From positions 9,858,001 to 9,922,000 of the forward strand of contig NW_026262637.1 in the NCBI RefSeq assembly GCF_021869535.1: 64,000 bases of DNA, in the 5' to 3' direction. The notes below the pieces were generated by a model that was not told the DNA's origin, searched no databases, and saw nothing but the letters and a program-made list of their open reading frames with translations. This DNA comes from Mytilus californianus. Its lineage: Eukaryota. The position numbers and the translations under genes were made by a program. Position 1 is the first letter of the stretch. The number at the start of each line of letters is the position of its first letter. Positions 1 to 64,000 of this stretch are shown here, one piece after another.

Positions 1-151
1 CATTGCCATGGTGTGCTAGATTATATTTCAAAAGGAAACACAATAAAATCTATTTGTATATATAACTATGAAAAGTCGACTGTAAACGCCTGTAGTTTTG
101 CGTAGCTTGAATGACCTATATTTAAATTTCTTGGGAAGTAGACGTTAATTA

Positions 152-168
152 AGTTTCACTTTCGATTT
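152..168. promoter_or_regulatory. ISRE/IRF-E-like element
   Basis: AGTTTCACTTTCGATTT matches the ISRE consensus AGTTTCNNTTTC. Confidence 0.4.
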
Positions 169-3100
169 AAATTTCTTAATATATACATGAAGTTACTAAA
201 TTTAAATTTTAATGTTGATTACGGGACTATGAAAGAATCAAAGTATAGGAATACGTTGGTTTATTTCTCAATAGTAATGGCATTAATATATATGATATAA
301 AAATGAATCTTGTGTGGCATATAACGTAGAAACAATATGCTTATAAACATTTGCAAAACAATAATATATTCAATGTAACAATAGACATGTTATAAAAACA
401 CCAAAAAAAAAAACCCAAAAAAAACAGCACCATATATGCATATTGTAAAAAATCTAATATTATTTTGACATTGATCCAAGTCCACAAGCTAAGGCAAGTG
501 TATTGTGACAATTAAATAAACAGAAGGCATATTTAGTTTGTGTCTTAAAGAGAAGTCTCTGTAGATAATAGAAACAAAACATATAACTATGAGGTATACT
601 GCAAATCACCATGAATAACTGATATTGGTACTAGTGTGTCGTACTTAATGCGGATCAGTCGAAACTCCTAAAAATGATCATTTTCGAAGATACCGTAGCA
701 TGGTATTAATATACGATAATGAATCTATGTAAAGCCAGTAATGATCATCAAGGGACGGTGCCACATAATATACAATTCTTCATGTGCTAAAGAAGCAAAT
801 GGGGAGTATTTATTGCAAATTATGTTTTTATTTAATTATCAGTATCTTTTATTTATTTATGAAATACAAAAGGTATATTTGGATCTTCATTCTTCATTAT
901 TGAAATTATTGTGGCGAAGTATCTAAATATTTGAAGTTTGAACCACTTGAAGTGCACGTGGAACAATATACAAATAAGGAGATGAAGTATGATTGCCAAT
1001 GAGACAACTATCCACCAAAGTTAAAATGAAGTGGATGTAAGCAATTATAGGCAACCGTACGGCCTTCAACAATGAGAAAAGATTAATACCGTATAGTAGG
1101 CTATATAAGACCCCGACATGAAAAATGTGAAACAATTCAATTGAGAACACAAATTTGCTTTTGTCAAAGAATACACTGTTATTCACCAGATTCAGTCTGC
1201 AGTGTTTGAGCAGATATTTGTAATCCTTTGCTGAAAAGGTTAATAATTGAAAGATAATTTTCAAATTCAAAATTACACATGCAGTAGTTGTTTACAATCT
1301 TAATTGTGTGTAAACCACAGTTCAATTTGAATATTGAATAGCTTGCTTGTAAGTATGGTTTTCTATACCTGTTTTTGCCCTCAATAACGTTAATTGATCT
1401 ATACCCAAAAACCGTTTTTTATTCAAATAGCTTCTAAGAACAATAATATGCTACTTTAACAAGAGTAAAATGAGGAATCAAATTTGCTTATAAACGTTGT
1501 CCTTTTGTCAAAAATTATTATCTGTGTCATATTGCAAAGCAAAACGTCCCAATTCAGAAAAATCTGCAACATTTGTACTTTTTTTATGAGCATCTAAAAT
1601 AGACTTGCATGAATAAATAAGTATTTGTTCACAGAATATCCTAAAGTAAATTATGTCCACTGATATGATTTTTTTTAACGTGCAGCATAGGGATTAAAAT
1701 TATTACTAGCACGACGATTGCATATCATTAACAAACAGGAAATAATGCTACTACTGTTCTTGTTAGACATGTTTAGAAGTTTAATAAAATATTTTGATAT
1801 ACACTATTTGGACATCTCGCTTTTGAAACAAAATCCAAGTATCATATCTTAGCACATTGTTTAGAAGTACTAGATCATCACTGCAGACTGATATCTGAAA
1901 AGATTGAACACACACACATCAGTCTTTAGTGGACAGCGGTATATGAATCCCTTTAATCCTTTTTTTTTTATAAAGTTCGTATTGCTCAATGTCTAGTTTT
2001 CTGATAAGCGCTTTGTTGACATATGTTCGCCTTTTTCGTACGATCATAATGTATGTAGTCTGTCTATCTTTAATCTTTGTTGATATATATTTTTCCTTTT
2101 GCATCTACATCATTTTGTCAATCAAGAAGATGCTACTCATTTTGTTAAAAATTCAATATATCAAAGAAATCACAAGATTACTCACGTTCACATATACATT
2201 CACGTGTTTCATCATTAGTTTGTTATTCGAAATATTTAGAATATTTTGTTTCTTCGGATTTTATTGCCTTATCACGTTTAAAGCTCGGAGCCCTTTTACA
2301 GCAAAGAAGTACATTTTCCCGATCTGTTATATAGGATGACCATAGACATATCGAAAATTGTATTTTGGTTTCGATACAGGTTTCATCAGCAAGAATACCA
2401 TGAAAGCACGCTAGGGTGAGATAATGAAGTCAGTACCAACAAATATCGTTAATCTTGTTATATGCAACTTGTCTTACCAATATGTTTGTTTTTGTTTAGA
2501 TATTCAAAAAGATGAAAAAGTTAATAAAACTATTTTTCCCGTACAAAACTTTGCGATAGATGTTCGATTATATGAATCAGAAGTTAATTTAGGATTTTTG
2601 AAAGGGGGCGTAATTCCCGATAATTGAAGACATAGCGCTGAGCGAAGTGATGCAAAAATGTTTTTTGACGATTTTATTTACGATCAATGGAGGGCGGCGG
2701 GGACGCCCTATACGCTCCAATTGATCCGCCGCTGTGAATGAGTGCACGTCATCGATAAATTGATGCAGACTAACATGACCTCGTGACATGGCGGCAATGT
2801 TACGCGACGTCATCGCCTACTATTTTAAAATTACATTACCTGTCCATGATCTTAACTAAATTATTAGACAATAAGATCAAACAGAAAACGTGATAATTGC
2901 GAATAAAATATAATATTATGTATAATTTAAAGGAATAGACAGAATAACGGCCATTAAAAGTTTTTGGAATATTCAAATATATATCCCTCGTTTTAATGCA
3001 AAACAGTTAGTTATAAAAAGTCAAATAATATTGGTGACAGTTTAAACGCAAGAAAGTTGGAACACAACAACCCTGCAACTTTTTATCTAACTTTTTTCCG

Positions 3101-5249
3101 CCTCTTTTTCTTTTATCTATTCAGACAAGATTATTTGTTTTCGATTGTTTGTGTTTAATTTATCACAACTATTGACGACAACTTTTGACTGTTTAGAGCT
3201 TGACATATTTCATAGACATCTATTGTTGAAGACTAGATATCTTGGGCTATTATATTGTTTCATTTCTGTCACACAGGTATATTCCACTTCTCCTTCTATT
3301 CCCTTACCATGCACAGTACACGATGCGGCAACAAAAAATCTGAGGGAAAGTTTTAACATCATTTGAAAAAGTCCATTTTAATTTTTATTATTCTATTCAA
3401 TGCTTTGTATGAAATTTTTTCCCTACTTGCAGTTACAATACTTAATATTGAAATACCAAAGTTCAGTCCCAATTTCACAACGGAAGGCAGGAATCCCTCG
3501 TTTATTAGTCCTATTTACTGTTTATTTAAAAAAAAAAAAAAAATATGGTATGATTGCCAATGAGACAACTCTCCACCAAAGACCAAATGACATAGAAGTT
3601 AACAACTATATGTCACTGTGTATAGGTGTTTGTCCTTTTCCATTCAAGACATGTTATTTCTCTCACATTTATATACATGCAATTTTAAAACATAACATCA
3701 AAATAACCCTCTGTATGCAGATGACGATACTTTGGGCAAATGCATGACATGTCACGTTTGGTTGTTTTATTGATAATTTGCATGACTGTATTTTTTTTAA
3801 CAATACGAAAAACTTCTTTAACAGCATATTGATCGTACATATTGTTAAACATTACACTTTCCCTATAAAGTACAAAATTAAAACAATATAATGATAAGGG
3901 TAACAAAAATGAAAACAACACTGTTAAAGATGAAAACAACACGTTTAACGTCTAAAAACGCACCTTTGGACCAACCTGCACCAGAAACGCCGAAGTCCAA
4001 AAAACACGATAAGTGGATGAATAAATACCTAGTCATGTCAAGAGTCATATGATCAAAAGGAAGATAATAGCACATGGACAAATAAAGGGAAAGCTGTTAA
4101 ATAAATAAAAAGATACACGACTTCAGCACATAGAATCTATAACTCGAGACCCTATCTTGTAATATTTGTGAAGCAAACACTGAATATCTATCTAGTAAGT
4201 ATTGTTTTGTTTAGATGAACTTTTTGGAAAAGGACGAGACGACTTTTTAATGCACCCTTGCTCATCAATCTTTTGCTCAGACACAGATTACGTGATACAA
4301 AGTTTGATTAGCAGCTGCAAGCTCTTGAATATCGTCGGAGTTATATAAGCAAGATAGATGTCTTCGACTTTTTAATTCCGATAAATGTATGATTTCACAG
4401 AAATTTAAACGCACTAAACTTTCACTTTATGGACTTTCAAAGATGTGTTATTTTGTCCAAAAGATATGGAAAAATGAAATTTTGTTTTTTTACATGAAAA
4501 ATGCACATTTCGAACTGGGATATCTCGAAAAGTAAGTCATGATGCCATATAGTTTTAACATATTTCAATAGTGCATATCACAATTGACTTTGTGTCAAAA
4601 TATGATCCTGTGAGTATCGTATACCCTTAATGTTGCTTGTTATTACGCGTGTACGAGGCATATAAGTTCAACGGTTCAAAAGTCCCTTCTACTGTTAATA
4701 TAATATTATAAAACAGTCATGGCCCCGTAGAATCGGTGCATATTTAAAATGTTCAACCCTAACAAAATATATGACTTAGGACTGCGCCCTTTGAGAAATA
4801 ATCTTTTACTGTTGACAATTCTGGATATTTATCCTTTCTGTACAAGCAAATTTATGTATATACTCAAGACAAAATATATCATATGAAAATAACAATACAT
4901 TTTCATTTTTAGGCACCTTTTTGAACCAATAATCGGACATTAAAATCCTGTTTTAGACTAGTTAAAGTTCTGTATTAAAATAACTTTCTTGTATTAGACT
5001 GTATTAATGACCAGTTCTCAGACATATCAAATTGTAGTAATGGATAGTTCATAATGTATCTTTACTCATTGGTTAATAAAGCAGAATATGACTTGTTTGT
5101 TTGATTTTGTTTTATATCCATGCATAGTATTTGAAAGGTAATATATTATCAGAACAGTTTTATTTTTCATATATGAACGACAGAAAACTGAATAAGAATC
5201 AAAGCAACGTTACAGGACGGCAAATATATCTAGGATATATAAAAAGTGA

Positions 5250-5585
5250 GATGAAAGATACCAGAGGGACATTCAAACTCATGCTTCGAAAATAAACTGT
5301 CAACGCCATGGCTAAAAAAGAAAAGACAAATAGACAAACAATAGTACACAAAACACAACATAGAAAACTAAAGACTGAGCAACAAGAACCCCACCAAAAC
5401 CTAGGGGGTTATCTCAGGTGCTCCGGACGGGTAAGCAGATCCTGCTCTACAGGATATGCATGATTAGTCTAACAACCAAAATCCATGCCCATAAATACTT
5501 AACAGTGTCACATGTGGAGCAGGATCTGCTTACCCTTCCGGAGCACATGAGATCACCCCCAGTTTTTGGTGGGATTCGTGTTGCT
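5250..5585. repeat. Inverted pair of an abundant short interspersed repeat (family 2)
   Basis: + copy 5250-5450 ends ggtgctccggacgggtaagcagatcctgctc; - copy 5505-5585 is its reverse complement. Other copies at about 17010-17210 (+), 24345-24545 (-), 27545-27725 (-), 30080-30260 (-), 38215-38545 (-). Confidence 0.8.
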
Positions 5586-6589
5586 TATGAAGTGGTGCAG
5601 CACTACGTAAAATATAGATATATGATAACCTATATTGAACTTGTAATGGGAGACTCAACTGTTATTCCGTTCAAATTTTCTTCCATTGACCACAACAACA
5701 AAAACAATACGTCGCATATGCTTGTTTAAAAGTTATTTATTAAATATTCGAAAGAAACCAACAGATGTAAATTTAGGAATTCGATATACATGATAAAAGA
5801 TAACCCAAATTCATTGAAATCACTCGTAATATTTCCAACGATTCCAGATTACCTTCGTTATAGACAAACTGTAAGTCAACCTATCTAATAATCATAATAA
5901 AAAACAACAAATAGTAAGTTTGAATTTTTGGCAATTTGCTGTCATGGATCTATTAGGACAGTTCAACTATATATCAACAGTCCAACGGATTTGTATTCAT
6001 CGACGATGTCTCATTTATACACAAGATAAAAACATTGAAGGGCAAACATCATATGTTTTCTCTAAATGGCAACTGGGCTACCAGACGCCAACTGTGATAA
6101 ATTCAGCCCTTCAACAAAAACAATGTATTCAGTTCACATTCTGTCCAATCCACGACGCTTCTTTTGTCAATATCTGAAAATATACAACAAACAGCAGAAA
6201 AAATGCTCTCAAGGGTGGGATAGGGTGGGTTTTGTGTTCCTTCAGTTCATATCACGCAATGAACAAATCACGAAAAGCATGCAATTTTATATCAAATGAA
6301 AGCGGGAAAACCGCTTATGAAATTATGTTAGTGAAAGAAAGACGCTCAAGTCCTTAAAAATTAAAGAAAAGTTAACTCTTGTTTAGCAGACGATACTCTC
6401 AATTTATTAAAATGATTTAATGCTTAATGATTAAATCTTATTAAGATTTTACATACAACCCTGACGCCAAAAACATGATGACAAATAGTTTCTATCAACG
6501 GACTCAAAATGGCTTATAGTTTAATACTTTAGGAGCAATGGTTTTGGTGTAACTGTAGGACCAGTTCCTTTATTAGAAAATTGAATTGG

Positions 6590-7040
6590 GAAAATTGGGA
6601 CAAATTTCCTACTCCTTTGATGTTATCATTGCAATCATATGGCATTGCAGTACCTAGTTCCCTTATCCAGAAATTTTCTCTATCTTTTCGGGAAGGAGTA
6701 CTTAGTATAGGGCTATTGGTGTGTTGATAAATTTTCTAAATGATGCGTACTTTCATAGATAAAGAAGGATTATGGTCCGGTTGGTTAAAATGGTTATAAA
6801 GAACCCCGAATTGCGGATCTGTATTATCAGACCAGTGTTGATTCATCCTTTTACGCAAAGTTTGTCGAGTTTCACCAACATAAAGTAGTCCACAAAAAGT
6901 ACATATAATTCAACAGATTTTTTATAATAAGTTTTTCCTGTTACGTTACTAGTGAAATCTGGAGTCGTGATTAACATATTACACGTCTTACACGTGCTCC
7001 TCTTTCCTTGTTTACAACCCACTTCCATCGGCCGAGCAAT
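6590..7040 (-). mobile_element. Penelope-like element fragment (GIY-YIG endonuclease, decayed)
   Basis: Minus strand reads CKTCNML...TGKTY (frameshift) CGLLYVGETRQTLRKRMNQH...HFNQPDH...RENFWIRELGTAMPYDCN, with a stop. Confidence 0.8.
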
Positions 7041-7859
7041 TTACTTACAAGACACAACATCAGGCATATATTTTGTTGCATGCAAATTTTTATGAGACCG
7101 TCAGCATGTGAGGAGCTCAAACCAATTTCATCCGAAATTATAGACAAGGCTTTGTTTGTTTTTTAAATCACTTAAAACTAATCAAGATACAATTTCATTT
7201 GCATTTTGTGTAACTTGACTATGCCGTTGCGATGAGGAACACAACGCTATTCCCTAGCTTGCTTTACATTTTCAATATGTGGGGTTTAGTGCCTTGAGTT
7301 AATTCACCACATTCCTTCTCTTCTTTTACATTAAAGCTAAAACGAATCATTAGACGGGTAATGCAGAACAATACATTTGCCTTAAAAGATGAAACATGAA
7401 TTATATAGTTTGAGATCTTGTTTGAAATTGATTGAATACTAAGTTTTTACTTTTCATCATGATTATGCTATACTACATTCCCGACCTTTCGAATTGGTGT
7501 TACTAATAAACTTTTCAAGTGCAAATGATATAAAAAGGAATACAGATCACAGCTCTTGTCTTATTGTGAAGAGTAATGTGAATCTTAACAAAACTGTGAT
7601 GTTTCATTCGGTAGGATTTCATGAACAAAGTGTTATTGATGTTGCTTTTTCTGTTCTTACCACAAAGACATTTCATACTTTTCACTGTTACAATGAAAAT
7701 GGATGTGGTATAATATTATTTGACCCAAATGCATGAAACGTAATTTGAAGTGAAAAGAAAAGCCAAATACAATATCTTGAAGATCTTAAATGTTGAGCCC
7801 GCAAGGGTGACCAAGAAATAGAAATATGGTCACCATTGGTCTTCGTCTGATTGGCAATA

Positions 7860-8070
7860 AAACCCTCGCTAAAGTGGGGCGTCCGTTTGGTTGTGTGGGA
7901 TGTACAAGTTCGTAGCTACTTTCGGTCAGAATTGGGACCGTCACGTTAAATCCGATGTCTCTTGTAAAGAGAGTGCCATGCTCTTTGCACGTTAAGAACA
8001 CTTGCAACAACTACTTGAGATGTCCGGAGTGGCCTGTTGCAATGACAAATGGCTGTCCTTATCCAATATA
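7860..8070 (+). mobile_element. Possible SINE-like element
   Basis: GC-rich island containing ACGTTAAATCCG...TTTGCACGTTAAGAAC, reminiscent of conserved SINE central domains (from memory, unverified). Confidence 0.25.
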
Positions 8071-8483
8071 CCATCATTTTCCCGTAGAGGTCGGAATTTC
8101 CCCGACCTTCATCCTGGACGGCCTCTACAACAGGACCTACCTATTGTATTTATTGATAATTTGTTCTCGTACTGAACATGCATAAAATATTTACCACTTG
8201 ATGTTAATCAACCAACAATCAATCAATCAATCTAAATTTTAGCATTGTAAATTGTCATGGTTTTCTCAGAGTGTTTATCTTGGTGTTGAAAACACGTTGA
8301 CGTTTACCTATCCAAAATGTAATTGCTTATTATTTCTATCGAGTTTCTCTGTTGAATTTAAATGCATTAATTTATTTCAAGTTTCTACGAAAGCAGAACG
8401 TAATAAATTTAAGAAAAACGTTCAGTTACGTTTTAAAACCATGTAAATGATAAGAAAAGTTTTTTTTTGATAAATTTTGTTAT

Positions 8484-9210
8484 GTCCGAAGCACTTTTCT
8501 GGGTTTACCATTATTATTTGAAAGTCGAGGACGTATAATACATAAACAAATGATGATCTATATGACCAACGCAGACCTAAATAAATAGTAATAATCATCT
8601 AAGGTAAACGTTGCTTAAAGGAGTTGGAATCTTAGTTTCTCAATAAATTATAAAATTATTAACGTGGAATTTAAGAAACATTTGTTAAAAATCATATAGT
8701 ACCAACGCACTGACTACGTACAGAGTTTATGATACCCTCGGATACTAAGGATCCACCATCAGCGATAGTTACCCCATGCTGGTAAATGAAAATAACACTT
8801 TATTAATTTCCAAAACGCTTTTCTGGAATAACCTGTATCCATTTTAAGGCCAGAGTGTATAAATATAAAGAAATTTTAGGAGCTGTTTGACACAAAGGTA
8901 ACCGAAAAAGGGTAGCCAAATCAATTCAAAGTCAACTTTGCATAAAGAATTTAAAACTTTATTTTCTTAATAATTTCTTAATTTAACAACGAGGAATTTC
9001 ATTATCAAAAACCTTATCTATTATATCAGTACCGAAGCATTGCCAACTGAGTTGATGATACCCTCGAAGGCTAAGAGTCAATCAACAGTGCTTTCAATCT
9101 AGTGTTAGTAATAGAAAACAACACTTTTACATATTTCGTCCGAAGCGAAGTAATGAAATTACCATTATTGGAAAAGCTCATACCTGAAAATTTAAAAGCC
9201 AGGGATCAAA
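8484..9210 (-). mobile_element. Degenerate retrozyme-like tandem array (about 327-bp units, each starting at a decayed hammerhead motif)
   Basis: Unit starts near 8485, 8812 and 9138 resemble tccgaagcgcttttctggatttacc; internal blocks recur (gataccctcg, aacactttta); same family as 62470-62700. Confidence 0.55.
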
Positions 9211-10929
9211 ACTACGTTTATAATTTAAGAGCTATATGAACAAAAGGGACATAAAAAGAATACTCTTAGGGACTTAAATTCCACCAGCAGTGAGTATCGA
9301 ATAAAGGCAACAATAGTAAACCGCTGTTCAACAGTCATAAATCGAATTAACTGAAACAAATTCGGGTCACAAACCAAAACTATAAGAGGGAAACAACGGA
9401 ACAACATAAACACTGAACAACTACAAAAACAAACGCCAACATACATAAAAACAGACTATTTGATAACAACTGCCATATTCCTGACTTGGTACAGGACATT
9501 TTAAAACAAAAATGGTGGGTTGAACGTGGTTTTATGGCAGACCAAACCTCCCACTTATATGGCAATGCTTAAAATAACGCTAAAATGACAACATTACGTG
9601 ATAGGAATACATTACAGCCTTCAGCTGTTTTCTGCTCTTTGGTCGGGTTGTTGTCTCATTGACACATTCCCCATTTCCATTCTCAATTCTATTACAAATA
9701 AACGCCAGAACACTCAGGACAGAGACATACATAAATAAATAACATATATACATTGCAACATGTAAAACCACAGAATAACAACGGACACCTCCCATTTACA
9801 CCACAATAGAATTATGAACTGTGCGTCACACGAATGAATCAACGTCACAAAAAGTGACGTCACAGGTAAATTTCCAAAAAATAGAAATTGGGATTAAGTT
9901 TGTAATGGTGTTATTTTATGTATGTTATAACCATTACAAGAATATTAGTATAGAATTGTGTTAGTAATTTTGTAATTATTTGTATTTTCTAACCATGTAG
10001 GTTTTTCTTCTAAATCAAAACTGTAAACACAAATAAATCATGTGCATATAGTAGCTTTAAACTAAAAATCACACGAATGAACTAGCTGATTAATTATCTT
10101 AACTTTTAAATACATGAAGAAAATAAAAATAGAATTCAAACCAAAACGAAAAGACAAAACACAATATCAAATTACTAACGAAACATCATAACCAAATACA
10201 TGAATGTTGGATGTATAGATACCAAGACACGTCTAATATCAATGCGAATTCATACTCTGGAAAACAGTTATATTCGGGAATCGGTCACGTTCGGTACTTA
10301 GCAGACCAGACGACGTAGATGGTAAACCACAATCTAAGACTTGGTAAAAATGTCGTTAGCTAATTTAGACACAGACAAATCGTATAGATCAATCAATTCT
10401 TAATCTTTCCTCCTCATAACTCTGTTTGAGCAATATCGACCCAGTATTGGTAAACTATACGAATTTCATACGACCTTCATCAGCGAAATGGAAAAATTCA
10501 TTTTTGTTCAAATTACAAACGATTGTAAATAAAAATGAATAATAACAGTTCAACAGCTACGAAAGGTGGGAAGCAAATTGTCCAATTCAATTTGAACTTT
10601 TACTTCACAAATGCCAAATATCAGTCATATAAGTTGCTGATGATTGGTAAAATCAGACATTAACCAAATAACGTTTTCCGAGATGTTTAAAATATTGATA
10701 AGACTTTTTTGTGTCTGTTTAGGTAAGTGGAATCAATTGACTATTTCGCTTCAAGCCACGTTTTGTTTAACTTTCAGGATTTGCATCAGAAATTATAAAG
10801 AATGAAGAACGCTTTCAAAAGCTAGAGATGAATAATAATCTTCTTTACTTTTCTGAATCGGAAATTTGAATCCTCAATGCTCTCCAACTTTGTATTTAAT
10901 TTGGCCTTTTTAACTTGTTTTGATTCGAG

Positions 10930-10971
10930 CGTCACTGATGAGTATTTTGTAGACGAAATGCGCGTCTGGTG
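10930..10971 (+). ncRNA. Minimal type I hammerhead ribozyme motif within a retrozyme-like repeat (about 10840-11040)
   Basis: cgtca-CTGATGA-G tat tttgt aga C-GAAA-tgcgc-GTC-tggtg: core intact, with mismatches in stems I, II and III. Confidence 0.6.
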
Positions 10972-11099
10972 TACAAAATTATAATCCTGGTATCTATGAT
11001 GAGTTTATTTACAACCACTAGCTCGATGCCACTGCTATTGGAGGTTTCCTCATGTGCATGAAATGATGCAAAGAAAATAAAAACATTCTGTTAAATTAT

Positions 11100-14000
11100 T
11101 ATTAATAAGCTTTTCCGGAAAAAATGATGTATATTGCTGGTGATCTTCCCAATGTCATAACAAAAATCATTCGGACCCAAGTACTAAATCTTGGCTCTGA
11201 AATCACCTTTCTATTCGTTTGAATGTCTGTCCGGAGTTCAGGGTTTAAATGTCCGTTCCATCTTAATACAAGATACTTAATTTTAATTTCATAAATTAAA
11301 AACCTACTTGACATATGTCCGTTAGGATTTCTTTCTTTCGTTTGTATTAATCTCCCTCCCTAGCCGGAAGTAAAACAAAAGTACTCAGGTGTACTATGTT
11401 ATCATTTCCGGTCCAGGTAAACGAGATCTGTTTTCTTTCTCTGCGCTTTAAAGACAGGGGTGTTTTTCCAGCGAGGTGAATGTTATAACTGAAAAGTACC
11501 GATGGCTGAAGTTTCGGTATTTATGAATAGTTCGGATAGTAAATACGTGGATGAACCTTGAAATGGAAATAGTAGCACGGGGACCTCCATTATTGTAAAT
11601 AAAAACAGCTCCTTCAAGAAAAGAAAGAAAAGCAGGAGCAAGTATAACATATTGGAAGAAAAAATGAACAGAAAGTTGAACAATTTAAACGAAAAATTTG
11701 AAAAAAAAATGAACAGAAAGTTGAACAATTTAAACGAAAAATTTGAAAAAAAAATGTTCCATATATTTCAAGCTGGGAAGCGTGCCGTAAATGGCGACAA
11801 AAATTCCGAGACTAAAGGTCAGTCATAAAGACACAAAGTTTGTGGCATGAAATGTCAGATAACGAAATTCGGATGGCAATATTTCCATCAGACCTAGATA
11901 TGATGAACATGTAGGTGATAGTAACAATGGACGGGTACACAGTCCACTGATGTGGAACACTTGTCAGGAGAGGAAAAAAGTGTTTATATGATTTATTCTA
12001 GGATGATGCCTTTACAACAAAATCTGAAAAGAAAATTGGTTTTGAGATTGATGATGCTCAAAAACAGGTTTTATCGAATAGTTGGGGGACTCAACATCCT
12101 AATTTAGTTTCTGCTTTTGCAGAAGAAAGTGAGGATGATTTTCCAGTACATGAAGATACTTAAAAATGTTTACTTGTTCCTTCTATTGATTACTTGATCA
12201 GTAGATGTTTAAATTAAAACATGGGAAGAAGGCGTCACCTACAAAAAGTGGTAAAAATTTATTTAGTCAACAAAGTACAATGATTGAAAACATAGCTTAT
12301 AGAGGTCAACAAGCTTTTTATATGGGTATTGTGACGCATATGTACATCTAGCAAGGTTTGGGTGCCCTTATGCAAACTTTACAGTTGTAGACAATGTTGA
12401 CTCGGATAAGGCTATACAACAGGTTTGTGATATATTTACCATGTCTACTAAAAGCTTAGACCAAGTGGATCGTACAGGTACTTTTCACCATAAATTACGA
12501 AGGCCAGTATCAATGTCTGCTACTGGCTTGTATAAAATTGATGATGCCATAGATGTATCTGATTTACCATTATCAGTTGATGGTTTGTTCGGGTCTGACT
12601 CTGAAAAAAATTGTATGACTCGTAAGGAAAACAAAAAATCTCTGGACGAATTACTGCCAGACATAAGTGTAAGAAAAGCACGTGTAGTCAATAGAAAGTC
12701 TACGTCTTCTACAGACGATTCTGTTTCTAAAACACCTTATATAGTAAAGGACAAGCAGATTCATCAGATCGTTCTTGGTATGGAAATAATCCAAATTTTA
12801 ACAGTAGATAGTTTGAGAAAAAAAGTTCCACATTTTTGGATCTCAAAGTTTAAAATAGTGCTAGTAACATCAGAGGAGGTAAACCCTCAGAACAGTTTAG
12901 ATGACAAGGTGAACAAATTATGTTTCCGAAGATACACATACCAGTCGGGAGGCGTTTAACTCATTTTTTACAAGAATGGGGGCAGATAATTCAGAATCAG
13001 AGGGTTCTGTCAACTATCAGAGACGGTTTCTTTTTTTCTTTTTCTGGGAATAAAAAAAGATAGTAGTCAGTACAAAAATCTAGATATTATAGATTTAGAA
13101 ATAAATTCTCTTTTGGAAAAAGAGGCAATAGAAAAAGTACCAGTCAAAGAAAGAATGAGTGGTGTTTACAATACATTATTTGTTATTCCAAGAAATGGAC
13201 ATAGAATTAATTTAAAATCAAAATCAGTATCTTCGGAAGCAGTATTTCAAAATGGACACAATTGCAAACGTGTTGAACTTATTAAAACAAGGAAATTGGG
13301 CAATAAGCCTGGATTTAAGAAACACGTATTTTCACAGGAAATACATCAGATTGTCAGTTCAAGGTCAAATTTACCAGAGCAAAGCTCGAGCAATCAAACA
13401 GGTCAGGGTCTTTGGACAGAGGAGCAATACATTTTACATATAAACAATCTAGAAAAGGAAGCAGTTTTTCTGACATTAAAGAAATTTCATAAGTTTTTGA
13501 AAAACAAAGAAGTTTGATTCGGTCAGACAATGTTACAGTAGTCCAATACATAAACAAACAAGGGGAGACTCGGTCCCCTCAATCGTGTCAAATGACTTGG
13601 GATCTATGGATGTTTGCTCTTGAAAACAATGTTTATCTAAAAGCAGCACATATTACAAGGGCAAGCAATGTGTTAGCAAATCAATTGCGTCGGATAAAAA
13701 CTCATGCGCCAGAGTTGGAATTTGACAATTCAGTTGTACAACATTTTTTCAAAATTGGGGGCATCCAACAATCGATCTCTTTGTAACAAACGAGAACAAG
13801 AAAGCAGTTTTGATTTGTTCAGTGATAAATTATCCACAAGCATTAGCAATGGGAGTTCTGTCCATAGAATTGAACAACATGTTTGCATATATATTTTCCT
13901 ACTTGCACTAATACCCACATTTTTACAGCACATGCAACTGTTTCAGTGCGAGAAAAAAAACTGATAGTTCCGCATTGGCAAAGACAACATTGATATACCC

Positions 14001-15250
14001 AGTTGTTACAACTACTATTAGCTTGTCCGCTTAAACTCCCACTTATAGAACATCTGCCGGTACAGGGAAACAGAAAATTAGCACATCCAAATCCGGAGGT
14101 GTTTCAGTTAAGTGCATGGCGTCTATTGACGAGCAGTTTAAGACAGAGGCTTTTTCTAAAAACGTTAAGAAACTCTTGTCAGCATCATGGCGGGCAGGTA
14201 CTCAAAAGGAATATCAATTTAGATTTAGAAGATACAATAGCTAGTGTTCTGAACGGGATTTCGATATCTATACAGCCTCTTTACAAGTTTATGCAATTTG
14301 TTTAACGCATTTATATGAGAAAGCTTACAATATAGGACAATTGCAGGTTACAGGTCAATGCTGTTTTCAGTATTATCTCCCATTGAGAAAATTCCTGTAG
14401 GTTAACAACCTTATATTAAAGATTACTGAAAGGGATTCTCAATACAAGACCACCAAAACGAAAACTTTTACCAAAGTGGGATTTGCATCAGACTTACTAA
14501 AGAAAGAACCTTATGTACCAATGATAAAAGCTAATCTGAAATATGTAACTTGGAAAACAATTATTCTGATCGCAATCACTACTGTTAGAAGATGTGGGGA
14601 TTTGAAACATTGACACATTATTTAAGGAGTACAGAAGATTTAAGAGATAAGATGAACTGAATTTTTTTTAACAATAAATTAACCACATAGATCAGTGTAT
14701 TCACAAACAAATTCAATTTGGTTAGTTACAGTGATTAAACATGCAAATAAAAGGCAGAAGAAGGCAATACGTTCAAGGACACTCTACCTAGTAAATTGGA
14801 CCTTCTTGGGCTCTTTTCAAAGAAACAAAAATGAAAGATATTTTAGATAGTGCAGATTGGAGTCAAGCCAACACATTTGTTAATTTTTATTTCAAATTCC
14901 AGTTTTCGACACAAGAAGACGGACAAGTATACGTTTTAAAGTATAAACCTTATTAGAGGTTGCACTTTGTAAATACAGCTTTTTCTCAAACCACGCCTCT
15001 TTTGGAGAGATATATGATATTCATAGATATTTCGTTTTGTTTACGTACTGGTTCCCAGATATGATCTCTATGTTTCATCTCATAGAGACATAACTTGGGA
15101 ATGTTACCAGCATAAAAACATATTGTTGCGGTGAAAATTGAATTCTGAAGTAGACACAAAGTGAAGGTAGGGGTAGTACAGAATTTTAGTATAAGTTTAA
15201 ACTTTAACAAGTTCGGGGCATATGTTGAAAATATGCCGCACAGCCCTATG
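11100..15250 (+). mobile_element. Decayed DIRS1-like tyrosine-recombinase retrotransposon
   Basis: RT start LLEKEAIEKVP...SGVYNTLFVIP (13113); RNase H IRSDNVTVVQYINKQGETRS...WDLW...LKAAHI...N (13514); YR segments LLSASWRAGTQKEY, RLLKGILNTRPP and DILDSADWSQANTFVNFY (about 14840-14890); decayed inverted terminal similarity at about 11105-11160 and 15090-15140; many stops and frameshifts. Confidence 0.85.
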
Positions 15251-15559
15251 TTTTGACCTTTGAATTAAATAGAAGTGCATATCAACTTTCCATTCTAGGA
15301 TATATTTTTTTACGAAACTTCATAGTAAAAGTGGCACAGTTTTAGCCGCAAAGGGAGTTCCTATGGGAAATTGCATTGTCTATATTTACAGAAATGCAAC
15401 CTATAATGATCATCTTAGCTCACTTTGACATACGAATTTCTTCATTTAAGAGGAAACCTGTCCGTTATACGTGAACTGCATGCAGAATTCCTTACTGCTA
15501 ACAAAAACGTTGACCCCACTTTAAAACAATGTGACTTTGTTTTGTGTTGAAGTTGAAAA

Positions 15560-16730
15560 TATGACAACATCGAACCGTAATGGCTTTTGGGACAAAATGA
15601 AAAAAAAGCTCGGACCTCGAAGCCCAGAAAATCCCGATGGAGGTATACGGCGAAGATGGAACTATGAAATATGAACCTGTAGTGTCCGTGATTTATTCAT
15701 TGTTTCAATGATTTTTTAGAGCGGTATCATTCCGTCTATATGGAGATAGGCTATAATTTGTCCGATTCTAAAAGACAAATCTTCAGATACACTTTATTAG
15801 TCTAGTACTTCTCAATTAGCGAGGAATTAATTTACTTTCTTGTATATCACACTTTTATAGAGTATTCATCAACAGTCGATTGTCATCCTGTTTAGAGTCA
15901 AACGATATTTTAGTAGACGAACAAAATGGTTTTTGTTCCGATTGATATTGTTAGGATCATGTATTTACTCTTAATGCTGTAACGAGAAACCATAAGACTT
16001 TATTCGCAACTTGCATTTCAATCTTAAGAAAGCGTTCGATTTTGTTGACCGAGATTTGTTGCTATATAAACTTCTGTTAAATAACATTAATTGAAAAACG
16101 TACAACTCAATTAAAAAAATTATCTTAGTAGTTCTGCCTATGGTTGTGTGAACAACATACTTTCACAGTGGTTTGAATGAAGTTCTGGGGTTAAACAAGG
16201 AATTAATTCTTACGTTACTTTCATTTTTTGTCAACGACCTGGTAAAGAGAGTGAACAGTCTCGGACTTAGTATAAATATTGGTGACTTTACGGTCTCGTT
16301 ACTTTTATATGCGGACGACGGCTTGTTGGCATCAATCGAAACTGACATGCAATGTTTGCTTAATAAAGTTCATGAGTGGTGCAAGTGATGACGTGTTTTG
16401 ATAAATACAGAGAAATCAATAGTTATGCATTTTCGACGGTCTCGTTCTAAACGAAGTGAATTCCAGTTCAAAATCGGTGACAATCATATTCAAATAACTG
16501 ACACATATAAATACCTTGGTGTAACTTTTCACTTTCTTAAGGTCTTTAAAGATAATGTAAATTTAATATCGGAAGCTGAGGGTAGAGCTTTTGGAAGGGT
16601 CATCTCCAAGATTCGCCATTTAAAAGACTTCGGAATCAAAAAATTTCAGAAATTATTTACATCGTGTGAAGTGCCAGTGCTAGACTATAACGCTTCTATA
16701 TTTTTTCATAAAAGATAAAATGCACAAAAT
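15560..16730 (+). mobile_element. Decayed non-LTR retrotransposon (LINE) reverse transcriptase fragment
   Basis: LRKAFDFVDRDLLLYKLL, GVKQG, FVNDL...SLLLYADDG, INTEKSIVMHF...YKYLGV; broken by frameshifts and stops. Confidence 0.85.
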
Positions 16731-17498
16731 AGCGATAATCAGGTTTACATACTATATTGACCATGACAAGAAATATAAAGAAGAACCAAGCTAAAACAAG
16801 CAGAGTATTTCCAAAGATTCGTCATCAGTTATATAGAGTCAGACAATTGTGAAAGACTTAGCAAACATTGCAACTTTTTTTTTTTTTTTTTTTTTTTAGT
16901 TTTAGTTTGCAACTGAATAGGGAAAAGGATAAAGGACTTTTCTTTTGGTTTGTTTCATATGTACAGCTGGGGCATATAAATAGATAAATGTACGGTCAGG
17001 GTTTGCTAGAAAGAGGTGAAAGATACCAAAAGGACATTTAAACTTATAAGTCGAAAACAAACTAACAACGCCATAGAAAAAAACAAAAAACTACCAAAAG
17101 AAAAACAACAGTGCATAAAACACAACATAAAAAACTATACTTAGCAATACGAACCTCACAAAAAACCGAGGTGATCTCCTATGTTTGGGAAGGGTAAAAC
17201 ATTCCTATTTTTGAAGGCCGAAAGATGAACTACAGTTGTTTACATCCTTGTCCGTTGGTCACTTTTGGATAGTTGCCTCATTAGAAATCATACACCACCT
17301 CTTTTTATGTATGTTAAAACATTTGGTAAATGTAAATAATATAAAATATAACATTTTACCCATTTTCCGAATCAATTCGACAATTAAAACCGGTCAGAAA
17401 GAATTCAAGAATTGTTTAATATAGTTTAAAATCCGATAAATAAATAAGTTAGTGTGAAATAGAATACAGCCCTCCATAGATTTTTGAATGTTAAATCT

Positions 17499-17509
17499 AC
17501 TTTCGATTT
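17499..17509. promoter_or_regulatory. IRF-E-like motif upstream of RLR start
   Basis: ACTTTCGATTT (reverse AAATCGAAAGT), 29 bp before the proposed ATG. Confidence 0.4.
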
Positions 17510-17537
17510 AATGTTTTCTGAAAATTTTGTTTTAATC

Positions 17538-17562
17538 ATGGCGGCTCGGTCTCTGTTGTTTG
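17538..17562 (+). CDS. RLR exon 1 (MAARSLLF), probable start
   Basis: aatcATGGCG context; phase-1 donor G|gtaggt joins the phase-1 acceptor at 18599; IRF-like motif 30 bp upstream. Confidence 0.6.
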
Positions 17563-20500
17563 GTAGGTTGATTTTACATTTTAATGTCGTAATTTATCAA
17601 ATGTTGTACATATACACTTATTTCGACCTTCTTATTATCTTTAAGAATACAAATATTTGTTGTTAATTTATCAGTATTTACAAAGTAATTATTTCAACAT
17701 AATTTAGTTTATGTCAGACACTTTTGTCCATGATCTACGTATTAAATATATGTATATGTGTTATAGTTTATAGTTCGATCGGAGGATTATATAAGGTCAA
17801 TCTTCGTAAATTGACACAATAACTTTATTCCTAATTTGTTCAAAAGGGGCAACATGACATGAACAATTATAACACAATATGACATACACAAGATAAATGT
17901 ACATATGGTTTAATAAACAGGTTGATAAAAATATAAATAATAAGAACAATTTGACATTTGTCCATGCTCACTATTCATTTTTTTAAGAAATTGATGCTTG
18001 TAACATATTCTATTTGCTCAATTTTAACAGATGCATTTTTGTGGACGTCGCATGGCGACGTTTCCGTATGTTTTACTTTTTCCAGTGAATACTTCATCTG
18101 TTGATAATGATATATACTGTGAATGTTTTGTGTATATATTTAAATATATATTCCTATGTTGGAAGTTGCGCATGATAATGTCAAATCATAAAAATACAAT
18201 TTTTTTAGTCTCTAAGAAAACTTGTAAGATTTCCACAGCTAGTTTTGCTAAATAGGTGCAATTTGGTTACTCGGTGCAATTTGGGTACTGTGACGTTAGA
18301 TGTTCTCTCACCCAAACGTAACACAGAGGTATTGTCATCTTGTGTAATTGAACACTTTATGGGTCATTACAATTAAAATGGACTCAGTGCGTAGATACAA
18401 CTTGACGATGATTGCTTTTGTTTTGATCCGTCTTTAATCATATTGTTTTCTCTAGAACTTCATCCCATTTTATATATAAAATATAATATACACATAGAAC
18501 TACTACAATGTACTTATTATATGTTGTTTCCATAGATTTAGGGGTAAATTAGGGTTGAACACTTAGTATACTCTTACCCGAGTGTTTTTTTTTAACAGAC
18601 ATACTAGATGACGAGTTTCTTACTTTAGTAGCAACAAACATTGGAAATGAGTGGGACTCTTTGTTTATTAATCTCGGATTTAAAAGGAATAGACTGGATC
18701 ATTTTGCATATAAAAAGAACTCTTTATTGGAAACAGTACTAGATGGATTACATAATTGGAAGAAAAAACCATTAACAGACGAGCATTCAAAATCAACATG
18801 TATTAAGGAAATTCTTGACTTAGTTATAGAGGGATTACAAACAAATAAATGCAAGGGTATCGCTGATGAAATCCAGTCAACCGTCTCTAGCTCTGGTAAA
18901 ATATAAATACATGTACATTCACACTTTAGATTTTAACATGAAACAATTTAATTTAATAAGATTACAGATATTTATTCACGATGTGAAACACGTTGTTTTT
19001 AAAGTTTACGTAGGATGTTTAATTTTAAGTCCTGTGTGTGTTTGTATCAAAATATGAAATGTCCCGTTCATTATTAGTTTCAAGATCTTAGGTAGAAAAT
19101 GGTTTCAAACCTCAAAAGTTAAATTTTGAAATAAATGATCTCTGATAATTAATTCATCCGCATCAGTTATAAACCTACTAATTATTTGTAATCCTTTCTG
19201 CTCTAGATCATGGATCCATCCGCTTGTATTCAAGGCGGTTATCTGCATTTTCCTATATCATTTATTTCGACATGATTCCTTAATCATTTACAATTGGTGT
19301 GTACTACAATTATAGCCAATTATATACTCTTTAATATGGTAACAAGTAAGTATGTAGCCAACATTCTATTTATACAGTTAATAAAAACGATATTTCCTTT
19401 CATTAAGACATCAACCAAATCATTGATCTTCTCAGCGACCAATTAACAATGGATGAGAGACGTCTTGTGTTTAGTTCTCTTAAAATAACACATGAAAGTA
19501 TTCAAAGAGCATATACATCGAGCCAATCATTGAAGGCAGAAACAAAGGCTATACTGGATAATTGGTATAAAGACTTACATTTCAAATACTGGAAATGTCA
19601 AGAGCTTTTCACAGTGTTCAGAAACAGAGGCGAACTGTCTTCAATAAAGAATATCACAGAAAAGTATATGATTTCAGGTATATTTATGACAGACTTATAA
19701 CTTAGTATGCAAGTTGCTCATTTTGTCAATCTAAGAGTCACACGGGACACATTAAATAGTTTGGGGAAAAAGTCAATTGTTCCCTTAGATTAGAAAAGCA
19801 TGTGTATCGAAACAAATTAGGAACAGTCAATTTACAGAGAATGGCTGCATCAACGACCGGCGTGCTGACTACCGTGCTACTAATACTCTCTGCATGAAAC
19901 GTCCACTTACAATGGCATCGATCAAGTAGCTGTAAATGGTCGGACAGAACATAATAGAAATAAATTTAAAGAATATATATATAAAACATAATACGAATAA
20001 AACATTTTAACAAAAGTTAAAATTTGTATTACCGTAACATTGCTTTAATAGTCGCTAGCATAAATTATATCCGATAAAGAGTGAAAAAACCCAACGTACA
20101 AACATTTATTCACATGTACATGCACTCATCAATTTTTTACGAGATATTGTTCAAATATTTCAGGTCATGTACTTATGGTTGCCAATGACGATTGGATAAA
20201 AATATCTTTTAAACGAAAATATCATTTTTCAACTTATTTATTTATTTTCTTTTCTATCTAGTGAATTATTTACGTATTTGTTGATTTTTTGTTGATTGGT
20301 TTTAAATTAGATTAATTAAAAAACAATAAATGAAAAATCAACAAATTGATTAATTTATTTCATTATATGGAGGAATACCTTAATAATATACACTAGACAC
20401 ACCATTATGAAACACAAAATAATTTTTAATCATTAAGGTTGTATGTTTATATGCATATCATTAATCGACAGCAGTGAGAAGTATGTGTTACCCAATTGTC

Positions 20501-23500
20501 TAATATAAAAAAGAAGATGCGGTATGATTGCAAATGAGACAACTCGTCACAAGAGACCAAATGACACAGAAATTAACAACTATAGGTCACCGTAAGGCCT
20601 TCAACAATGCGCAAAGCCCATACCGCATAGTCAGATATAAAAGGCTCCGAAATGACAAATGTAAAACAATTCAAACGAGAAAACTAACGGCAAAATTTAT
20701 GTACAAAAAAAATTAACGAAAAACAAATATGTAACACATCAACAAACGACAACCACTGAATTACAGGCTCCTGACTTGGGACAGAAAAATACATACAGAA
20801 TGTGGCGGGGTTAAACATGTTAGCGGGATCCCAACCCTCCCCCTAACCCGGGACAGTGGTGTTACGGTACAAGAACGAACTGTAAAAATCAACTGAAAAA
20901 AGCTTAACTCATCAGATGGATACAAATAGAAATACATCTTACAAAAACACAGAGTGGAAGTGGTCGGGTACTTGTACATTCCAACAACAAAAAGACACTA
21001 AGTACAGATCTGAGAGTACTCGCAGTTACTGACAGCTAGTTAAAAGCCAATAACAAATAATAAAAAAAAAACTATTTTCAAGGACATTTAAAGGGTCAAA
21101 GAAGAAATTTTTGCATGAAAGTAGAGACTGAAAGAAAAACATAGTAATTAACAAAGCGACAAAAACACAGTTCTATCGATAATTGTAATATTTCAAAAAA
21201 AATATGCAAGTACATTTTAATTGTAGATGAATCAAATGACAACAGAGCAGAATCAACTGAGAACAGAGCAAAAGCAAGTAATCAAGGAGGGAATTCAGTA
21301 TTATCGGTCACTGAACAGAAAATTAATTCAAAGAAACGATTGATTGGTAAGTGTACGCATATCATAAACTTATATAATTATTTCATTTTTGTAGCAGAAA
21401 AGAACTTAAATAAAAAAAAGCAAATCAACCAAAAATATTTGCAACTTTTGTTCATCGAAAAGATTGCTTCCAAAAAAATACTGTTTTTACTGAGCTTTCA
21501 TTTAACATCAACCTTGTACAATACTAACGCAGTAAACCGCCAATGGTAAAACTAACATCAAAGTGTGAAGAGAGAGAGCCAACACCTTGGCCTATAGAAA
21601 GACAAAAAGACAAATTTGCGTACACACAACAATAAACAAACACTTTACAATATTACACAAAACGAATTCCATCATACATGGAGTGCAGCTCAGATATACG
21701 AAAGGGAAAATAATTTCTATTAAATAGTGACAACTGACACTGTAAATCCTGGAAGTGATTCAGTTAATTTGTTTTATATATTTTTGAAGGTAAAAAAAGT
21801 ATAAAAAAGCATTCATAAGAAACATGTAACCATAAGCTATAACTAATTTACAGACGAGACATCAGATGTTAAAGATTCAGGAGGTGAGATGAAAAAACCT
21901 AAACATGGCGATGATACAGGTAAGCATAGTTACAAAGTGGCAAAATACCTTTTTTCGTGACACATGCTCCGTTGTAATGTATGGGTTATTTTTTATAAAG
22001 AGATTGGATAACATGGATACAGGAAGTATTCAGATCACATCTTTATAAATTATAAGCTTAACAGCATGTATAAAACTATACGAAACGAATCAAATATTGG
22101 TCACAAGAAACAAAACCTTTACTTTTACATTGGTTTAAATTAGCTTTAATTTTTGTCATTAAATATAATCGTAAGTAAAACTTATTTTGTGTAAACTGGT
22201 CCAGCAACTTTTGAATTGCTAATATTCGTATTAGCTGAATCAGTCTATATCGGAACTTAATTTTAACGTTATGTAGCAAAATATGCAAGTACTACTACGA
22301 GTACTTAGTGTATTTTGTTGTTGTGGGAATGTATAAAAACCCTGCCACGTCCGGTCTGTGTATTTGTTAGATGTTTTTCTGCTTTGAATTCATCTGACGA
22401 GTTAAGCTCTTTTCAACAGATTTTTATAGTTTGTTCTTATATTGTAGTGTTACACAACTGCCCCAGGTTAGGGGGAGGGTTTGACGAAAATAAACTAGTT
22501 TAACCCAGCCACATCCTGTATGTGACTGTCCCAAGTCAGGAGCCTGTAATTCAGTGGTTATCGTCTGTTGCTGTATATCATATTTGTTTTTCGTTTGTTG
22601 CTCTGTGCATATAATAGGCCGTTATTTTTTTTTTAATTGTTTTACATTTGTCATTTCGGGGCCTGTCATAGCTGACTATGCGGTATGGGTTTTGCTTATT
22701 GACAAAGGCCGTATGGTGACCTATAGGTGTAAACCTCTATGTCATTTTTTCTCTTGTGAAGAGTTGTCTCATTGGCAATCATACCAAATCTTCTTATTTT
22801 TAATTTTGCTATATACTTTTAGTGAATTCTACAAATAGTGATGAAATAAAGTGAGTCACACAAATTGCCATCATGTCATTTATGTATTCTATTCAAACTG
22901 CCTTTGAATTGTAATTCGGCTTTGCTTGAATTAAAAACGCATGAGAATGGTTGCATATCTATTTTCTTCGGAACATGATTGTACCAAGTCAGGCATATGA
23001 CAGCAGATTAAGTCGAGCGTTTGGTTTTGTCAGGTTTAATGGACTTCCGCCTTTTTGTATTTGCATTGGAGTTCGATTGTTTTGTTAATGTAATTTTATT
23101 ATTATAGAAAAATAAATATTCCTAAAAATATAACAATATGATAATACATATTAATGTACGTTTTTGGTTTTGCTATTTTAGACGAATCAAAGGATAATAG
23201 ATTTCAACTTAGTGTTAAAGTTCATTCATTATTAACATCCACATCAGAACAAAAAGTTAATTCAAAACGATGCGCTGGTAAGTACAATAATTTTAAACAA
23301 ATACAATTCTTACAGACATGTAGACGAAAACAAAAGACCGGCGGCAAAAAAAAGGATATGCACAAAACCACAATAAGGCAACACAAACAAATCAAAATCA
23401 GTGTGATCTCAGATGCCTTAGAAGAGTGAGTAATAGAGATTTACAATAACTGTCGGACTCGGAGTCCTAGTACGAGTACGACTACAAATCATACAGGTAG

Positions 23501-26500
23501 GCTATAGGGGTGATCTCAAAATAATGAATACGCTAATTAGTTTTACCGTGTTCAATCTTTGTGAGGTAATAGGACAAAACCATCTATGAAATTAATTGAC
23601 TTTTTAACTGAGGGGTAGAAAGTGCGCTTTTTCGTTTTAAGCTCGCTTATAGATATGTGCAGAATTAAAAACCTTTCACAACAAAAATGTATTGCTTCAG
23701 TTATTTGATAATTTTGATCATTTACATTTAAAAAATGACATTTTTCAAGGGTAAAAAATTATCCTTTCATAACTGAGGAAATTATTTAAAAGGAAATTGG
23801 ATAATACTTTTGTTCAGATTTTTTTTAATAATTTTTTTTATTTTTTTTTAGGGGGGAGGGGGTGGGGGTTATTTGTTTCCACCGTATGTAGTCTTACGGA
23901 ATAAGATAAACATTTTCAATTGAATGATTGCTAATTTTATCATACCTTTTTGGGTTCGGAATATTTGATTTGTTTTTACTGCGAATGAATTGAAATGCAA
24001 TACTCCTGTTCGCATTGATTCTGTTGAGAATAAAAGAACGGAGTTCCAATGTCCCCTTCGTTGCACATATTTTATCTGGCCAAGGGCAATACCAAGTTTT
24101 TTTAAATACCTTGCAAGAATTGTACACGTGTGATCACTTGCAATGCAATTTTCTATAGAATTTTTATTTTCAAGAAACATATCATTTTTAAAAACAGTTG
24201 ATCAACACGGATTTTCGAAGTCATGGGAATTCCTGATAACAACCTTTGAAATAATTTTTATAAAATCTGGCAAATTGTACATACAGGTATTGAAAATGTT
24301 ATTTTTTTTTTTGGAATAGACATTAAGTTTTCTGTATTATTGTTTGACTGGTGCCACATGTCAAGCATTATCTGCTTACCTTTCCGGAGGACCTGATATC
24401 GTCCCTGGTTTTTGGTGAGGTTCGTGTTGCTCAGTTTTTAGTTTTCTGTGTTTCTTTTTGTATACTGTTTGTCTTTTTGTCTTTTTCGTTTTGTGCAATA
24501 GCATTGTCATTTTGTTTTCGACTTATGAGTTTGAATGTCCCTTTACTATCTTTTGCCTCTCTTTGACCTTAGTTCTTTTGTTTCTTTTTTCGGGGTTTTC
24601 TTTTCTTGAAGCTTCAAAATTTACAAGAGCATCATAAATATTATCTGCAATTCTGGTTGTAGCATTATCTGTGGATATTTCTTCAGCTTTCGCCGCAGCA
24701 TCGCCTGCATTTATATCTCCATTGTCAGGCCCATTATTCGTTTGTTTTTAATTTATGTTCCTCTACTGCTCCCACAGGAAAGGTGGTTCCTGACCATCGT
24801 CAAGAGAAAGGTGGTTAATTATTTCATCAGCAATACACGACATAAAGCCATAGTTCAAGTTTGTGATAGTCATTGATTTACCGAAACAACTTACAATTAA
24901 CACTATAATGATTAGAGTACAATGTTAACAATAATTTTATTATTTTGAGATCGCTCTTCGTCATTTAAACTGTATTACTGTAGCTCTGATCGTATTTGGA
25001 CTCATACACATATTGTAAATCTCTAATACCTATAAACAGTAATTTATAGGTGTTCAATTCGCATAAAGCTTTTATTTATTTCTATTCACACTAAGAAGTA
25101 TAAACGGATGGAATCACAACAACAGGAGTGAGACCAGATGCGTCAACTGGAAAAGCAACTCTTGCTATGCATGTATCACCTAATCCAGAAGTAATACACG
25201 GACCTGTTAATGTCAGAATGATTCATATCTTTTTTTAATCTATCGAAGGCGTTAATAAACTCAACATAGATACCAAGATTTAGATTGTAAATGCAGGACG
25301 CAGGATGAGACAAATGCATTAGTAAGAAACATAAAACTTAAAGTTAAAACTTATTTACAGACGAAATAGTAGATGTTGAGGATTCAGCGAGTAACAATAA
25401 AAAACCAAAACACGAAGAAGATACAGGTAAGCCAAGTTTTAATGTGCCAATCTGAGTTAGTTCTTATTTCATTTCTTGAAACATTTACTGCCTTATATTC
25501 TATTGTCATATTTTGATTAAATATATTGAATTAAAGAAGTATTCAAATCACGTCTTTGACAATCTTAGTCCTTACAACGGATATATATAATATAAAAAAT
25601 AAGAAGATGTGGTATGATTGCAAATGAGACAACTCTCCATAAGAGACCAACTGACACTAAAATTAACAACTATAGGTCACCGTACGGCCTTCAACAATTA
25701 GCAAAGCCCACAAAGCATAGTCAGCTACAAAAGTCCCCGAAATGACAAATGTAAAACAATTCAAACAAGAAAACTAACGGCCTAATTTATGTATAAAATA
25801 ATGAACGAAAAACAAATATGTTACACAGCAACAAACGACAACCACTGAATTACAGGCTCCTGACTTGGGACAGGCACATACAGAATGTGGCGGGGTTAAA
25901 CTCGTTTGAAGGCGCCTACCCTCCCCTAACCTGGGACAGTGGTGTAACAGTACAGCATAAAAATCAGTTGAAAAAGGCTTAACTCACCAGATGGATACAA
26001 ATAGAAATACATCTAACAACAAGAATGTGTCCATAGTATACGGATGCCCACTCGCACTATCATTTTCTATGTTCAGTGGACCGTAAAATTGGGGTCAAAA
26101 CTCTAATTTGGCATTAAAATTAGAAAGATCATATCATAGAGAACATGTGTACTAAGTCTCGGACGAACGGACGGACGAACGAACGGACGCACAGACCGAA
26201 AAACATAATGCCCCTAGGTGGGGCATAAAAACACAGAGTGGACGTGGACGGGTATTAATACATCCCCCACAACAAAATAACACTTAGTACAGATCTGAGA
26301 GTACTCGCAGTTACTGACAGTTACAGACAGCTAGTTCAAAGCCAATAACAACTAAGAAAAAAATCATGCATCTAAGACTAAAATATCAATCAGTACACAT
26401 CAGACATCCAATGAATTTAGTGTAAAGACGTCATAAACAGTCGGAAAAAACATGACATTGTGCAATGCCAAGATACAGGTATCGACAGATTGTAGAACCA

Positions 26501-29500
26501 TGAATGTGTATATGTATATATAAAAAAAATTTAGTTTGATTTTAATTTACTGATAACAAAATCAATATAAACAATATTCAAAGATCTAATTACAGTGTTG
26601 AATTGGTAACCTTTTAGGATAAGTTTATTTGAAAAATATAGATACTGGTAACAATAACTTGTGATATCAGCAAAATATTTCTGTAGTAATCAACAAACGC
26701 AAACCTTACACCGTTTTCGATTTCCTTAAATACAATGCATTTCTTCATTGAAGATAGTCTAATATTTTTTTTATAATCGGATAGTCGTCTAACTTATAAA
26801 TTTACCGAATATTTCCTATTCCCGATTGTGAAATTATGACTGAGTATTTATTTGCATAGCGGTAGATGCATTTATTGCCGGAAACTTTTACCATGGCGAC
26901 ACCCCCTTTCTTGGTCTCTAAAGAGTTCATGCGATCCCTCAGTTTTTGATTATTCCATTGATTTGTCCTAATCGATCTATGAGTTTAAACATCGGTAAAC
27001 TACTGTTGCCTATACATGTGTATTTACCTTATGTTGTATCAACGCAGTCAACAGCATTTTCAATGCTATTATCCGGATCTATTGAATCTTAATTAGAAAG
27101 TAGCTTTAAAGTTATACACCAAATTATGCAAAGTACTCTTTTCTTAAAGATTTTGGGTAATTCCACATTTATTCGTTAATCAACTATGAATAATTTCACA
27201 TTTGAACGTTTCTGTCTGTCTCATATATTGCCATCGTGTCGTTTATGTACTGTAATTTTCCTCAGTTTTAAGTTTCAAATTTTAAACGAACAAACCTTTT
27301 CGCGAGATTTTATTTTTGCATTTTTCCTGATCTGAATTCTGATCTTACTTTAAAACCAAATAGACGCATGGAAATACTTTACATTTGTGCTTTTATTTGA
27401 GTCACAACATTAGCAAAAATAATCTGCTCGCGAAATCACCTACCTTTCTGTATTCGTTTAATTTGAAACGTCGTTTGTTTAAATGACGATTTCATGAGCG
27501 TGTTCGCATTTTGCTATAACTTTGCTATCAAAATTATGTTCATCCGTCCAGAGCACTTGAGATCACCCTGGTTTTTGGTGAGTTTCGTGCTGTTCAGTCT
27601 TTAGCTTTCTGTGTTAAGTTTTGTGTACTGTTGTTTGTCTTTTCGTCGTTTTTCGTTTTTTTCCATGGCATTGTCATTTTGTTTTCGACTGGTTAGTTTG
27701 AACATCCCTTTGATATCTTTCTCTTTTACGGTATTGTAACAAAGAAAGACACAAGTTATACAGTACAGCCAACTTAACAGATTACTATATTTCTTGAAAT
27801 GATTGTCAAAGATTCTTTTCGCGAATAGATATTTAAAATGCAAGAACGCCAATCAAGTTTAGTTCATATTTTTAGTAAAAGGGGAACCAACTCAGAATAG
27901 TTACAGTGGACTTCGTAAATACCAAGAAGAGTTAGCAGAGAATGCACTTCAAGGGAAAAACACAATAATTTGTGCAGTGACGAATGCGGGAAAAACAATT
28001 GTCGCCTTCCATATAATCGATGAACATATGAGACGAAATCCAAATGGTATGACCCTTAAATTTATCACATTTGATATAATACATCATTTACTTGCACATC
28101 ATGATTTACATATTAAAAGTTCAATTTTAGATAGAGAAAGTCATTTACTGTTTGTACTGTGGGTTTGATAAAAACAATATCAGGTAATTACAATTTGATA
28201 ATGCAACTTCAAACTTTCACTGTACTATATTCACATGAATGAAATATTTGGTTTTTTCACTTTTCTAGCCAAGGTTGTATTTATGGCAAGAACCAATCCT
28301 TTGTTAGATCAACAATACAAAAAAGCATGCGACATCCTGAAGTATTTGCAGGTATATTTGATAACCATATTTTAATTGAAATGCTCCAATGAATAACATC
28401 CTTTGTACTATGGAAAACATGATACTGATAAGACATGTTAGAGGATCATTTACATTTAGACCTACGACATCTATGAAATTACAAATATGTATGGAGAAAA
28501 ATCAAAACCTCATGGAAGTTTCTTCATCTTTGCAGTTGCCTAAATAAATTGAAAACCCATAGCATAAAACATCGTGTTAAATGGTAGTTTCTTATGACAA
28601 TATAAAGAGATTCGGTTTCTACATCAATTACACAGTTATCAAACAACACCAATTACGAAAAGGAATTTAGAGGTCAGCACGACAATAAAAGCCAGGTGTC
28701 TATCCAAAATGTCGAGCTTCAAATCACTCTGAATCTTAATTTTGTACATATAAATGTATGATACCTTCATGAAGGTCTCTCACCATACACAATAACTGTC
28801 GAATTTAGCTATTAAGACATAAATGTATATTCAGTGCTAAATCTTAATGTTGAAGAAAATGTTTCAAATATGATTCAAATTGCGACTTAGGAACATATGT
28901 AACAAAAATTCCAGTTTGAATATTATTAATAATAATTAAGGAAGGTTTTACTCATTTATCATTTGGGGCAATATTCCTAATGCACCTCAAATTGAGGTAC
29001 TCAAATATAGTTTGGTAATATCTGTGCAGTGATATTGGAAAAGTTTCCTATATTTAACAAATGACTGAGCTTAACTATTTGTGCTGACTTGAAGAGCAGA
29101 TGATCATAGAAAAAAAGAATTAAAATTAAATGTTTGCAAAGGACTGAATTTTTAAGGATCTTATTGTATGAAAAAGGGATCTTTTACCTCGAGAAGACGC
29201 ATCACAAAGGGCTGTTAGGGGTATGCTAAATTACTGGAAATTTGATCTCATTTTGTATCCCGAAAATTTACCACATACGGGAACACATCTCATCTTTGAA
29301 ACAAGCCATCATACATATTCAAAATATGATATGGGCAGAGGATTTAACAAAAAATGCTACCATTTCTGCCTACCTTAAATGAATTGCACATATTAACCAA
29401 ATTGAATGATTACTCAAAGGAAATGTCTATGAACTCTATTTCCTCGCACCTTATAATTCGAAAATCAAAAGGTGAAAAAAGCTATTATAAATCGTCAGAT

Positions 29501-32500
29501 GATCTTTTAAGATATTAGTCTGACTGGTCTCAGGATTTACATTTCTACATATTTGTATTACAAACTTCATATGATAATGTTTATATTCAACACAAATGCA
29601 AGAAAATTGTTCTAATACGCTGTAGATTGGGCTAATTGCAAAAGATATAAATACCATGTAGGCATTTATATCTTCTGTGCGACTTTTCTTTCAGGAATCT
29701 AACGACATTAAACAATTTCTAGTCGGACAAGAAAGCACAGATGAGTCTGCACGACTGCAGTTCGACAAAGGTCGTCTATTCTTTATGACGCCTCAATTGT
29801 TAATGAATAAAATGAAATTAGAGGAGAAGTTTCCTGTGCCTATAGATACATTTTCCATGCTAGTTTTGGATGAATGCCACCATGTACATGGGAAAACACC
29901 ATATAACGATATAATGGCAACTTATCGGAAAGCAAAACATGATGCAAAGGAAATGAAATTGCCGCAGGTATGCATACGATGTTAGTTTGTCATCTTATAA
30001 GTTTGAATATCCCTTTGGTATCTTCTGCCTCTCTATTAAAAGTATTAAATTATTTCTCTTTTTTCTTATTAAATCCGTCCGGAGCACCTCATGATCATAT
30101 CATTCCCTGTTTAAATTGGGGTTCATGTCTCTGAGTCTTTAATTTTCTGTTTATTGTTCGGTGAAATTGTTTGTCTTTGCGTCGTTTTTTCGTTTTTTAC
30201 TATGGCGTGGTCAGTTTCATTCCTTCTTCTGAATTTTTCTCTTTGTTATCTTCCGCCTCCTAATTTATATCTGTGTAAATACTTAAATAACTTCGAAATT
30301 TGCAATTGTTTATCTCTTTTTATCAAATAGTTATGTCCTTTCAATATTTAGTTCAATTCTATTCATGCTTCATTTCAGATAGTAGGTTTAACGGCCTCTC
30401 CAGGAACAAACAAAGCTAAAGATGAGTTTTCAGCAAAGGAACACTTGATGAAGGTCATGACACAAATGGATGTAGTACATTTGTCTACCGTTCGTAAGCA
30501 TAAAGATAATCTTCAAGAATATACCTCTGAGCCGGAACAAGGTAAACAAACGTTTATTTCCCTTTCGATCAGCATTTCCCATGATTCATGTATACATTGT
30601 GACTTCTCATAAAGAAAATGTGATCTTAGTAATTATTGATCTATACCACATGCCATATTTTGCATAAATTATTTCTATTAGAACGCTGATTTTGTGGACA
30701 TTGTTTTTTCAGTTGTATTACCGATGAAAATCAGAACACGAGATCCAATACGACGTAGATTAGAGTTATCAATATCCTATGTTGAAGAATTGTTTCAGTC
30801 TGAAAAGGGTTAGTATTGATTCCATTGAATACATATTAAAACATTGTTGTGACGTCATTCTGTTGTTGTATCCGTTCTTTATTTCAGTGATTGGACTATC
30901 ATTTACCTGTAAGACAATAAAGTCTCTAGTTCGGACAGTGTGTTACTTGCCATTTTTTGTATACCCTTTCCAAATTTATTTCTTCGTGCTTTATGCCTCG
31001 ATCAAATAGCAAGTAGGGGGATGACTTTTCACTGTAAAAAAATTGGGTCATGAATTTTAAAGTAAAGTAGTGATTTGGTCTAGCTGAAAAGGTTAAAAAT
31101 AGTATTTCGGAAGCTGTCAAAAGAATTCAAGACCCCCTTAAGATAAAATTGTCCATATTTTGAGTAAGAGCTGATGAAGTTTTCTATAATTTTGCATATA
31201 TGTCTAGAAATGTGTCCCAAAAGAAGTACACAACACTGTAAAAATATTAATGATAAAGCGCAGGTGGAATTTTTTTAATTTTCATTTATTGTCTAAAAGA
31301 AATGCATTACGAAATAACTGTGTTCTCGGGCCTAAGAGATGAAATCCGTAAATATAGAACCTGTACTTTGGCAACTTATCTGAATAATTTAATAGTGGCA
31401 AATTGTCAAATAGCATAAAACTAAAGGATTTAAACTTTTATTTGATAGAAATTCTGCAAAAATGTCCCATTTTGGCATTATATGGTCAAAATAAGCATTT
31501 CAAAGCCTTTTCAATTTTTATGCATAAGTGGCATTCTGACTTTCTATCTGACAGGTTTTCATGTGTCATTATTTGTGTTTCCAGGCTTTAATCAAGTTGT
31601 ATTATTCATTTGTGAACTCTGAATCTAGAGAAAAGTAGATTATCACAGACAAAATGTGCATAATGTGTTGTGTGAATGGTCCTTGTCTAACGGCCTGTTT
31701 GAAGAAAGTAAAATGTGAGGAGCTTGGTACATAAAAGTTGAAGTCCATAATGAAGGTTTCACTAAATTTGTATAAAAAGCACTTTACAATGTCTTGTGTA
31801 CCTGTTTCGTTTCACATACTATCTTTCTTTTCTTCTGTAGGATAGCAAGTGGTTCAAATATATGCCTGTTGAGACTAAAATTGCATGCAAGTTTTTCACT
31901 GAAAAGTGAAAAATCTTTGTATCAGACCATACTGTCTGCAAAAAAAGTTGAATGCAAGAGTCCTTTTGTACTCAGACTTCTTGTATCATGTCACTTGAGC
32001 AAAGAAATGAGCAAAAAGAAACAAGTTTTCTATTTCCTATAGCTTCAGTATGCATTTTTAAATGTAAACATGTGCTACGACCTAAATCGACCCTAAATTA
32101 TTTTCAGTCTTTCTTGGCCTAAGACCATTTTATACTCATATGATATGCTATTTGTAATTTTTCTTTCCATTTAAAGTACATTAAATACATATGGAAGGAT
32201 TATTTATAACAAAAAAACTTCACAAATTTAAAATTGCTTGAAAAAATTACATCTTCATGGAAGGCCCCCCTTCATTCGAAAACCTCTATTTTCAGGTACA
32301 GGTTCACATAAAATTGACTTTTGAATAATTGTAATAAATCTTATACATTAAATGAGTATTCTATTGCTGTTAATACATGATATATTAAATATAAGGGCAT
32401 TTAAAAAGTACTTTTTTGCAACATTTGAATTTTTAAAGCACAAAATGTTGATAGTTGGCATGGAATTCTTCAATTTTTACGTCAAAATTTAACACGCAAA

Positions 32501-35500
32501 GTTTAATATAAAATTAATCATATTGCCTATAATATATATCCTGTTGACATGACACTTGATCAACAGTCTTATAATTTATTAAGCTTTGGTCATACCAAGT
32601 TTGATTAAGATTCGTGAATTCTTTCTACCTTATTAGGTTCGGGAACACATTTATCGTCCTTTGATTTTCGTTGTCCCTAGTGTGGACAGTGTAATACTTG
32701 CAATTTTTTTTTATACCCTTTCCAAATTTATTTCTTCATGCTTTGTGCCTCAAATAGCAAGTAGTAGGGATGAAATTTCACTGTAAAAAAATTGGGTCAT
32801 GAATTTTAAAGGAAAGTAGTGATTTGGTCCAGCTGAAAAAGGTTAAAAATAGTATTTCGGAAGCTGTGAAAAGAATTCAAGACCCCCTTAAGATAAAATA
32901 GTCCATATTTTGAGTGAAGTTTTCTATAATTTTGCATATATGTCTAGAAATTTGTCCCAAAAGTAGGACACCAAACTGTAAAAATGTTATTGAGAAAGCG
33001 CAGGTGGGATTTTTTTAATTTTCATTTATTGTCTGAAAGAAATGCACTACGAAATAACTGTGTTCTCGGGCCATTAGGTTACCTTCAACTTCCAATATTT
33101 TTTACGAATAACCCTCCTCTTTCTTAAAAATATTGGACAGCTGAAGATAGCATAATTGATTCGTACAGGTAAATGATAGTTCAAGGACTGAAAAAACAAA
33201 ACACAATTTGTTTCTTCATATGAAAAAACTTTTCAACGAAAGAACACATGACAATTACACAAAAACATTTTATTTTATTTTTCTTCATGTCAAAATGCTA
33301 GATTTTGATTGGTTAATAGGAGGGAGACAAATTTACTCTATCCCATGGCAAATACTCTATTACGGAGACGCTTGATCAAGTTTGCGCTTTAATAAATACG
33401 GATTATTGTTATGTACAAGACGTCATAGTTTATGACTTTGAATTTGAAATTTAATAGACAGTAATAACAGAACATTCAGTATAATAAATTAATTAACACA
33501 TATCTGAGAGGGTGATAGAGCAGATTGTTACCCCTCGAAAAGACATTGTCAACCTTGGCTTCGCCTTAGTAAACAATGTTTTCTCGGGGTAACAATCTGC
33601 TCTATCACCCTCTCAGCTATGTGATATTTATATAAAGGTCACCTTCCAATACAATAATTTCGTCACTCATCAAGACGGTTTCTTGAAAAAAATTTTTTTT
33701 AACTTTTCCAATAGCCAGCGACACTTATTTCACAACCATTTTTTCAGATGTCTCCTTTAGCATAAATCTGGTTGATGATGCTCGTTGTAATTTGTTTTTG
33801 GTGCTTTTAGGTATTTCTTTTTGCAAAATATTTATCCACGTCTGTCTTTGGATATGAAAATCAAGATGGCCTCCATGGCTAAAAATAGAACATAGGGGAT
33901 AAAATGCAAGTTTTGTCTATTATCTTGGAAACCACTATAAATAGAGAAATAAAATAAAATTGACAAGGGCAGAAATGTTTGGAATGATGAGATCTACCTA
34001 TTGTCTATTTACTTTCAAACTGTCAGACGCCTTTTTATAGAAGTAATTGCCCTTAAACGACAAATTTTAACAACTTTTTAAAATGTTAGCCTATTATGTT
34101 GAAAAACATAATAGATAGAGAGAAACTTTATATCGCAAAATTGATCAGTGAGATAAGTTCTACAAGTAAGTCAACGTGCTTGAAATCGTTTGATGACCCC
34201 TTATTGGAGTTATTGCCCTTAAAGACTATTTTTACTATTTTTTTGCGTTTTTGCCTAATATCTGAAAAAGTATAATAGTTAGATAGAAACTTAGATAGGC
34301 AAAAATAATCAGCAAGACAAGATCTACAAATAAATCGAATAGTTGAAATCGTCTGACGACCCCTTATTTAAGTTATTACTCATTAATGATGGTTCTGACC
34401 TTTTTTTTTTGTGTTTTTGCCTAAAACTATAATAGATAGATAGAAACTTAAATAAGCAAATTTGATCAGCAAGACAAAATCTACAAATAAGTGACATACG
34501 GTATGGGTTTTTCTTATTGTTGAAGGCCGTACGGTTGCTAATAATTGCTTACATCGATCACTTCATTTGAACTTTGGTGGATAGTTGTGTCATTGGCAAT
34601 CATACCACATCTCCTTATTTTTATAAACATGGTTTAAATCGCCTGGTGACCCCCTTTTAGCATTGTTTAGAGTTGTTCTCTTATATAACGATTTTAATCA
34701 TTTTTCTTTTTTTTTTGCGCTGTTATCAACTAGCTGAAAAACTATTTTAGATAGATAGAAACTTAGATAACCATAAATGATCAACAAAGAAGGGATTTTT
34801 TGTCATGAATTCTATTCTAGTCCACAAAGATGGAGAGTTGTTGAAGAAGCACATAGACCTAGATGAGCGACACATGCTCTTTGGAGCCTCTAGTTTAGAA
34901 ACCATTAAACTCTTTTTGAAATTAAATAAACATAGGTGCTAGATTTAATCATATGTTTGTTAAAAAAGTTTTAGACAGTTGGTAATTGTGTTAAACAAAT
35001 GTTAACATAAAATCCTTTTCTGCATTGAATTGATTCAAAAGGGGGAAAGGTGGGTGGGGGAGGGGGGAAGGTATTAATAAAAGTATTTCTACTATGTATA
35101 TAACCTAAAAATATGAATAACATTTGTTTCTTTCCAATGCATTTATGAACAGTTTCAAACACTTCACTTTAGTTCAGATCTAAAAGATACAATTGATTGA
35201 ATGCAACAATTATACATTAAGGACAGAAACAAAGATATGTATACTTACAATGCTTTGTTTTGAAAAAAAGCGTTATTTGCAAAGGGAAATCGGGGGACAA
35301 AATTATATTTCGGTAACATGAAGAAGAACAAAACACAAGTGACAGCAATATGCAAATAAACTAAAAAAATGAGCGACACGCACCTTGCAGAAAAAACAGA
35401 AAAGGGGAGGGTATTCAGGTGGTACAGTTTGGGTAAACAATAACCGTCTCTTGCAAGACAACCGCCGAGTCAGAGTCAATTTTGGTGAACGAGGAAGGAA

Positions 35501-38500
35501 AGAGGGGGCCTGCGTCATACTGGAAAATTGTGAATAATCTTTTTTCATGTATAGTGGGTGAATAGGTCTGATCGATTTCTTGATCTCCGAACATTTCATG
35601 GCAATAAATTTAGATATTATATATAAAAAGAAGATATGATAAGATTGCCAATGAGACAAATCTCCACAATATACCAAATGACACAGAAATTAACAAATAT
35701 AGGTCACCGTACGGCCTTCAACAATGAGCAAAGCCCATACCGCATAGTCAGCTATAAAAGGCCCCGAAATGACAAATGTAAAACAATTAAAACGAGAAAA
35801 CTAACGGCCTAATATATGTACAAAATAATATAACTATAACAATTCATTTTTTATGAATAAAAGATATAATATTTTGATCATAATTCTCTTTTAATTCTGA
35901 AATAATATAAGATGGGGGAATTCCGATGAACAACAAAAGAATTTAAATTGATTGCACGCTTGTAATCTCTTCATATGTGCTCATTCATTATATCTTATAG
36001 TGTTGTTGAAATAAAATAGACTGAGGTGCACTCGATATGGTTGAACCTTTTTCTGCAACGTGAACCTGTCTTCAAGTTGTATGTGCTTTTCTTTTTTGTT
36101 CTTCTCATTCACCTAATAACCTAATAAGTATAAAATCTCAAAAGGAATAGGAGAGGACTACATTGTAAAGCTGCTATAACTTTATCCTCTTTGTTGTCCG
36201 CACTGAAATCGGATATAACTGAATACACATTTGATTGTAATCCAAAGTTTTAAACAACACAGTTACTATATACAACATCACTTTCTTCTTTTTCTTTGCA
36301 TTAAGAATATTTTTTCCATTTTGAGACACCAAACGCATGTGAAGGTTTTCACGGAAAATATTAACGTAGTCCTAGCGCACGCAAAAAGCATGATACACAT
36401 GCACTGTGTCTTCATGTACATGTAGCTATACATGTTGTTTACCTTCAACATTCAAATTTCAACGTTATAATACTAAGAACCCTTATTACTATATACTCGA
36501 AAATTAACAGGCTTATATACTTTTTTTAATTTAAGATTGTTATTGCTAAATTTGTAATGTCTCTTATTCAAATCTTATTAAGAAAATCATAATAGTTTGG
36601 CTTCTCCCGTAAATTATGGTTTTGTTGACGTGAAAATTAAGCATATCAGTATATTATTGATTTTCAGTTCAGCAGTTCCTGGATATCAAAATGCAAGACA
36701 TACATGACGTGAAACAAAGCCTACAAAACCCTCCTATTCAAAAATTAGAGCAAACATACGTTCAGTGGATAACAGAAACTAGACTGAAGGTGGAAAATGT
36801 TTTGAAAAAAGATGAATATGTTCCAAGACTGCTGTTGACATACTTACGTCATTTAGAAGTAAGTAGTCTGTATATCTCATTTGGTTTTCGCTGTGTATCA
36901 CCGCCACTTTCTGTATGTGCTTGTTCTACTTCATTTGGTCCCTGGTAGAGAGCTGCCTCATGGGCAATCATTCTAATTCTTTCTATTTCTATATTGCTGT
37001 CTGAAAGTTAAAAAAAAAACATTGATGATTCCTACTGTTAACAAGGTGTCAGAAGAGATACGTCGATTTTTTTTTTCTTCTTCTGTCTTTCGTACTTTGT
37101 ACGTACATTTTTGTAATGTTGCATCTTTACTCTGAATGCACATTGACAATTTTAACCATGATAGAAAGGAATAAATCATGGAAACGGACAACAACCAAGG
37201 CAATCGTTGATACGAGACATTTGAAAAAAAAATACTCTATAACTACAAAACAAAAAATTAAGAAATTCAACAGGATTAATAATTGGGAGAATCATCGTTC
37301 CTTCGAGTTAATGGTGGGAAGTATGGACAAATTGGAGATACATATGCTCCCACTGAAACTTAATTGAAATTCAATTTGTTATCATTGCAACTAGAAAATT
37401 TTATAAAATACTGTCCATTTTTAAATGTTGTAGCCAACTGAAGTCAAATTAAGAAGGAATGAAATGAACAAGTCTCTAACAATGTACAACTTCATTTATG
37501 GACGACTACATTTAATTACCTCCAGAGGAAATCTTTGATCCTTATCGGCTAATTTCCAATTGTGAACGTTTTACTGCAACAAAAAAGAGAAAAATGATTC
37601 AATGGGTCATTCGAAATGTACAAGTCCAATAAAAACACCATGGTGAAAAATAAAAATATTTCGATGAAAGGACAAATAACAATTAACAACATCATATAAA
37701 AACTTAAAACTAAGCAACAAGAACTCCTCGCAAAGGCAGAGTTGAACTGCTGCGTTGTGGTATGCAGTTCATGTTCCACATTGAACACCCGTCATAAAGC
37801 TGAAACAAGTAGAAATTCGATACAAGTCAAGTTTCGTAATGTAACAATTAAGAAAAGTGGTCAGGGTTGTGGTTATGACAAGTGGAACCTATCTGTAGTG
37901 ATACAGATTTTCCATAACAGTCAACCAAACTATGGTGGCGTCAAACATCTTTTGAAGGGCTTACTACAACTTTTCAACTTAAAACCCTTGATGCAACAGC
38001 TTCATTATAAGCAATGCAATGACCCTCAATCAATACAATCGTGAAAGGAAACGCAAGCACTGGAAAATTGTATCAAAGGATGGATACAATATTCCGTATG
38101 CCGGTGTAGCTGGGATGTTGCTATACAGAAATTTTATATGTTTTGATAAAACACCGAAATACGCATTTAAAGTGTACATCACGAGTTGGTTGAGCGTTAT
38201 TGAATATCCGTTTCACAGATGATAGCGGATATGTTCCAAATGTCGTAACTACAATCCCGTCCCCCTTTTTACCGAATATGACCTACCGAATTTGACTTAT
38301 TACCGGGTTTGTACTAACATGAGCAACACGACGGGTGCCACATGTGGAGCAGGATCTGCTTACCCTTCCGGAGCACCTGAGATCAACCCCAGTTTTTTGT
38401 GGGGTTCGTGTTGCTCAGTCTTTAGTTTTCTATGTTGTGTTTTGTGTACTACTGTTTGTCTGTTGGTCTTTTTCTTTTTTAGCCATGGTGTTGTCAGTTT

Positions 38501-41500
38501 ATTTTCGACTTATGAGTTTGAATGTTCCTCTGGTATCTCTCTTTTAATTACATTTGTCGTACAACGATTGCTTCATTGATAAAAATATGTTATATATGTT
38601 TTCTTAGATATATGCAGAATGTCTGGAAATGAATTCACTTCTTGACACACACGCAGTTGTGGACTTGATAACCAGAAAGTCGTCACAGGAATCAATTCAA
38701 AGTAAAAATGCCAATACAATAGAAGAACAAGAAATTTCGAAATATCTAGACGGTGAGTTTATTCCCGGGACATCCAGTGTTATATCAGCTTTTATCCATG
38801 ACAAACATAAAATTAATTATGACATATTATCTCCTAACAAACTTATGACACTGAAAATCTTTGCAAAAGAACGATGTTTTCTATAATATTAAACACAGAC
38901 AGTATGTCAAAATTAATAATTAGATATAGGCAAAAACATAATTCACAATTACAAACCAATAACTGTTACAGTATATAGAACTTCTAACCAGACTAATCTT
39001 ATCTTCCACATGTTCAACACTTCATTGGAAGATAAGATTAGTCTGGTTAAATGAGGCATAATAGTATATCGAAATACTAAACTAAATCATGACCCACAGC
39101 ATTAATTCATAGCAATTTACTGATCTAGTATTACAAGGCATATCAATATTGCTACAAATGTACTGGTTAGTTTTCATTTCGATGATCAAGGAACGCTTTT
39201 GACAACTCTAGTCCAAGAGGTTGACAACTATTCATGAAAAAATGTATTTCAGATGTATGCGCAAACATGAGTTCTCTTAATCCTGAGGAAGTCGAAGAAA
39301 ATCCAGATGTACAGAAAATTATCCATCTTCTACAGACTGAATATGAGAAACAGGGAGACAACTCTAGGTTTTTAATTTTTGTGAAGACGAGAGCTACTGC
39401 CATGTTACTTGCCAAACGACTTGAAAACATGAAAAATCTCAACTGTCAATACTTCACTGGGTCACAGGTTGGACTAGAGGACGGAGGTGAATATGTTCAT
39501 AACCATTAATCAAAATAACTGTTTATTCGATGAATATTCTTTTTCTTTATGGGATCAATAATAACAACAAAGGAGAACATGCATTTTTAATTTAGGCTAA
39601 TTTGAATCTGCAAAATCACCGAAAATAAAAAAAATTGTATGATTTTGAAATATATATAATATTTTAATAGATTAATCATAAAACTAGATACTGACCCACT
39701 GCACCAATTAATGACGAATTTACTGATCTAGTATTCTACGGAATGCCTATATTGCTGTTTGTTTTAATTTACCTTGAAGTTCGTTATTATTGTTATACTT
39801 TTTTACGGTATGAAAAATTCGAAGAAGACTGAGTCTTAAACAAATCTAATTATATATTTGATATATTGTGTATTTGAAAACATTTTGTATTCTTAAATCA
39901 AGGACGCCATAAAGCCTTGACGTCATGTCCCCGCACGTATATCTTCCCACAACGTGTTATAAAAAAGAAAAACTCGGAATTGCATTATCCTAATAGGATC
40001 AAACAAACAGAGTTTTTAAATATGAAGCAAAAGTATATGTCTGCAGATATTAGCAGTATGCCGAATTCATGCAACGCATCCGTTATTACAAAATAAGCCC
40101 AGTGACGGTAGCTGGTCCTCGACCAGTATAATTATAATATTTTATATTTAAGGTTCAATTTTACCCGAAGGCATACATGTTTCTGGAGAAAATAATATAC
40201 CTTTGTTTTCGTCGTTTTTAAGAAGATTTATTGATTGGGTGTGTGGTGTTTGACCTAACTTTTGATAACCCTTTTTATGTTAAAAGAATATTTTAACCCT
40301 TTTTTTGAATGCATATACATTTTGTTCACGTATTATCATTCTTTATTTTAATGTTTGATTTGATTTACTTATTTCAATTCATTCTGTTTTCGTAAGGTCT
40401 TACCAAACATAAACAACTGGAAGTGTTAAATAACTTTAAATCTGGTGTGCACAAGTGTATTGTGGCGACTTCAGTAGCCAGCGAAGGAATTGATATACCT
40501 GAATGTAACATGACGATAAGATACCGATTTACGGCAAATGAAATTACAAGTTGCCAAATGAGAGGTTTGTAAATAGCTTTAAAGTATGAATTGTATTCTT
40601 ACAATAAAGATAACCATTAAAAATATATTTTATTTGGCCTTTTTTATTTTTTTATTTTAAAACATATATTAACAGGCGTAAATCTGTTGGGATATACCAA
40701 CCAATGCAAACAACAAACAAGTCTTAGGTAAACAAACATACGCCTACCGTACTAAACTATAAATCTGTAATATTTGTTGAGTTTTATAATATTATCGATA
40801 TATTATATCTAATCTGATGAGTCTTATGTAGACAAAACGCTCGTCTGGCGTACAAACTACAAGCCAGGTATCGTTGATGAGTTTTTATACTTCAACTGAA
40901 ATTCATACGGACCAGCTGTAGCTACTTCCTGTCATGCGGACTGGTCATACGGACCAGTTGTAGCTACTTCGTGTCATACGGAATGGTCATATGGACCAGC
41001 TGTAGCTACTTCCTGTCATGCTGACTGGCCATACAGAACCAGCTATATTGACTGTTTTGATTATTTAATAAAAGTGTTACGAACTTGCTGATTCTATATT
41101 GGACCTGTATTGATTGTCGGTCAGCTGTATTGGCCCTCGGGACCAATACAGTAGACATTGAATCAATACATGGACCAATACAGAATCAGCAAGTTAGTAA
41201 CACTACAATATTATTAACCTAAATTCTTAGTTAAATTTAACACTTTAATGGATTTTCAGGTAGAATTAGAACAGCTGGTGGAAAGGAGTTTATCATAGGA
41301 TCCGAAAAAGAAAATTTACGTGAAACCATTAACATAGAGAGGATGGTGTTGATGAAAAAGGCAGTGAATGCTGTCATAGCAATGACCGAGCATGAAGTTA
41401 GAGAAAAGATAAATAGAGGTGAACAACTTCTCTTTCAATCTGAAGACGTTGAACGGAAGAAAGCGCTTGAAACAAGGAAACATAAAGTTGTTGCACAATT

Positions 41501-41879
41501 CAAAGTAAACTGTAGAAAATGTTCAAAAGAAATTGTTGACGGTCATAATTTACGAATACTTAAAAGTTCACTCCACGTCGTGTTTGATAATTCTATCTAT
41601 GGACGTATTACACGCAAGCCAATAACACACGTTGTAACTGAAGACATAAAACTGACTGATAAAGTCTCTGGTGAATGTGGACATGAATGGGGACATATAA
41701 ACCTGTACAATGACTGTGAATTAGTTGTCTTGGCTCAGAAGCATATCAAAGTATATAATGTGGCAAAACAAGGATTTATAAATATTAAGAAATGGAAGGA
41801 TGTTCCATATAAGATTGAAACAGTGGATGATGATGACATACTTGCTTTCAGAGCTAGTCAGCTTCCGACACCAGAATGA
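17538..41879 (+). CDS. RIG-I-like receptor (DExH-box dsRNA helicase) with two N-terminal Death-like domains; 17 coding exons, about 1027 aa
   Basis: Hand-assembled exons with GT-AG ends and matching phases: 17538-17562, 18599-18895, 19408-19677, 21227-21346, 21854-21919, 23182-23277, 25361-25426, 27876-28046, 28269-28351, 29695-29967, 30379-30541, 30713-30808, 36668-36858, 38608-38752, 39253-39486, 40397-40564, 41260-41879. The summed length is 3084 nt with no internal stop. Motifs: LRKYQEELA (Q), AVTNAGKT (I), [15 protein letters not shown] (Ia), DECH (II), GLTASP (III), FLIFVKTR (IV), [11 protein letters not shown] (V), QMRGRIR (VI), CTD CRKC...CGHEWG...KKW. Exon 1 is the least certain. Confidence 0.9.
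18599..18895 (+). CDS. RLR exon 2: Death domain 1
   Basis: tttaacag| acceptor and |gtaaaa donor, phase 1-1. [36 protein letters not shown]...[14 protein letters not shown]...[11 protein letters not shown]...GIADEI fits the Death-fold pattern (IG.EW..L...LG; L..W). Confidence 0.85.
19408..19677 (+). CDS. RLR exon 3: second, more divergent Death-like domain
   Basis: cattaag| acceptor and |gtatat donor, phase 1-1. [36 protein letters not shown]...[15 protein letters not shown]...ELFTVF has the same length and L..W spacing as exon 2. Confidence 0.7.
20510..21055 (+). repeat. Abundant interspersed repeat (family 1), near full-length copy in RLR intron 3
   Basis: gatgtggtatgattgccaatgagacaact...ggccttcaacaatgagcaaagccc...gaattacaggctcctgacttgggacagg; partial copies at about 978-1150, 3545-3620, 35625-35825, 47530-48000. 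Confidence 0.85.
21227..21346 (+). CDS. RLR exon 4, linker module A1
   Basis: ttgtag|...|gtaagt, 120 nt, phase 1-1; [40 protein letters not shown]. Confidence 0.75.
21854..21919 (+). CDS. RLR exon 5, linker module B1
   Basis: tttacag|...|gtaagc, 66 nt, phase 1-1; [22 protein letters not shown]. Confidence 0.75.
22330..22800 (-). repeat. Family-1 repeat, reverse orientation, RLR intron 5
   Basis: Reverse complement of the 20510-21055 copy; similar minus copies at about 34490-34625, 45390-45490, 55160-55520. Confidence 0.85.
23182..23277 (+). CDS. RLR exon 6, linker module A2 (paralogue of exon 4)
   Basis: ttttag|...|gtaagt, 96 nt, phase 1-1; [32 protein letters not shown]. Confidence 0.75.
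25361..25426 (+). CDS. RLR exon 7, linker module B2 (paralogue of exon 5)
   Basis: tttacag|...|gtaagc, 66 nt, phase 1-1; [22 protein letters not shown]. Confidence 0.75.
25600..26430 (+). repeat. Family-1 repeat interrupted by a nested insertion, RLR intron 7
   Basis: Collinear with 20510-21055 except for an extra segment at about 26018-26228. Confidence 0.8.
26018..26228 (+). mobile_element. Non-autonomous Helentron/HINE (DINE-1/pearl)-like element
   Basis: Starts aacaagaatgtgtcc, has a (GACG/GAAC)n microsatellite and a 3' palindrome gcccctaggtggggc followed by an A-run; inserted into an A-rich site. Confidence 0.6.
27876..30808 (+). CDS. RLR exons 8-12: helicase domain 1 (motifs Q, I, Ia, II, III) and start of Hel2i
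   Basis: Exons 27876-28046, 28269-28351, 29695-29967, 30379-30541 and 30713-30808 give [46 protein letters not shown] and IVGLTASPG in RIG-I order. Confidence 0.92.
30934..33071 (+). repeat. Two direct copies of an about 400-bp element (30934-31331 and 32682-33071) in RLR intron 12
   Basis: ggacagtgt...ataccctttccaaattt...gaaataactgtgttctcgggcc present twice with high identity. Confidence 0.85.
33275..33635 (+). mobile_element. About 360-bp non-autonomous element ending in a long hairpin; second copy at about 61965-62330
   Basis: cttcatgtcaaaatg...gattttgattggtt start; terminal arms tctgagagggtgatagagcagattgttacccc / ggggtaacaatctgctctatcaccctctcag. Confidence 0.75.
33700..34900. mobile_element. 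Element with degenerate internal tandem repeats of about 150-160 bp (Helentron/MITE-like)
   Basis: Recurring gatagagaaactt...aaattgatcagcaagac..gatctacaa...gacccctta units; terminal gatgagcgacacatgctctttggagcctctagtt. Confidence 0.5.
36668..40564 (+). CDS. RLR exons 13-16: Hel2i and helicase domain 2
   Basis: Exons 36668-36858 (EQTYVQW), 38608-38752 (IYAECLEMN), 39253-39486 (ENPDVQKI...[13 protein letters not shown]...FTGS) and 40397-40564 ([11 protein letters not shown]...[15 protein letters not shown]...QMR). Confidence 0.9.
38985..39049. repeat. Perfect 24-bp inverted repeat with 17-nt spacer, RLR intron 14
   Basis: taaccagactaatcttatcttcca / tggaagataagattagtctggtta. Confidence 0.9.
40903..41044. 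repeat. 42-bp minisatellite, about 3.3 copies, RLR intron 16
   Basis: tcatacggaccagctgtagctacttcctgtcatgcggactgg repeated. Confidence 0.85.
41073..41204. mobile_element. About 130-bp palindromic miniature element, RLR intron 16
   Basis: agtgttacgaacttgctgattctatattgg / ccaatacagaatcagcaagttagtaacact arms; central tattggccctcgggaccaata hairpin. Confidence 0.7.
41260..41879 (+). CDS. RLR exon 17: motif VI, pincer and RIG-I-type C-terminal RNA-binding domain
   Basis: gattttcag| acceptor; GRIR completes motif VI; FKVNCRKC...HVVFD...[11 protein letters not shown]...[11 protein letters not shown]; stop TGA at 41877-41879; overlaps supplied ORF 41343-41879. Confidence 0.92.
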
Positions 41880-42156
41880 CATAAATTAAATAGAAAGGAC
41901 AGTAACAGTTGTAAAATTCATGTTACCTTTCATGCTTCAAAAAATTAAAAAGTACTTGTATTTGCTACAGACTTTAACTTTGGTAAGGAGTTGCACAGTG
42001 TGTAGAATGCAATCAAGCGAATAGAAACGGGCATCACATTATGAGCTGGTGACCATTAGATTTAATATTTCACGCTTTATTTAGAAAAGTGTTCTTTATT
42101 GCTATGATTTGTTTCACAGAAGTGTTTGCTAAACCAAATTTAGCTACATGAGTTTC

Positions 42157-42186
<30 letters not shown>

Positions 42187-42194
<8 letters not shown>

Positions 42195-42469
42195 TCTAGA
42201 GATTTGCACAACGATACTAATATAAGATGGTATTATACGAAGATGTTGTTAATAAATCGTGTTGAAAAATATTTCGGCTTAACAAATAGCCTTCTTCGGT
42301 GAAGAAGAAGAAGGCTATTTGTTAAGCCGAAAAACAAATAGCCTTCTTCGGTGAAGAAGAAGAAGGCTATTTGTTAAGCCGAAATATTTGTCAACACGAT
42401 TTATTAACAACATCTTCGTATAATACCATCTTATATTAGTATCGTTGTGCAAATCTCTAGACTTATATA
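42187..42469. repeat. Foldback: 111-bp arms (1 mismatch) with a tandemly duplicated 52-bp apex, adjoining (TA)n
   Basis: 42187-42297 is the reverse complement of 42359-42469 except for a/c at about 42265; 42281-42332 equals 42333-42384. Confidence 0.92.
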
Positions 42470-42552
42470 ATTTTTTTCCTTATCTGCACAGTATCGTCTA
42501 TTCTAGACGATCCGGTACATAGTAAATTTGCTGGTTGGTCCTTTTTATAGAC

Positions 42553-42583
<31 letters not shown>

Positions 42584-42963
42584 CAAGTCTAAATTGAAAA
42601 CAACGTTCAAACCTATGATTGCGTTGGATAAAAACCGCAATTTTTATACGTGTGCATGTAAAACAAATTTCTTCGTAGAGGGGTCTAAATACAGCACAAA
42701 CAACATTTTCCAAAAGACCAAAAAAGTGAAAAAGTATATTTTTAACAAAACGCATTTGACTAACAGGTCGAACAACGGATGTTCTTAAACCCTGCTGACT
42801 GCCATTGGCGATTGCGAAATAAATTGATCACTAGATGTAACAAAATGGATCTTAATATTAATTTAATACCAAACAGAATATAATAAACTTGCGGAAAAGA
42901 TGATATACCAAAACATGAGGTGCAATAATTTGTACACCATATCCGGTTTATATATATATATAA

Positions 42964-43264
42964 ATAAACGCCTAAAAAGTGTACAAAACAACACCAATAC
43001 ATTAAATGTAATTATCTATAAATATTTCGGATGACAGATATCCTTCATCAGTATGATTATGATGTAAACTGAATCATATCAATCTATTCTGATTAAACTA
43101 TAACAATCTTGAAATTTATACAATAAAACAGTTAAAACCGAACACATAGACATCATAATCATACTGATGAAGGATATCTGTTATCCGAAATAGTTATAGA
43201 TAATTACGTTTAATGTTTCCTTTTTTATTATTGGTGTTATTTTGTACACTTTTTAGGCGTTTAT
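42964..43264. mobile_element. MITE-like element with about 100-bp imperfect terminal inverted repeats at TA
   Basis: ataaacgcctaaaaagtgtacaaaa...gatatccttcatcagtatgattatgatgt (42964-43065) versus its reverse complement (43150-43264, with an insertion). Confidence 0.8.
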
Positions 43265-44672
43265 ATAATTTATTTATTGTGTACATGTATCGTTACTCGT
43301 AACGATCCAGCGCCCTCGTAAGAAAGATCGTTGACTAGTATCAAGACGTTTTATATACGTTAAGTAAATGAATAGTTGTTAAAAGCATCAACATGCTAGT
43401 AGTAATTTTGATAAAACAAAGACATTTTTGAGGCTATTTCTCCTCTCCTTGAGGTTGATAATTATTATAACGTGAACATTGACATGTACGTCGTGTAGTT
43501 AGATTTGGGTGTTTGACATCACGTCTCAGATTAAAATACACATACTATAAGCATTGCTGAAAAAAAAAACAAAAGCAAAAAAAAAAAAATACACAAAAAC
43601 AAACAAAGAAAACAAAAAATAAACACAGCCGCTAATATTACAATGTACATTTTGTAAGTCGACATTAATGCCATATCATCACCATGATCACGTTACGTAT
43701 CATATCCACTGAATTGCAAAATCATCAAAAGCACTTTTTTTTATGTTGGAGTGTTCCTGAGAAGGAGGTTTTACACTTACAAATTTATTTTCATTCATAT
43801 GTAGTCTTGTATCATTTTTAATTTTAGTTTCTTGTGTATAATTTGGAGTTTAGTATGACGTCCATTATCACTGAACTAGTATACATATTTGTTTAGGGGC
43901 CAGCTGAAGGACGCCTCCGGGTGCGGGAGTTTCTCGCTGCATTGAAGACCCATTGGTGGCCTTCGGCTGTTGTCTGCTCTATGGTCGGGTTGTTGTCTCT
44001 TTGACACATTCCCAATTTCCATTCTCAATTTTATATATGTTCAAACTGTTTTTTCTTCGTATGTATACTTGATTATTGTTTTTAGCTGTTGTTTAAAATA
44101 ATGTCTTATATTATAATATGCTTTTTATGATTCCATTGATTTGATGGAAAATGGAACATCTTCTTCTTGTACTTTTTAAATGGTATGTGTTTAATATAGT
44201 TAAATTTCGCATCTTTACATTACAGGTTACAACATTATTAAAAGTCACTGAGTTCAAATATTCTTTAAGAAAATTCTGTAAAAAATTGTGCTAACCCATA
44301 TGGTTTTATGCAGAATTATTACCGAAAACTATGGTAGTTTGCCAAAAAAGTCAAAATCGAACTCTATTGCCTTACTAACTTACCAAAGTGGATACCATCA
44401 TTAAAAAAGTTGAGGTATACTTAAGTTATTGAAGGACAAATACATGTTCATTTTTCACATTCTTGCGTGTCCCATTGTATTCGGATGGCTATTATAGAAT
44501 TCCAAGAAGTTTACAAATTAATCCATTGCACAGGCAAGATTTAGTGTAACTTTCATTGGTGAAATTAAGAAAACAAAATAATTAGAATAATACAAAACAA
44601 TAATAATAGTAATTAAAAGAGGATTCTCAATTGGTCATGACTTTCGTTCTGAGTTACATGAGCAAATCCCTT

Positions 44673-44674
<2 letters not shown>

Positions 44675-44705
<31 letters not shown>

Positions 44706-44782
44706 CCAATCAACCAACCAACCAATTACTAAGTCAATCAATCAATCACCCAATTATCAATCAATCAATCAATCAATCAATG
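44675..44782. repeat. (CAAT)n/(CAAC)n microsatellite
   Basis: Direct reading; a shorter (CAAT)n run is at about 8205-8232. Confidence 0.9.
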
Positions 44783-46684
44783 ACTACTCTACCTACGTTG
44801 TAGTTATTGCATGAATATTGTCTAAATTTTGATATTTGTTTTGCATATGACCTTTTTAATTTCTCGATCATTTATACCGAAGAAAACATGTTATTTTTAC
44901 CAACGTTTTACGTGGTTACATGTGAAAAAACAACTGTGTTCTTATGAAGTGATTTTACACCACCCAGGTGTGTGAGGGGGGAGTAGCATTCGAATACATA
45001 TTCAACCCAGTCACATTCTTTGCGGGCCTGTTAGAAGTTAGGAGCCTTTAGTTCTGTTGTTTTCGTCGGTTGCTGTCTGTCATATATGTTTTTTTTCGTT
45101 TCTTCTTTATCATAAAGAGGCGACCATTTGATATTATGCGCTGGGGATAGGGGTGGCAGACGGGGTTTGACAATAAAAATCTGACCTGCTATAATTAAAA
45201 ACAAAAAATATTAAAATAACCGCGTAAAGGAAAAACGAAAGAGTAGAAACACTAGAATACCAACAAGTGACATGTACTGTTTTCTCCGTCTGACTCTCCT
45301 GATAAAGGTAAAAACCCGAAAAGTGCATCTGACTTTATAAAGTGATAAGGTTTTCCCATTTTGCCATTTGGGGCCATTTCGGTATAGGTTTTACTTATTT
45401 TGTAAGGCTCTACGGTGACCTATAGTTGCTTATATCGACATTATTTTTTCTTTGATAGGTTGTTATTGGCAATCATACGTCCTCTTTTATTTTTTATGCC
45501 TATCAATTAAGGCGTGAGCTTCAATAATTTGCCAGTGTATGGTTACTTATCTTCTTTTGCTTCCTGGTGATTCATCATCATCTTTTCATAAGATGGTATG
45601 CTAATCCCCAATTTAAATCTTGAACTTGTAGACTTTTTTTAATTGGTCTTAATAAGATGTAACGGATTATAATCCTTAGTGTTCGTGTAATATTGGCTGA
45701 TGGACCTTAGTCATCAATTCTAATCATCTTCGATAACTAACCTTTTAAACTTAAAAGTTTTGATCATGCACTCTAATTGTTAAGATTTTTAAAGTCATTT
45801 TCGTTCGTCGACTTGATCTCCGATTTAAATACTATTGATAAAACCATGATCAGGCCTCTTTCCCCCCTTTAGTAGCACGGGAAGCTCATATCTCCCCTCT
45901 TGTAGTAACATCGGGAACGTCAGTTGGATATCAATTATTCATTAAAGGATAGTAATCATTCTTTTAATTATTTTTGCGTTACCACACCATCATCGTATCA
46001 TTAAACATTCAATATTAGCTGATTTATTTATATGCGTATTGATATGAAGCAATCCCTGATTTGGTAATCACATCCATTCCCCTCCGTGAACCCTTGGTAT
46101 GTTTTACTTGACTTTCTGTAGTAGGTCGTAAGGCCCAATGGTCAACCCATGTTATAGTTCAATGAAACCCACATTTTGTCGGATGATAACTTTGTTGTAC
46201 AGATATGTTTGGAACATAATTATGATGTGACCTTGGATATGATTTCTTTATATATTTTTTGAGACCACCCGGATATGACTGCTTATTGGAGGGGTCCCAT
46301 CTTATTGAATGAACTGAAATCAATTGATGTCTTGGTTGTGTGTTTCATTTGGTAATTTTGTCCTGTCCTCGTACCATGGGCCCATATCCGTTCCATTTCA
46401 CATTTCACCCGCAAGAGAATGAAATTGCAAATCAGCGTAACATGACTGAACGAAGCCATGAAATATAAGTGCGATTTTCATGTCAGCCGTACGAATAGAT
46501 CGCATTTGTTGACAGAGTCAATATATGAATGGGGGTATTTTTTTTCGAATGACTTGACACTTGACATAATTCAATTTCAATGACTATGAAAAAAAATATG
46601 AAAGTTCATATCTAAACGAGAAATACTTAGAACTAAATACAGAAATGGAATAAAAATGTCGTTTTTCATATTTAGTTTCAAGAT

Positions 46685-46860
46685 ATCAAAAACAAAAAAC
46701 GAAAACACTTTCGTTTTTCGTTTTGGTTTTTGAAAATTAAAAACGAAAGACGAAAACACTTTTGTTTTTCGTTTTGGTTTGTGAGAAACCAAAAATGAAA
46801 AACGAAAACACTTTCGTTTTTTTGTTTTTTTGTTTTTGATTTTTCAAAATGAAAAAAAAA
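46685..46860. repeat. About 50-bp units with internal palindromes (aaaacgaaaacactttcgtttttcgtttt) x3
   Basis: Direct reading; probably subterminal repeats of a DNA transposon. Confidence 0.7.
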
Positions 46861-48673
46861 TGGACGCAAATATACACGGACCGAGGAGGACATATCTTAT
46901 TTATATCTCGTTATTGTGTAATTGTTCTCAATATGTACATGGATTGTATGTTATATATGGCGCTTGTGTTAAGCTGTCATTAAATCAATCAAGTGAAACA
47001 ACTGTCAGTGATGTTACGGGAATCTTTAAAATATAGTTAGGGAAGTTAACTGTTTAGAAAAAAAAAAACTAATAGGAAATGAAATTGGGGTTTTATCTAA
47101 AATATAAATATAGAAATCTTTAAGACTAAGTTCGGAATTTTCATTTAGTTAAGTCGGTTATATAGGCATATATGCTTTTGAAATTGTTGCAGATAGATCA
47201 ACGTAGGTCTATCCTACTGAAAGGTGTACTCTTCCAACAAGCACGCCTTTAAAATCGTATTTATGAATTGTGTTTTAAACTTCTTACCTTTCTGTGCATT
47301 TTGTTTTTCTTCAAATGAACCAAAGGTTCCAAGTGGTAAAGTATAAGTCATCCCTTCGAACATTTTACGGACGCCATCACACATTGGTTTACCGCTATGT
47401 AATAGTTGTTCCACAGATGACGATGGATATGTTCCCATTGTCGTAACCATACGACCATCCTCTTTTTCTCGTATGTGACGTACTCGAGTGAGACTTATTT
47501 TCGCCATGGCGTTGTCAATATAAAATATAGAGATGTTCTATGATTGCCAATGAGAAAGCTATTCAAACGAAGCGAATTTAAGCAATTATAGGTCATTGTA
47601 TACGGCCTTTAACAATGAGCAAAACTCGTACCGATAGTAAGTTATAAATTTGACATACTTCAAACTAAAAAAAAAAGAATGGCCTGATTTAGGATAAAAC
47701 AAATAGACGAAAAACAAATATAACAGACAGCAACCAACGACAACCTCTGAATTACAGGCTTCTGACTTGGGACAATTTTTCATAGAATGTGGCGGGGTTA
47801 AAAATGTTTGTGGGCGGTTAGGATCCCGCTAACTTGGGACAGTGATGTAACGGCACAACATAAATACAAACCGTAAAAATCAGTAGTTAGAAATAGGTTG
47901 AATCATTCGATCTGCACGACGCACAAAAATAAAATAAGCAAAAGACAAAAGACACAGAGTACTCACTGTTACTGAAAGCTAGTTCTAAGCCAATAACATG
48001 TTGGTCTTCGATTTATGAGTTTGTATATCCTTTGGTATCGTCTAACTCTCTTTTGAAATCATAGAGATGTTGAGTTTGGTTTGGTATAACAATTGACGAT
48101 TTAAATATATGTTATGTTACTACGACATAAACCTTTGGCGAATTAAAGTCTGACAAAATCTACCATATAATGAGAACGCCGTTTGAAAAACTACTATAGT
48201 ATTTCTGGTATGATGTGTAAGGTAAATGATGAGCGTTAGACCATATGGTCATTAAATTGAAATATTCGACGCATTTTGTCTTTTTGTTCAAATAAGGAAA
48301 AGATATGTTATCATTTTTTACAAAACTACTCTAAAATATTGTTTTTCTTTTAATTGTTAATTTTTAATTCTATGGCGTGTCAAACGTTGCAATATTCACA
48401 AAAAATCAAATATATGTTCATAAAAATAAATAATTGTTCTTGGAAATTAAATATTTGTTCATAAAAACAAAATATTTATTCACAAAACCAAAATATGTGT
48501 TCATAAAAAATAATATATATCTATTCATAAAAATAGATATATATTCATAAAATTAGATATATATATTGATTTTTTTATTTTGATATTTTGAATATAAACA
48601 TCCGATGAGAAACGAAGCTCTTTTCTGGATATACCATCATCAGGAATCAGATAGATTTATAATTACAATTTAA

Positions 48674-49063
48674 GGAAGTTCGCTACTCAGTTTCAAAATA
48701 ACAAGCTTTTCATAACACTAGTATATATTGATAGGGGATTAATAAAGGAACAAAAAGAGCAAAAATAAAATATAGGTCAATGTGCTTATTTTCGAGATAT
48801 TAGCCATTGAAATTTTGGCGGGAAATATTCTCTCTTGATTTTTCTAAGCTTTATCATTGACAAGTTAAAGTTCTCAAAAACTATTAAAAAATAATTAAGA
48901 TTTTATAAGACTTTCACAGATGGCTTATAATTATGCATGTAAAAGATTTTTAAAAAGAAAAATGGGGGTCAATGGGCATATTTTTTGAAGGCATACAAAT
49001 AGATAAAACCAGAGGATTCCGAAAATCTGACAAAAAATCCAAAAACATGACAAGCTAACTTCC
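48674..49063. mobile_element. Kolobok-like non-autonomous DNA transposon (390 bp)
   Basis: TTAA on both sides (48670-48673 and 49064-49067); TIRs GGAAGTTCGCT / AGCTAACTTCC (10 of 11 match). Confidence 0.75.
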
Positions 49064-50135
49064 TTAATTTTCGAATTCAAAGGGTTGAAAAGTGGCCTTA
49101 TCATTCACTTCTATTCGAATATCTAAGACTGCAAAAAATATGTGGCTAGTGGGTTGAGACACAGACATATTGAATCAATCAACCAATTCGTGATCATGGT
49201 TACCGTAAAACTTAGTTTGTGTCGATTTCAGTCATCCGTCCTGATAACTCTGTAGGAGAAGTCTTTGTGTGAGTAGCATGCCCCTGCTTATAACGTCCAT
49301 ATAGTGTGATTGTGCATGAGCGTAACGTATCAATAGAGATATGTAAACGTTATATCAAAATATTCAGTCAAAGTGAAAACAAATAAGCGTTCAAAACCAA
49401 GATGCACAATTTTAGCCGGTGTGACACAGAATTGGTTGAAATCTGCATGCATTTCAATTGCATTTTTGTCTTCATAACAGCTTTTCGTGTTATTTTAAGT
49501 TGAAATATTTCCTACAGTTCAAACAAATTTTTAGTCAAGATTATTTCCATTATATATATGACAGTATAAGCATTGCTTTAAATAACAATCAAATCTTAAT
49601 TAAAAACAAAGACAACTTAATATAATTTGTTCTGTTTTGACGGTTTCCAAGCAATTATTTCTCATCTGAAGGGTTTAAAGAAGCGACAAGTTTGAATCAT
49701 CAAACAATAGAAAATCATAAGAACTGCTGAAATCATCATAAATGAAACGGAGCGCACGTTCCTGCTTTTTATTGTAAATTTTATTTGTGCTTTTATTTTA
49801 CACTCAAAATTGTTTAGTCAAAGGACAATAGCTGTAAGTTTACACCTGTTAAATGCCATTTGATTTCCTTGACGCTTTTCCAAAAACTATTGGAAAATTA
49901 TCAACGTAACAGGGAAATACATAATCAGGTGAAGGTTTCGTAAAACATTTGGCCATTTGACGAAAATATAAAAGATTAAACGACTTTTTTTATCTATTCA
50001 AACGTTTGTTGATTAAGGTATTAACAAATGCACACATATTATTCAACGGATATAGAATATAAATCAATACAACTAAAAAATTCTGAGTTTATAAATGACC
50101 AAAAATTGATAGGTACAGGAAGAAATAAAATTTCC

Positions 50136-50151
50136 GTTTTGCTTTCGGTTC
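50136..50151. promoter_or_regulatory. IRF-E-like motif upstream of TLR start
   Basis: GTTTTGCTTTCGGTTC (reverse GAACCGAAAGCAAAAC), about 60 bp before ATG 50209. Confidence 0.35.
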
Positions 50152-50208
50152 TCCCAATTAGATAAATTTCAACTTACCATCACCTTAGCTACACACAAAT
50201 GTTTAAGC

Positions 50209-52930
50209 ATGTCTGTTGTGGACACTTGTTTTAGAGCTTTCATCTTGCTTATAATCGGTGAGTTTTTTTTTCTGAAATGAATATGTAAGCAGTGTTTGTT
50301 TTCTATTTTCCTTTTAAAATCCAATTCAGTTGTGGTCTTTGAACTGTCGTGTTAACCAACATTATAATACATGAATTTATAACTTCATCGTTACTATAAC
50401 TTAGTTAAATCAATAATTTAAAAAGCAAGCATAATTGTAATTGTCAGAACATTTATAGTTTACTCACAAAACAATTACATAGAAAATGTCAAACAGTTTG
50501 AATGATGAATTTTAGTGACAATGAAAAACAAAAATGGTTTATTTTTAATGAATTATTGTAGGTATTAGCCATGCGTCGACTACGTGCAGTCCGAATATGT
50601 ATTCAATATCCATATATGTTGATTATTCCAAGAGAAATTTGACAGAAATACCAAGAAATATTTCACGTAACAGTACAATGTTAGATTTTCACATGAATAT
50701 TATAACTGACATTCCACCAAATATTTTCCGGAACATGTCGGACGTCACATGGATAGATTTGTCCCAGAATTGGTTGAACCGAATTCGAAACGAATCTTTT
50801 GTTGGCCTAAACAACTTAATAGCGCTTAACGTCAGTCATAATCACCTGCACATGTCAGACCTTGAACACAATGCGTTTGTTCCTATACAACAGTTGAGGA
50901 TTCTGCGAATTGATCATTTAAGGTTTCCAGTTAGGGGTAAGTTTCCAGAGCAACTGGTTAACCTTAAACAACTTGAAATCTTGGAACTAGCCGCTTTCAT
51001 TGGTATGAAATTTGATGACAGATTTTACTCCTGGACATGTTTGCATACATTCATCTCAAAAAGTTCATATGGGCTTCACTTGCAAAATGATACGTTTGAA
51101 GGTCTAGCAAACTCCCCACTAAGGATTCTTACCATAAAGATTAAACAAGCTGACGCTGATGCTTTGGAAAATCTTCCAAGTTTACAAATTGTAAATTTAT
51201 ATTTTGGAGTTGCAACATTGCAAGATACCATTGAAAATTCGTTTAAAATGGTGTCAAAGTTCACAACTTTGACTAAAATACTGATGCAGAGAGTCAACGC
51301 TAGAGCATACATCTTTATCATAACTGGTAAATATCTGCATTATTTCGAAAACATATGTCTAAATGAACTTGTGTTTAGACATATGTATTTCTCAGATATC
51401 GATGGTCAAAGCTTTGTGAGATTTGCTGAAAGATCTGTTTGCCTTGAAAGTCTGGAGGTTTCTGGAAATATTGGTTCTCCATGGATAACATTTTTAGTCT
51501 TATTTAAAAAATTGAAACATCTCAAACTATCATCGATCGAAAACCGTGCTTTGTTAAAACAAGTGCGCATGCTCCCTGCAATGACTATCAGCTTGCCAAA
51601 AACCTTAGAAAGCATCGATTTACAAGGAATCAATCTTAAAATGCCGTTACCAAATATTACATTTACAAACGGAGATAATGTTTGGTTCCTCACCTGTAGA
51701 GCTTTCACCTTAATTCAATGTAACGGTTACGTAAATGGTTTGAAGAATTTACGTTATCTAGATGTTTCAGAAAATCGTTGCGGTAATTTGATTAATGAGT
51801 ATATTTTTCAAGGTTTTCCGAAACTCGAGTTTTTAATAGCAACACATTCCGACCTTGGGACTGCTTTCAGAAATAATAACAGATTGGATATTTTACTAAA
51901 ACCGCTAAAAAATCTCCAACATTTAGATATATCTTATAACAATTTAAGAAATGCTGACATTGCCAATTTAAACGTGAAGAGTCAAAATAATGTATTACAG
52001 TCCTTCAATGGTTCAAACAATGCTTTTAATCAAGTTCCGTCCTTTTTCCGACATTTCAGAAATTTATCTTTTATTGATATTTCCTACAATAATTTTTCTA
52101 CTTTCAACCGTGACGAAAGAGATATTATTGACTCTGTGGTTGGTAGGGCAAAACTGGGTTTGGTAGGTAATCCCTTTAAATGTTCGTGTTCGAATCTAGA
52201 TTTTCTAAAATGGGCAAAACAAACAAAAGCTAGTTATTTCGGACATCTTTATTGTCAACTGGAAAGCGGTGAAAACACAACATTTTCTGATCTTTTTATA
52301 TATCTTGATCGTTTTGAAAACCATTGCCATGACAAGATATGGCTGATATTTTCGTTATCATTCACTACACTTGTTGTAATAATGATAGTATTCGTTGTGA
52401 TATATCTTCGTTACAAATCTGCATTTCAATATTTTTGTCTCAGAATTAAACTAAGGTTAAAACGATACGAGGAACTGGACGGTGATCCGTACCTTTACGA
52501 TGTCTTTATATGTTACAACCATAACGATGTTCCCTGGGTTGTAAATTTCAATCGCAAACTTACTTCTGAAAACTTCAAGACGTGCCTTGACGCTAAAGAT
52601 TTTATTGCTGGAGAGGACATTGCTGAAAACATTTTACGTGCTATTGATAGTAGCAGGAAAATTATCTTTATTATCACCGAACATTTTCTCCAGAGTACCT
52701 GGGGTCACTACGAAATGGAATTAACACGGATGCATGCTTTCCAGGAGGGGCGGGACAACATGGTCATTGTGATTATGAAGGATGACCTACCGATTCATAA
52801 AATGCCTAAAGTCCTGAAAAGATTTTGGTATAAAGTTACATGTATAAAGTGGTATGATCGTGGAATTCAACCATTTCAAACAGAAGACATATTTTATGAA
52901 AATGTTTTCAGTTCACTTTCAATCGCATAA
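50209..52930 (+). CDS. Toll-like receptor (LRR ectodomain, single juxtamembrane Cys cluster, TM, TIR); exons 50209-50257 and 50562-52930, about 805 aa
   Basis: The 777-aa ORF has LRRs (e.g. LDFHMNIITDI, IDLSQNWLNRI, LDISYNNL), LRRCT GNPFKCSC, TM IWLIFSLSFTTLVVIMIVFVVIYL and TIR (YDVFICYN...DFIAGEDI...SRKIIFIITEHF...W). An upstream phase-1 exon adds the signal peptide MSVVDTCFRAFILLIIG (G|gtgagt ... ttgtag|GT). Confidence 0.93.
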
Positions 52931-55719
52931 ATTCTAACTGGATTGTTCGGAATAATGGTTGCCTTGCGAGAATACAACTTTACAATGTTTTAGATCTCCT
53001 ACGTCGCATGAAATATTAAATAACGTATAATTGTTACATTTATTAGTTAAACATGAGTTATTCAGTATATAACTAAGTATGTTTGATTACCCTCTTATAA
53101 CATCATTATCATATAAATAAAATAGAATATAAAAATTTCTTCTTTTCGTGATTCAGATCTTAGTGTTCGGTACGTATTTACAACAATAAGAACAATAAGA
53201 CAAGAATGAAGAAAAAATAACGCATCAACAAACGTACTTCAATACTTAGACAATTTTCTATACAATATATCAAGCTCTAAATCCCCAAGAGTATAGGTCA
53301 GTATAAAATCGTTAGCTTTTATCAGTATTTGTCTTTATCAGCATAACTATTTTAAACCGGAAGCGTTAGATGTTGGTATGAAACACTCATATACAGGACT
53401 CAAATGTTGAACTGATAACCATATTTCAAACATAACACCTGTTGTTGATCGGGAAGTACGGCTCTTGAAAATTCCAAACCGGATACACTTGTCATGATCA
53501 GTTTTGATTCAATATCAGTTTCAGTTTCCTTTTGCAAAAGTTTTTTGATTTGGGATATTCGAGTTTAGTGATAATACATATGTTCGATTTACCTAGTATG
53601 TTGTTTATAATTTACTAAATAATGCTGTTGCTAAAGGACCCCAAAGCAGAAAGGACGCCTTCATTTACTTGTTGGGACTAAATCTATTCAAGTCTTTACT
53701 AATTTAATCACTTACCCTAAAATTAATGCTTTACCACACCTGACCCTAACAATAACCTTAGCAATAGATCTAAAACCTAACCCCAACCTCCAACTGAACC
53801 CTAACCTTGAAGAATACGGCCCTTCATATAAATAAAGGCCGAAAAAATGGTACACCAGTGAAACATTTAAAACGTTAAATCTCATGATGGATAATTGTAA
53901 TCGTGTTTTCCATTAATTGGTGCAGTTGTTTCAGAAGATTTTTTTTACCAAAAGAACAAAAATGTATAATGTTATAGTATTTCACATCAATTATTTGGTC
54001 TTTTCCAGAGTGACATTTCCTAAAATCTGAAGTTTTTCATATAATTCGGTGGCGGATCCTAGGGGAAAAGGGGGGAGGGGTCCGGGGGTTCGACCCCCCT
54101 CTTTTTGTTTGACAACTAATGCTTTTGTATGGGGACACATGATTGGATCCCCTTTCTATTTATATGACTTGCATGTGTTGGAACCCCCTTTTAAAAATGG
54201 TTTGATACGAAATATACTAACAATCAATCTAACACAGAGTCCGTTATCTTTTTTTTTTATCTTCATATCTTTCTTTTGTTTAGGTATTGTATTTTTCCGT
54301 CCGCTCTTTTTAAAGAATTAACATGTCTTAGTCCGTACGGTGTGTGCTCTGTGCAATATATATTACAACTCAAGTTTGAATGAGCATTTCAATTACTGCA
54401 AAAACTGTAAAGTCACGAATGTCGTTATCATAAATTGATAAAAACAAAATTTAGTGAATTTTATCATAAATTTATAGGTTACAGATAAATAATGACGTGT
54501 CCGTCTGACCTTTCTTTCACTGATTCAAGTTTAACAATGAACACATAAGCTTACAAACACGGAAACTATAAAGAATCAAAAGATATTGATTATATTCAAT
54601 GCAGACAGCAATCCAACGATACAAATGACAGGAAAAAAGTCAAGGTGAAAATACAAACTCAAGTTCATGCAAACATTGACATACTATAAAGGACGCAAAC
54701 ATAAAAATTTTAAAAAAAATGTCCGCAATAGTTAAGTTTAAAATAAAACTAGGAATGAGACAGGCTGACAAACAAATATAAAAGAAAAGATCGTACGAAC
54801 AATGAAAACAACGCAACTAGACAAACATATTTTTTTATTTCCTATAGTTAATTCTCCTTTTTAGGATGGTGACAATATTCGTAATTTATATTCAAGGATT
54901 TCGTAACCACAAACATTACTCGAAACCTTTGCTGTATTCTTTCGTAGATATAGGGAGTCTGATTTTGAAGTTTTGCTGTACCTGTAGAAAACTGATTACA
55001 AACGGGATAGCGCATCCTAATTTTTACGGTGATGTTGGTTACCAAGCTCGATAATTTAGATACGATCCGGGTAAAGTTATCGATCCTTTAAATAAACTAT
55101 TCTAAAAAGTTAGAAATTTAACCTTGTGATTAGATCTATGAACATTGTTCGTTTAGTCAATTAAGCCTTTTGCAACTGATTTTTATAGTTTGTTCTTATG
55201 TTGTGATGTTACACCACTGTCTCAGGTAGGAGAGGTTTGGGTGCCCAAAAACATGTTAAATCCAGCCACATTCTAAATGTGCATTTCCCCAGCTTATGTC
55301 AGGAGCCAGAAATGTATTTGTTGCAGTATCGTATTTGTTTTTCGTTTATTGTTTTAACAATTTGTTCTTGTGTTGTTCTGTTACACCACTGTCCAAGGTT
55401 AAGGGGAGGGTTGGGCGCCATGTAAAATGTTTAACCCCGCCGCAATCTGTATGTGCCTGTCTCAAGTCCGGAGCCTATAATTCAGTTGTTAATTATTGTT
55501 TGTTGCTGAATATCATATTTGTTTTCATTCATTGTTTACTTATCATGATTGAATTTATGTTGAAAGAGTGTAATATGGAGGTGGTACTATAAGTTTCGAA
55601 TAAAATTAATTTTGTCAATATATATAATCAGTGAAAATAAACCAGTCATGTAGAAAGTCATTTACAACTTACAATCATATTACCATTTAAAAAATACAGT
55701 TAACCTATTGCTTATGGTA

Positions 55720-56820
55720 TCCGAGAACAGACCTAATTTCGAAAATTGAACATCGACCAATGAACCATGAAAATGAGGTTAAGGTTAGATGAACTATGCC
55801 AGACAACATGTACATCATACAATCATTCCATACACCAACTAAAATTGCCATATTAGTTAGAGTATCTGCAAAACAAACATAACCATGACAACTTTACATA
55901 TACTAGTGAATCATAAATATGAGGTTAAGGTCAGATGAACCCTGCCAGACAGACATGTACACATAACAATCATTCCGTACACCAAGTATATTTGACCTAT
56001 TTCTTATAGTATTTGATAAACAGACAAAACAATGAAAAATTAACGTTGACAAATGAACCATTAAAAAGACGTCAAGTTCAAATGAATCCTGCCAGGACAT
56101 ATGAATACACGTTAAAATCATTTTATACACCAAATATAGTTGACCTATTGCTTATAGTATTTGACAAATAGACCTAATCACAAAAAATAACATTGACCAA
56201 TGAACCTTTAAATTGAAGTCAAGGTCAGATGAATCCTGCCAGAAGGACATATACACGTTACAATCATTCTATACACCAAATATAGTTGATCTATTGATTA
56301 TAGTATCTGACAAAAAGAATCAATCACAAAAAATAATATTGACTAATGAACCATGAAAATGAGATCAAGGTCAGATGAAACCTATCAGTCAGACATGTAC
56401 GCGTTGCAATCATTCCATTCACCAATTATAGTTGACCTATTCCTTATAGTACCTGAGATATGGACTTTACCACGTAAATTAAACTTAACCTTGATTACTG
56501 ATTCATGAAATGAGATCAGGGTGAGTGAACCCTGTCTGACAGACATAAAGACCTTGCAAGAAACCCACATTTATATATCAAAAACACGTATCCTATTATT
56601 CATAATATGTGAGTAATTCACATGGTAAAAAAAAATTTAAAAGCAGTCGCTTAACCATGATGACAGGGACAATGGACATATGAGACTGAAAAATTGTAAC
56701 AGAAAGCATCTCCATACAAGGTTTGAAGCATCCAGGCATTCTACCTTCTGAAATATAAAGCTTTAAACAAATAGTCGCCGCCGGATTGTAATCCTTGTGT
56801 CTCACATTCTATCGGCGACG
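55720..56820 (+). mobile_element. Element carrying about 6 tandem units of about 147 bp (Helentron/HINE-like satellite carrier)
   Basis: atgaaccatgaaaatgaggtcaaggtcagatgaacc recurs at about 55760, 55908, 56052, 56200, 56346 and 56500; 3' end gtcgccgccggat...cggcgacgaaaag. Confidence 0.7.
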
Positions 56821-57164
56821 AAAAGAAAAAAAAACAACCATCAAAGAAACAATAATGCAACAAATGTCCATCGGTAACACACAAAGTACTCTGTATAAAT
56901 ATGAGTTGATGAAATTTGGAATAAACTAGGATGTGTAGTGTGTGGAACTGAAATATGACCTTTCAAGTGCAAATCAAACAGCTAAATTTTTAGAATTTTA
57001 TTAAGAAGAAACACTTTGAAATATAATATATTACATATAACCACAAACAATCGTTTTATATCAATGCTTTGTATTTAAAACAATCTTTTATGAACTTACA
57101 AATCGAAAAATATTAAAAAATTTTAATTAAAAAGGTACTTTGTTTTACTTGAACATTCGTTCTG

Positions 57165-57420
57165 TCACATGAAATTCATAACTTTGTGAGTGTGTGTGTG
57201 TATGTGCTTTTGAAACATGTAAATCATAACTCTCTGTGTGGGTGTTTTTGAAACATGTAAATCATAAAACTCCGTGTATGTGTTTTTTATACATGTAAAT
57301 CATAATTGTTCATGTGTGTGTTTTTAACATATAAATTCCAACCGTCGGTGTATGTTTTTTTGTAACATGTAAATCATAATTATCCGTATGTGTGTTTTGT
57401 TACATGTAGAGTTATAACCA
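57165..57420. repeat. About 38-39-bp tandem repeat, 6-7 copies, in probable TNF 3' UTR
   Basis: aaacatgtaaatcataa...gtgtgtgttttt units; starts about 20 nt after the TNF stop; minus-strand AATAAA at 57002-56997. Confidence 0.8.
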
Positions 57421-57437
57421 GTACGTACTTTCTCCTA

Positions 57438-60400
57438 TTAAATCAAATGTATTCCAAAAACATTCTTTGGTGGACTTGAAGCATATGAAATGTTCGCTAC
57501 TTTAACATAAATTTCTTCTCCTGCCTCAAGATGAATATCTGCGGAGATGTACGTATCATATCTGGAAAATATTGAGTTTTCCGATCTCTCATATGGGTGG
57601 TGGGTACACATCACTTCCTTCTCGCCACCTTTCTTTTCTTTAATGTTTGATTTATATATTGAATGAATTAAACATGGACTCTTTGACAGTACATTGATTG
57701 TATTTTGTGTTGTATTCCGGATAAACTGGTAGTTAAAGTCCACGGCACTATATACATGATAATATCCGCTGACAGGAACACGGACACGGCCATTGTTTAA
57801 TGTTACACCATTTAACAGCAAACAGTTGTTTCCCCTATACCACTTCCTGATTGGGAGAATGTTTTTGCTTATTTCATCTAGAGAGAGAGATGCATAAGTG
57901 TTATTGAAATAAAAGTACTATTCTATATGAACATGTATATATACACTCAGTGCAACAAAGAAACTTTACACACTGAATTAATGTTTACATATACTCAAAA
58001 CTAAAGTGGTAAAAGAGAGGCGAAAGATACCAAAAGAGACATTCATAAATAGGAATATTGGTAAATTGGCAATTCTCGAAAAGAAATAATTCTTACAATG
58101 CTTACGAACATTAACTTTATTAAGATATATGTTTGTGTTATTAAAACTATATATGGACTTACACGTTATAACATATAAATAAATATTGAATTCATTCACA
58201 TCTATGTGGTAAATTAAGTAAAAGTATCTTGTCCTCTCTTATATCTCACTGAATCTATTTTTAAACGGCAGATAAGTTGAAAAAGATTGGTTGATTGCTA
58301 GACGAAATCATAAATTCGGGAGGTTTCAAAGAAAAACATGAAATCCTGTAGTTCGTACACTAACCTGTGGCTGGCATGTCTCGGTCCTCTCCGATCAAAT
58401 GTGCAACTGGTTTCACATCTCCTATATAACCTTTGTGGATCTTAACTATAAAATACATTACACTTTACTCTATAAAAATTCAAAAAGAAAATGCAATGTT
58501 GATAGTTTTTTTTTTTTTATGAAGATTATATCTTTACAAAAAGTATGAGGATTTTCTAACCTTTGAATGTACCCGAGTACCTTGGAGTTTTTATCTTATT
58601 TTCTACAGCACTTAAGGTACCTCCAAATATGTTTATCATTTGACAGCAAAGAGATAGTCGAGTATCTAAATTGTTTTACATGAAAGGACAACGTTCACGT
58701 TTGGCCAAATATGGTCTTGAATTTCAAATCTATCATAACATTTCAAAATGGCCATGATTTGGTTCTTAAATAGGCCTATTTTAAAAACCTTACTTCTTTG
58801 TTAAAATAAAACTCTGCATAAGAGAGCATTCTTGATCAAAATCAGCACATTTAGGATAAATTGTCAAAATACGATGATTTTGTACATTTTTCGGACCTAA
58901 AAGTTTGAGGAAACCCATCGCCGAAGCCTAGGATCCAAAAGTTTCTGTTAACAAAAGTTGCCAATGATGATATTGAATCCCTAGACACAAAAACTTTCTG
59001 GATCATGGGTGGCGGCCAAGGTGAATTATGCTAAAAACTGATAAGAATTATTGAAAATTTGACAAACACTGAGGTTACAACACAAACAATGCAAAATAAA
59101 GGAGTCAATACTTCGTCAGTTTAAATGTGATGTGCCAACATGAAGTTATTTTGTATTATCACAACTACTTCTATGTGAACATTGTAATATTTTGGCCTGA
59201 TTAAAAAAATATCAAAATCTTAGGGCCACTTTTAACCCTTCGTGATTTTATTCCTTTATTTGTATAATTTACTGCAGTAGCAATGTTTTTCTTTTCTCTT
59301 ACAATATTGTTCTTTATTGCCTTTCTTTCCATCATTTCACCAGCAGTGTTTCTCATAGCTTTTGCGGAACAAAGGAGAATAAAACGTATTTATCATTCAA
59401 CATGAAGAAATCTATTTTAATTGACGTAAAATTTGGGAGTCAATCAAGTGGTATATTAGGAGAGAATTGGTCAAAATAGCAGTGACTAAAATATAACTCC
59501 AATACCCTCATCAAAGACTGTTGAATATTCTCTTTGGACAGCTGTTGACATCATTAAAGTGCTTGATATATTAAAGGAAACGAGACTGACAAAAATATAC
59601 ATCTACTTTTACCAGGAAATGTAATTATCATGTTAAACGTAATAGTTAACGTACCAACTGTTCTTTCAAACATCGCTGTATATTCGGAAGAAATCTCAGT
59701 ATGTTTTTCATCGAAGGTCTGCAAATCGATAAAAATTATATTAAAATTATTGTAATGGTTGATCCATTGGTTGATCAAAGATAATACTTTTCAAAAAGAA
59801 TATTTCAAATTATGATTATAATTGCTGCCACAGGTACGTAGACATATATATGCATGCTATTTAACATTCCCGTTGATTGCTGCCACAGGTACGTAGACCT
59901 ATATATGCCTGCTGTTTAACATTCCCGTTGATTGCTGCCACAGGTACGTAGACATATGTATATGCATGCTGTTTAACATTCCCGTTGATTGCTGCCACAG
60001 GTACGTAGACATATGTATATGCATGCTATTTAACATTCCCGTTGATTGCTGCCACAGGTACGTAGACATATATATGCATGCTATTTAACATTCCCGTTGC
60101 TATGTCAGAAAATCATACAGCACATAATACACATATTTCAATTTAACAAAATCATTCACTATCGGTAATCAATATTTACCTGCTTACAATGTTCTAAAAA
60201 TAACTTGCCCCACTTAATGTTAAGTGTACTTCCTAGTAAACAAACAAGCACACACTTACCTTTTCCATGTAGTTTTGTAGAATTACATCTCGGCAACCAC
60301 AACATATACCACTAGGATCGGTCGTGCACTGCAGGCACATATAACCACAGTCTTCCCCTGGGGTACGGGGCGCTGGCATCACCCATAAAATGATTAAAAC

Positions 60401-60493
60401 TATTATTAAGATAACTACGTCTGCTGTAAAAACTAACAAAGTTATTCCTTTTGTCCTGTTCTTCAAAACCTTCTGAAGTTTAGAAGGCGGCAT
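57438..60493 (-). CDS. TNF-superfamily ligand (type II membrane protein); exons 60493-60260, 59718-59655, 58421-58365, 57877-57438, about 264 aa
   Basis: Exon 1 encodes a TM (ITLLVFTADVVILIIVLIILWV) and ends AAG|gtaagt. Phases chain 0,1,1. Exon 3 has DVKPVAHLIG (TNF strand A). Exon 4 has IRKW...NGVTLNNGRVRVPVSGYYHVYSAVDF...IHLEAGEEIYVKV...NVFGIHLI-stop, the TNF homology domain pattern. Confidence 0.88.
59821..60099. repeat. 55-57-bp minisatellite, 5 copies, TNF intron 1
   Basis: attgctgccacaggtacgtagacatatatatgcatgctatttaacattcccgttg at 59821, 59876, 59931, 59988, 60045. Confidence 0.95.
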
Positions 60494-60791
60494 TGTGTCA
60501 CATAAACTCAGATTGTCAATGCAAATAAAATTCTTCTTTCAGTAATTTTTTTACTTTTGCTTTGAAAAATCACTATCACTTTCTTAATCAAGTTTTGAAG
60601 TCGATGTTGCAATTAACATACTTTTCAACAGCAAACTTAGCCTACTGCAAAAAAGCAGCACTGCAAAATCTGCCTTAAACAATGGTTACTATATTCCACA
60701 GGTTCAATGGCTCCATAGCCTTGATAGCCACATTCAAAATAGTTTGTAACAAATAAAGCGTACGCATGCGTGGTCTATATAATATTAAATG

Positions 60792-60807
60792 TTTTACTTT
60801 CACTTTC
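60792..60807. promoter_or_regulatory. IRF-E/ISRE-like motif upstream of TNF ligand gene
   Basis: TTTTACTTTCACTTTC (tandem GAAAGT on the minus strand), about 300 bp upstream of the ATG and next to a minus-strand TATATAG at about 60775-60781. Confidence 0.45.
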
Positions 60808-62470
60808 CAAAAGAGAAACCAAAATCATGAGTTGTTCAAAATAAGTATAATGGGTATCTGATAAACCGTTTAGTTTCATTTACTAAAGTAACACACCGGG
60901 AACTATTCAATGATATGTTATTTTGGCAATGCATGTGATTTAAATGACGTACACCCAATGAGCGCGGTTCTTGTTACTGAAAATACCCAATATTACATGA
61001 AAAATCACAAAAACCTCGAGACAAAAACAGACTGCTTATTTCAAGAGAATATCCAATTCAAAGAGTAACAAACTAAAACTAATAATGTGACTTTAAATTT
61101 ATTTATATACAAACATGATTTCCTTTAATGAAATTCTAAACTGACCACAACTTGTTATATTTGATTTTATCAAATATGACAGTTTATTTTCTTTAGAATT
61201 CCTCAACCTACTTGACTGATTGAAAAGGTGACATTCCTTTACGATGTATGAATGGTTAAATTATTTCTTTTATTAGATTTGATGCAATCCAAAATTGTCA
61301 GAATAATTGGGATGAACAAAATAAAACCAACGATTCACAATAATTCAGTAAGACTAGTATGCATCTAAAGAAAAAATAAGACAAAAAAGGAAAACAATAC
61401 GAAACCGATTAGCGTACACACGACGCAAGGTACTAGAACAATAAACCTTAATTAAATCGGGGATTTATGTACACTCGACCAGATAAGCTCCTATAAAGTT
61501 TGGAAAGCCAACAATATATATAAACAACGGCAATTCTATTCGTTAATAGTGATATTAACAAACACACGTTGAAGACCCATTGGTGGCCTTCGGCTGTAGT
61601 CTGCTCTTTGGTCGGGTTGTTGTCTCTTTGACACATTCCCCATTTCCATTATCAATTTTACATACTGGTGGTATTTCCTAGAGCAAGTCGCGTGTTTATA
61701 ACTCAGTTTTATCAAGTTTATTAACCCAACGAAAAAAACATTTGAGAGAAATAATTCAGATGTCGAAAACTGTCCACATGGCCTTATAAAAACTACAACT
61801 TAAGATTAAGTACAATTACAATAGTTACTGACACAAATGAATCGCTTAATCCAAGCTTGTTCTTAAGTCCTGGATTCTATGCGGCCAGTAACACGTGGGA
61901 CCGAAAGTCCACCTCCGCACAAAGTACAATCTTACTTTAGTCTATTCATTCAATAGTTGATATTATTATACTTCATGTCAAAATGCCAGATTTTGATTGG
62001 TTAATACGAGAGAGACAATTTACTCTATCCCATGGCAAATACTCTATTACCCTCCACGGAGACGCTTGCACAAGTTTGTGCTTTAATAAATACGGATGAT
62101 TGTTATGTACAAGACGACATAGTTTATTACTATGAATTTGAAATTTAATAGACAGTAATAACAGAACATTCAGTATAATAAATAAAATAACACATATCTG
62201 AGAGGATGATAGAGCAGATTGTTACCCCTCGAAAAGACATTGTCAACCTTGGCTTCGCCTCAGTTGACAATGTTTTCTCGGGGTAACAATCTACTCTATC
62301 ACCCTCTCAGCTATGTGTTATTTATATAATGATATTGCCATAAATATGGATTAACAACTTTGTGGAAATATATCTTTTTCTTGTAATATAAATATTACTT
62401 TTTTAAAATTAGTTCAAAGATATCTCAAAGACTAAAGACAAAATAAAAATAACACTATATAAATTTCATG

Positions 62471-62510
62471 CGTTCAAATCGCTTTTCTGGATTTACCTTC
62501 ATCAGGAACG
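62471..62510 (-). ncRNA. Minimal type I hammerhead-like motif at the start of a retrozyme-like monomer (62470-62700)
   Basis: Minus strand: cgttc-CTGATGA-A GG TAAAT CC A-GAAA-AGCGA-TTT-gaacg; stem I is perfect, the base of stem II is atypical. Confidence 0.55.
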
Positions 62511-64000
62511 ATCAAAGCCGAATATATTGAAAGTCAAGGAAGTATAAGAACCGAAATAGTTGAAAAATGTATGACCAAAAAAGGACCTTAAATAATAGCC
62601 AAATCCATCTAAAGTCAACTTTGCCTGAGGAAGTTGGATCCTTAAGTTTCTTAATAATGTATCAATTTATAAACGGAAAGTTAAGTTATAAATTATAAAA
62701 AGTGACAGCCATCGATTTATTGGAAAATGTCTGTATTTTTACTTCCCTTAAATCATTTTTAAACACTATTTTGTAAAATTGAACGTAATTAATATTTTAT
62801 GGGTAAATGCAAATTAACAATATGACGCCAATTCATGTACGTTAACTGGATTTTCTTAAATTCAGACGCCGTATGATGGACATATGCTGTCTTTGATAAC
62901 ATTAATGGTACCAATATTTAAAGAAGTCCGTCATATTATTTTCTTCTGTGAAACGAAGAGGAGGATTGGCAGCACTTGGTTGATCTTGTCTCTTGTCTGT
63001 TTGTCTGTTTCAAATAATAAGAGTATAGCCAATCTTTGCCAACTGGGTTTGATAGATATGTTCTGTGACAAATTGCACACCAATTTTGCAAAGCTTACGT
63101 TTTGCACTTTTTTTTCCAAACGCGTTAATTCATAATTACAGATCATGGTTTAGAGTATGATTTGATTGTTATAATTTAAAAAAAAAAAAGATTTGACGTA
63201 GTACATTTATCGAAAATATAATTTTACTATGCAACTATTGATTTTGTTTCGTATATTTACATCCGGCGTACACCAAGAATTGATATTCAAAACTATTGTA
63301 AGAGAAATATACTTGGGTTGAAAAATTTTAATATAAAATATTAAACGATATAAACGCAAGAGCTATATAATTTTGCAAGTTTAATATTTAATCAGACGAA
63401 TCAACAAGAAGAAACTATAAAACACGTCAATCGGGAAATATCGCCTAATGACCATCACATGATTCACAAAACATGACAGATTCATTCATGTTTGCAGTTT
63501 TATGTGTAAATAGACATAATAGATGACCATGTTTACGTCAGGTCATAAGGTCATGGTCATTGTAACTGACCTAAACAATCTATAACCATCGTTTGTTATA
63601 ACCAATCGTTTAGCAGATGATGCCAATAAGGAAATGCTCAACCATATAAAAAGAAAGCTTTGGTTAATTGTTATCATTCATCAAATCTACACACATTGGT
63701 CTACACGAGTATGAAGTCTATTCTCTATTCTGTCGTTCTCTTAATTTCCTTTTATTGCACTCAAGGTATGTAAAATGCACAGATTAAGTAAAGAGAATTA
63801 ACGACAAAGACACGTCTTATAACATTAATACTTATATTTATACTGTTTATTTCTTTCCCTCTTCGGTGCTTTAAGATGTTAGAATATTTTGCCAGTAAAT
63901 CAAATTAGATTTAAAATTATTTATTCAACATTGGGCAAATAAATTTTAAGAATTGAGCGTGTCAGGTTTTTTTTTCTATTATAGTCTGTATTTTACAAAT

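What the first reader, a model, noticed from the sequence alone, without database searches (positions are those of the whole stretch)
18599..41879. RIG-I-like dsRNA sensor with tandem Death domains in place of CARDs
Seen: two phase 1-1 exons (99 and 90 codons) splice in frame ahead of a complete RLR helicase and CTD. The first has a clear Death-domain signature ([17 protein letters not shown]...LHNW); the second is a divergent copy of the pattern. No CARD-like exon was found. Established: vertebrate RLRs signal through 2xCARD to MAVS, Death domains pair homotypically with adaptors such as MyD88, IRAK, FADD and RIPK1, and some invertebrate RLRs are reported with swapped N-terminal domains. Inference: this sensor may bypass MAVS and couple dsRNA detection directly to a Death-domain adaptor. 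A tandem DD-DD plus repeat-linker version may be undescribed.
Basis: partly seen in the sequence, partly recalled or inferred. Interest (0 to 1): 0.85.

Follow-up and report, generated by a model that had tools for sequence, protein, structure and literature searches.

The report
Mussel RNA sensor with two death domains

Summary
Exons 2 (18599-18895) and 3 (19408-19677) are phase 1-1. With exon 1 (17511-17562) and 14 further exons they give a 1036-aa protein identical to RefSeq XP_052088244.1, "DHX58-like", of Mytilus californianus.

Both N-terminal exons classify as Death domains, not CARD, DED or PYD. The first is clear. The second is borderline by Pfam and rests on its predicted fold and on an orthologue that passes the threshold. 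No CARD exon was found in the window.

Spliced RNA contigs from three runs of one study join exons 1 to 6. They run 200-756 nt past exon 6, which by length reaches the helicase exons. The helicase motifs and the C-terminal domain are intact.

Orthologues with both death domains are annotated in M. trossulus, M. galloprovincialis and M. edulis.

RLRs with Death, DED, caspase, Ig or SAM heads in lophotrochozoans are published (PMC8998645). That survey's M. coruscus orthologue, McoRLR1, is a truncated model without the death domains. I found no paper describing the tandem version.

"Bypasses MAVS" is untested. Oyster MAVS itself carries a Death domain (PMC5557890).

Verdict: a real gene and a modest new variant of a known kind. 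Function is inferred.

The parts
17511..17562 (+). Exon 1: start codon and 17 codons plus 1 base ([17 protein letters not shown]). A second in-frame Met at 17538 matches the M. trossulus start (MAAR...).
   Evidence: CDS including this exon translates exactly to P0021. RNA joint 17561>18598 seen in run X2.
18599..18895 (+). Exon 2: death domain 1 (DD1), phase 1-1, 99 codons.
   Evidence: Pfam Death 23.4 bits. Profile against PDB: PIDD 3e-12, RIPK1, FADD, RAIDD and ankyrin death domains, with no CARD, DED or PYD. AF2 pLDDT 74.6; the top 36 Foldseek matches are all death domains.
19408..19677 (+). Exon 3: death domain 2 (DD2), phase 1-1, 90 codons, directly abutting DD1.
   Evidence: Pfam Death 22.4 bits, just under the gathering score of 22.6. 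The orthologous exon on L004 scores 27.4 bits. AF2 gives a six-helix bundle at pLDDT 75.7. VIA-align Z is 7.6-9.0 for 18 death domains, against at most 7.3 for CARD, 6.9 for PYD and 6.0 for DED. The nearest ESM Atlas clusters are all Death.
21227..21346 (+). Exon 4: linker unit A1 (40 aa, acidic/Ser/Lys-rich).
   Evidence: RNA joints 19675>21225 and 21345>21853.
21854..21919 (+). Exon 5: linker unit B1 (22 aa, [22 protein letters not shown]). Skipped in one RNA contig.
   Evidence: Joint 21345>23181 in run X3 skips it.
23182..23277 (+). Exon 6: linker unit A2 (32 aa), related to exon 4.
   Evidence: RNA joint 21917>23180.
25361..25426 (+). Exon 7: linker unit B2 (22 aa, [22 protein letters not shown]), 73% DNA identity to exon 5.
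27876..30808 (+). Exons 8-12 (27876-28046, 28269-28351, 29695-29967, 30379-30541, 30713-30808): Hel1 with motifs Q, I (GKT), II (DECH) and III (TAS).
36668..40564 (+). Exons 13-16 (36668-36858, 38608-38752, 39253-39486, 40397-40564): Hel2i insertion and Hel2 up to motif VI (QMRGR).
   Evidence: RIG-I_C 29.1 bits, Helicase_C 63.8 bits.
41260..41879 (+). Exon 17: pincer and C-terminal RNA-recognition domain, including the stop codon.
   Evidence: RIG-I_C-RD 61.5 bits. Aligns to the duck RIG-I C-terminal domain.

Best explanation
This is a functional, low-expressed Mytilus-lineage RIG-I-like receptor. A tandem death-domain module ('2DD') sits where RIG-I and MDA5 carry 2CARD, and a roughly 116-aa disordered linker built from a duplicated two-exon unit tethers it to the helicase.

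Shown: the gene structure, the domain identities, the splicing, the intact ATPase motifs and C-terminal domain, conservation across Mytilus species, and purifying selection on DD2, the helicase and the C-terminal domain.

Inferred, by analogy with RIG-I/MDA5 and with death-domain assemblies such as the Myddosome, PIDDosome and Fas-FADD: the helicase and C-terminal domain bind viral double-stranded RNA. RNA-driven release or clustering of the 2DD modules then nucleates a helical death-domain oligomer. That oligomer recruits a death-domain adaptor and switches on NF-kB/IRF-type transcription or caspase-dependent cell death.

The partner is unknown. A bivalve MAVS-like protein with its own Death domain is at least as likely as MyD88, IRAK or FADD.
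For: - Gene model: exact identity to XP_052088244.1, and all 16 introns are GT-AG.
- RNA: spliced contigs in runs X1-X3 join exons 1-2-3-4-5-6. They continue 364, 200 and 756 nt past exon 6; 756 nt equals the summed length of exons 7-11.
- DD1 is Death subfamily.
- DD2 is Death subfamily.
- RLR core: closest solved structures are duck RIG-I at 4e-68, LGP2 at 2e-64 and MDA5 at 1e-58.
- Orthologues with both death domains exist in four Mytilus species. The DD1+DD2 exon pair is also found on two further contigs, L003 and L004.
- dN/dS against M. trossulus: helicase 0.25, C-terminal domain 0.31, DD2 0.34, linker 0.49, DD1 0.83.
- Published frame for Death-headed RLRs: PMC8998645.
Against: - There is no functional datum on RNA binding, oligomerisation or partners.
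- DD2 is just under Pfam's gathering score, and both AF2 models have only moderate confidence from shallow alignments.
- DD1 evolves almost neutrally (dN/dS 0.83 over 98 codons, a single pairwise estimate). This could mean relaxed constraint rather than an arms race.
I did not see it read by read.
- Expression is low: contig depth is 5-7, and a 6% sample of the raw RNA run X9 had no reads on the exons.
- The fourth zinc-binding cysteine of the RIG-I C-terminal domain has no aligned counterpart.
Confidence: 0.6

Rival explanations
1. MAVS-independent wiring. The 2DD recruits MyD88/IRAK, or FADD/caspase-8 or a RIPK-like protein, directly. dsRNA sensing would then feed the Toll/NF-kB or apoptosis machinery without MAVS.
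For: - No CARD anywhere in the protein or the window.
- The DD1 profile is closest to PIDD, RIPK1, FADD and RAIDD death domains.
- The mussel genome has very many death-domain proteins.
- PMC8998645 raises the same idea.
Against: - Sequence similarity between death domains does not predict partners.
- MyD88 and IRAK death domains are not among the sequence hits at E<=1, and MyD88 (3mop chain A) ranks only 39th-42nd by structure for DD2.
- Oyster MAVS has a Death domain that could accept a death-domain RLR (PMC5557890).
Confidence: 0.25
2. Regulator rather than signaller. The protein would act like LGP2, modulating or sequestering RNA or other RLRs. The death domains would serve autoinhibition or localisation, or would act as a decoy that caps death-domain assemblies.
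For: - RefSeq names it DHX58-like, and LGP2 is nearly as close as RIG-I.
- DD1 has dN/dS 0.83.
- Expression is low.
Against: - Both death domains are kept intact in at least four species and on two more contigs.
- DD2 is under purifying selection at 0.34.
- A tandem head on a long flexible linker mirrors the signalling-competent RIG-I/MDA5 layout.
Confidence: 0.12
3. Annotation artefact. The death-domain exons would belong to a separate upstream gene and be fused to the helicase only by gene prediction.
For: The M. coruscus model McoRLR1 lacks the death domains.
Against: - RNA contigs join exons 1-6 in frame and continue 200-756 nt further, while exon 7 accounts for only 66 nt.
- The reading frame is open across all phase-matched junctions.
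- The same architecture was predicted independently in four species by two different pipelines.
- McoRLR1 starts inside the linker and mis-splices exons 8/9, which is typical of a truncated model.
Confidence: 0.03

Closest known systems
Death-headed ('A1-type') RLRs of lophotrochozoans and the sponge Amphimedon (Int J Mol Sci 2022;23:3415, PMC8998645), for example the scallop MyeRLR2/3
   Same: N-terminal Death domain in place of CARD, on a DEXDc-HELICc-RD core. The head is acquired on separate symmetric exons, the process the paper calls 'domain grafting'.
   Different: - This protein has two non-identical death domains in tandem plus a duplicated two-exon linker.
- In the helicase-region search, the only proteins carrying a Death domain were Mytilus orthologues. 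The closest paralogues, at 40-44% identity, carry Ig or SAM heads.
- That survey's M. coruscus orthologue (McoRLR1, CAC5370894.1) is a truncated model without death domains.
Vertebrate RIG-I and MDA5 (2CARD-helicase-CTD)
   Same: Overall layout: a tandem death-fold head, a flexible linker, then Hel1-Hel2i-Hel2, pincer and C-terminal domain. The best solved match is duck RIG-I at 4e-68. The ATPase motifs are intact.
   Different: - The head is Death subfamily, not CARD.
- The linker is about 116 aa and repetitive.
- One zinc-binding cysteine of the C-terminal domain is not aligned.
- The partner is unknown.
LGP2 / DHX58 (the RefSeq name given to this protein)
   Same: Helicase and C-terminal domain similarity is close to that with RIG-I: 2e-64.
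   Different: LGP2 has no N-terminal signalling domain. This protein has about 320 aa ahead of the helicase, including two death domains.
Oyster RIG-I/MAVS pathway (CgRIG-I-1 and CgMAVS; Sci Rep 2017;7:8217, PMC5557890)
   Same: A bivalve RLR pathway. CgMAVS carries a Death domain, which offers a possible docking site for a death-domain RLR.
   Different: CgRIG-I-1 uses CARDs to bind MAVS. No death-domain RLR has been tested against MAVS.
Lingula RLRs with DED or caspase heads, and TRADD-N-RLR fusions in cnidarians and brachiopods (PMC8998645; eLife 2021;10:e70394, PMC8195603)
   Same: The same evolutionary theme: the RLR sensor core is recombined with different death-pathway adaptor heads in marine invertebrates.
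   Different: A different adaptor domain family and different lineages.

Membership tests
RIG-I-like receptor family | SF2 DExD/H helicase core with motifs I, II (DECH), III and VI | tested here: met
   DEAD 74.9 bits, ResIII 70.4 bits and Helicase_C 63.8 bits. GKT, DECH, TAS and QMRGR are seen in the spliced protein.
RIG-I-like receptor family | Hel2i insertion domain specific to RLR/Dicer-type helicases | tested here: met
   PF18119 RIG-I_C scores 29.1 bits against a gathering score of 23.2. A full-length alignment to RIG-I, LGP2 and MDA5 structures was obtained.
RIG-I-like receptor family | C-terminal RNA-recognition domain (RIG-I_C-RD) | tested here: met
   PF11648 scores 59-61 bits against a gathering score of 25.6.
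RIG-I-like receptor family | Four zinc ligands in the C-terminal domain | tested here: inconclusive
   The CxxC pair and one later Cys align to duck RIG-I. The fourth Cys falls in an alignment gap, and a nearby His might substitute.
RIG-I/MDA5 type (2CARD RLR) | Two N-terminal CARDs | tested here: not met
   No CARD hit in the protein at E<=1, in the exons, or in the window by tblastn with 13 CARD-RLR N-termini.
Death domain (Pfam PF00531), DD1 | Sequence profile match above the curated threshold, and a six-helix death fold | tested here: met
   23.4 bits against a gathering score of 22.6. PDB profile hits are only Death-subfamily domains, down to 3e-12. The AF2 model has TM 0.65-0.75 to FADD, PIDD and ankyrin death domains.
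Death domain (Pfam PF00531), DD2 | Sequence profile match above the curated threshold, and a six-helix death fold | tested here: inconclusive
   Sequence criterion: 22.4 bits here, just under the gathering score of 22.6. The orthologue on L004 scores 27.4 bits, and all three Mytilus copies hit only Death. Fold criterion: six helices, with VIA Z 7.6-9.0 for death domains and 7.3 or less for CARD. Taken together I read it as a Death domain, but this copy alone does not pass the curated cut-off.
Death domain | Homotypic oligomerisation with other death domains | not testable with these tools
   Needs biochemistry or multimer modelling.
Death-headed ('A1-type') lophotrochozoan RLR (PMC8998645) | Death + DEXDc + HELICc + RD on one polypeptide | tested here: met
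   for the domains. for RNA joining the death-domain exons onward. for the definition.

The most novel reading that the evidence does not exclude
The tandem death-domain head is a true functional analogue of 2CARD. On dsRNA it would seed a death-domain filament or 'RLR-ddosome' that plugs viral-RNA sensing straight into a non-MAVS death-domain adaptor (MyD88/IRAK or FADD/caspase-8). This would happen in an animal without interferon. The fast-evolving DD1 would be the interface contested by viral antagonists. The conserved D-x-x-D/S motifs in the linker would let caspases cut the head off.
Probability: 0.2. Interest if true: 0.65.

Novelty: new variant of a known kind. Interest (0 to 1): 0.42.

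Why it matters
Molluscs lack interferon yet mount antiviral responses, and how their expanded RLR families signal is largely unknown. A sensor that keeps the RIG-I/MDA5 layout but swaps 2CARD for two death domains offers a clean natural experiment. It asks whether death-fold heads are interchangeable nucleators, and which adaptor (MAVS's own Death domain, MyD88/IRAK or FADD) receives the signal.

The practical result is smaller. The gene is already annotated. Its second death domain and repeat linker are under-described, and the published M. coruscus orthologue model is truncated.

Tried and rejected
- **CARD, DED or PYD identity of the two exons.** Rejected. There are no such Pfam hits, and these domains rank below Death domains by structure.
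- **DD2 as a recent duplicate of DD1.** Rejected. hhalign gives E 0.055-0.12. A DD2 profile finds nothing significant among DD1's bivalve relatives or in PDB by sequence.
- **A hidden CARD exon in the window.** None found.
- **A third copy of the 22-aa linker exon, as in M. trossulus isoform X1.** None found in this window.
- **A transcript contig encoding the exact full-length protein.** Only the genome record carries it.
- **Raw RNA run X9.** No reads on the exons in the 6% of the run that was sampled, so it is uninformative.
- **Direct look-ups of P0002 and P0020 loci.** Not on record; P0019 worked.
- **Earlier scan notes by words.** Nothing on MAVS.
- **Supplements of PMC8998645.** They give accessions but not per-gene domain calls.
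- **Two literature searches for tandem death-domain RLRs.** No paper found.
Full report
**What is in the sequence**

The window is AT-rich eukaryotic DNA with GC about 0.32 and no N runs. Exon 2 is 18599-18895 (297 nt). Exon 3 is 19408-19677 (270 nt). Both are phase 1-1 with AG/GT borders.

I used a full-length orthologue found by searching exon 2 against 1.84 billion proteins (P0002, M. trossulus) as a guide. tblastn then laid out a colinear series of exons. Refining these to splice sites gave 16 exons from 18599 to 41879, all GT-AG, with one open frame. Adding exon 1 (17511-17562), the CDS translates exactly to P0021. That is RefSeq XP_052088244.1, [quoted passage not shown], 1036 aa. The window therefore comes from the California mussel assembly GCA_021869535.1, contig JAKFGE010000015.1, near 9.87-9.90 Mb.

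**Are the two N-terminal exons death domains?**

*DD1 (exon 2).*
- It passes Pfam Death at 23.4 bits against a gathering score of 22.6.
- A 17-sequence profile of it and its relatives hits only Death-subfamily chains in PDB. These include PIDD (3e-12), RIPK1 (2e-11), THOC1, FADD, RAIDD, ankyrin, TNFR1, p75NTR, Fas and TRADD. There is no CARD, DED or PYD at E<=1.
- Its AF2 model (pLDDT 74.6) has death domains as its first 36 Foldseek matches, at TM 0.65-0.75. CARDs appear only from rank 37.

*DD2 (exon 3).* This one is more divergent.
- It scores 22.4 bits for Pfam Death, a hair under threshold, over nearly the whole model (positions 2-83 of 86). No other death-fold family appears even at E<=10, and the same holds for the two orthologues.
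- The orthologous exon on a metagenome scaffold (L004, 41% identical) scores 27.4 bits.
- The whole protein gives Death at 33.4 bits in two stretches.
- AF2 predicts a six-helix bundle at pLDDT 75.7.
- The top 22 Foldseek matches are death domains.
- VIA-align gives Z 7.6-9.0 for 18 death domains, against at most 7.3 for CARD, 6.9 for PYD and 6.0 for DED.
- Protein-language-model neighbours are all Death clusters.

DD2 has no significant similarity to DD1. It has no sequence hit in PDB either. I therefore read it as a second, distinct death domain and not as a recent copy of the first. The alignments behind both models are shallow, so the subfamily call for DD2 is probable, not certain.

**No CARD**

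The protein has none. tblastn with the first 260 residues of 13 CARD-bearing RLRs finds nothing in the 64 kb except helicase motif I.

**The linker**

Between DD2 and the helicase lie four phase 1-1 exons totalling 116 aa, rich in D, E, K, S and N. They form two copies of a two-exon unit.
- Exons 4 and 6 are related to each other (A units).
- Exons 5 and 7 are 22-aa B units with 73% DNA identity to each other.
- The same arrangement occurs in the other Mytilus species, and M. trossulus isoform X1 has a third B unit.
- Each B unit carries a D-[VD]-x-D-S motif: DVKD/S and DVED/S here, DVQD/S in M. trossulus and M. galloprovincialis, and DDQD/S in the extra M. trossulus unit. I note that this resembles a caspase DxxD site. 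That is only an observation.

**The sensor core**

Pfam finds DEAD/ResIII, the RLR-type insertion domain, Helicase_C and RIG-I_C-RD. Motifs GKT, DECH, TAS and QMRGR are intact. Against solved structures the region aligns end to end with duck RIG-I (4e-68), LGP2 (2e-64), human RIG-I (1e-63) and MDA5 (1e-58). In that alignment the CxxC pair and one later cysteine of the zinc site align, but the fourth cysteine does not.

**Transcription and splicing**

Four small contig sets of one study hold about the exonic share of the query's words. I laid three of them (X1-X3), plus one raw RNA run, on 17450-23449.

The contigs are spliced, so they are RNA-derived. They show these joints:

| Joint | Runs |
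|---|---|
| 17561>18598 | X2 |
| 18894>19407 | X1, X2, X3 |
| 19675>21225 | X2, X3 |
| 21345>21853 | X1, X2 |
| 21917>23180 | X1, X2 |
| 21345>23181 (in-frame variant skipping exon 5) | X3 |

All are GT..AG. One 1231-nt contig runs from exon 1 through exon 6 and then 364 nt further. Another contig continues 756 nt past exon 6, which equals the summed length of exons 7-11 (66+171+83+273+163). Exon 7 is only 66 nt, so these contigs must extend into further exons.

Depth is low (5-7). The raw RNA run gave no exon reads in the 6% of it that was sampled.

**Relatives**

The death-domain region finds full-length matches only in Mytilus: M. trossulus X1 and X2, M. galloprovincialis and M. californianus. 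The M. galloprovincialis cluster also holds M. edulis XP_071136622.1, and these proteins show Death in two stretches.

The DD1 exon followed 500-640 bp later by the DD2 exon is also present on two further contigs. One is a Logan contig (68% and 67% identity). The other is a marine metagenome scaffold (42% and 41% identity).

The helicase region's next relatives are Mytilus RLRs with Ig or SAM heads at 40-44% identity. CARD-bearing RLRs of other molluscs and vertebrates follow at about 30%.

A Nei-Gojobori comparison with M. trossulus gives these dN/dS values:

| Region | dN/dS |
|---|---|
| Helicase | 0.25 |
| C-terminal domain | 0.31 |
| DD2 | 0.34 |
| Linker | 0.49 |
| DD1 | 0.83 |

The core and DD2 are constrained. 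DD1 evolves fast. These are single pairwise estimates on short regions.

**What is already known**

A 2022 survey of 58 metazoan genomes describes lophotrochozoan RLRs with Death, DED, caspase, Ig and SAM heads. It names the Death type 'A1', which is also found in the sponge Amphimedon. It attributes the heads to exon-level 'domain grafting', and it raises signalling through death-domain partners (PMC8998645). It lists Death, CARD, CARD-CARD, IG, DED and SAM heads, but no Death-Death.

Its McoRLR1 (CAC5370894.1) is the M. coruscus orthologue of this gene. That model starts inside the linker, mis-splices exons 8/9 and has no death domain. The tandem head of this Mytilus gene therefore escaped that survey. 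Two further literature searches found no description of a tandem-death-domain RLR.

[quoted passage not shown] This undercuts the inference that a death-domain head implies bypass of MAVS.

Earlier notes of this scan report many other death-domain genes in this genome, including tandem death-domain genes. I did not test those notes.

**Mechanism**

Shown: an intact, spliced, conserved RLR with two Death-type domains and no CARD.

Inferred: dsRNA binding by the helicase and C-terminal domain, followed by RNA-dependent clustering of the 2DD head, nucleation of a helical death-domain assembly, and recruitment of a death-domain adaptor. I put about 0.6 on this general scheme. Within the rival readings, I put 0.25 on a partner other than MAVS, 0.12 on a mainly regulatory or decoy role, and 0.03 on a gene-model artefact.

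**Verdict**

The gene is annotated in RefSeq and the class is published. The tandem death domains and the repeat linker make it a modest new variant whose function is untested.

Noticed in passing
window 50552-52927 (+): A 792-aa single-exon ORF with leucine-rich repeats and a C-terminal TIR domain (TIR_2 66 bits, LRR_8 65 bits). It is a Toll-like receptor gene about 9 kb downstream of the RLR.
   Followed up: partly
window 57441-57917 (-): A 159-aa ORF matching the TNF ligand family (PF00229, 52.9 bits). Together with the RLR and the TLR, it makes three innate-immunity genes within 40 kb.
   Followed up: partly
window 21854-21919 and 25361-25426 (+): Each 22-aa linker repeat carries a D-[VD]-x-D-S motif (DVKD/S and DVED/S here; DVQD/S and DDQD/S in the M. 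trossulus and M. galloprovincialis orthologues). It looks like a caspase DxxD cleavage site next to a KKPKH basic patch. Cleavage there would detach the death-domain head from the helicase. This is untested.
   Followed up: partly
window 21345>23181 joint: One RNA contig (run X3) skips exon 5 in frame. M. trossulus isoforms X1 and X2 also differ by one 22-aa cassette. Linker length seems to vary by alternative splicing of phase 1-1 exons.
   Followed up: partly
window 18763 and 21285: The RNA contigs differ from the assembly by an A>G at 18763, which by my own codon reading turns a Lys into a Glu (K55E of the exon 2 peptide) in DD1. They also carry a 3-nt deletion at 21285 in linker exon 4. 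These are probably allelic variants.
   Followed up: no
window 12303-16715 (+): Long ORFs that look like a decayed retroelement lie just upstream of the RLR's first exon. They gave no Pfam hit at E<=0.01 for the two pieces tried.
   Followed up: partly
window 20450-21050 and 22250-22850: Two intronic stretches have very high RNA-contig depth (thousands) and many variant letters. They behave like copies of abundant, transcribed repeats and not like parts of this gene.
   Followed up: no
window 42281-42384: A 52-nt unit repeated twice at 100% identity and containing an internal palindrome lies about 400 bp after the stop codon. Another note of this scan covers it.
   Followed up: no
P0119 (M. 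coruscus CAC5370894.1): The public M. coruscus model used as McoRLR1 in PMC8998645 appears truncated at the 5' end and mis-spliced around helicase motif I, when compared with the M. californianus protein.
   Followed up: yes
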